Shown: in pieces, positions 1-64,000 of the stretch
Position numbering within the stretch: the first letter of the stretch is position 1
How the letters are laid out: every line of letters starts with the position of its first letter
Source: Okamejei kenojei
Taxonomy: Eukaryota
Length of the DNA stretch: 64,000 nt
Direction of reading: 5' to 3'
Assembly (NCBI GenBank): GCA_035221665.1
Contig: CM069154.1
Coordinates: 5,456,001 to 5,520,000 of the forward strand
The notes under the pieces: generated by a model
Databases searched by the model: none
The model's input: only the letters and a program-made list of their open reading frames with translations
Told to the model about the DNA's origin: nothing
Program-made: the position numbers and the translations under genes

Positions 1-874
1 GGAGAGAGAGTAGAGGGGTGGAGGGGGAAGAAAGGGGTAGATGGGGAGGGGGGTGTTAGGGGGAATGGAGAAGGGGGGTGAAGGGGGAGAGGGGGAGGTG
101 GGTCGTTCGCTCACGGCAGCGCTCCCACCCCTCCAGTCACCGTGCTTCACGCACACAGCCCCAGCTCCACCCCTCTCTCCCCGGGGAGACACAGTGATCA
201 ATACAGGGTGGGCCGGGCAGGGGGCTGGAGCAACGTTTACAAACATTGGCCTCAGCTCACACCCATCCGCCTGGAACCCGGCCTCAGCTCCCGCCACGGG
301 CCCTCTCCCTCCCTTCTCTCCTTCCCTTCTTCCCTCCCTTCCCTTCTTCCCTCTCTCCCTTCCTCCCTTCCTTCCTCCCTTCTCTCCTTCCCTCCCACAC
401 ACACATCACGCACAGACAACTAACACACACAACTAAGTTAGGATGGGGTAGAAGCCCAAAGGGTAGGATGGGGCTGAAGCCCAAAATTTAATGCCTGGAT
501 TGGTTTTTCACCAATGGTTATTGGTTTTCCAGGATCTATTTAATTAAATTACTTTTTTTTAAATCATTTCACAGTCACAAAAACATGTGGTATTGTAACT
601 ATGTACTTTTCAGAGGTGATCTACACATTTTGTTTGTTACTTGTAGGCTTACATGTATGCAATTTTATATTAAAATGTAGCTTAGATCAGTTTGGTCCAT
701 TAAGTCGCATGCACTTTTTAAGTGCAAATGTTGATTACTTTGCATTCTACCATAGAGATATAAAGTCCAGAATAGACTTTAATTATATTTCTATGAATCT
801 AGACCTTGACTGGGAACCTGGGGCTCACCAAAATAGTTACCACTTGGGCCCCACAACTCCTAAGGCCGGCCCTG
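1..874. mobile_element. hAT-type MITE, copy 1 (left end outside window)
   Basis: Ends ggccggccctg|catgtacc, as in 23674-24650. Confidence 0.8.
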
Positions 875-1499
875 CATGTACCTGTCTAACTGTTTCTTAA
901 ATGATGGGATAGTCCCTGCCTCAATTACCTCCTCTGGCAGCTTCATCCATACACCCACCAGCCTTTGTGTGAAAAAGACACATCATAATTATTCCAGGTG
1001 GACGTTGTGTTTGAAACATCAGTGGCAGATCCAGCTTCCACCACAGGCCGGGAACTTTAGTTCAATGGGGCACAAAGTGCTGACGTAACTCTGTAGGTCA
1101 GGCAGTATCTCATGGTCTTGACTTGAAACGTCACATATCCATGTTGTCCACAGATGCTGCCTGACCTGCTGAGTCCCCACTGACACCACAGGCAGCTGGC
1201 TATTCAGCTTTAGTAAAGCACAAAGTGCTGGAGTAAGGCAGCAGGTCAGGCAGCATCTCTGGAGAACATCGATAGGTGACGTTTTGGGTTGAGACCTGAA
1301 TAAGGGGTAGGCCAGATGAGGAAAAACCTTTTCACCCAGAGTTGTGAATCTGTAGAATTCTTTGCCACAGAGGGCTGTGGAGGCCAATTCACTGGATGTA
1401 TTCAAGAGAGAGTTAGATATAGCTCTTAGGGCTAATGGAATCATGGGATAGGGGGAGCAAGCAGAAGAGGGTACTGATTTTGGATGATCAGCCATGAAC

Positions 1500-2090
1500 A
1501 GTCTGACCTTGTCACAAAACATCGCATCACTAATAAAGAGAGCACAGCAGCGTTTGCACTTTCTGCGCCGGATAAGAGCTCACCTCCCCATCCCGTCCTC
1601 ACCACTTTCTACAGGGGCACCATAGCATTTTGACCAGCTGCATCTGTCTGGTTTGGGGACTGCAAAGCCTCCGACTGGAAGTCCGTGCAGAGAGTGGTGA
1701 GGACGGCTGAAAAAATCATCGGGACTTCTCTTCCTTCAATCCGGGACATTGCGTGCAAACGTTGCTTGTCCAAGGCCAACAGCATTATAAAAGACCCCAC
1801 ACATCTCCATCATGGACTGTTCACTCTGCTGCCCTCGGGCAAATGGTATCGCAGTATAAGGAGCAGAACGGCCAGGTTCTGCAACAGCCTCTTCCCCAGA
1901 GCCATCAGACTCTTGAATTCCATATAATGTGCCGCCACTATTATCTATTTTATCTTTTTATCTATTTGATCTTTTTATATATTTTATCCTTTTGTTATTT
2001 TATGTTGCATGGTGAGCCAGATGCAATGAAATTTCATTCCAACTTGAATTTGTTGGTGTATTTGTGAATGACAATAAAGTCTTTGATTGA
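1500..2090 (+). mobile_element. Rex1/Babar LINE 3' fragment (also about 25250-25845 and 55270-55880)
   Basis: QRVVRTAEKIIG...KDPTH...LLPSGK.YRSIRSRT...FPRAIRLLN is the typical Rex1 C-terminus, followed by AATAAA. Confidence 0.8.
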
Positions 2091-2502
2091 AAATCATATT
2101 GAATGGCACTGGTGGCTCGAAGGGCCGAATTGCCTACTCCTGCGCCTATGTTCTATGGTTATATGTTTCTATGAATCGTTACCTATCCACTTTCTCCAGA
2201 GATAGTTCCTGACCCGTTGAGTTACTCCAGCACTTTGAGTCCTTTTGTGTATTAACCAGCATCTGCAGTTCCTTGTTTCTACTAGTTCAATGGGGATGTG
2301 GGTTGTAGTGAGATTGAACACTATTGTAGTGTGATTGAAACCCGTCGGTTTCTCCAGAGATGCTGCCTGTCCCGCTGAGTTACTCCAGCTCTTTGTGTCT
2401 ATCTTTGGTGTAAACCAGCACCTGCAGTTCCTTGCTGCACATGATCTTTGCGAAACCATGAAGCTGTCTGAACAGCACAAATTACATGTTTTTTATTGTT
2501 AA

Positions 2503-4304
2503 CCAACCAACCAACCCAGCCAGACCCCAGTCTACAAAGAATGGACCCGGCATCCTCTCCTTCCCATTCACCACTTCACACCTACTTAAGGCAAGACTCC
2601 AGTATGAAAAGACTGTCACTTCACACCCACTCACAAAGACTGGGCCCTTCTACGCCCACCCCCCTCCAATCACCACTTCACACCAAATCACCCACACCCT
2701 CTGTGCTGCAAAACATCACTTATCAAATCTCAACAATAAAAATAGAGGAGGAGGAGAGGCATTTCAGAGGACAAAAAAGCCGGAAATCTCCAGGACTTGA
2801 CAATGTTTCCCCCTTGACTCTTAAGCTCTGTGCCAAACAGCTGGCACCGGTCTACACAGACATTTTAAACCAGTCCCTGCAAACATGTACTGTCCCTGCC
2901 TGCTTCAAAGTCTCCACTATTGTCACTGCACCCAAAAAGGCAAGGATTACTTGTCTTAATGACTACAGGCCTGTCACACTGACCTCTGTAGTCATGAAGA
3001 CACTCGAAAGGCATGTGCTGGCCAAGTTGAAAAATATCACAAACAGATCTATTGGACCCTCTGCAATTTGCATATCGGGCCAATAGATCTGTGGATGATG
3101 CAGTCAACCTGGGCCTGCACTTCATCCTAGACCACCAGGGGACCTATGCGAGGATCCTGTTTGTTGATTTTAGCTCTGCATTCAACACCATTGTGCCAGA
3201 GCTACTACACTCCAAACTTTCCAAGTTGACTGTGCCTGAACCCCTCTGTCGGTGGATCACCAGCTTCCTGACAGACAGGAAGCAGCATGTGAGGCTGGGA
3301 AAGCACCTCGAACCCGCAAACGCTCAGCATAGAGGCACCGCAAGGCTGCGTACTCTCCCCTCTCCTCTACTCTCTCTGCACCAATGACTGCACCTCTACA
3401 GACTCCTCTGCCAAACTTCCCAAGTTTGCGGACGATACAACCCTGATTGGACTGATCCAGGATGGGGAGAAATCTGCCTACAGACAGGAAGTGTCACAGC
3501 TGGCGTCCTGGTGCCGTAGCAACAACCTAGAACTCAATGCTCTTAAGACAGTGAAATTGATTGTAGACTTTAGGAGAGCTCCCCCTCCCCTCACCTCACT
3601 CACCATCAACAACACCACAGTCACATCTGTGGAGTCGTTTAAGTTCCTGGGAAATATCACCTCCAAGGACCTTCAGTGTGGGGCGACCATCAACTCCACA
3701 GTCAAAAAGGCACAACAGATGATGTACTTCCTGCGGCAGCTGAGGAAGCACAATCTGCCGCAGGCAATGATGGTCCAATTCTACACGGCCATCGTAGAGT
3801 CTGTTCTCACCTTCTCCATCATGGTCTGGTTTGGCTCAGCCACCAAGCACGACACCTGGAGGCTGCAACGAATCGTCCGATCAGCTGAGAAGGTTATTGG
3901 CTGCAACCTTCCCTCCATTGATGAACTGTACACTGCAAGGGCCAGGAAGCGAGCAGGCAAGATCATCTCTGACCCCTCTCACGCTGGCCACAAACTCTTT
4001 GAATCACTTCCCTCAGGATGGCGACTCCAGGCTGTCAAAACTGCCACATAAAAACAGTTTTTATCCACGAGTAGTTGCTCTACTCAACAGCCAAAAATCT
4101 GTAGCCTCCCTTTGATCTGATATTTTGTTGGTTCACATGCTTGATCAATGGTGTTTTGTCATTAATGTTTTATTATTATTAATGTTTAGTATTTTCTGAG
4201 TGATTCGTAACTGTCACTGTATGTCATGTTGTTACGTGTGGGCGGAGCACCAAGGCAAATTCCTTGTATGTGAATACTTGGCCAATAAACCTACTTACTT
4301 ACTT
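2503..4304 (+). mobile_element. 5'-truncated Rex1/Babar LINE, frameshifted in this copy
   Basis: RT motifs [23 protein letters not shown] and FADD; AATAAA plus an (ACTT)n tail. Confidence 0.9.
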
Positions 4305-4362
4305 AAACCTCAGCTTGTGTTGCTGCAGTGAGAGTGATCTTTCATCATTAATGTGCCCACAG

Positions 4363-4685
4363 GGTCAAGGGGAGTAACTGAACCCGAGGAGGTGAGGGAG
4401 AGTTGGGGCAGTCGGTCACTGTGGAATGTCAGTATGATTCGAAATATAGAGATTACAACAAGCTGTGGAGTAAAGGTGATGATTACCAGTCATCTTCTAC
4501 CGTGGTTTCTACTGATGACCCACGACAAGGGAGAACATCGATAACTGATGACAAAACACAACAGATAGTTTCAGTAACCATCAACAACCTGGAGAAGAGT
4601 GATGAAGGACGCTACTGGTGTGTGATAGCAAAGGGAAAACATTCACACAATGAATCGACCTCCATCTCATTGATGGTTTCTGAAG
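4363..4685 (+). pseudogene. Gene 1, Ig V-set exon A (CD300/pIgR-like), with a 1-bp frameshift
   Basis: Acceptor cccacag|GG at 4363 and donor gaag|gtacgt at 4685. Translation ...GQSVTVECQY...KLWSKG...DEGRYWC...ISLMVSE. The exon is 323 bp versus 324 bp in its three sister exons (gtgagggagag vs gtgaggggagag near 4395), which splits it between ORFs 4353 and 4403. A homopolymer sequencing error is possible. Confidence 0.8.
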
Positions 4686-5604
4686 GTACGTTGACGATCT
4701 CTCCTCACGCTCCCAGATGTGAAAATTCCAGCCAGGGAATTTCGGCCTCAGTCCTGATGGTGACTCGGTGCCACATCCCCGGGGGTCGAGGTGGACGGGG
4801 GGGGGGGGGGGGGGGTGGTGGTGGTGGTGGTGCATACATCATTTACTGGGCCCACTGTCCCAGGAGCAGTATAGGGGGGGATGTCAGACACCAGCCCCAC
4901 GGAAGATCCCAGCTACCGCGGTTCTGCTGCTGAGGCTCATTTCCCGAAAGACGATCGCTCTGGGACCAGAACCTCCAGAACCAGGTGGGGGAAAACCGGC
5001 CCCTCACCCACCAGGGTGGAGAAAGGGAGAAAGGGGTCAAGGGGGAAGGGGAAGGCGCAGGTTAGTAGAAGATAGTTAAAATTAGAGAATTCAACGTTCA
5101 AACCGTTGGGTTGTAAACTACCTGAGCGTAATATGAGGTACGGTTCCTCCAACTTGCATGTGGCCTCACTCTGGCAATGGAGGAGGCCCAGGACAGACAG
5201 GTCAGTGTGGGAATGGGAAGGGACGTTGACAGGGTTAGCAACCGGGAGATCAAGAAGGGTCCCGACCCGAAAAGGACACCTGCCCTTTTACTCCAGAGAT
5301 GCTGCCTGATCTGCCATCAGTCTGAAGAAGGGTCTTGACCTGAAACGTCGCCTATTTCCTTCACTCCATAGATGCTTCCGCCCTCACCAGCTGAGTTTCT
5401 CCAGCATTTTTGTCTACCTGCCGAGTTACTCCAGCTCTTTGTGTCAATCTTTGGTGTAAACCAGCACCTGCAGTTCCTTGCTACACATGATCTATGCAAA
5501 ACCATGAACCTGTCTGAACAGCACAAATGACATGTTTTTTATTGTTAAACCTCAGCTTGTGTTGCTGCAGTGTGAGTGATCTTTCATCATTCATGTGCCA
5601 ACAG

Positions 5605-5928
5605 GGTCAGGGGGAATAACTGGACCCAAGGAGGTGAGGGGAGAGTTGGGGCAGTCGGTCACTGTGGAATGTCGGTATGATCAGGAATACAGTGACAACA
5701 GGAAGCTATGGAGTAAAGGTTATTATTACCGGTCATCTTCTACCGTGGTTTCTACTGATGACCCACGACAAGGGAGAACATCGATGACTGATAACAAAAC
5801 ACAACGGATACTTTCAGTAACCATCGACAACCTGGAGAAGAGTGATGAAGGACACTACTGGTGTGTGATAGTAAAGGGAATCTTTTCAAGCAATGAAAGG
5901 ACCTCCATCTCATTGAAGGTTTCTGAAG
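5605..5928 (+). CDS. Gene 1, Ig V-set exon B (CD300/pIgR/TREM-like)
   Basis: caacag|GG ... gaag|gtacgt, 324 bp, phase 1/1. GSGGITGPKEVRGELGQSVTVECRYDQEYSDNRKLWSKG...TIDNLEKSDEGHYWCVIVKG...ISLKVSE carries the B-strand Cys, the C-strand Trp and the DxGxYWC motif. Confidence 0.9.
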
Positions 5929-6679
5929 GTACGTTGACGATCTCTCCTCACTCTCCCAGATGTGAACATTCCAGCCTGGGAATTCCGGCCTCGGTCCTGA
6001 CGGTGATTCGGTGCCACATCCCCGGGGGTCGCGGTGAAGGGGGGGGAGCACATTTACTGGGGTCCATGAGCCCACTGTCCAAGGAGCAGTGTGTGTGTGT
6101 ATGTGTGTGTTTGGGGGGGGGGACCTCGTGAACGGGGACCGGCGGTTTCTGCTGCTGGCGGCTTATTTCCACAAAGAAGATCGCTCCGGGACCAGAACCT
6201 CTGCCGTCCCCTCACTGTGGCAGGAGGGGTGGAACCGCCCCCTCACCCTCTCCCCCTGCCCGTCACTGTCACACCCACCACACACACAACATCTGAAGAA
6301 GGGTCCCAACCCTATACATCGTCTGTTCATTCCTTCCACAGATGCTGCCAGACCTGCTGAGTTACTCCAGCACTTTGTGTTTTGCTCAAGATTCCAGCAC
6401 CTGCAATTCCTTGTGTCTCACAAACTTTGGTGATTCATGAGCTCAGTTTATTGTTGTCGTCTGTACCGACGCACAGGGAAAAGCTTTTACCGTGTTTCGA
6501 ATGAGGGCCAAGTCACTGGGTATTTTTAAGATTCATAGGTTCTCGATTAGTATGGGTGTCAAGCGATATGGGGAGAAGGGAAGAGAATGGGGTTGAGAGG
6601 GAGAGATAGATCAGCCATGATTGAATGGTGGAGTAGACAAAAATGGGCCAAATGGCCTCATTCTCCCCTATCACATGAA

Positions 6680-7055
6680 CTTCATTACAAGAGGATTTCA
6701 GTACAGGAGTGGAGAGGTTCTTCTGCAGTTGTATTGGGGTCTGGTAGGACCACATCTGGAATGTTGTGTCCAGTTTTGGTCTCCTAATTTGAGGAAGGAC
6801 ATCCTTGTGATTGAGGCAATGCAGCGTAGGTTCACGAGATTGATCCCTGGGATGACGGGACTGTTATATGAGGAAAGATTGAAAAGACTAGGTTCTGAAC
6901 TGGAGTTTAGGATGATGAGTGGGGATCTTATAGAAACATATAAAATTATAAAAGGACTGGACAAGCTCGATGAAGGAAAAATGTCCCCCAATGTTGGGTG
7001 ACTCCAGAACCAGGGGCCACAGTCTTAGAATAAAGGGGAGGCCATTTAAGACTGA
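6680..7055 (+). mobile_element. CR1 LINE 3' fragment, split by L1 and continuing at 10590-10855
   Basis: LECCVQFWSP...QRRFTRLIPGM...DLIETYKIIKG. The uninterrupted paralog is at about 30490-31120. Confidence 0.85.
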
Positions 7056-10000
7056 AGCAAGAGGTACGGCAATTATAATATTTAACCTTTTAAATTAAAG
7101 AAGTCTATATCTGATAAAGAGGGAAGATACGTTATAGTCACGGGAGAAATTTATAATACATCATTAACTATGATAAATATTTACGCACCTAATTTTGATA
7201 ACCCCCAATTTTTTAAGAAAATAGTAGATATAATTGCAGAGCATAATTATCAAAATATAATAATGGGGGGAGATTTCAATTGTGTTATAGACCCATATTT
7301 AGAAAAATCAATAAAGTAGGGAAGCGTCTTGTTAAAACTAATACCTGTGAATTCTTAAATACTTATATAAAAAATAATAACATAACTGATGTTTGGAGAA
7401 TAGCAAACCCAATTGGAAGGGAATATTCGTTTTACTCATCGGTTCATAAAACTTACTCACGAATTGACTATTTCTTATTGGATACAAAATTAATCCCGTA
7501 TACGACTAAACCATCATACCATAATAGTATTATTTCCGATCATTCACCACTGACTTTTATACTTAAAATCGAGGGAATGCCGTATATAATACCTTTTTGG
7601 AGATTCAACGCACAAATATTAAATAACCCACAGGGTTATGAGCATATAAAAAAAACAAACAAAAAAAAAATTTAGAGATAAATGAGACGCCGGGTATTTC
7701 TGTATCGCTATTATGGGAAACCTTTAAGGCATACATCCGCGGTGTTATAATCTCTTATCAAAGTTTTCAAAATAAAGAAAATAAAAGAGAACTTCAGAGG
7801 ATTGAACAGGAAATAAAATTATTAGATCTGGACAATGCAAATGACCCACCATAGATAAACATAATAAGATAACTTTATTGAAATATAAACTCAATAGAAT
7901 ATTATCGGCAAGAGTAATAAGATTATTCCAAATTACAAAACACACACACTTCGAATTTGAGATAAGCCACATAAATGATTAGCGAGGCAACTGAAGCAAC
8001 AAGAAAAGGAAAATACTATCACTAAAATTAAATCTGATAAGGGCGAGCTTCTAACACTACCAAAGGATATTAATAAAAGGTTTGCCCAATTTTATCATAA
8101 TTTATACACAACTAAAATAAATACAGATGATAGTAAAATTACAAATTTTTTAGATAATTGCAATCTCCCTAAATTGGATAGTTTAGAACAAGAGGAATTA
8201 GGAGCACGGATTACTAGTGAAGAAATAAAACAAACAATAAACTCATTGAAAAATGGGAAGACCCCAGGACCAGATGGTTTTAGCAATGAATTTTATAAAC
8301 AATTTCAGGAGTCAATTGTACCAAGATTATTCAACTTATACGCGCAGGCTTATACCGAAAATAAACTACCAGAAACTTTAGCTGAATCAACAATAACGCT
8401 TATACCAAAAAAAAGATAAAGACTTAGAGGAACCAGGTTCTTACAGAGCTATATCACTTCTAAACACGGATCAGAAAATTTTAGCAAAGATTCTAGCAAG
8501 AAGACTGAATAATTATATTAACAAATTGGTAAACCCGGATCAAACAGGATTTATACCTAAAAGACAATCACTTAATAACTCGAGAAGGCTTTTCAATATA
8601 ATGTACTCTCACAAAGAGCACATTGAAGATATTTCAGTCATTACATTGGATGCAGAGAAGGCATTTGATCAGGTAGAATGACAGTATTTATATAAGGTAC
8701 TCCAAAAATTGAACACGGGAGAGAATTTTATTAGATGGGTTAAATTGCTTTATGATAAACCTACGGCAAGAATATTAACTAATAATATGTTATCTCCAAA
8801 ATTGTATTTATCAAGGGGTAATAGGCAGGGATGTGCCTTATCACCATTGCTATTTGCCCTTATGATAGAACCGCTGGCTGAAAGGATTAGAAATCATCCA
8901 AATATTCACGGATATAATACTAAGGACTCAAAGAATAAAATTTAATTATATGCTGACGATATTCTTTTATATATTACTAATACACAAACGAGTATCCCCA
9001 CCTTATTAACACTAATCGAGGAATTTGGTTCTTTTTCAGGATATAGAATAAATTGGAATAAAAGCGAAATTATGTCTTTGAAACCACAGGATGCGAGACA
9101 CTTATTAAAATTTCCTTTCAAAATTGCAACAGAAAAATTCAAGTATTTGGGTATTCAAATTACGAGAAGACACAAATCATTATTTAGTGCTAATTTTATG
9201 CCACTATTAAATAAACTGAATGTTATGATTAAATTTTGGAAAACGCTACCGCTCTCATTGATAGGTAGAATTAACGCTATAAAAATTACTTTCTTACCAC
9301 AATTAATATATTTGTTTCAAGCGATCCCAATATATATTCCAAAATATTTTTTCAAAAAACTAGATTCTAATATCACTAATTTTATATGGGATTATAGAGC
9401 ACACAGAATTCAACGAAAGCATCTGTGTAAACCTAAAGAAGTTGGGGGGTTATCATTACCTAACTTTAAGTATTACTACTGGGCAGTGCATATAAAGAAC
9501 ATAATGTACTGGTTGGATAACTCCACTCACCAGTCGGAGTGGATAAGAATGGAGAAAGAGGAGTGTTTCCCCGTACGATATAGGAACGATCTTGTTCTCA
9601 CCGATAAAATTCACAAAAACTATTTTTATAATAGTATATTAAATAGAGAATTACCCTCAACAGAGGCACTAAGAGAAGATTGGGAACATGAACTAATGAT
9701 AAAGATTCCGAAAGATAAATGGGAAAAGTATCTGATGAACACATATAATTGTTCCATTAATGCAAGACATAATCTAATTCAATTTAAACTATTACATAGA
9801 CTATATTATTCAAAAACGAGGTTAAATAAATTCAACTCAAATGTTTCTCCTAGATGCGATAAATGTTTGTTTCAAAATGCCAATATATCACATTCATTTG
9901 TAGGATGTATAAAGTTGAATAAATTTGGAGCGATATATTTTGATATATTTACAAAGCTCTTCAAGTCAAGAATAGAACCAAATACGGAATGGATTATATT

Positions 10001-10589
10001 TGGAATAATAGTAGAAGATATCAAGTTAAACAAAGACCAAAAAGTATTCTTTAATTATGGGTTAATAATTGGAAAGAAATTGATACTTAAATTTTGGAAA
10101 AATACAGCTATACCAACTATTAAAATGTGGATTTGTAATATGACGGACATAGCTCACTTTGAAGAAATGAGACTCCGCCTAATAGATAAATATGACCAAT
10201 TCTTAAGGAGTTGGTCCCCTTTCATCGACTTTTTGGAATCATGTGATGCAGCAGTACCGTTAAGATTACTGATTTCAGCTCAGGTCGTGGGTAGAATTAC
10301 ATCTCCGAACAAAGATTTGAAAATTCTTTTTCTCCTATTTCTACTTTCTATGTTTTCTTTTCTTATATGCACACTTCAAGTTTTTCTATTTTCTACTATC
10401 TATTTTTCCTCTTTTTCTTCTCTCTATTTCTTGCCTTTTTTTAATTTCCTTTTCAAAAACATAAAACTAGAGGTTGTACATAGAATGTATTACGTTATGA
10501 CATAGTTGTCACCTAAAAGTAGGTGCCACTGTATTGTTTTTTACTGTATTAACTTCTAATAAAATAAACAAAACAAAAAAACAAAAAAA
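7056..10589 (+). mobile_element. L1/Tx1-clade LINE, 5'-truncated ORF2 (EN-RT-ZnF), degenerate; private to gene 1
   Basis: EN motifs NIYAPN, GDFN, SRIDY and SDH; RT motifs PGPDG, QGCALSP and YADD; polyA tail; TSD aagactg(a/t) at 7048 and 10590. Confidence 0.92.
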
Positions 10590-11586
10590 AAGACTGTGGT
10601 GAGAAAAAACATTTTCACCCAGAGAGTTGTGAATTTGTGGAATTCCCTGCCACAGAGGGCAGTGGAGGCCAAATCACTGGATGGATTTAAGAGAGAGTTA
10701 GATAGAGCTCTAGGGGCTAGTGGAATCAAAGGATATGGGGAGAAGGCAGGCACGGGTTATTGATTGTGGATGTTCAACCCAGATCACAGTGAATGGCGGT
10801 GCTGGCTCGAAGGGCCGAATGGCCTCTTCCTGCAACTATTTTCTATGTTCCTATAAATTATGAACGAAGAATCCTTATGAGATGACTGATATGGACTTTA
10901 AACTGAGCCGCACAAACTGTACAAGATGAGATACTCAACAGGTCGGGCAGCATCTGTGGAGAGAGAATGACAGTTAATGTTTCAGGTAGATACCTCCAAC
11001 CAAATTGCATTATTTCCAATTCAGTCCACGTAATGAAAATAGTCCATGGATCCTCCCGCTCCCAAGTTCTTCTCCAACGTAGAAGACATGTGCCTAACTC
11101 TAGCAGCAGGCAGATAACACAGCCTGTGGGACTCTGAAGGGCATGAAAGAAGTCTCTGAATGCTTGCGGCCATCATGTGGCATCTTAAAAATGGGTGAGC
11201 CTCCTGTCTAGACCAAGATGCTTGGTCCATCTATGGTGGCCTCAGAAGGATCTTTGTCCAAATGTATGGAGTGGGATTCAAACCACGAATATTCGACACA
11301 TGTGAAATTCCAGCTTGGGAATTCTCGGCCTCGGTCCTGACGGTGACTCGGTGCCACATCCCCGGGGTTCATGGGGGAGGGAGGGGGTGTTTGGTGGGAG
11401 GTGAGAAGGGGGTAGGGGGAATCCGCTGCATGGGGCCACACTGGTTTAGGATTTGAACCCAGGAATCTCTCCACACAGAGCAAGAGCACTCCCAACTGAA
11501 GCATCTCCCCCACATCACTGAAGTGGAACAGAACTTGCTTTCAGACATTTAATGTTCAAAAACTTCATTCACTTTATCTCCACAAG

Positions 11587-11728
11587 GGTCTCAAACAAAC
11601 CGCCCAGATATGGTCATCACCACCTCTACAACAATAAGCACAAGGGCTCTGACCACCCTGCCTCAAGATGCACCAACCACCGAGGCAGCAAGTTCCACTG
11701 AGTCTCCTGGTTCAATACTTTCAAACAG
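11587..11728 (+). CDS. Gene 1, Ser/Thr/Pro-rich mucin-like stalk exon
   Basis: ctttatctccacaag|GG ... aacag|gttggt, phase 1 in and phase 2 out. GSQTNRPDMVITTSTTISTRALTTLPQDAPTTEAASSTESPGSILSN. The paralog at 38112 keeps frame. Confidence 0.8.
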
Positions 11729-12639
11729 GTTGGTAACTCGAAGAGCCAACACAGCCTCAACTGAGAACAAATTAGTTAAGATCAGTTTCAACTCAGTTAA
11801 AAGATTCCTTGGCCCACCGAGTCCGCTCTGAGCAGCAATCACCCCCATACACCAGTTCTGTTCTACACACTAGGGGCAATTTACTACAAACCCCGCACGT
11901 CTTTGGAATGTGGGAGGAAATTGGAGAATCCAGAGTAAACTCTTGCAATCACAGGGAGAACATACAAACTATGTACTGACAGCACCGGTGGTCCGGTAGG
12001 ATCGTATCTTATTGTCGGTAAAATCAGTCCCAGTACTTTGAGAAAGCGTGGCTGATCACATTCCAGTCCATTGATAAATACTCCTTGGCCCTGACTAAAG
12101 TCCCTCTGTCCTTAGTACACCCAGTGGCCCTACCGTTGTGAATGTCTACCCTTATTTGATGCCAAAAAACAAATAACTTCACACTTATCACGGTTCAATA
12201 CCTGCTGGCATTGCTCTGCCCAACATACCAGTTGCTTCTCATCCCTCTGTGGTCTATGATTATTGTACTATCCAAAATGATACAATTTTGGTGTAATCTG
12301 TAAACTCGTTAATCATACTTCCAACATTAACATCTAAGGCCGGCAGATGGGACTAGTGTAGGTAAGGGCATCTTGGTCAGCGTGCGGAAATTGGGTCAAA
12401 GGACATGTTTTCGTGCTGTATGTCTGACCACCAACATGAACATCTAAGTTGTTAATGTATGTAGTCATGGAACACCTCCAAGGAATGGGTGCATGTTGCG
12501 ATATAAACATCTCACCAATGTCTACGCCACAACCTTGGATCACACTGAATGATTCCGTGTGCAATATGATGAAAAAATTCCCCAACGTTGATCTTTGATA
12601 ACTCTGTGTGGAAGTAATAATATTTCCTTGTATTTCCAG

Positions 12640-12747
12640 GGACATCGTGTTGAATGTTCGCCGTGTTTGGGGTGTGTTACGCTGGGTACTCTTTGGAGTT
12701 CTGCTTCTCTTCCTGGCTTCCATCAGCTGTGTGACAACTTTTAAAAG
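12640..12747 (+). CDS. Gene 1, transmembrane exon
   Basis: ttccttgtatttccag|G ... aaaag|gtaaaa, 108 bp, phase 2/2. RDIVLNVRRVWGVLRWVLFGVLLLFLASISCVTTFK is a hydrophobic helix containing an Arg. Confidence 0.85.
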
Positions 12748-12844
12748 GTAAAAGTTTGCAATCTCTTCACTCTAGTGTTCACATTAAATTAAATTGGAAA
12801 TGATGGGAGTTCACTTTAGAATTTAGAGATAAAGTGTGGACATA

Positions 12845-13612
12845 CAGTGCCCTCCATAATGTTTGGGACAAAGACCCATAATTTATTTATTTGCCTCTGT
12901 ATTCCACAATTTGAGATTGGTAATAGAAAAAATCACATGTGGTTAAAGTGCACATTGTCAGATTTTATTAAAGGGTATTTTTATACATTTTGGTTACACC
13001 ATGTAGAAATTACATCTGTGTTTTTACATAGTCCCCCCATTTCAGGGAACCATACATTTTGGGACACAAGGCTTCATAGGTGTTTGTAATTGCTCAGGTG
13101 TGTTTAATTGCCTCTTTAATGCAGGTATAAAAAGCTCTCAGCACCTAATCTTTCCTCCAGTCTTTCCATCACCTTTGGAAACTTTCATTGCTGTTTATCA
13201 ACATGAGGACCAAAGTTGTGCCAATGACTCAAATAAGCCATTATGAGACTGAGAAACAAGAATAAAACTGTTGGAAACATCATCCAAACATTAGGCTTTC
13301 CAAAATCAACTGTTTGGAACATCATTGAGAAGAAAGAGAGCACTGGTGAGCTTACTAATCGCAAAGGGACTGGCAAGCCAAGGAAGACCTCCAAAGCTGA
13401 TAACAGAAGACTTCTCTCTATAATAAAAAAAAAACCCAAACACCCTGTCCAACAGATAAGAAACACTCTTTAGGAGTCAGGTGGGGATTTGACAATAACC
13501 ACTGTCCGCAGAAGACTTCATGAACAGAAATACAGAGGATACACTGCAAGATGCAAACCACTGGTTAGCCACAAAAATAGGAAGGCCAGGTTACAGTTTG
13601 CAACAAAGTACT
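12845..13612 (+). mobile_element. Tc1 transposon, left half only
   Basis: ta|cagtgccctccataatgtttggg TIR and the paired/HTH region (KSTVWNII...GTGKPRKTS). Truncated. Confidence 0.85.
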
Positions 13613-13883
13613 TGTGACTTTCCAGCTACCTCTACGTGTAGAAGCTCTTTTTCTTTTCAAAAAATAAAACCTGTTGACGTTCAACATGCTATTAATGAAT
13701 TAAAGGATGATTGTGGATCTGGACCAGCTGGTATTGAGACTAAATTCATTAAGTTAGGAGTTAATATTCTAATGTACCCACTATTGCGACCTGTTTAATT
13801 TGTCCTTCTCAACTTGTACCCTCCCTTCCGCATGGAAGTGTACCAATGTTACTCCACTGCATAAGGGAGGCGACCCACACGAT
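13613..13883 (+). mobile_element. LINE RT fragment (CR1/L2/Crack-group-like)
   Basis: FSFQKI...SGPAGIETKFIK...DLFNLS...LPSAWK...VTPLHKGGD. Confidence 0.6.
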
Positions 13884-14500
13884 ATTTTACTTCGGAGTCA
13901 CGTGAGTGACTACGTGAAGAAGCCCCGCCTGGCGCTGGAACGGCATTACGTCGACGCTGACGGCAGAAGCAAGAGCTGCAGAGTGCAGCTCCTCTCAGCG
14001 GTCAGAACGGACCCGCAGGTAAGTGCAATGAAATTTTTAGGGGACGTTCTAAAAAAAGACATTACGCTGGCAAGTAGAACCAGCAAAAATGAAAGTAAAA
14101 ATTTCAAAAAATCAGAGTCACGCTGGCGTACTCATCCAGCTTAGGTAATAAAAAATTTAAAATGGAGAAGTCTCAGAGGAAGATTTCGCGGGTTAAAAGA
14201 TCGTCCCGGGGAGAAGCTAAAGAGTCGGGACAAGAGATTAGTGCGGAGCCGGTTCCAATACCGGTGGCCGTTGATTCACCTGTTAGTGAGACTATAATTT
14301 CTCCAGAAACACAAACCACAGAGGAAAATGTTCCTGGGAAAAGTAAAAAGAAATCTGTGAGGCCTGTGGTTTCTGATGATGACTCTGATAATGAAAGTCC
14401 TCCGGATAATAAAGCTATATGGCTTAAAATGGAACATATGGAGAGAGTACTCCAAAATATTATGAGACAAGGGTCCAAGTACCCAGAACTTTCCCAAACT
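13884..14500 (+). mobile_element. DIRS retrotransposon 5' end plus gag start, truncated
   Basis: Terminus attttacttcggagtcacgtgagtgactacgtgaaga is identical to the end of the 31377-36320 element. ORF 14162 is homologous to ORF 35359-36093. Confidence 0.85.
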
Positions 14501-15221
14501 GAGATATGGTGACCTTTTCTTCAGTGGAATTGGACGTCTTTGTTGAGTTTAGTTTAATTTAGAGATACAGCATAGAAACAGGACCTTTGGCCCACATAGT
14601 TCACGCCAACCAGCGATCCCACCCGCACACCAGCACTATCCTGCACACACTAGGGTCAATTTACAGTTTTACCAAAGGCAATTAACCTACAAACCTGCAC
14701 GTCTTTGGAAGAAACCAAAGATCTCAGCGAAAAGCCACTTGGTCATGGGGAGAATATGCAAACTCCGTTCAGACAGCATCCGTAGTCAGGATCAAAACCG
14801 TGTCTCTGGCACTGAAATGAGGGCAGCAACTCCACCGCTGTACACCCGTACACCCTATGTATCATTTATATTTTTGTGTGTCCACGTGGATGCGCCTGTG
14901 ATGTTGCCACAAGCGTGATTTTCATTGTACCTGCACCTCACCATACGTGCATATAAGAATAAGCCAGACTTGACTTGAAAACTGATCAGCAAAGTATATT
15001 ACAATGATGTTCTCACGAGAAAAAGTACTTCCAGAACAATTGATCTGATGGAATGTCATAGGTTATAGTTTCCCTCTTCTAAATATTCTTCACAGTTAAA
15101 ACAATGAGGCATTTCCAGGATTGAATACAATTTATTCCTCATGACTGCAATACAAAATAATATAAATCATTGCTATGAAGGCTAGCAACATTGTTTAAAT
15201 GGCACCTTTACTGAGTGAATA

Positions 15222-15590
15222 GATTCTTGCTATTGAGGGAATGCAGCGTAGGCTTACATGGTTAATTCCCGGTATGGCGGGATTGTCATATGCTGAGAGA
15301 ATGGAGCAGCTGGGCTTGTACACTCTGGAGTTCAGAAGGATGAGAAGATATCTCATTGAAACATATAAGATTGTTAAGGGCTTGGACACGCTAGAGGCAG
15401 GAAACATGTTCCCGATGTTGGGGGAGTCCAGAACCAGGGGCCACAGTTTAAGAATAAGGAGTAAGCCATTTAGAACGGAGACGAGGAAACACTTTTTCTC
15501 ACAGAGAGTGGTGAGTCTGTGGAATTCTCTGCCAGAGGGCGGTGGAGGAAGGTGCTCTGGATGCTTTCAAGAGAGAGCTAGACAGGGCTC
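15222..15590 (+). mobile_element. CR1 3' fragment; further fragments at about 16860-17060, 23275-23650, 30490-31120, 47005-47310, 52330-52690
   Basis: QRRL..LIPGM...LIETYKIVKG...FSQRVVSLWNSLP. Confidence 0.8.
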
Positions 15591-15736
15591 TACAACATTT
15601 ACATCAAGCACTTCAGTTCATTCTGCACACAAACATCTTGTCAAGACCTATTGATATCATCTTCGTAGAGCATTGGTTTGGCCTGAATTTGTGAAATACT
15701 TTATGTAAACACTTTCCGTTTGTTTTATTTTATCAG

Positions 15737-15827
15737 CATGTTTGAAAATATTAATGGACATCATTTGGAAGCAGTCAGCGATTCTGATGATCTCTGCAAA
15801 ACCTACCTTCCTTATACTTGTTGTTAG
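15737..15827 (+). CDS. Gene 1, candidate terminal cytoplasmic exon
   Basis: A strong pyrimidine tract, tttgttttattttatcag|C, is phase-2 compatible and gives SMFENINGHHLEAVSDSDDLCKTYLPYTCC*. There is no counterpart in gene 2, so this rests on splice signals only. Confidence 0.3.
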
Positions 15828-16402
15828 GTACTTCCCCCCCCCCCCCCCTCTGGTGAATGCTATATACTTAACTCTTTGTTTCTCTCCTGAGTGCAGGCCC
15901 CGTGGCTGGGAGTCGGAATCAAGGTGTTAAGGGCTCCTGTACCCGTTTGGCCAAGCTGCGTCAGGTGATGGGTGTCTCATCGGAAGCTTAAATACCTGAA
16001 GCTCCCAGAACTCTCTCTCTCTTCGTCGACCCTGACTCGTGAGCAGGTTGCTGGTGTGAGCTGCAGGAGGCCTGGCCACATGGCAAAAAACTTTGTGTAT
16101 TATTACCTACATTTGTCAATTAATATTGAATTGGGATGGATAAGGGCTGACCTGAGTGTTTTCGTGTATTTTGTTTCAGGGTTATTTCCATTTAGGCAGG
16201 TTAGAGACTCGAGTTCGACGGCCCATTGCGAGGCTGGCTGGAGCACTGTTATCTTTGTTTATTAGTTTATTCTTGTCCTTGACTGGGTTGTTTGAATCAG
16301 GTTTGGGTTTTAACAAAATAAAATACTATTTTCTTGAACTTGAGCCTGGTTTTTTGACTATGTTACACGGCTCTGAAGTACCTGCATTCGAGAGTCATAA
16401 CA
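15822..16402 (+). mobile_element. Solo LTR (581 bp)
   Basis: Ends TGTTA...TAACA, a 5-bp TSD cttgt at 15817-15821 and 16403-16407, and an internal AATAAA near 16318. Confidence 0.8.
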
Positions 16403-19400
16403 CTTGTGAACAATGAGACTGAGATACTGCAGATATCAAGCAGAGCGAAGTACAGCCAGCGTCCCACCTTCCATGTCATGTAACTGAGAAAATGGGGAAA
16501 GATACAGAATCAGTGGGAGGAAACAGACTAGTTCATGTTGGAAACATTCATATCCTGATTGCTGTGAAATCTCTGCGTGGAGCAGGGTACAGCAACAGAG
16601 CCCAGGGAGTTCAGCTGGGAAATTCCACCGTCCAGGATCTCAACCCAAAACCTCACCTATCCATGTTCTTCAGAGATGCTGCCTGATTCGCTGAGTTACT
16701 CCAGCATTTTGCGTCTAGCGTTGATAAAGTTAGATAAGAAAAGATGGGAGATGTGACGAGTGGTATGTAAACACCAGCATGGACCAGCTTAGTTGATCTT
16801 TTCTGTGTCTTAAATCCTATGTGACCAGATGTAATTCTGCATAATCCAGGAATCTCATCACATTTAGGGTATTGTGTGCATTTCTGGTCACCATGTTACA
16901 GGAAAGATTTTGTCAAGCTGGAAAGGGTGCAGAGATGATTTATGAGGATGTTGCTGGAACTCGAGGGCCTGAGCTATAGGGAAAGTTTGAGCAAGATAGA
17001 TCATTATTCCTTGGAGAGGACGAGGGGTGATCTTATGGAGGTGTACAAAATCAAGAGATGAATCAACAAATACTTACTCATCTTTTTTTTTGTGACATTG
17101 GCACATTTGATAGAGCTGCTCTCTTAAGGCGCCAGAGACCTGGGTTCGATCCTGAACTCAGGGTGTTATCTGCGTGGATTTGTACATTCTCCCTATGACC
17201 GCGTTGGGTCTCCCTGCAGGTGCTCTGGTTTGCTCTCACATCCTAAAGGCATGCAGGTTTGGAGGTTAATTGGCATGTGTAAAATTGCCCTTCATGTGTA
17301 GGGAGTGAACAATAAAGTGGTACAACATAGAACTAGTGTTAACGGGGGGATCGAAGATAGACACAAAAAGCTGGAGTAACTCAGCGGGTCAGACAGCACC
17401 TCTGGAGAGAAGGACTAGATGACATTTGTCGTGTTGAGACACTTCTTCAGACTGATCTATGGCTGTCATGGACTTGTAGGGTGGAAGGGCCAGTTTCCGT
17501 GCTGTTTCTCTAAAACTAAAAAAACAAAAAAATAGCTAGAGTCCATTTGGCCCATTGAGTGTATGCTGGATCTTAGATCGTTCCTTTCAATTCTACTGCA
17601 CACTCTGATCTCAACATTGAATACTCTGATGCACTTAACACTAGCAAATGAAAGAGGAAATTCTCTTCCAATTAATTCTCATAAGGAGGTAGAGCCAATC
17701 ACAACAGCAGTAATAACATAATTGTACCATTCAGTGCAAGTGGATCGGGTTGTGTCATTTTGACTATCATTGGATCTTTTTTCTGTACTTGCAAATGGTG
17801 TACTCATCATTCGTTCATTCTTAGAAGTGCTACCAGTCTTTTTAGGTTCTGTTGGGTCAAGGAAATACAATTCAGCATCACCTGCTTTTCACTTGCAATC
17901 ATTAGTTCATAAGTCATAGGAGCAGAATTAGACCATTTGGCACATCAACTTCATGTTCATGCTCATAAGGGATAGAAGCAGAATTAGGCCATTCGGCCCA
18001 TCAAGTCTACTCTGCCATTCAATCATGGCTGATCTATCTCTCCCTCCTAACCCTATTCTCCTGCCTTCACCCCATAACCCCTGACACCCGTACTATCTCT
18101 GCCTTAAAATATCCATTGACTTGGTCTCCACAACCTTTTGTGCAATTAATTCCTCAAATTTACTACCCTCTTGCTTTAGAAATTCCTCCTAATTTTCTTC
18201 CTAAAGCAACGCTCTTTAATTCTGAAGCTATAAACTCTGGCCCTATATTATCCCACTAGTGGAAGCATCTTCTCCACACATATGTTAACCCACTCATTCC
18301 GAGGATCATTCTCATAATCCTCCTCCTTCTTTATTGAATTCCACAGATTCATCGCCCTCTGACTAAAGATTTATTGAGCAAGTCTTTGCAATAATACAAC
18401 AGCAACTTGCATTTCAACAGTGCCTTAAAGGTGATGGAAAAGTCTCAAGGTTCTTCACAACACCATTGTCAGGTGGAATTTGGCATGGAATCACATGCTG
18501 GTTAGAGATACAGCATGGAAACTGACCGTTCGGCCCACCGAGTCCACGCTGACCATCGATCACCCGTTCACACTAGTCCCACGTTACACCACTTTTGCAT
18601 GCACTCCCTACACATTGAGTGCAATTCGACATGAGCCACAATTCGACAAGTGCAATTAACCTACAAAGCCACACGTCTTTGGGATGTGGGAGGAAACCGG
18701 AGCACCCAGAGGAGACCCACGCGGTCACAGGCAGAACGAGCAAACTCCACACTGATAGCGCCGGAGGTCAGAATTAAACCTGGGTCTCTGGGGGTGGTTG
18801 CATTTCCAACTACAGCAAACCCAACCCCACAAATATCACTAAGAACAAGCCTCTCCATCACCAGTGTAGCAGTGTTACAACACAATGCTAGCAACTCACA
18901 ATGCTAGCAACATTGAATTTTCTAGTTTTAAGTAACTAACCCACAACAATCCTTTCCCCTAACCTCCGTTCCTTTCCACATATATATATATCCTTTCTTC
19001 CAGCTTCACATTTCATGCCTCTTCTCTCCATATCTCAGTCTTTTATCTTCTTTCCATCTCTGGCCATCGTCCACCCATCAGCCAGTAACCCTCTCTCCCT
19101 CACCTGTATCCACCTATCACTTGCCAGGCTTCATCCTTCCCCCACCTCTCTCCCAGCTTTCTCCCCCCTACTACAATCAGCCTGAACAAGGGTCCCAACC
19201 CAAAACGTCACCATGTTCTCTGGAGATGCTGCCTGGCCCATTGGCATTATATGCCTGTTTTTGAGAAATAGGAAGTTGTGAGGTTGATAAGAAGATTTGA
19301 ACACCAGTGTAAATATTTTGAAACCAAATCATTGATTCTACAGGTTAGGGTCGTTATGACTATGGAGGATGGGTTATCAGATCTGTGAGGTGTGGAGAAC

Positions 19401-21059
19401 TATGGTTAAGTCCAAATCCACCCACATGTCACAGTGCCAGGGTGAAGGGTGAGTGGGGCAGAGCAGGGCGGGGCACTGGCACCAGAGTTAAACTCATAGT
19501 CATACAGCACAGAAACAGGCCCTTCTTCCCAACTTGACCATGCTGACCCAACTGCCCACCTACACTAGTAGTAGTGTAGTTACTATATGTAGTGTACCTC
19601 AGCGGTATGAACATTGACTTCTCCAATTTCGGGTAGTCCTTGATTTCTCCCTTCTTCCCCTCCCCTTCCCAGCTCTCCCACAGCCTACTGTCTCCGCCTC
19701 TTCCTTTCTTCTTCCGCCCCGCCCACCCACCTCCACATCAGTCTGAAGAAGGGTCTCGACCAGAAACATCACCTATTCCTTCGCTCCATAGATGCTGCCT
19801 CACCCGCTGAGTTTCTCCAGCATTTTTGTCTACCTATGCTTTTGCGAGCATCTGCAGTTCTTTCTTAAACATAATGTAATGTGTTACATTTTTTATTATT
19901 AAATTTTATTGGCCAAACAATAAACATATGAAGCAACTTAGAAAAAATAGGAAGGAACAATTGTTTGTTTAATGTTATAAAGTGTGGATGTGGTGAGGCA
20001 AACACAACTGCTTGCTCTTTTTGTAAACAAGCTTTTGCAGTTAATTTTTTTCTATTTGATCTCCAGGCATGCTGTCTAACCCACTGAGTTACTCCAGCAC
20101 TTTGTGTCTTTTGTGTAAACCAGTATCTTTGGTTTCTTGTTTCTACATTTTGACGGGTCTGAAGAAGGACCCCGACCCGAAACATCACCTATCTATGTTA
20201 TAGATTCTATAGATGCACCGTATCCCACCATTGTGCCATCTATACCTCACGATGCCTCAAGAAAGCAGACAACATAATTAAGGACATTTTTCACCCCAGC
20301 CGTCCCCTCTTCTCCCCTCTCCCATCAAGGCAGAAGATATAAAAGCTTGAAATTTTACTCCACCTGTTTCACAAACTGCTTCTTCAAACCTATTGGAAAT
20401 GAACACGAGAGTGTGATGTAAGAGACTTTTAGATAAGTACATGGATATGCAGGGCTGGAGAGATATGGATTATGTGCAGGCAGATAAGGGTTTGTTCAGG
20501 GCAAGCACTATCAGAGGGGGGGCAACGAGTGCCATTTGGCATGGGCCTCATGCCTGTAGCCTCAAAGGGATCTTGATTTGGGGGCCTCTAAAATTGAGGG
20601 GCTTCTGCTTGAAATTCTGAAATTGAAATTGGCCTGGGCCTCAGTTCATCTATCAGATGGCCTGGTTCCTGGCATTATGTTCGGCACGGACATTGTGGGC
20701 CCGAGGGCTTGTTCCTGTCATGTTTAGTTTAGTTTAGAGATACAGCATGGAAACATGCCCTTTGCCCCACTAAGTTCGCTCTGACCAGCAATCACCCATA
20801 CACTAGTTCTATCGTGCACACTAGGTACAATTTACAGAAGCCAATTAACCTACAGAAGCCAATTAGCCTACTGTCTCCGCCTCTTCCTTTCTTCTTCCCG
20901 CCCCGCAGACCCACCTCCACATCAGTCTGAAGAAGGGTCTCGACCCGAAACATCACCTATTCCTTCGCTCCATAGGTGCTGCCTCACCCGCTGAGTTTCT
21001 CCAGCATTTTTGTCTACCATCGATTTTTCCAGCATCTGCATTTCTATCTTAAACCTAAA

Positions 21060-21372
21060 CTAGTTTAGTTTAGTTTAGAGATACAGCGTGGAAACTGGCC
21101 CTTCAGCCCACCGAGTTCGCACCGAACAGTGATCCCACCTCATTAACACTATCCTACACGCACTCGGGACTATTTACACTTATACCAAGCCAACTAACCA
21201 ACTAACCTATATGTTTTTGGAGTGTGGGAGGAAACTGAAGATCTTGGAGAAAACCCAGGCGGTCACGGGGAAAACGTACAAACTCCATACAGACAGCACC
21301 CGTAGTCGGGATCAAACCTGACAGTAAGCGCTGTAAAGCAGCAGCTCTACCACTGCGCCACCGTGCCGCCCT
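21060..21372 (-). mobile_element. tRNA-type SINE; representative of many copies (about 14545-14850, 17100-17520, 18500-18790, 21775-22045, 43889-44165, 45040-45450, 48640-48912, 49790-50090, 50490-50790)
   Basis: Recurrent sequence gtttagtttagagatacagc...ggatcgaacccgggtctctggcgctg...ctaccgctgcgccacc, with Pol III A/B-box-like head and (CTAAA)n tail. Confidence 0.75.
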
Positions 21373-22787
21373 AGTCCACTTGTCCCACTTGCCCGCGTTT
21401 GACCCATCTCCTCTTTGTTCTGCCATATATTGGTAAACATCCAGTTTTCAACCTCAGTCAGGAAGTAGTGTCTCGACCGGAATACAAACATGCACTTTTT
21501 GCCTCCACAGATGCTGCTTGACCCGTTGAGATTTTTCAGGTGTTCTACTTATTGTTCCAGATTCTAGTATATGCAATCTCCTTTGTCTTCTCCCTCACAC
21601 AACCCTAATCCTACCTCAACAATGTTATCTCACAGAAGCTGATGGGTACATGGAAGGAGCACGTCCAGAGGAGGTAGTGGGGACGGGTACTATTAACAAC
21701 ATTTAAAAGCATTAGGACATGGTACGTGGATAGGAAAGGTTTGTAGGGACAGGGGTCAAATGCAGGCCTGGTTTTTATGGTGGCGCAGCTGTAGAGTTGC
21801 TGCCTTACATTGCATAACAGCGCCAGATACCCGGGTTCAATCCCGGCTTCAGGTGCTTGTCTGTACATGGTTTTCTCCGAGAACTTCAGTTTCCTCCCAC
21901 ACTCCAAAGATGTACAGGTTTATAGGTTAATTGGGTTGGTGTAAATGTAAACATTTGTGTTGCTGTGCGGGGATCACTGGATGGTGCGGACACGGTGGGC
22001 CAGAGGGCCTGTTTCCGTATTGTATCTCTAAACTAAACTAAACGAAAAAGGGACTAGCGTACACGGGGCATCTTCATCGGCATTGGCAAGCTGTTTCCGT
22101 GCTGTATCACTCTACGATTTTATGAATCACATCCTCAAACTAAGCTTTACCTGGTCTCCGATGCTCAAATATGTAAATTGTCCTTCAAGGAGTTTATCTG
22201 GTGACATGACTGGACTTATCTGATTGCATGTGGCAATAGACAATAGACAATAAACAATAGGTGCAGGATTGGCTATTTGGCCCTTCGAGCCAGCACTGCC
22301 ACTCAATATGATCATGGCTGATCATCCACAATCAGTACCCCGTTCCTGCCTTCTCCCCATATCCCCTGACTCCGCTATCTTTAAGAGCCCTATCTAGTTC
22401 TCTCTTGAAAGTATCCAGGCAACCGGCCTCCACCGCCCTCTGAGGCAGAGGATTCCACAGACTCACAATTTTCTGTGAAAATGCTCACACATTCCAGGAG
22501 TAGAATTTGGCCATTCGGCCCATCAAGTCTACCCGCCATTCAAACATGGCTGATCTCCGCCTCCTAAACCAATACAAGTTCAGAAACAGTGTGCCCACAT
22601 TTGGGGAGGGGGTTGAGGGGGTGGGCAAGGGAATGTTTGCGGTGGTGGACAGAGCGCCAGTCAAGTGGGCAAACGTCACCAGAATGAAGCAGAGCTTCGA
22701 GGAGATGCTCCAATCCAGGCAACAGGAGAGCATTGCAGCTCACTCCAGAGGTGCATTGTCCGTGGTGAGGAGGCTGGGGGAGGTGGC

Positions 22788-22931
22788 AAGTGAGTCACCA
22801 ACTTAGTCTCGAACCACTGCAAAGTCGTTTCCTGAGTAAACGGACATTGACTGTTTGACTTCTGTTGTGAATGAGGAAGAGGACAACTCAAACGCAGTGC
22901 AGGGTCCAAACCGATCCAACGCAGCCAAGAC
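22788..22931 (+). promoter_or_regulatory. Candidate TATA-less proximal promoter of gene 2 (paralog about 51838-51983)
   Basis: TGAGTCA (AP-1) near 22791 and GAGGAA (PU.1/ETS-like) near 22873 lie just upstream of the leader ATG, and both are kept in copy 3. Motif-only evidence. Confidence 0.3.
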
Positions 22932-23028
22932 ATGGCAGTGGGACAGGGAGAATTCACCCACCAGAAACGGCCCAGATCCAGGGGAACAGTCGCTCTGTTG
23001 GTTCTTGTCGCTGTTGGTCTCACACCAG
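22932..23028 (+). CDS. Gene 2, signal-peptide (leader) exon
   Basis: gacATGG start, MAVGQGEFTHQKRPRSRGTVALLVLVAVGLTP-G|gtaaat. It has a basic n-region and hydrophobic h-region, and its phase-1 donor matches the Ig exons. Confidence 0.8.
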
Positions 23029-23673
23029 GTAAATCGTTGTTTTACAAAATGCTCTGTTCTTTAGAATTATTTACCAGCGCCTTGAATTATTTGTAACCAC
23101 AGACCTCTCTGTACTGTGTGGGGAGCTGATGATGAATTGCTCAACACTCGTTAGTTCCTGTAGAGACTTCCATCAGCGGTTGTTGTCGTGTTGTGTGCAG
23201 CCAAATTGCACACAGCTTGCTCCCTGTGGAGGAGGGAGATTTACTATCTACAGCTTGCCTTGCCTTGTGGACCTCACTGAAACTTACCAAATAGTGAAAG
23301 GCCTGGATAGAGTGGATGGTGGAGGATGTTTCCACTAGTGGGAGAGTCTAGGACCAGAGATCGCAGCTTCAGAATTAAAGAATTAAAGTTCAGTTAGGAA
23401 GGAGATGAGGAGGAATTTATTTATTCAGAAGGTAGTGAAACTGTGGAATTCATTGCCACAGAAGGCTGTGGAGGCCGTCAATAGATATTTCTAAGGCAGA
23501 GATAGATAGATTCTTGATCAGTACTGGTGTCAGGAGTCTTGGAGAGAAGGCAGGAGGATTTAGTTGAGAGGGAAAGATAGATCAGCCATGATTGAATGGA
23601 GGAGAGTAGACTTGATGGGCCAAATGGCCTAATTCTGCTCCTAGTATGAATGAACCTATCCATTCCATGTACC

Positions 23674-24650
23674 CAGAGCCGGCCATAAGCCGTTTGTACC
23701 GATTGCTCCCAATTGGGCCCTGCAAGTAAGGGGGCCCCGCGCCAGAATAATCTACTCTCGGCTCGGTAGATCTACCCCGGGTGGAGAGAGGGGCGGAGAG
23801 AGAGTAGAGGGGTGGAGGGGGAAGAAAGGGGTAGATGGGGAGGGGGGTGTGAGGGGGAATGGAGAAGGGGGTGAAGGGGGAGAGGGGGAGGTGGGTCGTT
23901 CGCTCACGGCAGCGCTCCCACCCCTCCAGTCACCGTGCTTCACGCACACAGCCCCAGCTCCACCCCTCTCTCCCCGGGGAGACACTGTGATCAATACAGG
24001 GTGGGCCGGGCAGGGGGTTGGAGCAACGTTTACAAACATCGGCCTCAGCTCACACCCATCCGCCTGGACCCCGGCCTCAGCTCCCGCCACGGGCCCTCAC
24101 CCTCCCTTCTCTCCTTCCCTTCTTCCCTCCCTTCCCTCTCTCCCTCCCTCCCTCCCTTCTCTCCTTCCCTCCCACACACACATCACGCACAGACAACTAA
24201 CACACACAACTAAGTTAGGATGGGGTAGAAGCCCAAAGGGTAGGATGGGGCTGAAGCCCAAAATGTAATGCCTGGATTGGTTTTTCACCAATGGTTATTG
24301 GTTTTCCAGGATCTATTTAATTAAATTACTTTTTTTTAATCATTTCACAGTCACAAAAACATGTGGTATTGTAACTATGTACTTTTCAGAGGTGATCTAT
24401 ACATTTTGTTTGTTACTTGTAGGCTTACATGTATGCAATTTTATATTAAAATGTAGCTTAGATCAGTTTGGTCCATTAAGTCGCATGCACTTTTTAAGTG
24501 CAAATGTTGATTACTTTGCATTCTACCATAGAGATATAAAGTCCAGAATAGACTTTAATTATATTTCTATGAATCTAGACCTTGACTGGGAACCTGGGGC
24601 TCACCAAAATAGTTACCACTTGGGCCCCACAACTCCTAAGGCCGGCCCTG
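23674..24650. mobile_element. Non-autonomous hAT-type MITE
   Basis: TIRs cagagccggcc...ggccggccctg with an 8-bp TSD catgtacc at 23666-23673 and 24651-24658. No transposase. Confidence 0.85.
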
Positions 24651-26255
24651 CATGTACCTGTCTAACTGTTTCTTAAATGATGGGATAGTCCCTGCCTCAA
24701 TTACCTCCTCTGGCAGCTTCATCCATACACCCACCAGCCTTTGTGTGAAAAAGACACATCATAATTATTCCAGGTGGACGTGGAGTTTGAAACATCAGTG
24801 GCAGATCCAGCTTCCACCACAGGCCGGGAAGTTTAGTTCAATGGGGCACAAAGTGCTGGCATAACTCAGTAGGTCAGGCAGTATCTCATGGTCTTGACTT
24901 GAAACGTCACATATCCATGTTCTCCACAGATGCCACAGGCAGATGGCTATTCAGCTTTAGTAAAGCACAAAGTGCTGGAGTAAGGCAGCAGGTCAGGCAG
25001 CATCTCTGGAGAACATCGATAGGTGACGTTTTGGGTTGCGACCTGAATTAGGGGAAGGCCAGATGAGGAAAAACCTTTTCACCCAGAGTTGTGAATCTGT
25101 AGAATTCTTTGCCACAGAGGGCAGTGGAGGCCAATTCACTGGATGTATTCAAGAGAGAGTTAGATATAGCTCTTAGGGCTAATGGAATCATGGGATAGGG
25201 GGAGCAAGCAGAACAAGGTACTGATTTTGGATGATCAGCCATGAACAGTCTGACCTTGTCACAAAACATCGCATCACTAGTAAAGAGAGCGCAGCAGCGT
25301 TTGCACTTTCTGCGCCGGATGAGAAGAGCTCACCTCCCCATCCCGTCCTCACCACTTTCTACAGGGGCACCATAGAGAGCATTTTGACCAGCTGCATCTG
25401 TCTGGTTTGGGGACTGCAAAGCCTCCGACTGGAAGTCCGTGCAGAGAGTGGTGAGGACGGCTGAAAAAATCATCGGGACTTCTCTTCCTTCAATCCGGGA
25501 CATTGCGCGCAAACGTTGCTTGTCCAAGGCCAACAGCATTATAAAAGACCTCACACATCTCCATCATGGACTGTTCACTCTGCTGCCCTCGGGCAAAAGG
25601 TATCGCAGTATAAGGAGTGAACGGCCAGGTTCTGCAACAGCTTCTTCCCCAGAGCCATCAGACTCTTGAATTCCATATAATGTGCCGCCACTATTATCTA
25701 TTTTATCTTTTTATCTATTTGATCTTTTTATATATTTTATCCTTTTGTTATTTTATGTTGCATGGTGAGCCAGATGCAATGAAATTTCATTCCAACTTGA
25801 ATTTGTTGGTGTATTTGTGAATGACAATAAAGTCTTTGATTGAAAATCATATTGAATGGCAGTGCTGGCGCAAAGGGCCGAATTGCCTACTCCTGCGCCT
25901 ATGTTCTATGGTTATATGTTTCTATGAATCGTTACCTATCCACTTTCTCCAGAGATAGTTCCTGACCCGTTGAGTTACTCCAGCACTTTGAGTCCTTTTG
26001 TGTATTAACCAGCATCTGCAGTTCCTTGTTTCTACTAGTTCAATGGGGATGTAGGTTGTAGTGAGATTGAACACTATTGTAGTGTGATTGAAACCCGTCG
26101 GTTTCTCCAGAGATGCTGCCTGTCCCGCTGAGTTACTCCAGCTCTTTGTGTCTATCTTTGGTGTAAACCAGCACCTGCAGTTCATTGCTGCACATGATCT
26201 TTGCGAAACCATGAAGCTGTCTGAACAGCACAAATTAAATGTTTTTTATTGTTAA

Positions 26256-28060
26256 CCAACCAACCAACCCAGCCAGACCACAGTCTACAAAGAATGGACC
26301 CGGCATCCTCTCCTTCCCATTCACCACTTCACTTAAGGCAAGACTCCAGTATGAAAAGACTGTCACTTCACACCCACTCACAAAGACTGGGCCCTTCTAC
26401 GTCCACCCCCCTCCAATCACCACTTCACACCAAATCACCCACACCCTCTGTGCTGCAAAACATCACTTATCAAATATCAACAATAAAAATAGAGGAGGAG
26501 GAGAGGTATTTCAGAGGACAAAAAAGCCGGAAATCTCCAGGACTTGACAATGTTTCCCCCTCGACTCTTAAGCTCTGTGCCAAACAGCTGGCACCGGTCT
26601 ACACAGACATTTTAAACCAGTCCCTGCAAACATGTACTGTCCCTGCCTGCTTCAAAGTCTCCACTATTGTCACTGCACCCAAAACGGCAAGGATTACTTG
26701 TCTTAATGACTACAGGCCTGTCGCACTGACCTCTGTAGTCATGAAGAAACTCAAAAGGCATGTGCTGGCCAAGCTGAAAAATATCACAAACCCCCTGCTG
26801 GACCCTCTGCAGTTTGCATATCGGGCCAATAGATCTGTGGATGATGCAGTCAACCTGGGCCTGCACTTCATCCTAGACCACCAGGGGACCTATGCGAGGA
26901 TCCTGTTTATTGATTTTAGCTCTGCATTCAACACCATTGTGCCAGAGCTACTACACTCCAAACTTTCCAAGTTGACTGTGCCTGAACCCCTCTGTCGGTG
27001 GATCACCAGCTTCCTGACAGACAGGAAGCAGCATGTGAGGCTGGGAAAGCACATCTCGAACCCGCAAACGCTCAGCATAGGAGCACTGCAAGGCTGCGTA
27101 CTCTCCCCTCTCCTCCACTCTCTCTGCACCAATGACTGCACCTCTACAGACTCCTCTGCCAAACTTCCCAGGTTTGCGGACGATACAACACTGATTGGAC
27201 TGATCCAGGATGGGGAGAAATCTGCTTACAGACAGGAAGTGTCACAGCTGGCGTCCTGGTGCCGTAGCAACAACCTTGAGCTCAATGCTCTTAAGACAGT
27301 GGAATTGATTGTAGACTTTAGGAGAGCTCCCCCTCCCCTCACCCCACTCACCATCAACAACACCACAGTCACATCTGTGGAGTCGTTTAAGTTCCTAGGA
27401 ACCATCACCTCCAAAGACCTTAAGTGTGGGGCGACCATCAACTCCACAGTCAAAAAGGCACAACAGAGGATGTACTTCCTACGGCAGCTGAGGAAGCACA
27501 ATCTGCCACAGGCAATGATGGTCCAATTCTACACGGCCATCGTAGAGTCTGTTCTCACCTTCTCCATCATGGTCTGGTTTGGCTCAGCCACCAAGCACGA
27601 CACCTGGAGGCTGCAACGAATCGTCCGATCAGCTGAGAAGGTTATTGGCTGCAACCTTCCCTCCATTGATGAACTGTACACTGCAAGGGTCAGGAAGCAA
27701 GCAGGCAAGATCATCTCTGACCCCTCTCACGCTGGCCACAAACTCTTTGAATCACTTCCCTCTGGAAGGCGACTCCGGGCTGTCAAAGCTGCCACATAAA
27801 AACAGTTTTTATCCACGAGTAGTTGCTCTACTCAACAGCCAAAAATCTGTAGCCTCCCTTTGATCTGATATTTTGTTGGTTCACATGCTTAATCAATGGT
27901 GTTGTATCATTAATGTTTTATTATTATTAATGTTTAGTATTTTCTGAGTGATTCGTAACTGTCACTGTATGTCATGTTGTTACTTGTGGGCGGAGCACCA
28001 AGGCAAATTCCTTGTATGTGAATACTTGGCCAATAAACTTACTTACTTACTTACTTACTT
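26256..28060 (+). mobile_element. 5'-truncated Rex1/Babar LINE with open 516-aa RT ORF (26249-27799)
   Basis: Same insertion as 2503-4304. Motifs QGCVLSP and FADD; (ACTT)n tail. Confidence 0.92.
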
Positions 28061-28118
28061 AAACCTCAGCTTGTGTTGCTGCAGTGAGAGTGATCTTTCA
28101 TCATTAATGTGCCCACAG

Positions 28119-28442
28119 AGTCAAGGGGAGTAACTGAACCCGAGGAGGTGAGGGGAGAGTTGGGGCAGTCGGTCACTGTGGAATGTCAGTATGATTCGAA
28201 ATATAGAGATTACAACAAGCTGTGGAGTAAAGGTGATGATTACCAGTCATCTTCTACCGTGGTTTCTACTGATGACCCACGACAAGGGAGAACATCGATA
28301 ACTGATGACAAAACACAACAGATAGTTTCAGTAACCATCAACAACCTGGAGAAGAGTGATGAAGGACACTACTGGTGTGAGATAGCAAAGGGAAAACATT
28401 CACACAATGAATCGACCCCCATCTCATTGATGGTTTCTGAAG
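28119..28442 (+). CDS. Gene 2, Ig V-set exon A
   Basis: cccacag|AG ... gaag|gtacgt, 324 bp and open. ESRGVTEPEEVRGELGQSVTVECQY...DEGHYWCEIAKGKHSHNESTPISLMVSE. Confidence 0.85.
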
Positions 28443-28550
28443 GTACGTTGACGATCTCTCCTCACGCTCCCAGATGTGAAAATTCCAGCCTGGGAATTTC
28501 GGCCTCAGTCCTGATGGTGACTCGGTGCCACATCCCCGGGGGTCGAGGTG

Positions 28551-28612
28551 GATGGGGGGGGGGGGGGGGGGGGGGGGGGGGTGGGGGGGGGGGGGGGGGG
28601 GGGGTGGTGGCG
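28551..28612 (+). repeat. Long intronic G tract after Ig exon A (shorter copy at 4797-4832)
   Basis: About 50 nearly uninterrupted G's, about 110 nt downstream of the donor. Confidence 0.9.
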
Positions 28613-29422
28613 GTGCATACATCATTTACTGGGTTCCCGGCCCGTGGAGCCACATGAAGGGCCCACTGTCCCAGGAGCAGTATAGGGGGGGGATGTCAGA
28701 CACCAGCCCCACGGAAGGTCCCAGCTACCGGCGGTTTCTGCTGCTGAGGCTCATTTCCCCAAAGACGATCGCTCCGGGACCAGAACCTCTGCCGCCCCCT
28801 CACTGGGGCAGGTGGGGGAAAACCGGCCCCTCACCCACCAGGGTGGAGAAAGGGGTCAAGGGGGAAGGGGAGGCGCAGGTTAGTAGAAGATAGTTAAAAT
28901 TAGAGAATTCAACGTTCAAACCGTTGGGTTGTAAACTACCTGAGCGTAATATGAGGTGCGGTTCCTCCAACTTGCATGTGGCCTCACTCTGGCAATGGAG
29001 GAGGCCCAGGACAGACAGGTCAGTGTGGGAATGGGAAGGGATGTTGACAGGGTTGGCAACCAGGAGATCAAGACTGGTCCCGACCCGAAAAGGACACCTA
29101 CCCTTTTACTCCAGAGATGCTGCCTGATCTGCCATCAGTCTGAAGAAGGGTCTTGACCCGAAACGTCGCCTATTTCCTTCACTCCATAGATGCTTCCGCC
29201 CTCACCAGCTGAGTTTCTCCAGCATTTTTGGCTACCTGCCGAGTTACTCCAGCACTTTGTGTCAATCTTTGGTGTAAACCAGCACCTGCAGTTCCTTGCT
29301 ACACATGATCTATGCAAAACCATGAACCTGTCTGAACAGCACAAATGACATGTTTTTTATTGTTAAACCTCAGCTTGTGTTGCTGCAGTGTGTGTGATCT
29401 TTCATCATTCATGTGCCAACAG

Positions 29423-29746
29423 GGTCAGGGGGAATAACTGGACCCAAGGAGGTGAGGAGAGAGTTGGGGCAGTCGGTCACTGTGGAATGTCGGTATGGTC
29501 AGGAATACAGTGACAACAGCAAGCTATGGAGTAAAGGTGATTATTACCTGTTATCTAAGACCGTGGTTTCTACTGATGACCCACGACAAGGGAGAACATC
29601 GATGACTGATAACAAAACACAACAGATACTTTCAGTAACCATCGACAACCTGGAGAAGAGTGATGAAGGACACTACTGGTGTGTGATAGCAAAGGGAATC
29701 TTTTCAAGCAATGAAAGGACCTCCATCTCATTGAAGGTTTCAGAAG
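29423..29746 (+). CDS. Gene 2, Ig V-set exon B
   Basis: caacag|GG ... gaag|gtacgt, 324 bp and open. GSGGITGPKEVRRELGQSVTVECRYGQEY...WSKGDYYLLSKTVV...DEGHYWCVIAKG...LKVSE. Confidence 0.9.
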
Positions 29747-31942
29747 GTACGTTGACGATCTCTCCTCACTCTCCCAGATGTGAACATTCCAGCCTGGGAA
29801 TTCCCGGCCTCGGTCCTGACGGTGACTCGGTGTCACATCGCCGGGGGCGGGGTGAAGGGGGGGAGCACATTTACAGGGGTCCATGAGCCCACTGTCCAAG
29901 GAGCAGTGTGTGTGTATGTGTGTGTGTGGGGGGGGGGACCTCGTGAACGGGGACCGGCGGTTCTGCTGCTGGCAGCTCATTTCCCCAAAGACGATCGCTC
30001 CAGGACCAGAACCTCTGCCGTCCCCTCACTGGGGCAGGAGGGGTGGAACCTCACCCTCTCCCCCTGCCCGTCACTGTCACACCAACGCACACACATCATC
30101 TGAAGAAGGGTCCCAACCCTATACATCGTCCGTTCATTCCTTCCACAGATGCTGCCGGACCTGCTGAGTTACTCCAGCACTTTGTGTTTTGCTCAAGATT
30201 CCAGCACCTGCAATTCCTTGTGTCTCACAAACTTTGGTGATTCATGAGCTCAGTTTATTGTTGTCGTCTGTTCCGACGTACAGGGAAAAGCTTTTACCGT
30301 GTTTCCAATGAGAGCCAAGTCACTGGATATTTTTAAGATTCACAGGTTCTCGATTAGTATGGGTGTCAAGCGATATGGGGAGCAGGGAAGAGAATGGGGT
30401 TGAGAGGGAGAGATAGATCAGCCATGATTGAATGGCGGAGTAGACAAAAATGGGCCAAATGACCTCATTCCTCCCCTAACACATGAACTTCATTGCAAGA
30501 GGATTTCAGTACAGGAGTGGAGAGGTTCTTCTGCAGTTGTATAGGGGTCTGGTAAGACCACATCTGGAGTGTTGTGTCCAGTTTAGGTATCCTAATTTGC
30601 GGAAGGACATCCTTGTGATTGAGGCAGTGAACGTAGGTTCACGAGATTGATCCATGGGATGGCGGGACTGTCACACGAGGAAAGATTGAAAAGACTAGGC
30701 TCTAAACTGGAGTTTAGGAGGATGAGTGGAGATCTTATAGAAACATATAAAATTATAAAAGGACTGGACAAGCTCGATGAAGGAAAAATGTTCCCAATGT
30801 TGGGCGAGTCCAGAACCAGGGGGCACAGTCTTAGAATAAAGGGGAGGCCATTTAAGACTGAGGTGAGAAAAAACTTTTTCACCCAGAGAGTTGTGAATCT
30901 GTGGAATTCCCTGCCACAGAGGGCAGTGGAGTCCAAATGACTGGATGGATTTAAGAGAGAGTTAGATGGAGCTCTCAGGGCTAGTGGAATCAAGGGATAT
31001 GGGGAGAAGGCAGGCAAAGGTTATTGATTGGGGACGTTCTGCCCTGATCACAATGAATGGCAATGCTGGCTCAAAGGGCCGAAAGGCCTCCTCCTGCACC
31101 TATTTTCTATGTTTCTATAACTTATGAACGAAGAATCCTCATGAGATCACTGACATGTCATCTTCTGAACTTTTTGTATTATTATAGGGCAGTGCATATT
31201 AAGAATAATTTACTGCCTGGACAGTTCTACCCAACAGACAGAATGAATAAGAATGGAGAAAGAGGACTGTTCTCCTTGTAATATAGGAGCGATCCACTTC
31301 TCCCCGATAAAACTGAACAACACAATATATAAGAATAACCTAATTATACATGATACAATAAGAATTTGGAAACAAATAAAATAGTAAGATTAAACGAGAA
31401 CTTACCTGTTCGAAGTTTGATCATTATTTTACGAGGAGTTACGATGAGGGATTACGTGAAGAGCCCGCCTCACGCTGGCAACGGCATACTTCAAAGCAGC
31501 GGCATGAAAAACACAGAACACCAAAGCCGGAGTAACATAGTAAGGCTCATAAAAAGACTTAGAACTACCATTTGATCATTTATTTTACGAGGGTGGGAGT
31601 GGAGGGCACGTAATCCCTCATCGTAACTCCTCGTAAAATAATGATCAAACTTCGAACAGGTAAGTTCTCGTTTAATCTTACTATTTTACTTCGGAGTCAC
31701 GTGAGTGACTACGTGAAGATTTTAAAGCTTTCTGTGTTTTTTATGTCGTAGAATTAATCCGTACGACAGTCCGGCTAAGTAAACACATACATGAGAAACC
31801 AGACAACTGTTAGATCTTTTCACAATTAACTTTTTTAATGGTTGAAAGACCATATAATACCCTCCTTATATTTGAGGGAAAATGATTACAAGTGACAAAA
31901 GATATCAGTGACTACACAACTGATTATAGCAATTAATAGCAA

Positions 31943-32938
31943 TTAATAGCAAACAAAGCAGGTGATTATAGTGCTCCCCAACACCGCATGTCCAAAGCTT
32001 GTCATAGTGTGAACAGGTTTGTTGTAGAACTTTGAAAAAGTTTCTTCTTTACTCCACCCTGCGATTTTTAAAATATGCTCGAGAGGTACGTCCCGCCCCT
32101 TCGCCGCGGACGTAGCTGCCGCCCTGGTGGAGTGAGATTTGAAGACATCAGTGTCTACTCCCGCTAAAACCAACACCTGTTTCAACCATTTTGAGATAGT
32201 TTGAACTGAAGCTTTTGTGTGTGGCTTTTTGTGCGTAAGCAGTAATGTCTTTTCGTTTCCTCGAAAAGTGTCCGTAACTTTAATATATTGGTTCAAATGT
32301 CTAACCACACACAAAGCAGGCTCAATATGATAAGCTTGAAAGGTTACCTTTGTTCCAGATCTCCCTGGTCTACTTTGTTTGATCAGATCGTAAACATAGA
32401 ACACAACATTATCTGTAGTCACATGCATACAGTCTAAACGCAACATTTGTAAAGTTTGCACTCTTTGAGCTGAGACCAGTGACATTAACATGACCAATTT
32501 CAATGTTAACCTATCCAATGGCAACCCTTCAATTGGAGTCCATTCTCTAAGTAGAGTAAGTACAATGCTCACATCCCAAATTTCTGTATATCTAGGTTTT
32601 GGCGGATTCATGTGAAAAATCCCTTTCATGAATCGTGATATCAATGGATGCGACCCAATTGATTTCTCATCAGTCATAAGTCCTAAATAGGACGACAAGG
32701 CACTGCGTGCAGTGTTAATGGCACTGTAACTTAAATGTTGCTCAAAGTGCAAATTGGCAAGGAATTCCAAAACATGAGTAACATTCACAGAATCATCAGA
32801 AATATTTGACTGTGTGCAAAATTCTTCCCATTTCTTAATATGTGTCATATATTGTTTTTGTGTGCTATCTCGCCATGATGCGCCAATAACTTCCATAGTC
32901 TTGTCCGACAATCCCAGTTCCTGTAGTGGTCTGGTCAA
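31943..32938 (-). CDS. DIRS tyrosine recombinase (intact, 331 aa)
   Basis: SAQR, K, HSTR, GWS and FSKFY catalytic residues, plus an N-terminal LSYSAINTARSALS binding domain. Confidence 0.9.
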   Translation of the reverse strand: MTRPLQELGLSDKTMEVIGASWRDSTQKQYMTHIKKWEEFCTQSNISDDSVNVTHVLEFLANLHFEQHLSYSAINTARSALSSYLGLMTDEKSIGSHPLISRFMKGIFHMNPPKPRYTEIWDVSIVLTLLREWTPIEGLPLDRLTLKLVMLMSLVSAQRVQTLQMLRLDCMHVTTDNVVFYVYDLIKQSRPGRSGTKVTFQAYHIEPALCVVRHLNQYIKVTDTFRGNEKTLLLTHKKPHTKASVQTISKWLKQVLVLAGVDTDVFKSHSTRAAATSAAKGRDVPLEHILKIAGWSKEETFSKFYNKPVHTMTSFGHAVLGSTIITCFVCY

Positions 32939-35900
32939 AACCTGCAGATTAACAAATTCATATATGCATACAATGGGTAACCTTCATTAGTTACTGGATT
33001 AGTCAAGATATCACTACAGTTAGGAATCTGCATATACGGTTCTTTAATCATATTCAGCATAACTGGGAACCAAGGTTGAGTTGGCCAATTTGGAACTACC
33101 AACAATCCGGAAGCTGAATCTTGCTCTATTTTCTTCAAGCATCTCTGAATCAGAGCAAATGGTGGAAAAAGCATAAAAGAACATCTTTCCCCAGTGTAAT
33201 GAAAAAGCATCTACTGCGACTGCGTCCGGATCGTGTTCCCAAGACACATAATGAGGCAATTGATGATTAAAGCCTGGATGCAAACAAATCAATTTCTGGC
33301 AACCCAAATCGGCTAACAATATTCTTAAATATTGCTGGCTTAAGCATCCATTCCGTATTATCTTTAAAAATCCTGGACCTCTCATCTGCTACCACATTGT
33401 CCTTACCTGGAATGTAGCTTGCTGAAATCCATATCTGCCGACCAATACACCATTGCCATATCTCATTGACCAGACAATCACATGATACTGATCTAACTCC
33501 CCCCATGTGATTAATGTAAGCCACAGCCGTTTTATTGTCTAACTGTATTAACACATGTAGACCTTGTTTAGCACAACAATATGCTTTAAGCCCATAAAAG
33601 GCCCCCAATAATTCCAAATAGTTAATACCATACTCTTGAAGAAACACTTCTTCTTCAGCTTTCCATCTACCTCCACAAACTGGAGGATAAATCTGTAGCC
33701 CCCCATCCGAGAGCACTAGCATCTGTTTGTAAAACCATTTCAGGCTGTTTAATCATGATATTCTTAGCAGCTTGTGAGACATTTTCAACCCACCATTGCA
33801 ATTCCAATACTGCTTTTCTTGTTAATTGCATAGGCCTGTCAAAGTGACCTGCCTTATCTTTAAGAGCCCTTACTTTGTCCCTTTGAAGATTTTGATAATG
33901 TAATGGCCCAAATTCCACTGCCGGAAATGCTGCCACCAGTGTACCAATGGCTTTTGCCACTTCTCGGATGGAGGGATAAGGTTTGTGAATGAGGTAATTA
34001 CACATTTGCAAAATATCATTTGCCTTCTTTGTTGGCAAAGTAACTAACATAGTCACTGAGTTAATTACAAACCCCAGAAAGTTAATTGATTGAACTGGCT
34101 GCAGCTGGGACTTAATTGGATGAATTAAGAATCCAAGCTCTTCAAACAAAGCTTTAGTAACTGAAACTGAGTGCTCAGCTGACTCTTGACTATCTTTAAT
34201 AATCAGAATATCATCCAGATAAGCCATTACAAAGTGTTTTCTGTGCTCTTAATTGGGCTAAAACTGGTTTCAACAGTTTTGTAAAGAGTCTAGGAGCCGA
34301 ACTCAATCCATTTGGTAAAGCTTTGAACTGCCATAATTGCCCCTGCCAATAAAACTTTAAGTATCTCCGAAAAAGATGATGAATTGCTACAGAATAATAG
34401 GCGTCTTTCAAATCAATCTTAGCCATATAACAACCTGCTGAAATCAGATATTTTGCAGTACTGAATGTCTCCATCTTAAAATGATTGTATTCTACAAACT
34501 TATTTAGATCTGTAAGGTCTAGAATAATTCTACAACCACCATCTTTCTTATCTCTGCGAAATATATTAGAGACAAATTGATGCTTATGTTCACAAGTTTT
34601 TTCAATTACCCCTTTTCCGGATAATTTGTCAATTTCCACATTAATCTCCATTCTTTCTTCTGCAGAAAACACATAAGCATAAGCAGGTTTATTCTGTACA
34701 GGAGGATTGACCCCTTCTTTAAAAATAATAATAGCTCCCGAAACTGCTTGTAATATAAATCGATCAGAAGTAATATTAAGCCAGGCATTATAAAACTTTT
34801 GCAATCTCCCTCCAACTGGAGATTCATCCACAGTTTCTTTAAGGATAGAAGTCTTTAATACCTCTCCATATGAGCGTGATGGTCTCCTCCTTCCCGAATG
34901 CAGGGAAGCACTGGCCTGCACAGCACGATAATATTTTCGTGACAAATTTCTGCCTCTATAACGAAAATCAGCACCCCTTCGGGCCGAAAACCCTCTTCTT
35001 TGTCCAAAGACAAAAGGCTTAATAGTGCTAAAATATTTAGCTTCTTCATCCAACTGTTTCAGCTGTTTCGGCAGATTTTCTCCAAACAAATACCCAGGAG
35101 CTTGAACTCCACTTTCTTGGCACAGGCTTGCAAATCTAGGGTGAAATATGGGCCGAATCGCCATTTTCCTCATGCAATTGATCTCATAAAACGAATTGCA
35201 CAATAAGCCCAAAGTATCTTTTTGAATCTTTTCCATTTCCAGATTCTCCATTTGCCTGCCATATGCCGTAATGGCAGCAGAAAATAATTTTAGCACCTTT
35301 TGAAATTTCACTTCTTGGGCTCTCATACTTGGAGTCATAGATGCCCATACCATCGGATTCACCGTAGGCACTTCCAATGAGGCACAATTGCCTGGTGTTT
35401 ATATAATTCTGATAATTCATTCATCACAGAATTGTGAAGTTGGTGAGATATCATATAATTGATATTGGCAGCTAGGTTTTCTTCCATAGCCTCACCACTT
35501 CCTTCGGGTATAGCAAAATCTTGTGCTATCCCAGGCACATCAAGCCTTTTCTTTTTACTTTGTGGCGTGCTTTCAAAAGCCATTTCAACTTCAGCAGGGT
35601 CTGCCTTCTGCAGCCCTAATTCCATCGGGATATCATCCCATGAGACTTCTTCCAGCCCAAATCGTGGGTCTGGAGTATCATATTCCCAACTTGGCCCACA
35701 GCCATATTCATCATATTCAAACCCCACAGGGATTTTTTGGGATTCATGTGGGTACTTTGACCCTTGTCTCATAATAGTTTGGAGAACTTTCTCCATATGC
35801 TCCATTTTTAGCCACATAGTTTTATTGTCTGGAGGTCTTTCAGAATCAGAATCATCAGAAACCACGGGCCTCACAGCTTTCTTTTTGCTTTTCTTAGGAG

Positions 35901-36093
35901 CATTTTCCTCCGTGGTTATTATTTCTGGAGAATCTGGAAATTCTATATCGGGTAAATCAGTGGCCAGCGGTATCGGAACCGGGTCCACTCTAGCTTCGCG
36001 TCCCGTATTTTTACTTTCACCCCGGGAGGCTCTCTTCACCCGCGAAACCTTCTTTCCCGATTTCTCCATTTTTGTTAAATTATCTGTGCTCAA
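32935..36093 (-). pseudogene. DIRS gag plus RT/RNase H/methyltransferase-like ORFs, broken by a few frameshifts
   Basis: KKDGGCRIILDL, IDLKDAY, LPNGLSSAP, YLDD, TDAS, INYLEL, DNKTAV, NVVAD, DLFAS and FPPF spread over ORFs 35359, 34211, 33667, 33267, 33044 and 32935. Confidence 0.9.
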
Positions 36094-38111
36094 TCAGCAC
36101 GCTAACGTCTAATTTTTACTTTTACTTTCGATGCTGGAGCCACCCAGCGTAACCTAAAAACCGCCCCGATGTAACTTCACTTACCTGCGGGCCGTTCCGA
36201 CCGCTGCGAGGAGCTGCTCCTTACCGCAGCTCCTCCTTCCGCCGTCAGCGTTGACGTCATGCCGTTGCCAGCGTGAGGCGGGCTCTTCACGTAGTCACTC
36301 ACGTGACTCCGAAGTAAAATTATCCTTAAAATTAAGAAACCTATCTTTGTTAATGCCAATAGTGAATAACCCTTCATTTAAACCATCTCTTATTGATAAA
36401 ACATATAATCAATGGGAAAGAATGGGAATTAAAAGGATCGGTGATATCTATGAAATGGGAAATCTGTTATCATTCCAACAATTCCAATTAAAATTTTAAC
36501 TGAAAAATAACCAATATTTTAAATATCTTCCGATCTGCGACTTCATGAAGAAATACATACAAAGATATCAAAACATAACTTTAGATCCACTGGAAGAAGC
36601 AATGAACATTAAGGCTGACTCACAGAAATTAATATCATATTTATATGATAGTATTTTAAATATAGATTTACCATCGACAGAAGCACTTAGAGAAGAGTGG
36701 GAATGAGAATTAATGATAAAAATTACGAAGGAAACATGGGAAACGTATTTGATATATATACATAAATGTTCCATTAATGTAAGATAAAATTGAATAAAAA
36801 TTTTACATAGATTATATTACTCAAAAACTAGATTGAATAAATTCTATCCAAATACTTCCCCCATTTGTGATAAATGTCTATCCCAAAATGCAACGATAAC
36901 ACACTTTTTTGTCTCCTGCAGAAAATGTTATAAATTCTGGAGTGATATTTTTTAAATATTTACAAAATTATTTAAGATAAAAATGGAACCTAATACTGCA
37001 ATTATTGTATTTGGAGTAATGGCAGATGGGAATGAATTGAACTCATCTCAAATTTTATTTTTTAATTATCGGTTAATAACGGCAAAAAAACGTATACTTA
37101 ACTTTTGGAAAAATACAGCCATACTAATGCTTAAAATGTGGATTTCAAACAAGTTGGACACTGCACATCTTGAGGAAACGCGATTCCTCCTAATAGATAA
37201 ATCAGACCAATTTTTAACGAGTTGGTCTCCATTTGTCCATTTTTTGGAAGCATATGGTGCAACAAAATGGTAGAAGCTAACTGTTTCAGGATTGGGAGAG
37301 GGATAGTCACGAATATAGATAATGATCTCCTTAATCTCTTACTTTCTACTCTTTCTCTTTCTTTTTTCTTTTTCTTTTTCAACTTTCTTCTTTCACACTT
37401 TTTTCTTTCTCACACACTATATATCACATGTTTCTATCTGTTATTATCTTTTCTCTCTTTTTCCTTTTCATTATTAAAAAGAATAACAATAAGAAGCTGT
37501 ACATAAAATGTAACGTCAATATATATTAGGCACCTTGGTGCCATATTCCTGTACTTACTTTTAATAAAATAAAATTTAAAAGAAAATAATTTTTTTTTAA
37601 AAACTACAAAAATGAGATGACTGATATGGACTTTACACTGAGCCGCACAAACTGCACAAGATGAAATACTCAACGGGTTGGGCAGCATCTGTGGAGAGAG
37701 AACGAGAGTTAATGTTTCATGTAGATACCTCCAACCTAATTGCATTATTTCCAATTCAGCCCACGTAATTAAAATAGTCCATGAATCCACCCGCTCCCAC
37801 TTTAAGTTCTTCTCCAACGTAGAAGACATGTGCCTAACTCTAGCAGCAGGAAGATAACACAGCCCGTGGGACTCTGAAGGGCATGAAAGACGTCTCTGAA
37901 TGCTTGCGACCATCCGGTAGCATCTTAATGGGTGAGCCTCCTGTCTAGATCAAGAGGCATGGTCCATCTATGGTGGCCTCAGAAGGATCTTTGCCCAAAT
38001 ATGTGTAGTGGGATTCAAACAAAGAATCTCCCCCACACACCACTAAAGTGGCACAGAACGTGCTTTCAGACATTTAATGTTCAAAAACGTCATTTTCTTT
38101 ATCTCCACAAG

Positions 38112-38268
38112 GGTCTCAAACAAGCCGCCCAGACATGGTCACCTCCAACTCTACAACAATAAGCACAAGGGCTTCCACCACAACCACTCTCACCACCCTG
38201 ACTCAAGATGCACCAACCACCAAGAAAGCAAGTTCCATTGAGTCTCCTGGTTCAACACCTCCAAACAG
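38112..38268 (+). CDS. Gene 2, mucin-like stalk exon
   Basis: atctccacaag|GG ... aacag|gttagt. GSQTSRPDMVTSNSTTISTRASTTTTLTTLTQDAPTTKKASSIESPGSTPPN, with an in-frame 15-bp indel relative to gene 1. Confidence 0.8.
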
Positions 38269-39192
38269 GTTAGTAACTTGAAGAGCCAACTCAGCCTCAC
38301 CTGAGAACAAATTAGTTAAGTTCAATTCAGCTCAATGTAAAGATACAGTGTGGAAATGGACCCTTTGGCCCACTGAGTCCACTCTAAGCAGCGATCACCC
38401 CATACACCAGTTCTGTTCTACACACTAGGGACAATTTACTACAAACCCGTACGTCTTTGGAATGTGAGAGGAAATTGGGGAATCCAGAGTAAACTCTTGC
38501 GATCACAGCGAGAACGTACAAACTATGTACTGACAGCACTGGTGGTCCGGTAGGATCGTATCCTATTGTCGGTAAAATCAGTCCCAGTACTTTGAGAAAG
38601 CGTGGCTGATCACATTCCAGTCCATTGATAAATATTCCTTGGCCCTGACTAAAGTCCCTCTGTCCTTAGTACACCCAGTGGCCCTACCGTTGTCAATGTC
38701 TACCCTTATTTGTTGCCAAAAACAAATAACTTCACACTTATCACGGTTCAATACCTGCTGGCATTACTCTGCCCAACATACCAGTTACTTCTTATCCCTC
38801 TGTGGTTTATGATTAGCGTACTATGCAAAATGATACAATTTTGGTGTAATCTGTAAACTCGTTAATCATACTTCCAACATTAACATCTAAGGCCGGCAGA
38901 TGGGACTAGTGTAGATAAGGGCATCTTGGTCGGCGTGGGGTAATTGGGTCAAAGGACATGTTTTCGTGCTGTATGTCTGACCACCAACAAGAACATCTAA
39001 GTTGTTAATGTATGTAGTTATGGAACACCTCCAAGGAATGGGTGCATGTTGCGATATAAACATCTCACCAATGTCTACGCCACAACCTTGGATCACACTG
39101 AATGATTCCATGTGCAATATGATGAAAAAAAATGCCAGCGTTGATCTTTGATAACTCTGTGTGGAAGTAATAATATTTCCGTGGATTTCCAG

Positions 39193-39300
39193 GGAAATCA
39201 TGCCGAATGTTTGCTGTGTTTGGGGTGTGTTACGCTGGGTACTCTTTGGAATTCTGCTTCTCTTCCCGGTTTCCATCTGCTGTGTGACAACTTTTAAAAG
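39193..39300 (+). CDS. Gene 2, transmembrane exon
   Basis: gatttccag|G ... aaaag|gtaaaa, 108 bp. REIMPNVCCVWGVLRWVLFGILLLFPVSICCVTTFK. Confidence 0.85.
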
Positions 39301-39894
39301 GTAAAAGTTTGCAATCTCTTCACTCTGGTGTTCACATTAAATTCAATTGGAAATGATGGGAATTTACTTTAGAATTGTAGAGATAAAGTGTGGACATACA
39401 GTGCCCTCCATAATGTTTATGACAAAGACCCTTCATTTATTTATTTGGCTCTGTATTCCACAATTTGAGATTTGTAATAGAAAAAATGACATGTGGTTAA
39501 AGTGCACGTTGTCAGATTTTATTAAAGGGTATTTTTATACATTTGGGTTTCACCATGTAGAAATGACAGCTGTGTTTATACAGAGTCCCCCCATTTCAGG
39601 CCACCATAATGTTTGGGACGCATGGCTTCACAGGTTTTTGTAATTGCTCAGGTGTGTTTAATTGCCTCCTTAATGCAGGTAATAGAAATCTCTCAGCACC
39701 TAGTCTTTCCTGCAATCTTTCCATCACCTTTGTAAACATTTATTGCTGTTAATCAACATGAGGACCAAAGTTGTGCCAATGAAAGTCAAAGAAGCCATTT
39801 ATGAGGCTGAGAAACAAGACAAAACTGTTAGAAACATCAGCCAAAGATGAGGCTATCCGAAATCAACTGTTTGAAACATCATTAAGAAGAAAGA

Positions 39895-42738
39895 TGTGCT
39901 TTATTGATGCTTCCAAAGCCATTGACCGTGTTAATCACAGAAAGCTGTTTGGTAAAATGCGTCAATGAGGGGTGCCTAAATACATTGTGAGAATACTGGC
40001 CTACTGGTATGCCCACCAGACTATGCAAATAAAATGGGGCAATAGTCTCAGCCCCATTTGGGGATAGCAATGGTGTTAGACAAGGGGGAATTTTATCCCC
40101 AGACCTTTTTAATCTATATATTGATGATCTGTCTAAACAATTGAAAGCCTGTAACACTGGGTGCGTGATTGGTAATATTTTAGTGAACCATATTATGTAT
40201 GCAGATGATCTTGTGGTCTTTAGTCCATCTAGCGCTGGTCTCCAGCAGCTCCTTACTGCATGTTCCGTGTATGGTTTGGAACATGACATTAAATATAATG
40301 CTAGTAAGAGTGCTGTTATGGTCTGTAGAACCAAAGACGATAAAAGCCTAAAATATCCTGATTTTAAATTGTCTGACAACAATCTTAGTGTCTGTAATAA
40401 GATAAAATATCTAGGGCATATTATTACAGAACAAATGACAGATGATGAGGATATTCCATAAAGTCAACACCCCCCCCCCCCCCCCCCCCCCAGACAATGC
40501 CTCCCTTCCTGACGAGCTAAACAATTTCTACGCCCGCTTTGACCGGGACAACAAAACTCCAGCCATCAAAGTTGCTCCACCCCCGCATGAACAACCCCTC
40601 AGTCTCTCCACCTCTGCTGTACAAGATGCACTGAGCAAGGTGAATGAGCACAAAGCTGCCGGCCCCGATGGCATCCCCGGGCGGGTGCTCAGGGCATGTG
40701 CTGGACAACTATCCCTGGTCCTCACTGACATTTTCAATCTGTCACTGGCCCAGGGTGTCGCCCCACTTGCCTCAAGACATCTACCATTGTGCCAGTGCCC
40801 AAACAATCAGCGACAGAGAGTCTCAACGATTTCCGGCCAGTGGCACTCACCCCTGTCATCACCAAGTGATTCGAGCGGCTGATCTTGGCTCACCTCAAAG
40901 CCAGCCTCCCCCCCACACTGGACCCCCATCAGTTTTGCCTACCGGACCAATAGGTCTACAGAGGACGCCATATCGGCGGCCCTTCACTCTGCCCTGACCC
41001 ACCTGGACAGCAATAACACCTACATCAGGCTGCTGTTCATTGACTTCAGCTCCGCCTTTAACACTGTCATACCCGCTAGCTTGATCACCAAACTCAGCGG
41101 TCTTGGCATCTCCACTTCCCTCTGCAATTGGACACTGGATTTCCCTCTGCAATTGGACACTGGATCAACAACAACTCACCTCCTCCACTATAACACTGAA
41201 CACTGGCGTGCCACAGGGCTGTGTGCTCAGTCCTCTCCTCTACTCTCTCTTCACCCATGACTGCATCCCTAAATATAGCTCCAACGCCATCATAAAATTT
41301 GCCGACGACACCACGGTGGTAGGACTGATCAGCGACAACGACGAGTCAGCCTACAGGGAGGAGGTCCAGCACCTGAAAACCTGGTATGCCAATAATAACC
41401 TCGTCCTCAACTCCCAGAACACGAAGGAAATCATTGTTGACTTTAGAAGGAACAGAGGGGGCAGACGCACCCCCATCCATATAAACGGGTCTGAGGTGGA
41501 GCGGGTCTCCAACTACAAATTCCTCGGGGTACACATCTCGGAGGATCTGTCCTGGTCCCTCAACACCTTCAAGCTGATCAAAAAGGCGCAGCAGCGCCTT
41601 TACTTCCTGAGGAGGCTCAAAAAAGCCCACCTGCTCCCCAGATCCTGACCAACTTTTACCGCTGTACCATTGAAAGCATCCTGACCACCTGCTTTACGGT
41701 ATGGTACAGCAGTTGCACCGTAGCAGACAGGAAGGCACTACAACGGGTGGTGAAAACCGCCCAGTACATCATCGGTGCCCCGCTCCCTGCCATGGATGCC
41801 CTCCACCGAAAACGGTGTCTGAGACGGGCTGGGAAGATCATCAAGGACCCCTCCCACCCTAACCATGGACTGTTTGCCCTTCTACCATCGGGGAGGCAGT
41901 ACAGGAGCCTCAGGTCCCGCACCAGCAGGATGAGGAGTAGCTTCTATAATAACACCATCGCACTGCTGAACTCGGAGTCCCGCCGATAGATTTCCACATC
42001 TGTATTTATTTATCTGTATTTATCTATATATTGCTATCACTTCGTACTGTCACTAAACTGCATTTCGTTGTACCCATACTTGTATCTGTGCAATGACATT
42101 AAAGTTGAATTGAATTGAACTGATATTTATAGGCAACGACGCATGCTGTATATACAGGCGAATATCCTCTTGCGTAAATTTGGTGCGTGTGCAGATGTGG
42201 TGAAGATGTCGATATTTAGAGCATACTGCACACCCCTCTACACTGCGCACCTGTGGTCGAACTATTTAAAGACAAGTATGCAGAGACTAAAGGTTGCATA
42301 TAACGATGCCATGAGAACACTGCTAAGGCAACCAAGATGGTGTAGTGCCAGTAATATGTTTGTGGCTGCAGGAGTCAGTACTCTAGAAGATATCCTAAGA
42401 CACCACATGTATAAATTAATTTGCAGGATAAATTACTCTAAAAATGTGCTTATGTGGCCTTGACAAACATAAGGGTTAGCAGTACACGCTACGAATCCCA
42501 GTTGTGGAGACACTGGTATCGTTGTCTCGTTGTACGACATTGATCATTTTTTACTCTGGATTTTTAACTTAAGTATTGTGGTGTTTTTTTTTAAATATAT
42601 AAATTATGATGTTTTTATGTGATTTACCATGATTTTATATATATTTATGATATTTGAGATGCAATGCATTTTTAATGTAATGTTGCCCCTTGTTTGGACC
42701 TTGAGTCCGTAATAAAGTTATTATTATTATTATTATTT
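39895..42738 (+). mobile_element. LINE (RTE-X-like, clade tentative) inserted in Tc1
   Basis: IDASKA, GVRQGGILSP and YADD; AATAAA plus a (TTA)n tail; TSD aaaga. Confidence 0.75.
40456..42121 (+). mobile_element. Rex1/Babar LINE nested in the RTE-X-like LINE
   Basis: AAGPDGIPG, QGCVLSP and FADD; (TTGAA)n tail; TSD gatatt at 40450 and 42122. Confidence 0.88.
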
Positions 42739-44231
42739 AAAGAGTGCTCTGGTGAGCTTACTAATTACAAAGGGACTGGCAGGCCAAGGAAGACCTCCAC
42801 AGCTGATGACAGAAGAATTCTCTCTATAATAAAGAAAAAAAAAACAAACACCCTGTCCGACAGATCAGAAACACTTTTCAGGAGTCAGGTGTGGATTTGT
42901 CAATGACCACTGTCCGCAGAAGACTTCATGAACAGAAATACAGAGGCAACACTGCAAGATGTAAACCACTGGTTAGGCACAAAAATAAGATGGCCAGGTT
43001 ACAGTTTGCCACAAAGTACTTAAAAGAGCAACCACAGTTCTGGAAAAAAGATCTGTGGACAGATGAGACGTAGATTAACTTATATCAGAGTAATGACAAG
43101 AACAATGTATGGAGAAGAGAAGGAACTGCCCAAGATCCAAAGCATACCACCTCATCTGTGAAACACGGTGGTGGGGGTGTTATGCCCTGGGCATGTATGG
43201 CTGCTGAAGGTACTGACTCACTTATCTTCATTGATGATACAACTGCTGATGGTGGTAGCATAATGAATTCTGAAGTGTATAGAAACATCCTATCTGCTCA
43301 AGTTCAAACAAATGCCTCAACACCCATAGGCTGGTAATTCATTCTACAGCAAGACAATGATTCCAAGCACATTGCAACAAAGGAAATTTCAAAGCTAAAA
43401 AATGGTCAATTCTTGAGTGGCCAAGTCATTCTGAACCCAACTGAGTATGCCTATTATATGCTGAAGAGAAAACTGAAGGGGATTAGCTCCCAAAACAAGC
43501 ATAAGCTAAAGATGGCTGCAATACAGGCCTGGCAGAGCATCATAAGAGGAGACACCCAGCAACTGGTGATGTCCATGAATCCCAAACTTCAAGCAGTTAT
43601 TGCATGTAAAGGATATGCAACAAAATAGTAAACATGACTACTTTCATTTAAATGACATTGCTGTGACCCAAACATTAAGGTGCCCTGAAATGGAGGGACT
43701 ATGGATAAACACTGCTGTAATTTCTACATGGTGAAACCAAAATGTATAAAAATGGCTTTTATTAAAATCTACCAATGTGCACTTTAACCACATGTGATTT
43801 TTTCTATTACAATTATCAAATTGTGGAGTACAGAGGCAAATAAAATAAATGATGGGTCTTTATCCCAAACATTATGGAGGGCACTGTAGGCCCTACAGCC
43901 AACCAAGTCCGCGCCGACCAATGATCACCCCGTACACTCGCACTATCATACACACGGAGGACAATTTACGATTATACAGAGGCCAATTAACCCACAAAGC
44001 TACACGTCTTTGGATTGTGGGAGGAAACCGGAGCACCCGGAGAAAACCCACGCTGTCACAGGCAGAACATACAAACTCCGTACAGACAGCACCGGTAGTC
44101 ATGATCAAACCCGGGTCTCTGGCGTTGTAAGGCAGCAACTCTACCGCTGCGCCACTGTGCCGCCCTGGGCCATTTCCTCGGGTAAAATTTGATGGTAGAG
44201 ATTATAAACTGTGTTTTAATTGTTATTCAAG

Positions 44232-44475
44232 GAAAAAAACAGCCAAGACCTTGGAGATGGGGTCGGCAGTGGTGGAGGGAGGAGAGGAACGCGAGTGGGC
44301 TGCTGGAGACCCTGCAGCAGCTGGTGGATCGGGTGCCGCTGGAGGTCCCACAGTGATCGGGGACGAGCGCGCGGATCGGACACGGCCTGCAGCGGCACGG
44401 AGCGGCGGTGGAGGCACCGACAACATCGCCAGACCAGGCCGACGCCTGCAACTCCCACCAGTGCCGTCTCCATGA
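44232..44475 (+). CDS. Gene 2, candidate terminal cytoplasmic exon
   Basis: gttttaattgttattcaag|G is phase-2 compatible and reads RKKTAKTLEMGSAVVEGG...LQLPPVPSP* (same frame as ORF 44251). It would put a basic cluster right after the TM. AATAAA lies near 44693. It could instead be a GC-rich repeat fragment. Confidence 0.35.
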
Positions 44476-47400
44476 CAACGGGCCTTTAAGCCCAAAATAA
44501 GACAATAGCTTTTTACCAATTTGATCTTTAAGAATATATGATACCGCCAGAAATGTGGCAACTCTTGTGTACTGTATCATATAATCTGCTATTAATACAC
44601 TCTTGTCCTTAGCTTCAGCTGTGCTTATATAAAGTAAGATATTTACTGAATTCTGTGCAAAAGAAATTTCACTGTACCCATGTGCATGAGACAATAAAGT
44701 ACCATTGAACCATTGAGCAATGGGGATATAAAAACGGTTAAATGATTACAAGTATTGAATTGTGGACACACGTTAGAAGAATAGCGAAGTGGACTCGATG
44801 TAGCAAATGGCTAACATCTGTACCTATGTTTGCAGACACGTCTGTACATCCTGACATTCGCCCAAAAGACAGCAGTACATAGACTAGAACTCAAAGCTGG
44901 CTCTCCAGAACTTTTAACTTTACTACCAATTGAATTGCTGTGTAAAACCCTGCATATTGAATAATGATTAAAATAATCCAATGTAATAAAAGATGGCTGA
45001 AATTTTGTCATAAGACCATAAGTGATAAGAGTAGAATTAGTTTGGTTTAGAGATACTGCATGGAAACAGGCCCATTGGCCCACCGAGTCCACGCCGACCA
45101 TTGATCACCTGTACACACTGTGTTTAAGATGGAACTGCAGATGCTGGAAAAGCGAAGGTAGATAAAAACCCTGAGTTTCTCAAGCATTTTTGTCTACCTG
45201 TACACACTAGTTCTGTTATCCCACTTTCTCATCCATTCCCTGCACATTTGCGACAATCTTGCAGAGGTATTTAACCTACAAACTCGCATGTATTAGGGAT
45301 GTGGGAGGAAGCCGGAGCAGCTGGAGGAAACCCACGAGGTCACAGTGAGAACGTTCAAACTCCACACAGACAGCACCCGTAGTCAGGATCGAACCCGGGT
45401 CTCTGGCGCTGTGAGGCAGCAGCTAACCGCTGCACCACCGTGCCACACTGAAGAGAGAGAGCAGGCTGGAGAGAGCAGACAGCAGAGCAGCAGGCCAGTT
45501 AAATGCCTCATCAGAGTGACAGCACCTCCAGCAACTTTAGACACAGCGCTTAGGATAAAACAGAATCAAGGGATATGGGGAGAAAGCAAGAACTGGATAC
45601 TGATTTAGGTTGATCAGTCAAGATCATATTGCATGGCGGTGCTGGTTCGAAGGGCGGAATGGCCTGCACCTGCGCCTATTTTCTATGCTTCTATGTTTCC
45701 AATGCGGAGCTCCCTCAGTACAACTCTCCCTCTGTGCTCGGCGTTCTGGAGTGGGAACTGAACCAACATCTCTCTAACTCACCCACTGAGCTTGCACTGC
45801 AGAACCCAACACTGGGCCTTGGTGTGGCTCGGTTAGCGTGGTAAAGTCACACAGGACTCCTGCTAGAAACAGCGTGGGAAATGCTGAACCTAGACCACAG
45901 GTCACACATAGAAGAAGCATGTGAAACCCAACCGCTTCTGAAATGAGGAAGCACCACGATGACTTGTCATGTTTGCATTCAAGGAATCTGTGGCAACCTC
46001 TTTAGTTTAACCTATTATAGTCACGTGTACTGAGGTGGAGTGAAAAGCTTTTCTGCTCTACGCGATCCAGTCAGCGAAAACACTGTACACGATTACAATC
46101 AAGCCATCCACAGGGTACCGGTACGGGATAAAGGGAATAATGTTCAGTGCAAGATACAGTCTAGTAAAATCCGATTAAAGATAGTTCCAAGGTCTCGAAT
46201 GGGGAAGTTGGGAGGTCAGGACCACTCTGAAGGGTCCCATCCTGAAATGGTACCCATCCTCCAGAGAAGCTGCTTGACCCGCTGAGATGCTCCAGCACTT
46301 TGTGCCTATCTTTGGTATAAACCAGCATTTGCAGTTCCTTGTTTCTACATTTCCGCCCTTGCAGTCTTGTGTGCATCTAATTTGGACACAACAAGCTCCC
46401 TTTAAAAAACAACAACTATCCTACAGATTACTTTGGTGTCCTTGGTTGATGGGATACCTCTTGCCCCAGAACAAGGAGATCCTCCACTATTCTGGTGCGA
46501 ACCATTATGAAATGCTCTGTTCTTTAGAATTATTTACTTAGCGCCTTGAATTATGTTTAGCCACAGAGCAGACAGCAGATCAGCGAAATGCCTCGGCAAA
46601 GTGACTTCACCTCCAGCCGTGGCGAGCTCCCTCAGTACCGCACTCCCTCAGTCCTCGGGCTTCAGGAGTGGGAGTTGAACCAACAACTCACTGACTCCGT
46701 TTCTTGTTTGAATTTCAAAATATACTTTATTCGAGGAATAAATATATACAATACATGATCCTAACAAAACTCCATCCGACGTTCTCGGAGGCGAAACATA
46801 CATTCAATACTGTTTACACAAATTACACAAATTTACCCCACACCTCGCCACTCATGTGGACCACTGGCGTGGAATTCCTTCCCTTATTTAGAGGGGCATC
46901 TCCACCACACCCTGCCACAGACTGACCTTTCGCTGGATGTCTACGCTGGCCCTTGGTGTGGCTCAGTTAGCCTGGGAAAGTCACCCAAGACACCCTCGAG
47001 AGAGAGGGTGATGAATCTGTGCACTAACCTCAGAATAAAAGGACATACTTTGAGAAAGGAGATGAGATTGAATTTCCTTAGTCAGAAGGTGGTGAATCAA
47101 GTGGAAATCATTGCGACAGAGGGATGTGGAGGCAAAGTCAATGGATATTTTTAAGGTGGAGATAGATTCTTGATTAGTATCGGTGTCAGGGGTTATGGGG
47201 AGAAGGCAGGAGAATAGGGTCGAGAGGGAAAGTTAGATCAGCCATGATTGAATGAATGGCGGAGTGGACTTGATGGGCCGAATGTCCTAATTCAGCTCTT
47301 ATAACTTATGAACATGACCTGGATTGATCTGATCATCTATCTCCACACAGAGGCTCCTTGATCGTCAGTGGGGAGGGTGTGCTGTCTGTCATATACCAAT

Positions 47401-50400
47401 GTAGGACATAGTGGCAGGGTGAGGGGTGACCTCTGGAACTCAGCTCCAAACTTTTTATTTATCAGAGTAGCTGCCTCAAAAAGGCACCAATGTTTGCAGA
47501 CTAGAACTCAAAGCTGGCTCTCCAGAATGTGAACTTTTAACTTTATTACCTATTGGATTGCCGTGTAAAACGCTGCACATTGAATAATGATGAAAGTAAT
47601 CCAACATAAAATGAAGATGGCTGAATTTTTGTCATAAGGTCATAGGTGATAGGTGTCGAATTAAGCCAATCGGCCCTTCATGTCTACTCCGCCATTCAAT
47701 CATGGCTGATCCATCTCTCCCTCCTAACCCAATTTTTCGGCCTCTCCCCAGAACCTCTGACACCTGTACTAATTAAGTCCATCTATCTCTGCCTTAAAAA
47801 TATCCACAGACATTCTCTGGATACTTTCAAGAGAGAGCTAGATAGGGCTCTTAAAGATAGCGGAGTCAGGGGATCTGGGGAGAAGGCAGGAACGGGGTAC
47901 TGATTGGGGATGATCAGCCATGATCACATTGAATGACGGTGCTGGCTCAAAGGGCCGAATGGCCTACTCCTGCACCTGTTGTCTAATCTCTATTGAATTC
48001 CCCAGATTCATCACCCTCTGACTAAAGGTTTTTTGAGCAATTATTTGCAATAATGCAACAATAACTTGCATTTCAACAGTGCCTTATCTGTATCTCCACA
48101 CAGAGGCTCCTTGTTCGTCAATGGGGAGGGTGTGCTGCCTGTCCTGTACCACTGTAGGACATAGTGGCAGGGTGAGGGGGGTGACCTCTGGAACTCAGCT
48201 CCAAACTTTTTATTTATCGGAGTCACTACCTCAAAAAGGCACCAATGTTTGCAGACACTTCTGTACCATCCTGACATTCACCCAAAAGACAGCAGTACAT
48301 AGATTAGAACTGAAAGCTGGCTCTCCAGAATGTGAACGTTTAACTTTATTACCAATTAAATTGCCGTGTAAAAAGGTCATAGATGATAGGTGTAGAATTA
48401 GGCCATTCGGCCCATCAAGTCCACTCCGGGGCGAATGGCCTACTATTGCACCTATTGTCTATTCTCTTATTGAATTCCCCAGATTCATCACCCTCTGACT
48501 AAAGATTTATTGAGCAATTATTTGCAATAATACAACGCATCTTGCATTTCAACAGTGCCTTAAAGGTGATGGAAAAGTCTCAAGGTTCTTCACAGCACCA
48601 TTGTCAGTTAGAATTTGGCATGGAATCACATGCTGGTTAGAGATAAAGCATGGAAACAGACCGTTCGGCCCACCGAGTCCACGCTGACCATCGATCACCC
48701 GTTCACACTAGTCCCACATTACACCACTTTTGCATGCACTCCCTACACATTGAGTGCAATTCGACAAGAGGGGCCAATTAACCTACAGAGCCACACGTCT
48801 TTGGGATGTGGGAGGAAGCCGGAGCACCCAGAGGAGACCCACACGGTCACAGGGAGAACGTGCAAACTCCACACTGATAGCGCCGGAAGTCAGAATCGAA
48901 CCTGGGTCTCTGGGGGTGGTTGCAGTTCCACCTACATCAAACCCAACCCCACAAAATATCACCCAGAACAAGCCTCTCCATCACCAGTGTAGCAGTGTGA
49001 CAACACAATGCTAGCAACTCACTTCAAGATAGGTTGAGAAACAGGAAGACACAAGGAAGTACAGATGCAGTAATATATGATAGTCCGCTCGGGTAGATTG
49101 CAACCCAATGGCGGGGAACATTGAATTTTCTAGTTTTAAGTAACTAACCCACAACAATCCTTTCCCCTAACCTCCGTCCCTTTCCACATATATATATCCT
49201 TTCTTCCAGCTTCACATTTCATGCCTTTTACTCTCCATATCTCACAGCCTTTTATCTTCTTTCCATCTCTGGCATCATCCACCCATCAGCCAATAACCCT
49301 TCTCTCCCTCACCTGCATCCAACTATCACTTGCCAGGCTTCATCCTTCCCCCACCTCTCTCCCAGCTTTCCCCCCCTACTACAATCAGCCTGAACAAGGG
49401 TCCCAACCCAAAACGTCACCTATCCATGTTCTCTGCAGATACTACCTGGCCCATTGAGTTACTCCATATGTCTGTTTTTGAGAAATAGGAAGTTATGAAG
49501 TTGATAAGAAGATTTGAACACCAGTGTAAATATTTTGAAACCAAATCATTGGCTCTAGGGGTTAGGGTTGTTATGACTATGCAGGGTGGGTTATCAGATC
49601 TGTGAGGTGTCTAGAACTATGGTCAAGTCCAAATCCACCCACATGTCACAGTGCCAGGGTGAAGGGTGAGTGGGGCAGAGCAGGGCGGGGCACTGGCACC
49701 AGAGTTAAACTCATAGTCATACAGCACAGAAACAGGCCCTTCTTCCCAACTTGACCATGCTGACCAAATTGCTTACCTACACTAGTTTAGTAGACAGATA
49801 AAGCGTGGAAACTGGCCCTTCGGCCCACATAGTCCGCAACGAACAGCAATCCCCACGCATTAACACTACCCTGCACGCACTAGGGACTATTTACACTTAT
49901 ACCAAGCCAACTAACCTACCAGCTTATACGATTTTGGAGTGTGCGAGGAAACTGAAGACCTTGGAGAAAACCCAGGCGGTCACGGGGAGAACGTACAAAC
50001 TCCATACAGACAGCACCCGTAGTCGGGATCAAACCCGACTGTAAACGCAGTAAGGCAGCAGCTCTACCACTGCGCCACAGTGCCGCCCTAGTCCACTTGT
50101 CCCACTTGCCCGCGTTTGACCCATCTCCTCTTTGTTCTGCCATATATTGGTAAACATCCAGTTTTCAACCTCAGTCAGGAAGTAGTGTCTCGGCCGGAAT
50201 ACAAACATGCACTTTTTGCCTCCACAGATGCTGCTTTGACCCGTTGAGTTTTTCAGGTGTTCTGCTATTGTTCCAGATTCTAGTATATGCAATCTCCTTT
50301 GTCTTCTCCCTCACACAACCCTAATCCTACCTCAACAATGTTATCTCACAGAAGCTGATGGGTACATGGAAGGAGCACGTCCAGAGGAGGTAGTGGGGAC

Positions 50401-51983
50401 GGGTACTATTAACAACATTTAAAAGCATTAGGACATGGTACGTGGATAGGAAAGGTTTGTAGGGACAGGGGTCAAATGCAGGCCTGGTTTTTATGGTGGC
50501 GCAGCTGTAGAGTTGCTGCCTTACATTGCATAACAGCGGCAGATACCCGGGTTCAATCCCGGCTTCAGGTGCTTGTCTGTACATAGTCTGTACTTTCTCC
50601 CAGTGACCTGCGTGGGTTTTCTCCGAGAACTTCAGTTTCCTCCCACACTCCAAAGATGTACAGGTTTGTAGGTTAATTGGGTTGGTGTAAATGTAAACAT
50701 TTGTGTTGCTGTGCGGGGATCACTGGATGGTGCGGACACGGTGGGCCAGAGGGCCTGTTTCCGCACTGTATCTCTAAACGAAACTAAACGAAAGAGGGAC
50801 TAGCGTACATGGGACATCTTCATCGGCATTGGCAAGCTGTTTCCGTGCTGTATCACTCGATGATTTTATGAATCACATCCTCAAACTAAGCTTTACCCGG
50901 TCTCCCATGCTCAAATATTTGAATTGTCCTTCAAGGAGATTATCTGGTGACATGTTGACTTTTCTGATCGCATTTGACAATAGACAATAGACAATAGGTG
51001 TAGGGATAGGCCATTCAGCCCTTCGAGCCAGCATCACCATTCAATGTGATCATGGCAGATCATCCACAATTACCCCATTCCTGCCTTATCCCCATATCCC
51101 CTGACTCTGCTATCTTTTTTTTATTAAAATGTCTTTATTAGAAGTAATGTACATTACAATGATATAAGCCAAAAATAAACATAATACATTTCCTGTACCA
51201 CTTCTTATTTTATATTTTAAGAAGAAGAAGAATAAGAAGAATAGAGAGAGTTAGATAGGATAGTAAGTGCGTGAGAGAGTCATCTGGAAGAGCCCGCTAT
51301 CTTTAAGAGCCTATCTAGCTCTCTCTTGAAAGTATCCAGAGAACCGACTTCCACCGCTTTCTGAGGCAGAGAATTCCACAGACTAACAACTCTCTGTGAG
51401 AAAAATGTTTCTCATTTCCGTTCCGTTGGTGCCTATTTCTCCGGGTAACGTTTCAAAACATGAGAAGCTGAGGAAGGCTGGGACAAATTAGTGATACGCA
51501 TTTTGAGGTGGGCAAATAGTTCACAAGTTCACACGTTCCAGGAGTAGAATATGGCCATTCGGCCCATCGAGTCTCCTCCGCCATTCAAGCATGGCTGATC
51601 TCTGCCTCCTAATCCCATACATGTTCAGACACAGTGTGCCCGCATTTGAGGGAGGGGGTTGAGGTGGTGGGCAAGGGAATGTTTGCGGTGGTGGACAGAG
51701 TGCTGCAAAGCGGGCAAACGTCACCAGGATGAAGCAGAGCTTTGAGGAGATACTCCAATCCAGGCAACAGGAGAGCATTGCAGCCCCCTGATAGGTGCAT
51801 TGTCCGTGGTGAGGAGGCTGGGGGATAGGGCGTGGCAAGTGAGTCACCAACTTAGTCTCGAACCACTGCAAAGTCATTTCTGAGCAAACGGGAATTGACT
51901 GTTTGACTTCTGTTGTGAATGAGGAAAGGAGGACAACTCTCAAAGCAGTGCAGGGTCCAAACCGATCCAACGCGAGCCAAGAC

Positions 51984-52081
51984 ATGGCGGTGGGACAGGG
52001 AGAATTCACCCACCAGAAACGGCCCAGATCCAGGGGAACAGTCGCTCTGTTGGTTCTTGTCGCTGTTGGTCTTCACATCAG
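51984..52081 (+). CDS. Gene 3, signal-peptide exon (indels near donor, possibly sequence error)
   Basis: MAVGQGEFTHQKRPRSRGTVALLVLVAVGL, near-identical to 22932-23028. There are extra T's at ggtcttcacatcaggttttaaatc versus ggtctcacaccaggtaaatc. Confidence 0.65.
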
Positions 52082-53651
52082 GTTTTAAATCTTGTTTTTA
52101 CAAAATGCTCTGTCCTTTAGAATTATTTACCAGTGCCTTGAATTATTTGTAAATACAGACCTGTCTGTACTGTGTGGGGAGCTGATGATGAATTGCTCAA
52201 CACTCGTTAGTTCCTGTAGAGACTTCCATCAGCGGTTGTTGTCGTGTTGTGTGCAGCCAAATTGCACACAGCTCGCTCCCTGTGGAGAAGGGAGATAACT
52301 ACCTACAGCTTGCCTTGCCTTGTGGACCTCACTGAAACTTACCAAATAGTGAAAGGCTGGATAGAGTGGATGGTGGAGGATGTTTCCACTTGCGGAGAGT
52401 CTAGGATCAGAGGTCACAGCCTCAGAATTAAAGAACGTTCCTTTAGGAAGGAGATGGGGAGGAATTTCTTTAGTTAGGTGGTGAATCTGTGGAATTCATT
52501 GCTACAGAAGGCTGTGGAGGCTGTCTATAGATATTTCTAAGGCGAGATAGATCGATTCTTGATCAGTACTGGTGTTTAGGAGTCCTGGGGAGAAGACAGA
52601 AAGATAGATCAGCCATGATTGAATGGTGGAGAGTAGACTTGATGGGCCAAATGGGCTAATTCTGCTCCTAGTACTAATTAACTTATGATCTGTTCTTCAG
52701 AATTATTTACTAGCACCTTGAATTATTTTGAGCCACAGAGCAGACTACTGGGCTACGAGCTGCTAAAGATTTAAAGTGCTTGCAGACTTGTTCTTTCCTG
52801 CACTAATGACTGTTTGTGATGCTGTGCGCAGCCAAATTGCACACAGCTAACTCCCTGTAGAAATGATCCGACAGCCGGCCTTGTTGATCTTGGGTGTTGG
52901 GGTAACTCTTGCCCTGGACCAGAGAGAGTTTGCTCCACTATTCTGGTGCAAAAAACTTGATTCTCCAGGTTAAACTTTCTCAGTGACTTGACAGCAGATC
53001 AGCTAAATGCTTTACCCCTTGCATATCTCTTGACTTCCTTCCCTCGCTGACTGTTGGTCTGAAGACGGGTCTCGACCTGAAACAACTCACCCATTGCTTC
53101 TCTCCAGAGATGCCGCCTGACCCGCTGAGTTACTCCAGCATTTAGTGTCCATCAAAGACACACGGCACTCCCTCCACGCACTGCAATGGGAAATGTTGAA
53201 TCTAAATCTTATGCACATTCAAAGAAAAAACCTTGTGAGACCAGCCATTGGGAACAGATGGGCATCTCAAATGAGGAAGCACCAGAGTGACTGTCCAATT
53301 TTAGCATTTGGAGAAGTTGAGGTAATCTCTCCTGAGAAAAAAAACAGCTGCTTTACAGACTCTGCTGCTCGAGCTGTTCTCCACACTGTGCTTTCCCCAG
53401 CCTCTGAGTTCTCCTTCAAGGCATTTGTCTTGTGGCTTGTGAGCGGACCTGGGACTGATCTGATCAATGTGTCTCCATCCCAGATCCTGAATCTGCAGAG
53501 TTTCACATGTGTTAGAGTCATAGTGATACAGTTGTAGAAACAGGCCCTTCAGCCCAACTTGCCACACGGCCAAACATGTCTCAGCAACACTAGTCCACCA
53601 CCTGTCCATGTTTAGGTCAATGTCCCTACAAACCTGTCCTATCCATGTACC

Positions 53652-54632
53652 CAGGGCCGGCCTTTAAGCCGTTTGGACCGATTGCTCCCAATTGGGCCCG
53701 CGAGTAAGTGGGCCCCACGCCTCAGAGTTATCTACTCTCGGGTCTCAGGTAGATCTACACCTGGCGTGGAGGGGGGGGAGAGAGAGGGGCTCGGAGATAG
53801 AGTAGAGAGGGTGGAGGGGGAAGAAAGTGGGGTAGACGGGGGAGGGGGAACGGAGAAGGGGGAGAAGGGGGGGGAGAGGGGGAGGTGGGTCGTTTGCTCA
53901 CTGGCAGCGCTCCCGCCCTTCCTGAGTCGCCGTGCTTCCCAGTCACAGCCCCAGCTCCACCCCTCTCTCTCCCCGGGGAGAGATGCGTGTGTGAACAATA
54001 CAGGGGAGGGCGGGCCGGGGGTTGGAGCGACGTTTACAAACATCGGACCCTCAGCTCACACCCATCCGCCTGGACCCCGGGACCTCAGCTCCCGACCACG
54101 GGCCCTCTCCCATCCCTTCTCTCCTTCCCTCCCACACACACATCATGCACAGACAACTAACACACACAACTAAGTTAGGATGGTGGTAGAAGCCCAAAGG
54201 GTAGGATGGGGCTGAAGCCCAAAATCTAATGCCTGGATTGGGTTTTCACCAATGGTTATTGGTTTTCCGCGAGGATCTATTTATTAAAGTTACTTTTTTT
54301 TTAATCATTTCACAGTCACAAAAACATGTGGTATTGTAACTATGTAGCTTTTCAGAGGTGATCTACACATTTTGTTTGTTACTTGTAGGCTTACACGTAT
54401 GCTCTTAAATTTTATAATTAAAATGTAGAGCGTTAGATCAGTTTGGTCCCATTTAAGTCGCATGCACTTTTTAAGTGCAAATGTTGATTGTACTTTGGCA
54501 TTCTACCATAGAGATATGAAGTCCAGAATAGACTTTAATTATATTTCTATGAATCTAGACCTTGGCTGGGAACCTGGGGCTCACCAAAAATCGTTACCAC
54601 TTGGGCCCCACAACTCCTAAGGCCGGCCCTTG
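53652..54632. mobile_element. hAT-type MITE, copy 3
   Basis: catgtacc|cagggccggcc ... ggccggcccttg. Confidence 0.8.
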
Positions 54633-56200
54633 CATTGTACCTGTCTAACTGTTTCTTAAATGATGGGATAGTCCCTGCCTCAATTACCTCCTCTGGCAGC
54701 TTCATCCATACACCCACCCAGCCTTTGTTGTGAAAAGACACATCATAATTATTCCAGGTGGACGTGGAGTTTGAAACATCAGTGGCAGATCCAGCTTCCT
54801 CCACAGGCCGGGAAGTTTAGTTCAATGGGGCACAAAGTGCTGGCATATAACTCAGTAGGTCAGGCAGTATCTCATGGTCTTTACTTGAAATGGTCACCTA
54901 TCCATGTTCTTCCACAGATTGCTGCCTGACCTGCTGAGTCACCACTGGCATCACAGGCAGCTGGCTATTCAGCTTTAGTAAAGCACAAAAGTGCTGGAGT
55001 AAGGCAGCAGGGCAGGCAGCAAATCTCTGGAGAACATCGATAGGTGACGTTTTGGGTTGAGACCTGAATTAGGGGAAGGCCAGATGAGGAAAAACCTTTT
55101 TCACCAGAGTTGTGAATCTGTAGAATTCTTTGCCACAGAGGGCAGTGGAGGCCAATTCAACTGGATGTATTCAAGAGAGAGTTAGATATAGCTCTTAGGG
55201 CTAATGAAAATCATGGGATTAGGGGGAGCAAGCAGAACAAGGTACTGATTTTGGATGATCAGCCATGAACAGTCTGACCTTGGTTCACAAAACATCGCAT
55301 CACTAGTAAAGAGAGCGCAGCAGCGTTTTGCACTTTCTGCGCCGGATGAGAAGAGCTCACCTCCCCATCCCGTCCTCACCACTTTCTACAGGGGCACCAT
55401 AGAGAGCATTGTGACCAGCTGCATCTGTCTGGTTTGGGGACTGCAAAGCCTCCGACTGGAAGTCCGTGCAGAGAGTGGTGAGGGACGGCTGAAAAAATCA
55501 TCGGGACTTCTCTTCCTTCAATCCGGGACATTGCGCGCAAACGTTTGCTTGTCCAAGGCCAACAGCATTATAAAAGACCCCACACATCTCCATCATGGAC
55601 TGTTCACTCTGCTTGCCCTCGGGCAAAAGGTATCGCAGTATAAGGAGCAGAACGGGCCAGGTTCTGCAACAGCCTCGTTCCCCAGAGCCATCAGACTCTT
55701 GAATTCCATTGTTAATGTGCCGCCACTATTATCTATTTTATCTTTTTATCTATTTGATCTTTTTTTATATTTTATCCTTTTGTTATTTTATGTTACACGG
55801 TGAGGCCAGATGCAACGAAATTTCATTCCAACTTGCATTTGTTGGTGTTATTTTTGAATGACAATAAAGTCTTTGATTGAAAATCATATTGAATGGCAGT
55901 GCGCTGGCTCGAAGGGTGCCGAATTGCCTACTCCTGCGCCTATATTCTATGGTGTATACTTTCTTATGAATCGTTACCTATCACTTTCTCCAGAGATAGT
56001 TCCTGACCCGTTGAGTTACTCCAGCCACTTTGAGTCCTTTTGTGTGTATTAAACCAGCATCTGCAGTTCCTTGTTTCTACTAGTTCAATGGGGATGTGGG
56101 TTGTAGTGAGATTGAACACTATTGTAGTGTGATTGAAAAACCCGTCGGTTTCTCCAGAGATGCTGCCTTGTCCCGCTGAGTTGTGGCATACTCCAGCCTC

Positions 56201-59200
56201 TTACATAAGAAACATAGAAACATAGAAATTAGGTGCAGGAGTAGGCCATTCAGCCCTTCGAGCCTGCACCGCCATTCAATATGATCATGGCTGATCCATC
56301 CAACTCAGTATCCCGTACCTGCCTTCTCTCCCATACCCTTGATCCCCTTAGCCACACAAGGGCCACATCCAACTCACTCTTAAAAATATAGCCAATTTGG
56401 AAAGTGGCCTCAACTACCCTCTGTGGCAGAGAGTTCCAGAGACTCACCACCCTCTGTGTGAAGAAAGTCTTTCTCATCTCGGTCTTAAAGGATTTCCCCC
56501 TTATCCTTAAGCTGTGGACCCCTTGTCCTGACTTCCCCAACATCGGGAAACAATCTTCCTGCATCTAGCCTGTCCAACCCCTTAAGAATTTTATGTAAGT
56601 TTTCTCTGTATAAGATCCCTCTTAATCTCCTAAAATTCCAGAGAGTATAATCCGAGAGTCTATCCAGTCTTTCTTCATAAGACAGTCCTGACATCCAGGA
56701 ATCAGTCTGGTGACCTTCTTTGCACTCCCCTCTATGGCAATAAATGTCCTTCCTCAGGATTTGGAGACCAAAAACTGCACGCAATACTCCAGGTGTGGTC
56801 TCACCAAGACCCTGTACAACTGAAACGTGTGAACCTCCCTGCTCCTGTACTCAAATCCTTTTGCTAGAAAGCTAACATACCATTCGCTTTTTTCACTGCC
56901 TGCTGCACTGCATGCCTACTTTCAATGACTGGTGTACCATTGGACACCCAGGTCTCGCTGCATCTCCCTTTTCCTAATCGGCCACCATTTAAATAATAGT
57001 CTGCCTTTCCTGTTTTTGCCACCAAAGTGGATAACCTCACATTTATCCACATTATACTGCATCTGCCAAACATTTGCCCACTCACCCAGCTATCCAAGAA
57101 GTTACCCTTTGCAGTCTCCTAGCCATCCTCCTATCAGCGAACACTGCCCCCCAGCTTAGTGTCATCCGCAAACTTGGAGATATTGCCTTCAATTCCTCAT
57201 CCAGATCATTAATATATATTGTAAATAGCTGGGGGTCCCAGCACTGAGCCTGCGGTACCCCACTAGTTACTGCCTGCCCATTGTGAAAAGGAACCCGTTT
57301 ACTCCTACTCTTTTTACTTCCTGTTTGCCAGCCAGTTCTCTATCCACATCAATACTGAACCCTAATACCGTATGCTTTAAGTTTGTTATACTAATCTCTT
57401 GATGTGGGACCTTGTCGAAAGCCTTCTGGTAAGTCCAGATATACCACATCCACTGGTTCTCCCTTATCCACGCTACTGTTACATCCTCGAAAAATTCCAC
57501 AAGATTCGTCAGACTATGATTTACCTTTTGTAAATCCGATGCTGAGAAACTTTGTCCAATGATTTCACCACTTTCAAATGTGCTGCTATCCCATCTTTAA
57601 TAAATGACACTAGCAGTTTCCCCACTACCGATGTTAGACTAATGGTCTGTAATTCCCCGTTTTCTCTCTCCCTCCCTTCTTAAAAAGAGGGTTACATTTG
57701 CTACCCGCCAATCCTCAGGAACTACTCCAGAATCTAAAGAGTTTTGAAAGATTATCTAATGCAATCCACTATTTCCTGAGCTACTTCCTTAAGTACTCTG
57801 GGATGCAGCCTATCTGGCCCTGGGGATTTATCGGCCTTATTCTATTCAATTTACCCAACACCACTTCCCGACTGACATGGATTTCACTCAATTCCTCCTT
57901 TGACCCACAGTCCCCTGCTATTTCAGGCAGATTATTTATGTTTTCCTTAGTGAAGACGGAAACCAAAGTAGTTATTCAATTGGTCGCCGCCATATCCTTG
58001 TTCCCCATGATCAACTCACCTGTTTCTGACTGCAAGGGACTACATTTGTTTTAATAACCTCTTTCTCTTCACATATCTATAAAAACTTTTGCAGTCGAGT
58101 TTTTATGTTCCCTGCCATGTTCTCTTTCATAATCTATTTTTCCTTTCCTAATTTAAGCCCTTTGTCCTCCTCTGCTGGTCTCTGGAATTTCTCCCAAGTC
58201 CTCTGGTATGCTGCTTTTTCTGGCTACTTTGTACGCATCATCCTTTGCTTGATACTATCCCTGATTCCCGTTGTTATCCACGGATGCACTACCTTCCCGA
58301 TTTATTTCTTTTGCCAAAACTGGGATGAACAGAATTTTTGTAGTTTTCATCCATGCAGTCTTTAAAAATGTTCTTCCATTGTATTATCCACCGTCAAGAC
58401 CCTTTTAGAATTAATTGCCAGTCAATCTTGGCCAATTCACGTTCATACCGCCTCAAAAGTTAACCTTTCTTTAAGTTCAGAACCATTGTTTTGTCTGAAT
58501 TAACAATGTCGCTCTCCATCTCCTGAATGGAGAACTCAACCATATTATGGTCACTCTTGCCCAAGGGGGCACGTACAACAAGACGGCTAATTACCCCCTT
58601 CCTCATTACTCAAAACCCAGTCTAAAATAGCCTTGCTCTCTCGTTGGTTCCTCTACATGTTGATTTAGATAACTATCCGACCATAATTCCAAAAAAATCC
58701 TCTTCCTCAGCACCCCTGCCAAATTTGATTAGATCCCAATCTATATGTAGATTGAAGTCACCCATTATAACTGTTTTGCCTTTGTCGCACGCATTTCTAA
58801 TTTCCTGTTTGATACCATCCCCAACTTCTCTGCTACTGTTAGGTGGCCTGTACACAACACCCACCAGCGTTTTCTGCCCTTAGTGTTTTGTAGCTCTACC
58901 CATACCGATTCCACATCCTCCAAGCTAAGTCCTTCCTTTTCCATTGCTTTAAATGGTGGCCGATTGAGGAAAAGGGGAGATGCAGCGAGACCTGGGTGTC
59001 ATGGTACACCAGTCATTGGAAAAGTAGGCATGCAGGTGCAGCAGGCAGTGAAAAAAAGCGAATGGTTATGTTAGCTTTCATAGCAAAAGGATTTGTGTTT
59101 ATAGGAGCAGGGAGGTTCTACTTCAACAACGTTGTAACAGGGTTTACTTTTTTGAAGACCACACCTGGAGTATTGCCGTGCAGTTTTTGGTCTCCAATCT

Positions 59201-60839
59201 TGAGGAAAGCGTACATTATTGCCATAGAGGGAGTGCAGGAGAAGGTTCACCAGACATGATTCCTGCGGGTAAGGGGTTTATGAAGAAAGACTGGATATAG
59301 ACTCTCGGTTTATTACTCTTGGAAAGTTAGTGAGATTAAGAGGGGATCTTATAGAAACTTACAAAATTCTTAAGGGGTTGGACAGGTAAGATGCAGGAAG
59401 ATTGTTCCCGATGTTGGGGAAGTCCTAGGACAAGGGGTCACAAGCTTTAAGGATAAGGGGGAAAATCCTTTAAGACGAGATGAGAAAGGACTTTCTTCAC
59501 ACAGAGGTGGTGAGTCTCTGGAACTCTCTGCCACAGATGGGTAGTTTGAGGCCAGTCATTGGTATATTTAAAGAGAGTTGGATGTGGGCCCTTGTGGCTA
59601 AGGGGATCAGAGGGTATGGAGAGAAGGCAGGTACGGGAGTACTGAGTTGGATGATCCAGCCATGATCATATGGAAATGGCGGTGACAGGCTTTCGAAGGG
59701 CTGAATGGCCTTACTCCTGCACCTAATTTTCTATTGTTTCTATGTTTCTATGTTTTAATTCGCATCTCTAACCAGCAAACGCTAGCTTCCACCTTCGCCT
59801 TTTCGTTTCCTCTCTTATCCCTCCTGCTATTGAATATAGCCTGGATGTTCAGCTCCCAGCCTACGTCTCCCTGGAGCCCATGTCTCGTGATCCCAACTTA
59901 TATAATCATTAAATCTATCTGCACGTTCAATAACTCGTCCACCTTATTGTACGAATACTCCTTTGCATTGAGACACAAAGCCTTCGAGCCTGGTCTTTAT
60001 CAAGGCATTTATCCTTATACAATTTGGCTGAAAGTGTGGCCCTTTTGGATTTATAGCCCTGGTTTTGGTCTGCCTGCCCACTGTTACCTTATTCACCTTG
60101 CTACTAATGCTTCTACCCTCATTTTACACCCTTCCTGCCTCTCTGCTCTTGTACCATCCCCCTGCCACGAGTATTTAATCCTCCCGACAGCACTAGCAAA
60201 CACTTCGCCCAAAGAACATTGGTTCCCTTCCATTTCCAGGTGCAAACCGTCCTGTTGTGATACCGGTCCCTCCACCTCCCCCAGAACTGGTGCCAAGTGC
60301 CCTAAAATTTGATCCTCCCCCTATTGCCCACACATTTCACGCCAACTAATTCATATGCTATTAATCCTTTCCTATGCTACTCTGACTGGCCGTTGTGTTA
60401 CTGGAAGTAATCCGGAGGATTACTACCGTTGATGGTTCCTATTTTAAGTTTATCGTCCTAGCTCCTAAAATTCACCTTGTAGGACCTCATCCCTTTTTTT
60501 ACCTATATCGTTGGTGCCAATCATGCACCACGACAATGCTTGTTCACCCTCCCCTCCAGAAATGTTCTGCAGCCGTTCAGTGACATACCTGACCTTTGCC
60601 ACCAGGGAGGCAACAGCCATCCTGGAGTCTCTTTTGCGGGCCGCAAGAAACGCGCCTATCTATTCCCTGACAATTGAAATCCCTATTACTATTGCCCTTC
60701 CCTCTTTTTTCCCCCCTATGTGCTGCAGAGCACCCATGGTGCAGTGAACCTGGCCTGCTGCTGCTATTCCTGATGAGCCATCTCCCTCAACAGTATCCAA
60801 AATGTATACCTGTTTAGGAGGGAGATGACCGCAGGGGAC
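56201..60839 (-). mobile_element. Long CR1 LINE (ORF1 esterase-like region plus ORF2), private to copy 3
   Basis: (TTCTATGT)n tail at about 56205; EN motifs GVVYRPPN and GDFN (58673-58864); DGLHL (60093-60296). The empty site is at 2380-2400 and 26130-26150. Confidence 0.85.
58948..59755 (+). mobile_element. CR1 3' fragment nested in opposite orientation inside the long CR1
   Basis: Reverse complement of about 56205-56995, ending in (ttctatgt)n. Confidence 0.75.
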
Positions 60840-60956
60840 TCTTTGTGTTCGCTATCTTTGGTGTAAACCAGCCACCTGCGTTCCTTGCTGCACTGATCCT
60901 TTGCGAAACCTATGAAAGCTGTCCGAACAGCACAAATTACTGTTTTTTTATTGTTA

Positions 60957-62130
60957 ACAACCAACACAACCCAGCCAGACCACAGTCTACAGAAGAATGG
61001 ACCCGCATCCTCTCCTTCCCATTCACCACTTCACACTACTTAAGGCAAGAATCCAGTATGAAAATACTTTGTCACTTTCACACCCCACTCACCAGAAAAG
61101 ACTGGGGCCTTCTACGCCCACCCTCCTCCAATCACCACTTCCACCAAATCACCACACCCTCTGTCACTTATCAAATATCAACAATAAAAATAGAGGAGGA
61201 GGGAGAGGCATTTCAGAGGACAAAAAAAGCGGAAATCTCCAGGACATTGACAATGTTTCCCCCTCGAACGAATAAGCTCTGGCTGCAAAACAGGCTGGCC
61301 GGTCTAGACACAGTACATTTTAAACCAGTCCCTGCAAAATGTTACTGTCACTGCCTGCTTCAAAGTCTTCCACTATTGTCATGCACCAAAAAGGCAAGGA
61401 TTACTTGTTTAATGACTACAGGCCTGTCACATGGACCCTCTGTAGTCATGAAAGACACTCTCGAAAGTGCATATTTGTGCTGGCCAAGCTGAAAAATTAT
61501 CACAAACCCACACTTCTGGACCGCCTCTGCAATTTGCATTCTGGGCCAATAGATCTTTGGATGATGCAGTCAAACCTGGGCCTGCACTTCATCCGCTAGA
61601 CCACCAGGGGACTATGCGAGGATCCTTGTTTATTGATTTTAGCTCTGCATTCGAAACACCATTGTGACCAGAGCTACTACACTCCAAAACTTTCAAGATT
61701 TGACTGTGCTGGCTGAACCCTCTGTCGGTGGATCACCAGCATCCTGACAGACAGGAAAGCAGCATGTGAGGCTGGGAAAGCACATCTCGGACCCCCAAAA
61801 GCTCAGCTAGAGGCACCGCAAGGCTGGTACTCTCCTCTCCTTACTCCTCTCTGCAATCATGTGACTGCACCTCTACAGACTCCTCTGCCAAAAACTTCCA
61901 AGTTTGCGGGATGATGACAACTGATGGGACTGAATCCAGGATGGGGAAGGAATCTGCTTACAGACAGGACAAAAAAAAAGTTTATTTTTGGCCACTGCTG
62001 TCATCCTGGTGCCGTAGCAACATACCTAGATGCTCAATGCTCTTACGACAGTGGAATTGATTGTAGATTTAGGAAGAGCTTCCACCCTCCCCTCATTCAC
62101 TCCACCATCGCAACACCACAGTCACAACTG
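60957..62130 (+). mobile_element. Rex1/Babar LINE, copy 3 (indel-ridden, runs into gap)
   Basis: Co-linear with 26256-27370. Confidence 0.8.
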
Positions 62131-62155
62131 ATTCTTTACTATACCTAACATTTAA

Positions 62156-62655
62156 NNNNNNNNNNNNNNNNNNNNNNNNNNNNNNNNNNNNNNNNNNNNN
62201 NNNNNNNNNNNNNNNNNNNNNNNNNNNNNNNNNNNNNNNNNNNNNNNNNNNNNNNNNNNNNNNNNNNNNNNNNNNNNNNNNNNNNNNNNNNNNNNNNNNN
62301 NNNNNNNNNNNNNNNNNNNNNNNNNNNNNNNNNNNNNNNNNNNNNNNNNNNNNNNNNNNNNNNNNNNNNNNNNNNNNNNNNNNNNNNNNNNNNNNNNNNN
62401 NNNNNNNNNNNNNNNNNNNNNNNNNNNNNNNNNNNNNNNNNNNNNNNNNNNNNNNNNNNNNNNNNNNNNNNNNNNNNNNNNNNNNNNNNNNNNNNNNNNN
62501 NNNNNNNNNNNNNNNNNNNNNNNNNNNNNNNNNNNNNNNNNNNNNNNNNNNNNNNNNNNNNNNNNNNNNNNNNNNNNNNNNNNNNNNNNNNNNNNNNNNN
62601 NNNNNNNNNNNNNNNNNNNNNNNNNNNNNNNNNNNNNNNNNNNNNNNNNNNNNNN
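62156..62655. other. Assembly gap (500 N)
   Basis: Run of N. Confidence 1.
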
Positions 62656-62980
62656 CACGTGACTCCAAGTAAAATAGCAAGATTAACGAGAACTTTACCA
62701 ATTTGAAGTTTGATCTTCATTTTATTGAGTTTACGATGAGGGATTACTCATCTGTTTTATGAGGCCCTCCGCTCCCAACCCCCCTCCTCTAAAACCAGCT
62801 GTATTCTCATTTCTTCAATCTTACATTCTCAGGTTATGTTCCTGTCTATGACTCCACACCGCTGCTTTGAAGGTTGACGCGCATGCGCGGCTGACGGTTC
62901 TCTTCAACGTAAACCCACATCGAAACTCTCATAAAATAAAGATCAAACTTCAAACTGGTAAGTTCTCATTAAATCATACA
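62656..62980 (+). mobile_element. DIRS 3' end (ICR plus right terminus)
   Basis: cacgtgactccaagtaaaatagcaagattaacgagaac..., with its inverted partner ...gatcaaacttcaaactggtaagttctcattaaatc, is similar to the 31377-31719 structure. Confidence 0.75.
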
Positions 62981-63109
62981 CTACACATGGCAACCATAGA
63001 ATCTGAAGATGCATAGTATTCATACCAATTCATTCACCCCAATACAGTCAGATACTTGAATTTAGTTTGGATGAAGACAACTGTGGCAATTTAAAGCTTT
63101 GCCCAATGG

Positions 63110-63960
63110 GTTAACCTCACCCTCGGTAATATTACAAAATTGTGAAACCAGCATTACAATCGCATGTAATGGCAAGATTAGATGATGTACTGATCCAAGG
63201 CAAAACTCAGGAAGCAGCTGAGGAATCGGTTAGTTACCATACACCTGTTTGAGAGGTTAGGATTACTCATCCATACCAACTAAATCCAAATTAGTACCAT
63301 CAAGAATGGATTGACTATTGGGGGGTTCCTCATTGATTTCAACTAACATTCAGTGACTTTGCCTACAGCCCAAAACTGCGAGACAAATAATGGAGCCTGA
63401 AGATCTGGTAGATGAACAACAACCGCTCCAACTGATGAGTAGCCATGTTATTATGTAAATTTAGTTGGTGGTTTTCCCTGGATTGCAGTTCGCAGACCGA
63501 TGCACTATCAGAATGTGCAACGAGCTAATGAACAAGCACTGAAAGAACATGCTGGTCATTTCCAATAGACCATATTGCAGTTGTCAGCCGGAAGCTATCG
63601 CCGTTTGCACAATGGGGGTAACTAATTTCTCAACAATGTAAACTAGAGACATTCTGACTCAACCACCTTCAGTTTTTACAAACTAATGTGTGTGCTTCAG
63701 ATGGGGAGCCACTGAAACCAAGTCTAGGCTGCGGCGGCAGAGATGGGGTGTGGCAAGAGGCTTAATCCTGCAGAGGCATGAAAAACTACGTAAATTGCTG
63801 TCTTTCTATGGCCTAAAAAAAAAAAATAAAGCATTACTGCTCAACAATGCATGAATACATTTCAGCTTCCAGACTTGAACAATACCACAGCTGTTGCATA
63901 TATCAATCACATGGGTGGAATTAGGTCATTATCATTGACAATCTGGCTAACTTCATTGGC
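63110..63960 (+). mobile_element. Degraded DIRS RT/RNase H fragment
   Basis: LDD-like motif near 63180 and NTTAVAYINHMGG near 63880-63920, with many indels. Confidence 0.65.
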
Positions 63961-64000
63961 AACTGTGGAAAAAAATTAAAAAAAAAAAAAAAAAAAAAAA

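Follow-up and report, generated by a model that had tools for sequence, protein, structure and literature searches.

In mammals, the CD300 (CMRF35-like) receptors form a multigene family with paired activating members, which have a charged transmembrane (TM) segment and a short tail, and inhibitory members, which carry an ITIM. Activating CD300 members mostly have Lys or Glu in the TM segment. FcalphaRI, GPVI, OSCAR, LILRA and NKp46 have an Arg in the outer part of the TM segment. They couple to FcRgamma, possess C2-type domains and belong to the leukocyte receptor complex. An invariant basic TM residue, a tail without Tyr and the existence of ITIM-bearing partners make up the standard pattern of adaptor-coupled receptors, as in CD300, TREM, KIR, LILR and SIRP.

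For cartilaginous fish, Cannon et al. are said to have described skate MDIR1 in 2006 with a positively charged TM residue, and the domains of the skate MDIRs were reportedly called I- or C2-set. The MDIRs are presented as multigene families of activating and inhibitory receptors, known from skate and zebrafish, whose domains resemble those of CD300, TREM, FCAR and pIgR (PMC3031540). A survey of 2014 data reported neither an FcRgamma nor a PIGR homologue in sharks (PMC4016189), and no literature on shark ITAM adaptors newer than this survey was found.

The window analysed here is a stretch of 64,000 nucleotides from the skate Okamejei kenojei (contig CM069154.1). It consists of three tandem units of about 24-29 kb each. 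These units probably represent the activating-type form of elasmobranch CD300/pIgR-like paired receptors, with gene 2 as the only intact copy.

Gene structure and the tandem array

Gene 2 comprises six exons (Table 1). An earlier note on this DNA had proposed the first five (leader, V-A, V-B, stalk and TM) with their phases, and a frame open from the ATG at 22932 to 39300. Both proved real in gene 2, with AG/GT splice sites at every one of these junctions and 336 codons without a stop. The sixth exon, absent from the earlier note, was located by tblastn with a Leucoraja relative (XP_055510911.1) and occurs once within the window. With this exon the frame closes at 417 aa (1254 nt), and the splice sites of the six exons are intact. 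If the donor of the TM exon is left unused, an in-frame TAA follows (last codon ending at 39301). Sequence and fold searches were run on single exons, and the joined gene 2 model served only for the stop and length counts.

Four sequencing runs covering 28050-29800 contain contigs of related species, probably DNA, from which the V-A/V-B joint is absent. An abundant repeat in the intron between V-A and V-B accounts for most of the read depth over this interval. At 29420, beside the V-B acceptor, two contigs break off, and a third continues with intron sequence.

Table 1 Positions of receptor exons and associated features in the window (phases as start/end)
Feature	Position	Strand	Remarks
Gene 1 V-A exon	4363..4685	+	323 nt; 1-bp deletion in G run shifts frame
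Gene 1 V-B exon	5605..5928	+	324 nt; open; phase 1/1
Gene 1 Ser/Thr-rich stalk exon	11587..11728	+	15 nt shorter than gene 2 stalk, in frame
Gene 1 TM exon with Arg	12640..12747	+	3 differences from Leucoraja relative over 32 residues
Gene 2 leader exon	22932..23028	+	ATG; 97 nt; phase 0 at start, 1 at end; 91% identical to XP_055510911.1 leader
Gene 2 V-A exon	28119..28442	+	phase 1/1; Pfam V-set 7.9e-16; CD300f 1.2e-17, also pIgR
Gene 2 V-B exon	29423..29746	+	V-set domain; phase 1/1
Gene 2 Ser/Thr/Pro-rich stalk exon	38112..38268	+	phase 1/2; 71% identical to Leucoraja stalk
Gene 2 TM exon	39193..39300	+	phase 2/2; core VWGVLRWVLFG
Gene 2 last exon	44232..44475	+	82-aa predicted cytoplasmic tail without Tyr; stop codon 44473-44475
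Candidate poly(A) signal AATAAA	44693..44698	+	about 220 nt after gene 2 stop; consensus match only
Gene 3 leader exon	51984..52081	+	98 nt; 1-bp insertion (extra T) before donor; phase 2 at end

The head-to-tail duplication is evident from the match of 1-4827 with 23795-28584 at about 96.5-96.6% identity, while units 2 and 3 are 84-94% identical (mostly 90-94%). The note had counted at least three copies in an expanding family. The duplication is real, but gene 2 is its only intact product. The leader of gene 1 lies outside the window because the window begins inside intron 1 of this gene. One G is gone from a GGGG run in its V-A exon (exon alignment column 57), which accounts for six stops in the V frame; the V-set match persists downstream of the shift. 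A counterpart of the gene 2 tail exon was not found for gene 1 within the window by pattern search and sensitive blastn. Gene 3 is represented by its leader exon only, and because of the extra T its phase does not fit that of the V exons. The state of genes 1 and 3 suggests that both are decaying, in line with birth-and-death evolution, and with frame defects in two of three copies the term "expanding" is doubtful. The single-base defects, at about 4419 in the gene 1 V-A exon and about 52073 in the gene 3 leader, lie in or beside short homopolymers, where assembly error is possible.

Divergence was also compared between the copies. In the V exons, dN/dS is about 2, but changes are few and the Fisher test was not significant; positive selection on these exons was therefore dropped. 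The TM exon of gene 1 differs from the Leucoraja relative by V/I, L/P and A/V in the stretch from DIVLN to VTT, whereas that of gene 2 shows many amino-acid changes against both, including RR to CC (dN 0.13 vs dS 0.02).

Domains, membrane segment and elasmobranch relatives

The V domains belong to the CD300/pIgR group, as had been claimed, according to the sequence of V-A and V-B and the fold of V-A. All four V exons match the Pfam V-set (E 1e-12 to 1e-16), and the best sequence matches of both domains are CD300f and pIgR (E 1e-15 to 1e-17). In the PDB sequence search, CD300f scored 67 bits, pIgR D5 51, the best antibody V domain 35 and TREM2 30; for V-B, only pIgR and CD300 were better than 1e-6. 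The AF2 model of gene 2 V-A reached a pLDDT of 91, and its top Foldseek match was CD300lf (TM-score 0.90, 36% identity), the top 10 matches all being CD300f. The second intradomain disulfide, which would link the Cys following the conserved Trp to another some 7 residues further along, is absent. All four V exons read W-S-K-G...S, compared with W-C-[KR]-G...C in stingray and shark relatives. Ser is also present at these sites in other skates, and the loss is therefore a change within the family and no reason for exclusion from the CD300/pIgR group. In the V-domain tree, the domains of the gene fall inside a skate clade (support 100/97), and both types, V-A and V-B, are present in Amblyraja and Leucoraja. 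Domains from elasmobranchs group in a clade of their own, separate from the D1 domain of tetrapod pIgR.

The TM core VWGVLRWVLFG is identical in genes 1 and 2. The earlier note had read an Arg near the outer end of the segment (WGVLRWVLFG); it is found in both copies, at position 4 of the best 21-residue hydrophobic segment, and the best 19-residue core begins just past it. Moreover, nine shark and ray relatives keep the pattern W-x3-R-W-x2-F-x2-L-x5-S without change, as do all of the 11 sequences compared, which come from skates, stingrays, mantas, a numbfish and two sharks. The gene 2 tail has neither ITIM nor ITAM, as it is free of Tyr. Among the compared tails it matches that of the Leucoraja relative only, and no likeness to any pIgR tail was seen. 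The Leucoraja tail has 24 aa; in the gene 2 tail, which extends about 60 aa beyond this end point, the first 20 residues alone are conserved. Skates share the conserved tail start LEM-x-SAVVE, and Narcine has a stretch similar to SAVVE.

The nearest proteins come from Leucoraja, Amblyraja and Rhinoraja. The closest public one, XP_055510911.1 of Leucoraja erinacea, is a RefSeq model named "polymeric immunoglobulin receptor-like" and shares the leader, stalk, TM segment and tail start with gene 2 across the same junctions. ITIM-type paralogues exist in Leucoraja, Rhinoraja, Amblyraja, Hemitrygon, Pristis and Scyliorhinus, in the same species as activating-type members. In Hemitrygon, the ectodomains of the two types are nearly identical (branch lengths 0.02-0.05 in the V-domain tree). 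A tblastn search with four skate C-termini found no inhibitory-type TM/ITIM exons within the window. Annotation of the family already exists for other skates and for rays and sharks, and the present cluster is an ordinary addition to it. It had been called young and lineage-specific, which holds for the local tandem copies (about 96.5%) but not for the family and its Arg-TM module, which are common to sharks and rays.

Predicted function and alternative readings

Taken as sequence features, the outer TM Arg, the Tyr-free tail and the ITIM paralogues of the relatives give a classical activating-type signature. The gene 2 product, 417 aa long, would be a type I membrane protein, starting with a signal peptide, followed by two CD300f-like V domains, a stalk of the O-glycosylation type, a TM helix with the outer Arg and the tail. 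The Arg, together with the conserved face of the helix around it, may dock with an acidic residue in the TM segment of an adaptor dimer that bears ITAMs. Binding of a ligand to the V domains would then lead to cell activation, counterbalanced by ITIM-bearing paralogues with near-identical ectodomains. We infer adaptor pairing, activation, a ligand and expression.

Several other readings have to be weighed against this one. All copies in the window, including gene 2, could be unexpressed relics of a birth-and-death cluster with its working genes elsewhere in the cluster. This is unlikely, since gene 2 keeps its complete frame, its splice sites and an unchanged TM core, even though its TM exon is much altered (RR to CC), its tail overruns the Leucoraja stop point, two of three copies have frame defects, gene 1 is without a tail exon and no RNA support was found (the four runs being probably DNA of related species). 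Furthermore, a protein might be made whose Arg recruits no ITAM adaptor, with signalling or sorting through its own tail, or with a role as decoy or shed form. The conserved tail start, the similar stretch in Narcine, the nearly tail-less form that would arise at the in-frame stop past the TM exon and the reported absence of FcRgamma from sharks (PMC4016189) fit such a protein. Nevertheless, a basic residue kept in a conserved helix face of sharks and rays alike, together with a Tyr-free tail and ITIM-bearing partners, is the pattern of adaptor-coupled receptors, and an adaptor-free protein is improbable. Pairing with FcRgamma itself would be suggested by analogy only. There is a small chance that the conserved TM face marks dedicated pairing with a non-FcRgamma adaptor, either CD3zeta- or DAP-like or undescribed, a reading which would fit if cartilaginous fish really lack FcRgamma, as the old survey has it. 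In that case, the TM motif would give a handle on ITAM wiring at the base of jawed vertebrates.

Teleost pIgR has two V domains, which counts in favour of reading gene 2 as the pIgR of cartilaginous fish, with a role in the transport of polymeric IgM. RefSeq calls the relatives "polymeric immunoglobulin receptor-like", and pIgR D5 is among the best PDB sequence matches. However, pIgR proper is a single gene with an uncharged TM segment and a long tail with sorting signals; the gene described here occurs in tandem copies with an Arg in the TM segment and a different tail. ITIM paralogues exist, the domains stand apart from tetrapod pIgR D1, and CD300f gives the best single-domain and fold matches. 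A pIgR counterpart is therefore highly improbable, and the relevance to the origin of pIgR put forward in the earlier note is weak, given the separate elasmobranch clade and the tail.

Gene 2 is probably an activating-type member of a paired-receptor family that is old in elasmobranchs, although its tandem duplication at this locus is recent. An annotated receptor family thereby gains one intact gene and two copies that are probably decaying, and this changes little. The TM motif, common to sharks and rays, may nevertheless serve as a simple search key for activating members and their putative adaptor. As the family shows, cartilaginous fish have an abundance of V-domain receptors of the CD300/pIgR type, contrary to the 2014 survey without PIGR-like genes (PMC4016189).

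Comparison with known receptor systems

The closest likeness is to elasmobranch RefSeq models such as XP_055510911.1 and XP_038675621.1 (Scyliorhinus canicula), annotated as "CMRF35-like molecule" or "polymeric immunoglobulin receptor-like", which have the same V-domain type and an Arg-TM exon. Overall identity with XP_055510911.1 is 71% for the V-A exon, and identity of the TM exon is 76-83%. Gene 2 differs from these relatives by its longer tail and by RR to CC and S to C in the TM exon. Gene 2 also has fewer V domains, namely two; the Leucoraja protein has three, and the Rhinoraja and Narcine proteins have four to five.

The skate MDIRs and teleost PIGRL/DICP are likened to the present family by description and not by sequence; among the matches returned by the homologue searches, no protein came from the clearnose skate Raja eglanteria, the MDIR source. 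The domains here are clear V-set, in contrast to what is reported for the MDIRs. pIgR shares tandem V domains of the same broad type; as a transport receptor, it differs from the multi-copy genes with a charged TM segment, without tail likeness and with a separate domain clade. The outer Arg and the Tyr-free tail are shared with FcalphaRI, GPVI, OSCAR, LILRA and NKp46, which are not relatives, and the likeness would apply at the level of mechanism only. Among mammalian receptors, CD300 and above all CD300f/CLM-1 resemble the gene most, both in the sequence of the V domain (E 1e-17) and in its fold (TM-score 0.90, 36% identity), and both families are multigene clusters that pair activating with inhibitory members. 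The present family differs from CD300 in having at least two V domains instead of one, in the loss of the second disulfide (Ser...Ser) and in the outer Arg in place of the Lys or Glu of most activating CD300 members.

Exon structure of gene 2 and state of the tandem copies

Self-comparison of the window revealed three head-to-tail units carrying copies of the receptor gene. Taking the sequence as it stands, gene 2 is the only intact copy. The five-exon frame up to 39300 that the earlier note had claimed for it was confirmed, with AG acceptors and GT donors throughout and 336 open codons. A sixth exon, absent from that note and occurring only once in the window, was located by tblastn with the closest public protein. 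With this exon, the frame closes at 1254 nt (417 aa, zero internal stops), and an AATAAA lies around 220 nt 3' of the stop. The joining of exons served only the stop and length counts; searches and fold prediction were run per exon.

Coordinates of exons, duplicated blocks, mobile elements and neighboring features in the window
Feature	Position	Strand	Details
Gene 2 leader	22932-23028	+	97 nt, phase 0 to 1
Gene 2 V-A (first V-set exon)	28119-28442	+	324 nt, phase 1/1
Gene 2 V-B (second V-set exon)	29423-29746	+	324 nt, phase 1/1
Gene 2 stalk	38112-38268	+	157 nt, phase 1/2
Gene 2 transmembrane (TM) exon	39193-39300	+	108 nt, phase 2/2
Gene 2 sixth exon	44232-44475	+
Gene 3 leader	51984-52081	+	98 nt, ends in phase 2
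Duplicated block	1-4827 vs 23795-28584		96.6% identity
Duplicated block	4848-7055 vs 28659-30861		94.7% identity
Duplicated block	11499-13337 vs 38022-39894		91% identity
Block ahead of gene 2 leader	18327-23659 vs 48462-52686		90-93%
Gene 2 intron 1	23653-27377 vs 53631-62130		83-94%
L1-like insert	~7280-10505		unit 1
DIRS-like retroelement	31943-36093	minus	unit 2, gene 2 intron 3
Reverse-transcriptase ORF	26249-27799	+	516 aa, intact, gene 2 intron 1
Its unit 1 copy	2496-4051		fragmented
Gene 2/gene 3 upstream block	22591-22746 and 51636-51788	+	190-340 bp 5' of leaders
V-A/V-B intron repeat	28880-29350
Poly-G/GGN tracts	4770-4835 and 28525-28625		~90 nt 3' of each V-A exon
Assembly gap	62156-62655		500 N, gene 3 intron 1

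Four exons of gene 1 were located: V-A, V-B, stalk and TM. The window starts within intron 1 and so excludes the leader, and no tail exon was found for it in the window by exact pattern with three mismatches allowed or by sensitive blastn. In its V-A exon, one G is missing from a GGGG run (column 57 of alignment A2), resulting in six stops in the V frame. Gene 3 has only its leader, and none of its V exons, in the window. An extra T directly 5' of the donor leaves this leader in a phase mismatched to the phase-1 V exons. As the defects of both genes lie in or beside short homopolymers, assembly error is possible. The structure described earlier as repeated at least three times thus holds for the duplication units but not for working genes.

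All three scored changes between the V-A exons of genes 1 and 2 alter the protein; one more, located in the split first codon, does too. The V-B copies differ by 10.5 amino-acid-changing and 1.5 silent changes, and the TM exon copies by 9.5 and 0.5, the TM changes (including RR to CC) all falling outside the invariant core. The dN/dS-type ratios exceed 1, with few sites and a Fisher test that is not significant; either diversifying selection between the copies or weaker constraint on gene 1 as it decays would explain them equally well. The four sequencing runs covered small shares of the stretch with contigs of related species, probably DNA, and over 28050-29800 these contained no exon-exon joints.

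The spacing of the units is unequal because mobile elements inserted. The DIRS-like element, not present in unit 1, has long ORFs, among them a 331-aa tyrosine recombinase, parts of a reverse transcriptase and one resembling gag. The 516-aa reverse-transcriptase ORF also hit, unexpectedly, the Pfam family ALKBH8_N (E 5e-15). The V-A/V-B intron repeat, a highly abundant interspersed element in skates, reached depths of 1e5 to 1e7 in the contigs of all four runs; run contigs seem to break at the poly-G/GGN tracts. The upstream block is annotated as coding, at the C-terminal end of the Rhinoraja longicauda gene model P0153 (77% and 53% aa identity), which is probably an error of that model, reading through a conserved region 5' of the gene. 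Within the leader, a G-E-F-T-H-Q-K stretch before the signal hydrophobic core (22932-22985) is conserved from sharks to skates (relatives P0001, P0004, P0092 and P0166). Such a stretch is unusual in a signal-peptide n-region, and some shark models begin at a later Met.

Affinities of the V domains

All four V exons matched Pfam V-set. Against solved structures, gene 2 V-A scored highest with mouse CD300f/CLM-1 (67 bits, E 1.2e-17), followed by pIgR D5 as a single domain (51 bits), other CD300 members (42-48 bits), NKp44 (37 bits), the best antibody V domain (35 bits) and TREM2 (30 bits). For V-B, pIgR and CD300 chains alone passed 1e-6. An AlphaFold model of V-A, built with a nine-row alignment, had a mean pLDDT of 91, and its top ten Foldseek matches were all CD300f chains (TM-score ~0.90, 36% identity), ahead of pIgR D1, CD300a, teleost pIgR, TREM2 and TREM1. 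Sequence scores and fold ranking therefore place the V domains in the CD300/pIgR group, nearest to CD300f. By sequence, TREM domains come no nearer than those of antibody V type. The second disulfide typical of the CD300/pIgR group is missing in all four V exons: those of genes 1 and 2 have W-S-K-G...S, and stingray and shark relatives have W-C-x-G...C.

HMMER, run against 1.84 billion representative sequences, returned 630 proteins with E of 1e-10 or lower; the best were elasmobranch RefSeq models bearing the name "polymeric immunoglobulin receptor-like" or "CMRF35-like molecule". The nearest, XP_055510911.1 of Leucoraja erinacea, has 468 aa and three V domains. It is 91% identical to the window in the leader, 71% in the stalk and 76-83% in the TM exon, and both tails start with R-K-K-T-A-K-T-L-E-M. 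The leader of gene 2 recurs unchanged in an Amblyraja radiata protein. The window is hence of skate origin. In a tree of 74 V domains, which contained no CD300 or TREM sequences and so cannot separate CD300 from pIgR affinity, the elasmobranch domains formed a single clade (99/98) with skates nested as one clade (100/97), and tetrapod pIgR D1 lay outside the clade containing the elasmobranch family. Gene 2 V-A joined the Amblyraja and Leucoraja domains of first-domain type (100/96), and the V-B exons joined those of membrane-proximal type. These domain types are hence not private to the locus, and of the "young, lineage-specific cluster" proposed earlier, only the recent origin of the window's tandem copies is retained.

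Transmembrane segment and comparison with known receptors

The TM hydrophobic run has 29 residues and ends ahead of K-R-K-K. As the earlier note stated, its Arg lies near the outer end, at position 4 of the best 21-residue window; the best 19-residue core begins immediately after it. Nine relatives share this arrangement (Leucoraja, Rhinoraja, Hemitrygon, Hypanus, two Mobula species, Narcine, Carcharodon and Scyliorhinus). Across all 11 sequences compared, W(-4), R, W(+1), F(+4), L(+7) and S(+13) never vary, and a second catshark protein also has the motif. Where gene 1 and Leucoraja have RR ahead of the helix and S toward its inner end, the gene 2 TM exon has acquired Cys in all three places, which could add interchain disulfides or palmitoylation sites. 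The 82-aa tail of gene 2 contains no Tyr and no likeness to the pIgR tail; conservation, at 85% to the Leucoraja relative, stops after the first 20 residues.

The species with Arg-TM relatives also have paralogues whose TM is uncharged and which carry ITIM-like motifs (for example V-I-Y-T-T-V and V-V-Y-A-T-I in skates, V-E-Y-S-T-L in catshark); in Hemitrygon, both types have nearly the same ectodomain. Searching the window by tblastn with four skate C-termini turned up no inhibitory-type exons. Adaptor-coupled activating receptors of the CD300, TREM, KIR, LILR and SIRP families typically combine a basic TM residue, a Tyr-free tail, ITIM-bearing twins and membership of a multigene cluster. Gene 2 fits this pattern, with a conserved basic residue on a helix face that is itself conserved, and is read as an activating-type receptor. 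By analogy, its Arg would pair with an acidic residue in the membrane span of an ITAM- or YxxM-bearing adaptor, and phospholipids, as for CD300, are a fair guess as ligand.

The outer position of the Arg resembles that of FcRgamma-coupled receptors. A 2014 survey found neither an FcRgamma nor a PIGR homologue in shark data (PMC4016189). Many pIgR-like models are now in RefSeq, so that survey was incomplete for PIGR-like genes and may have been for FcRgamma too. A secondary source (PMC3031540) presents the clearnose skate MDIRs, described in 2006, as a multigene family of activating and inhibitory receptors whose domains resemble those of CD300, TREM and pIgR; no Raja eglanteria proteins were among the homologue search matches. 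RefSeq already contains models of the family from at least a dozen elasmobranchs, and gene 2 is an ordinary addition to an already known family, and the invariant TM motif is the sole useful detail gained from the window.
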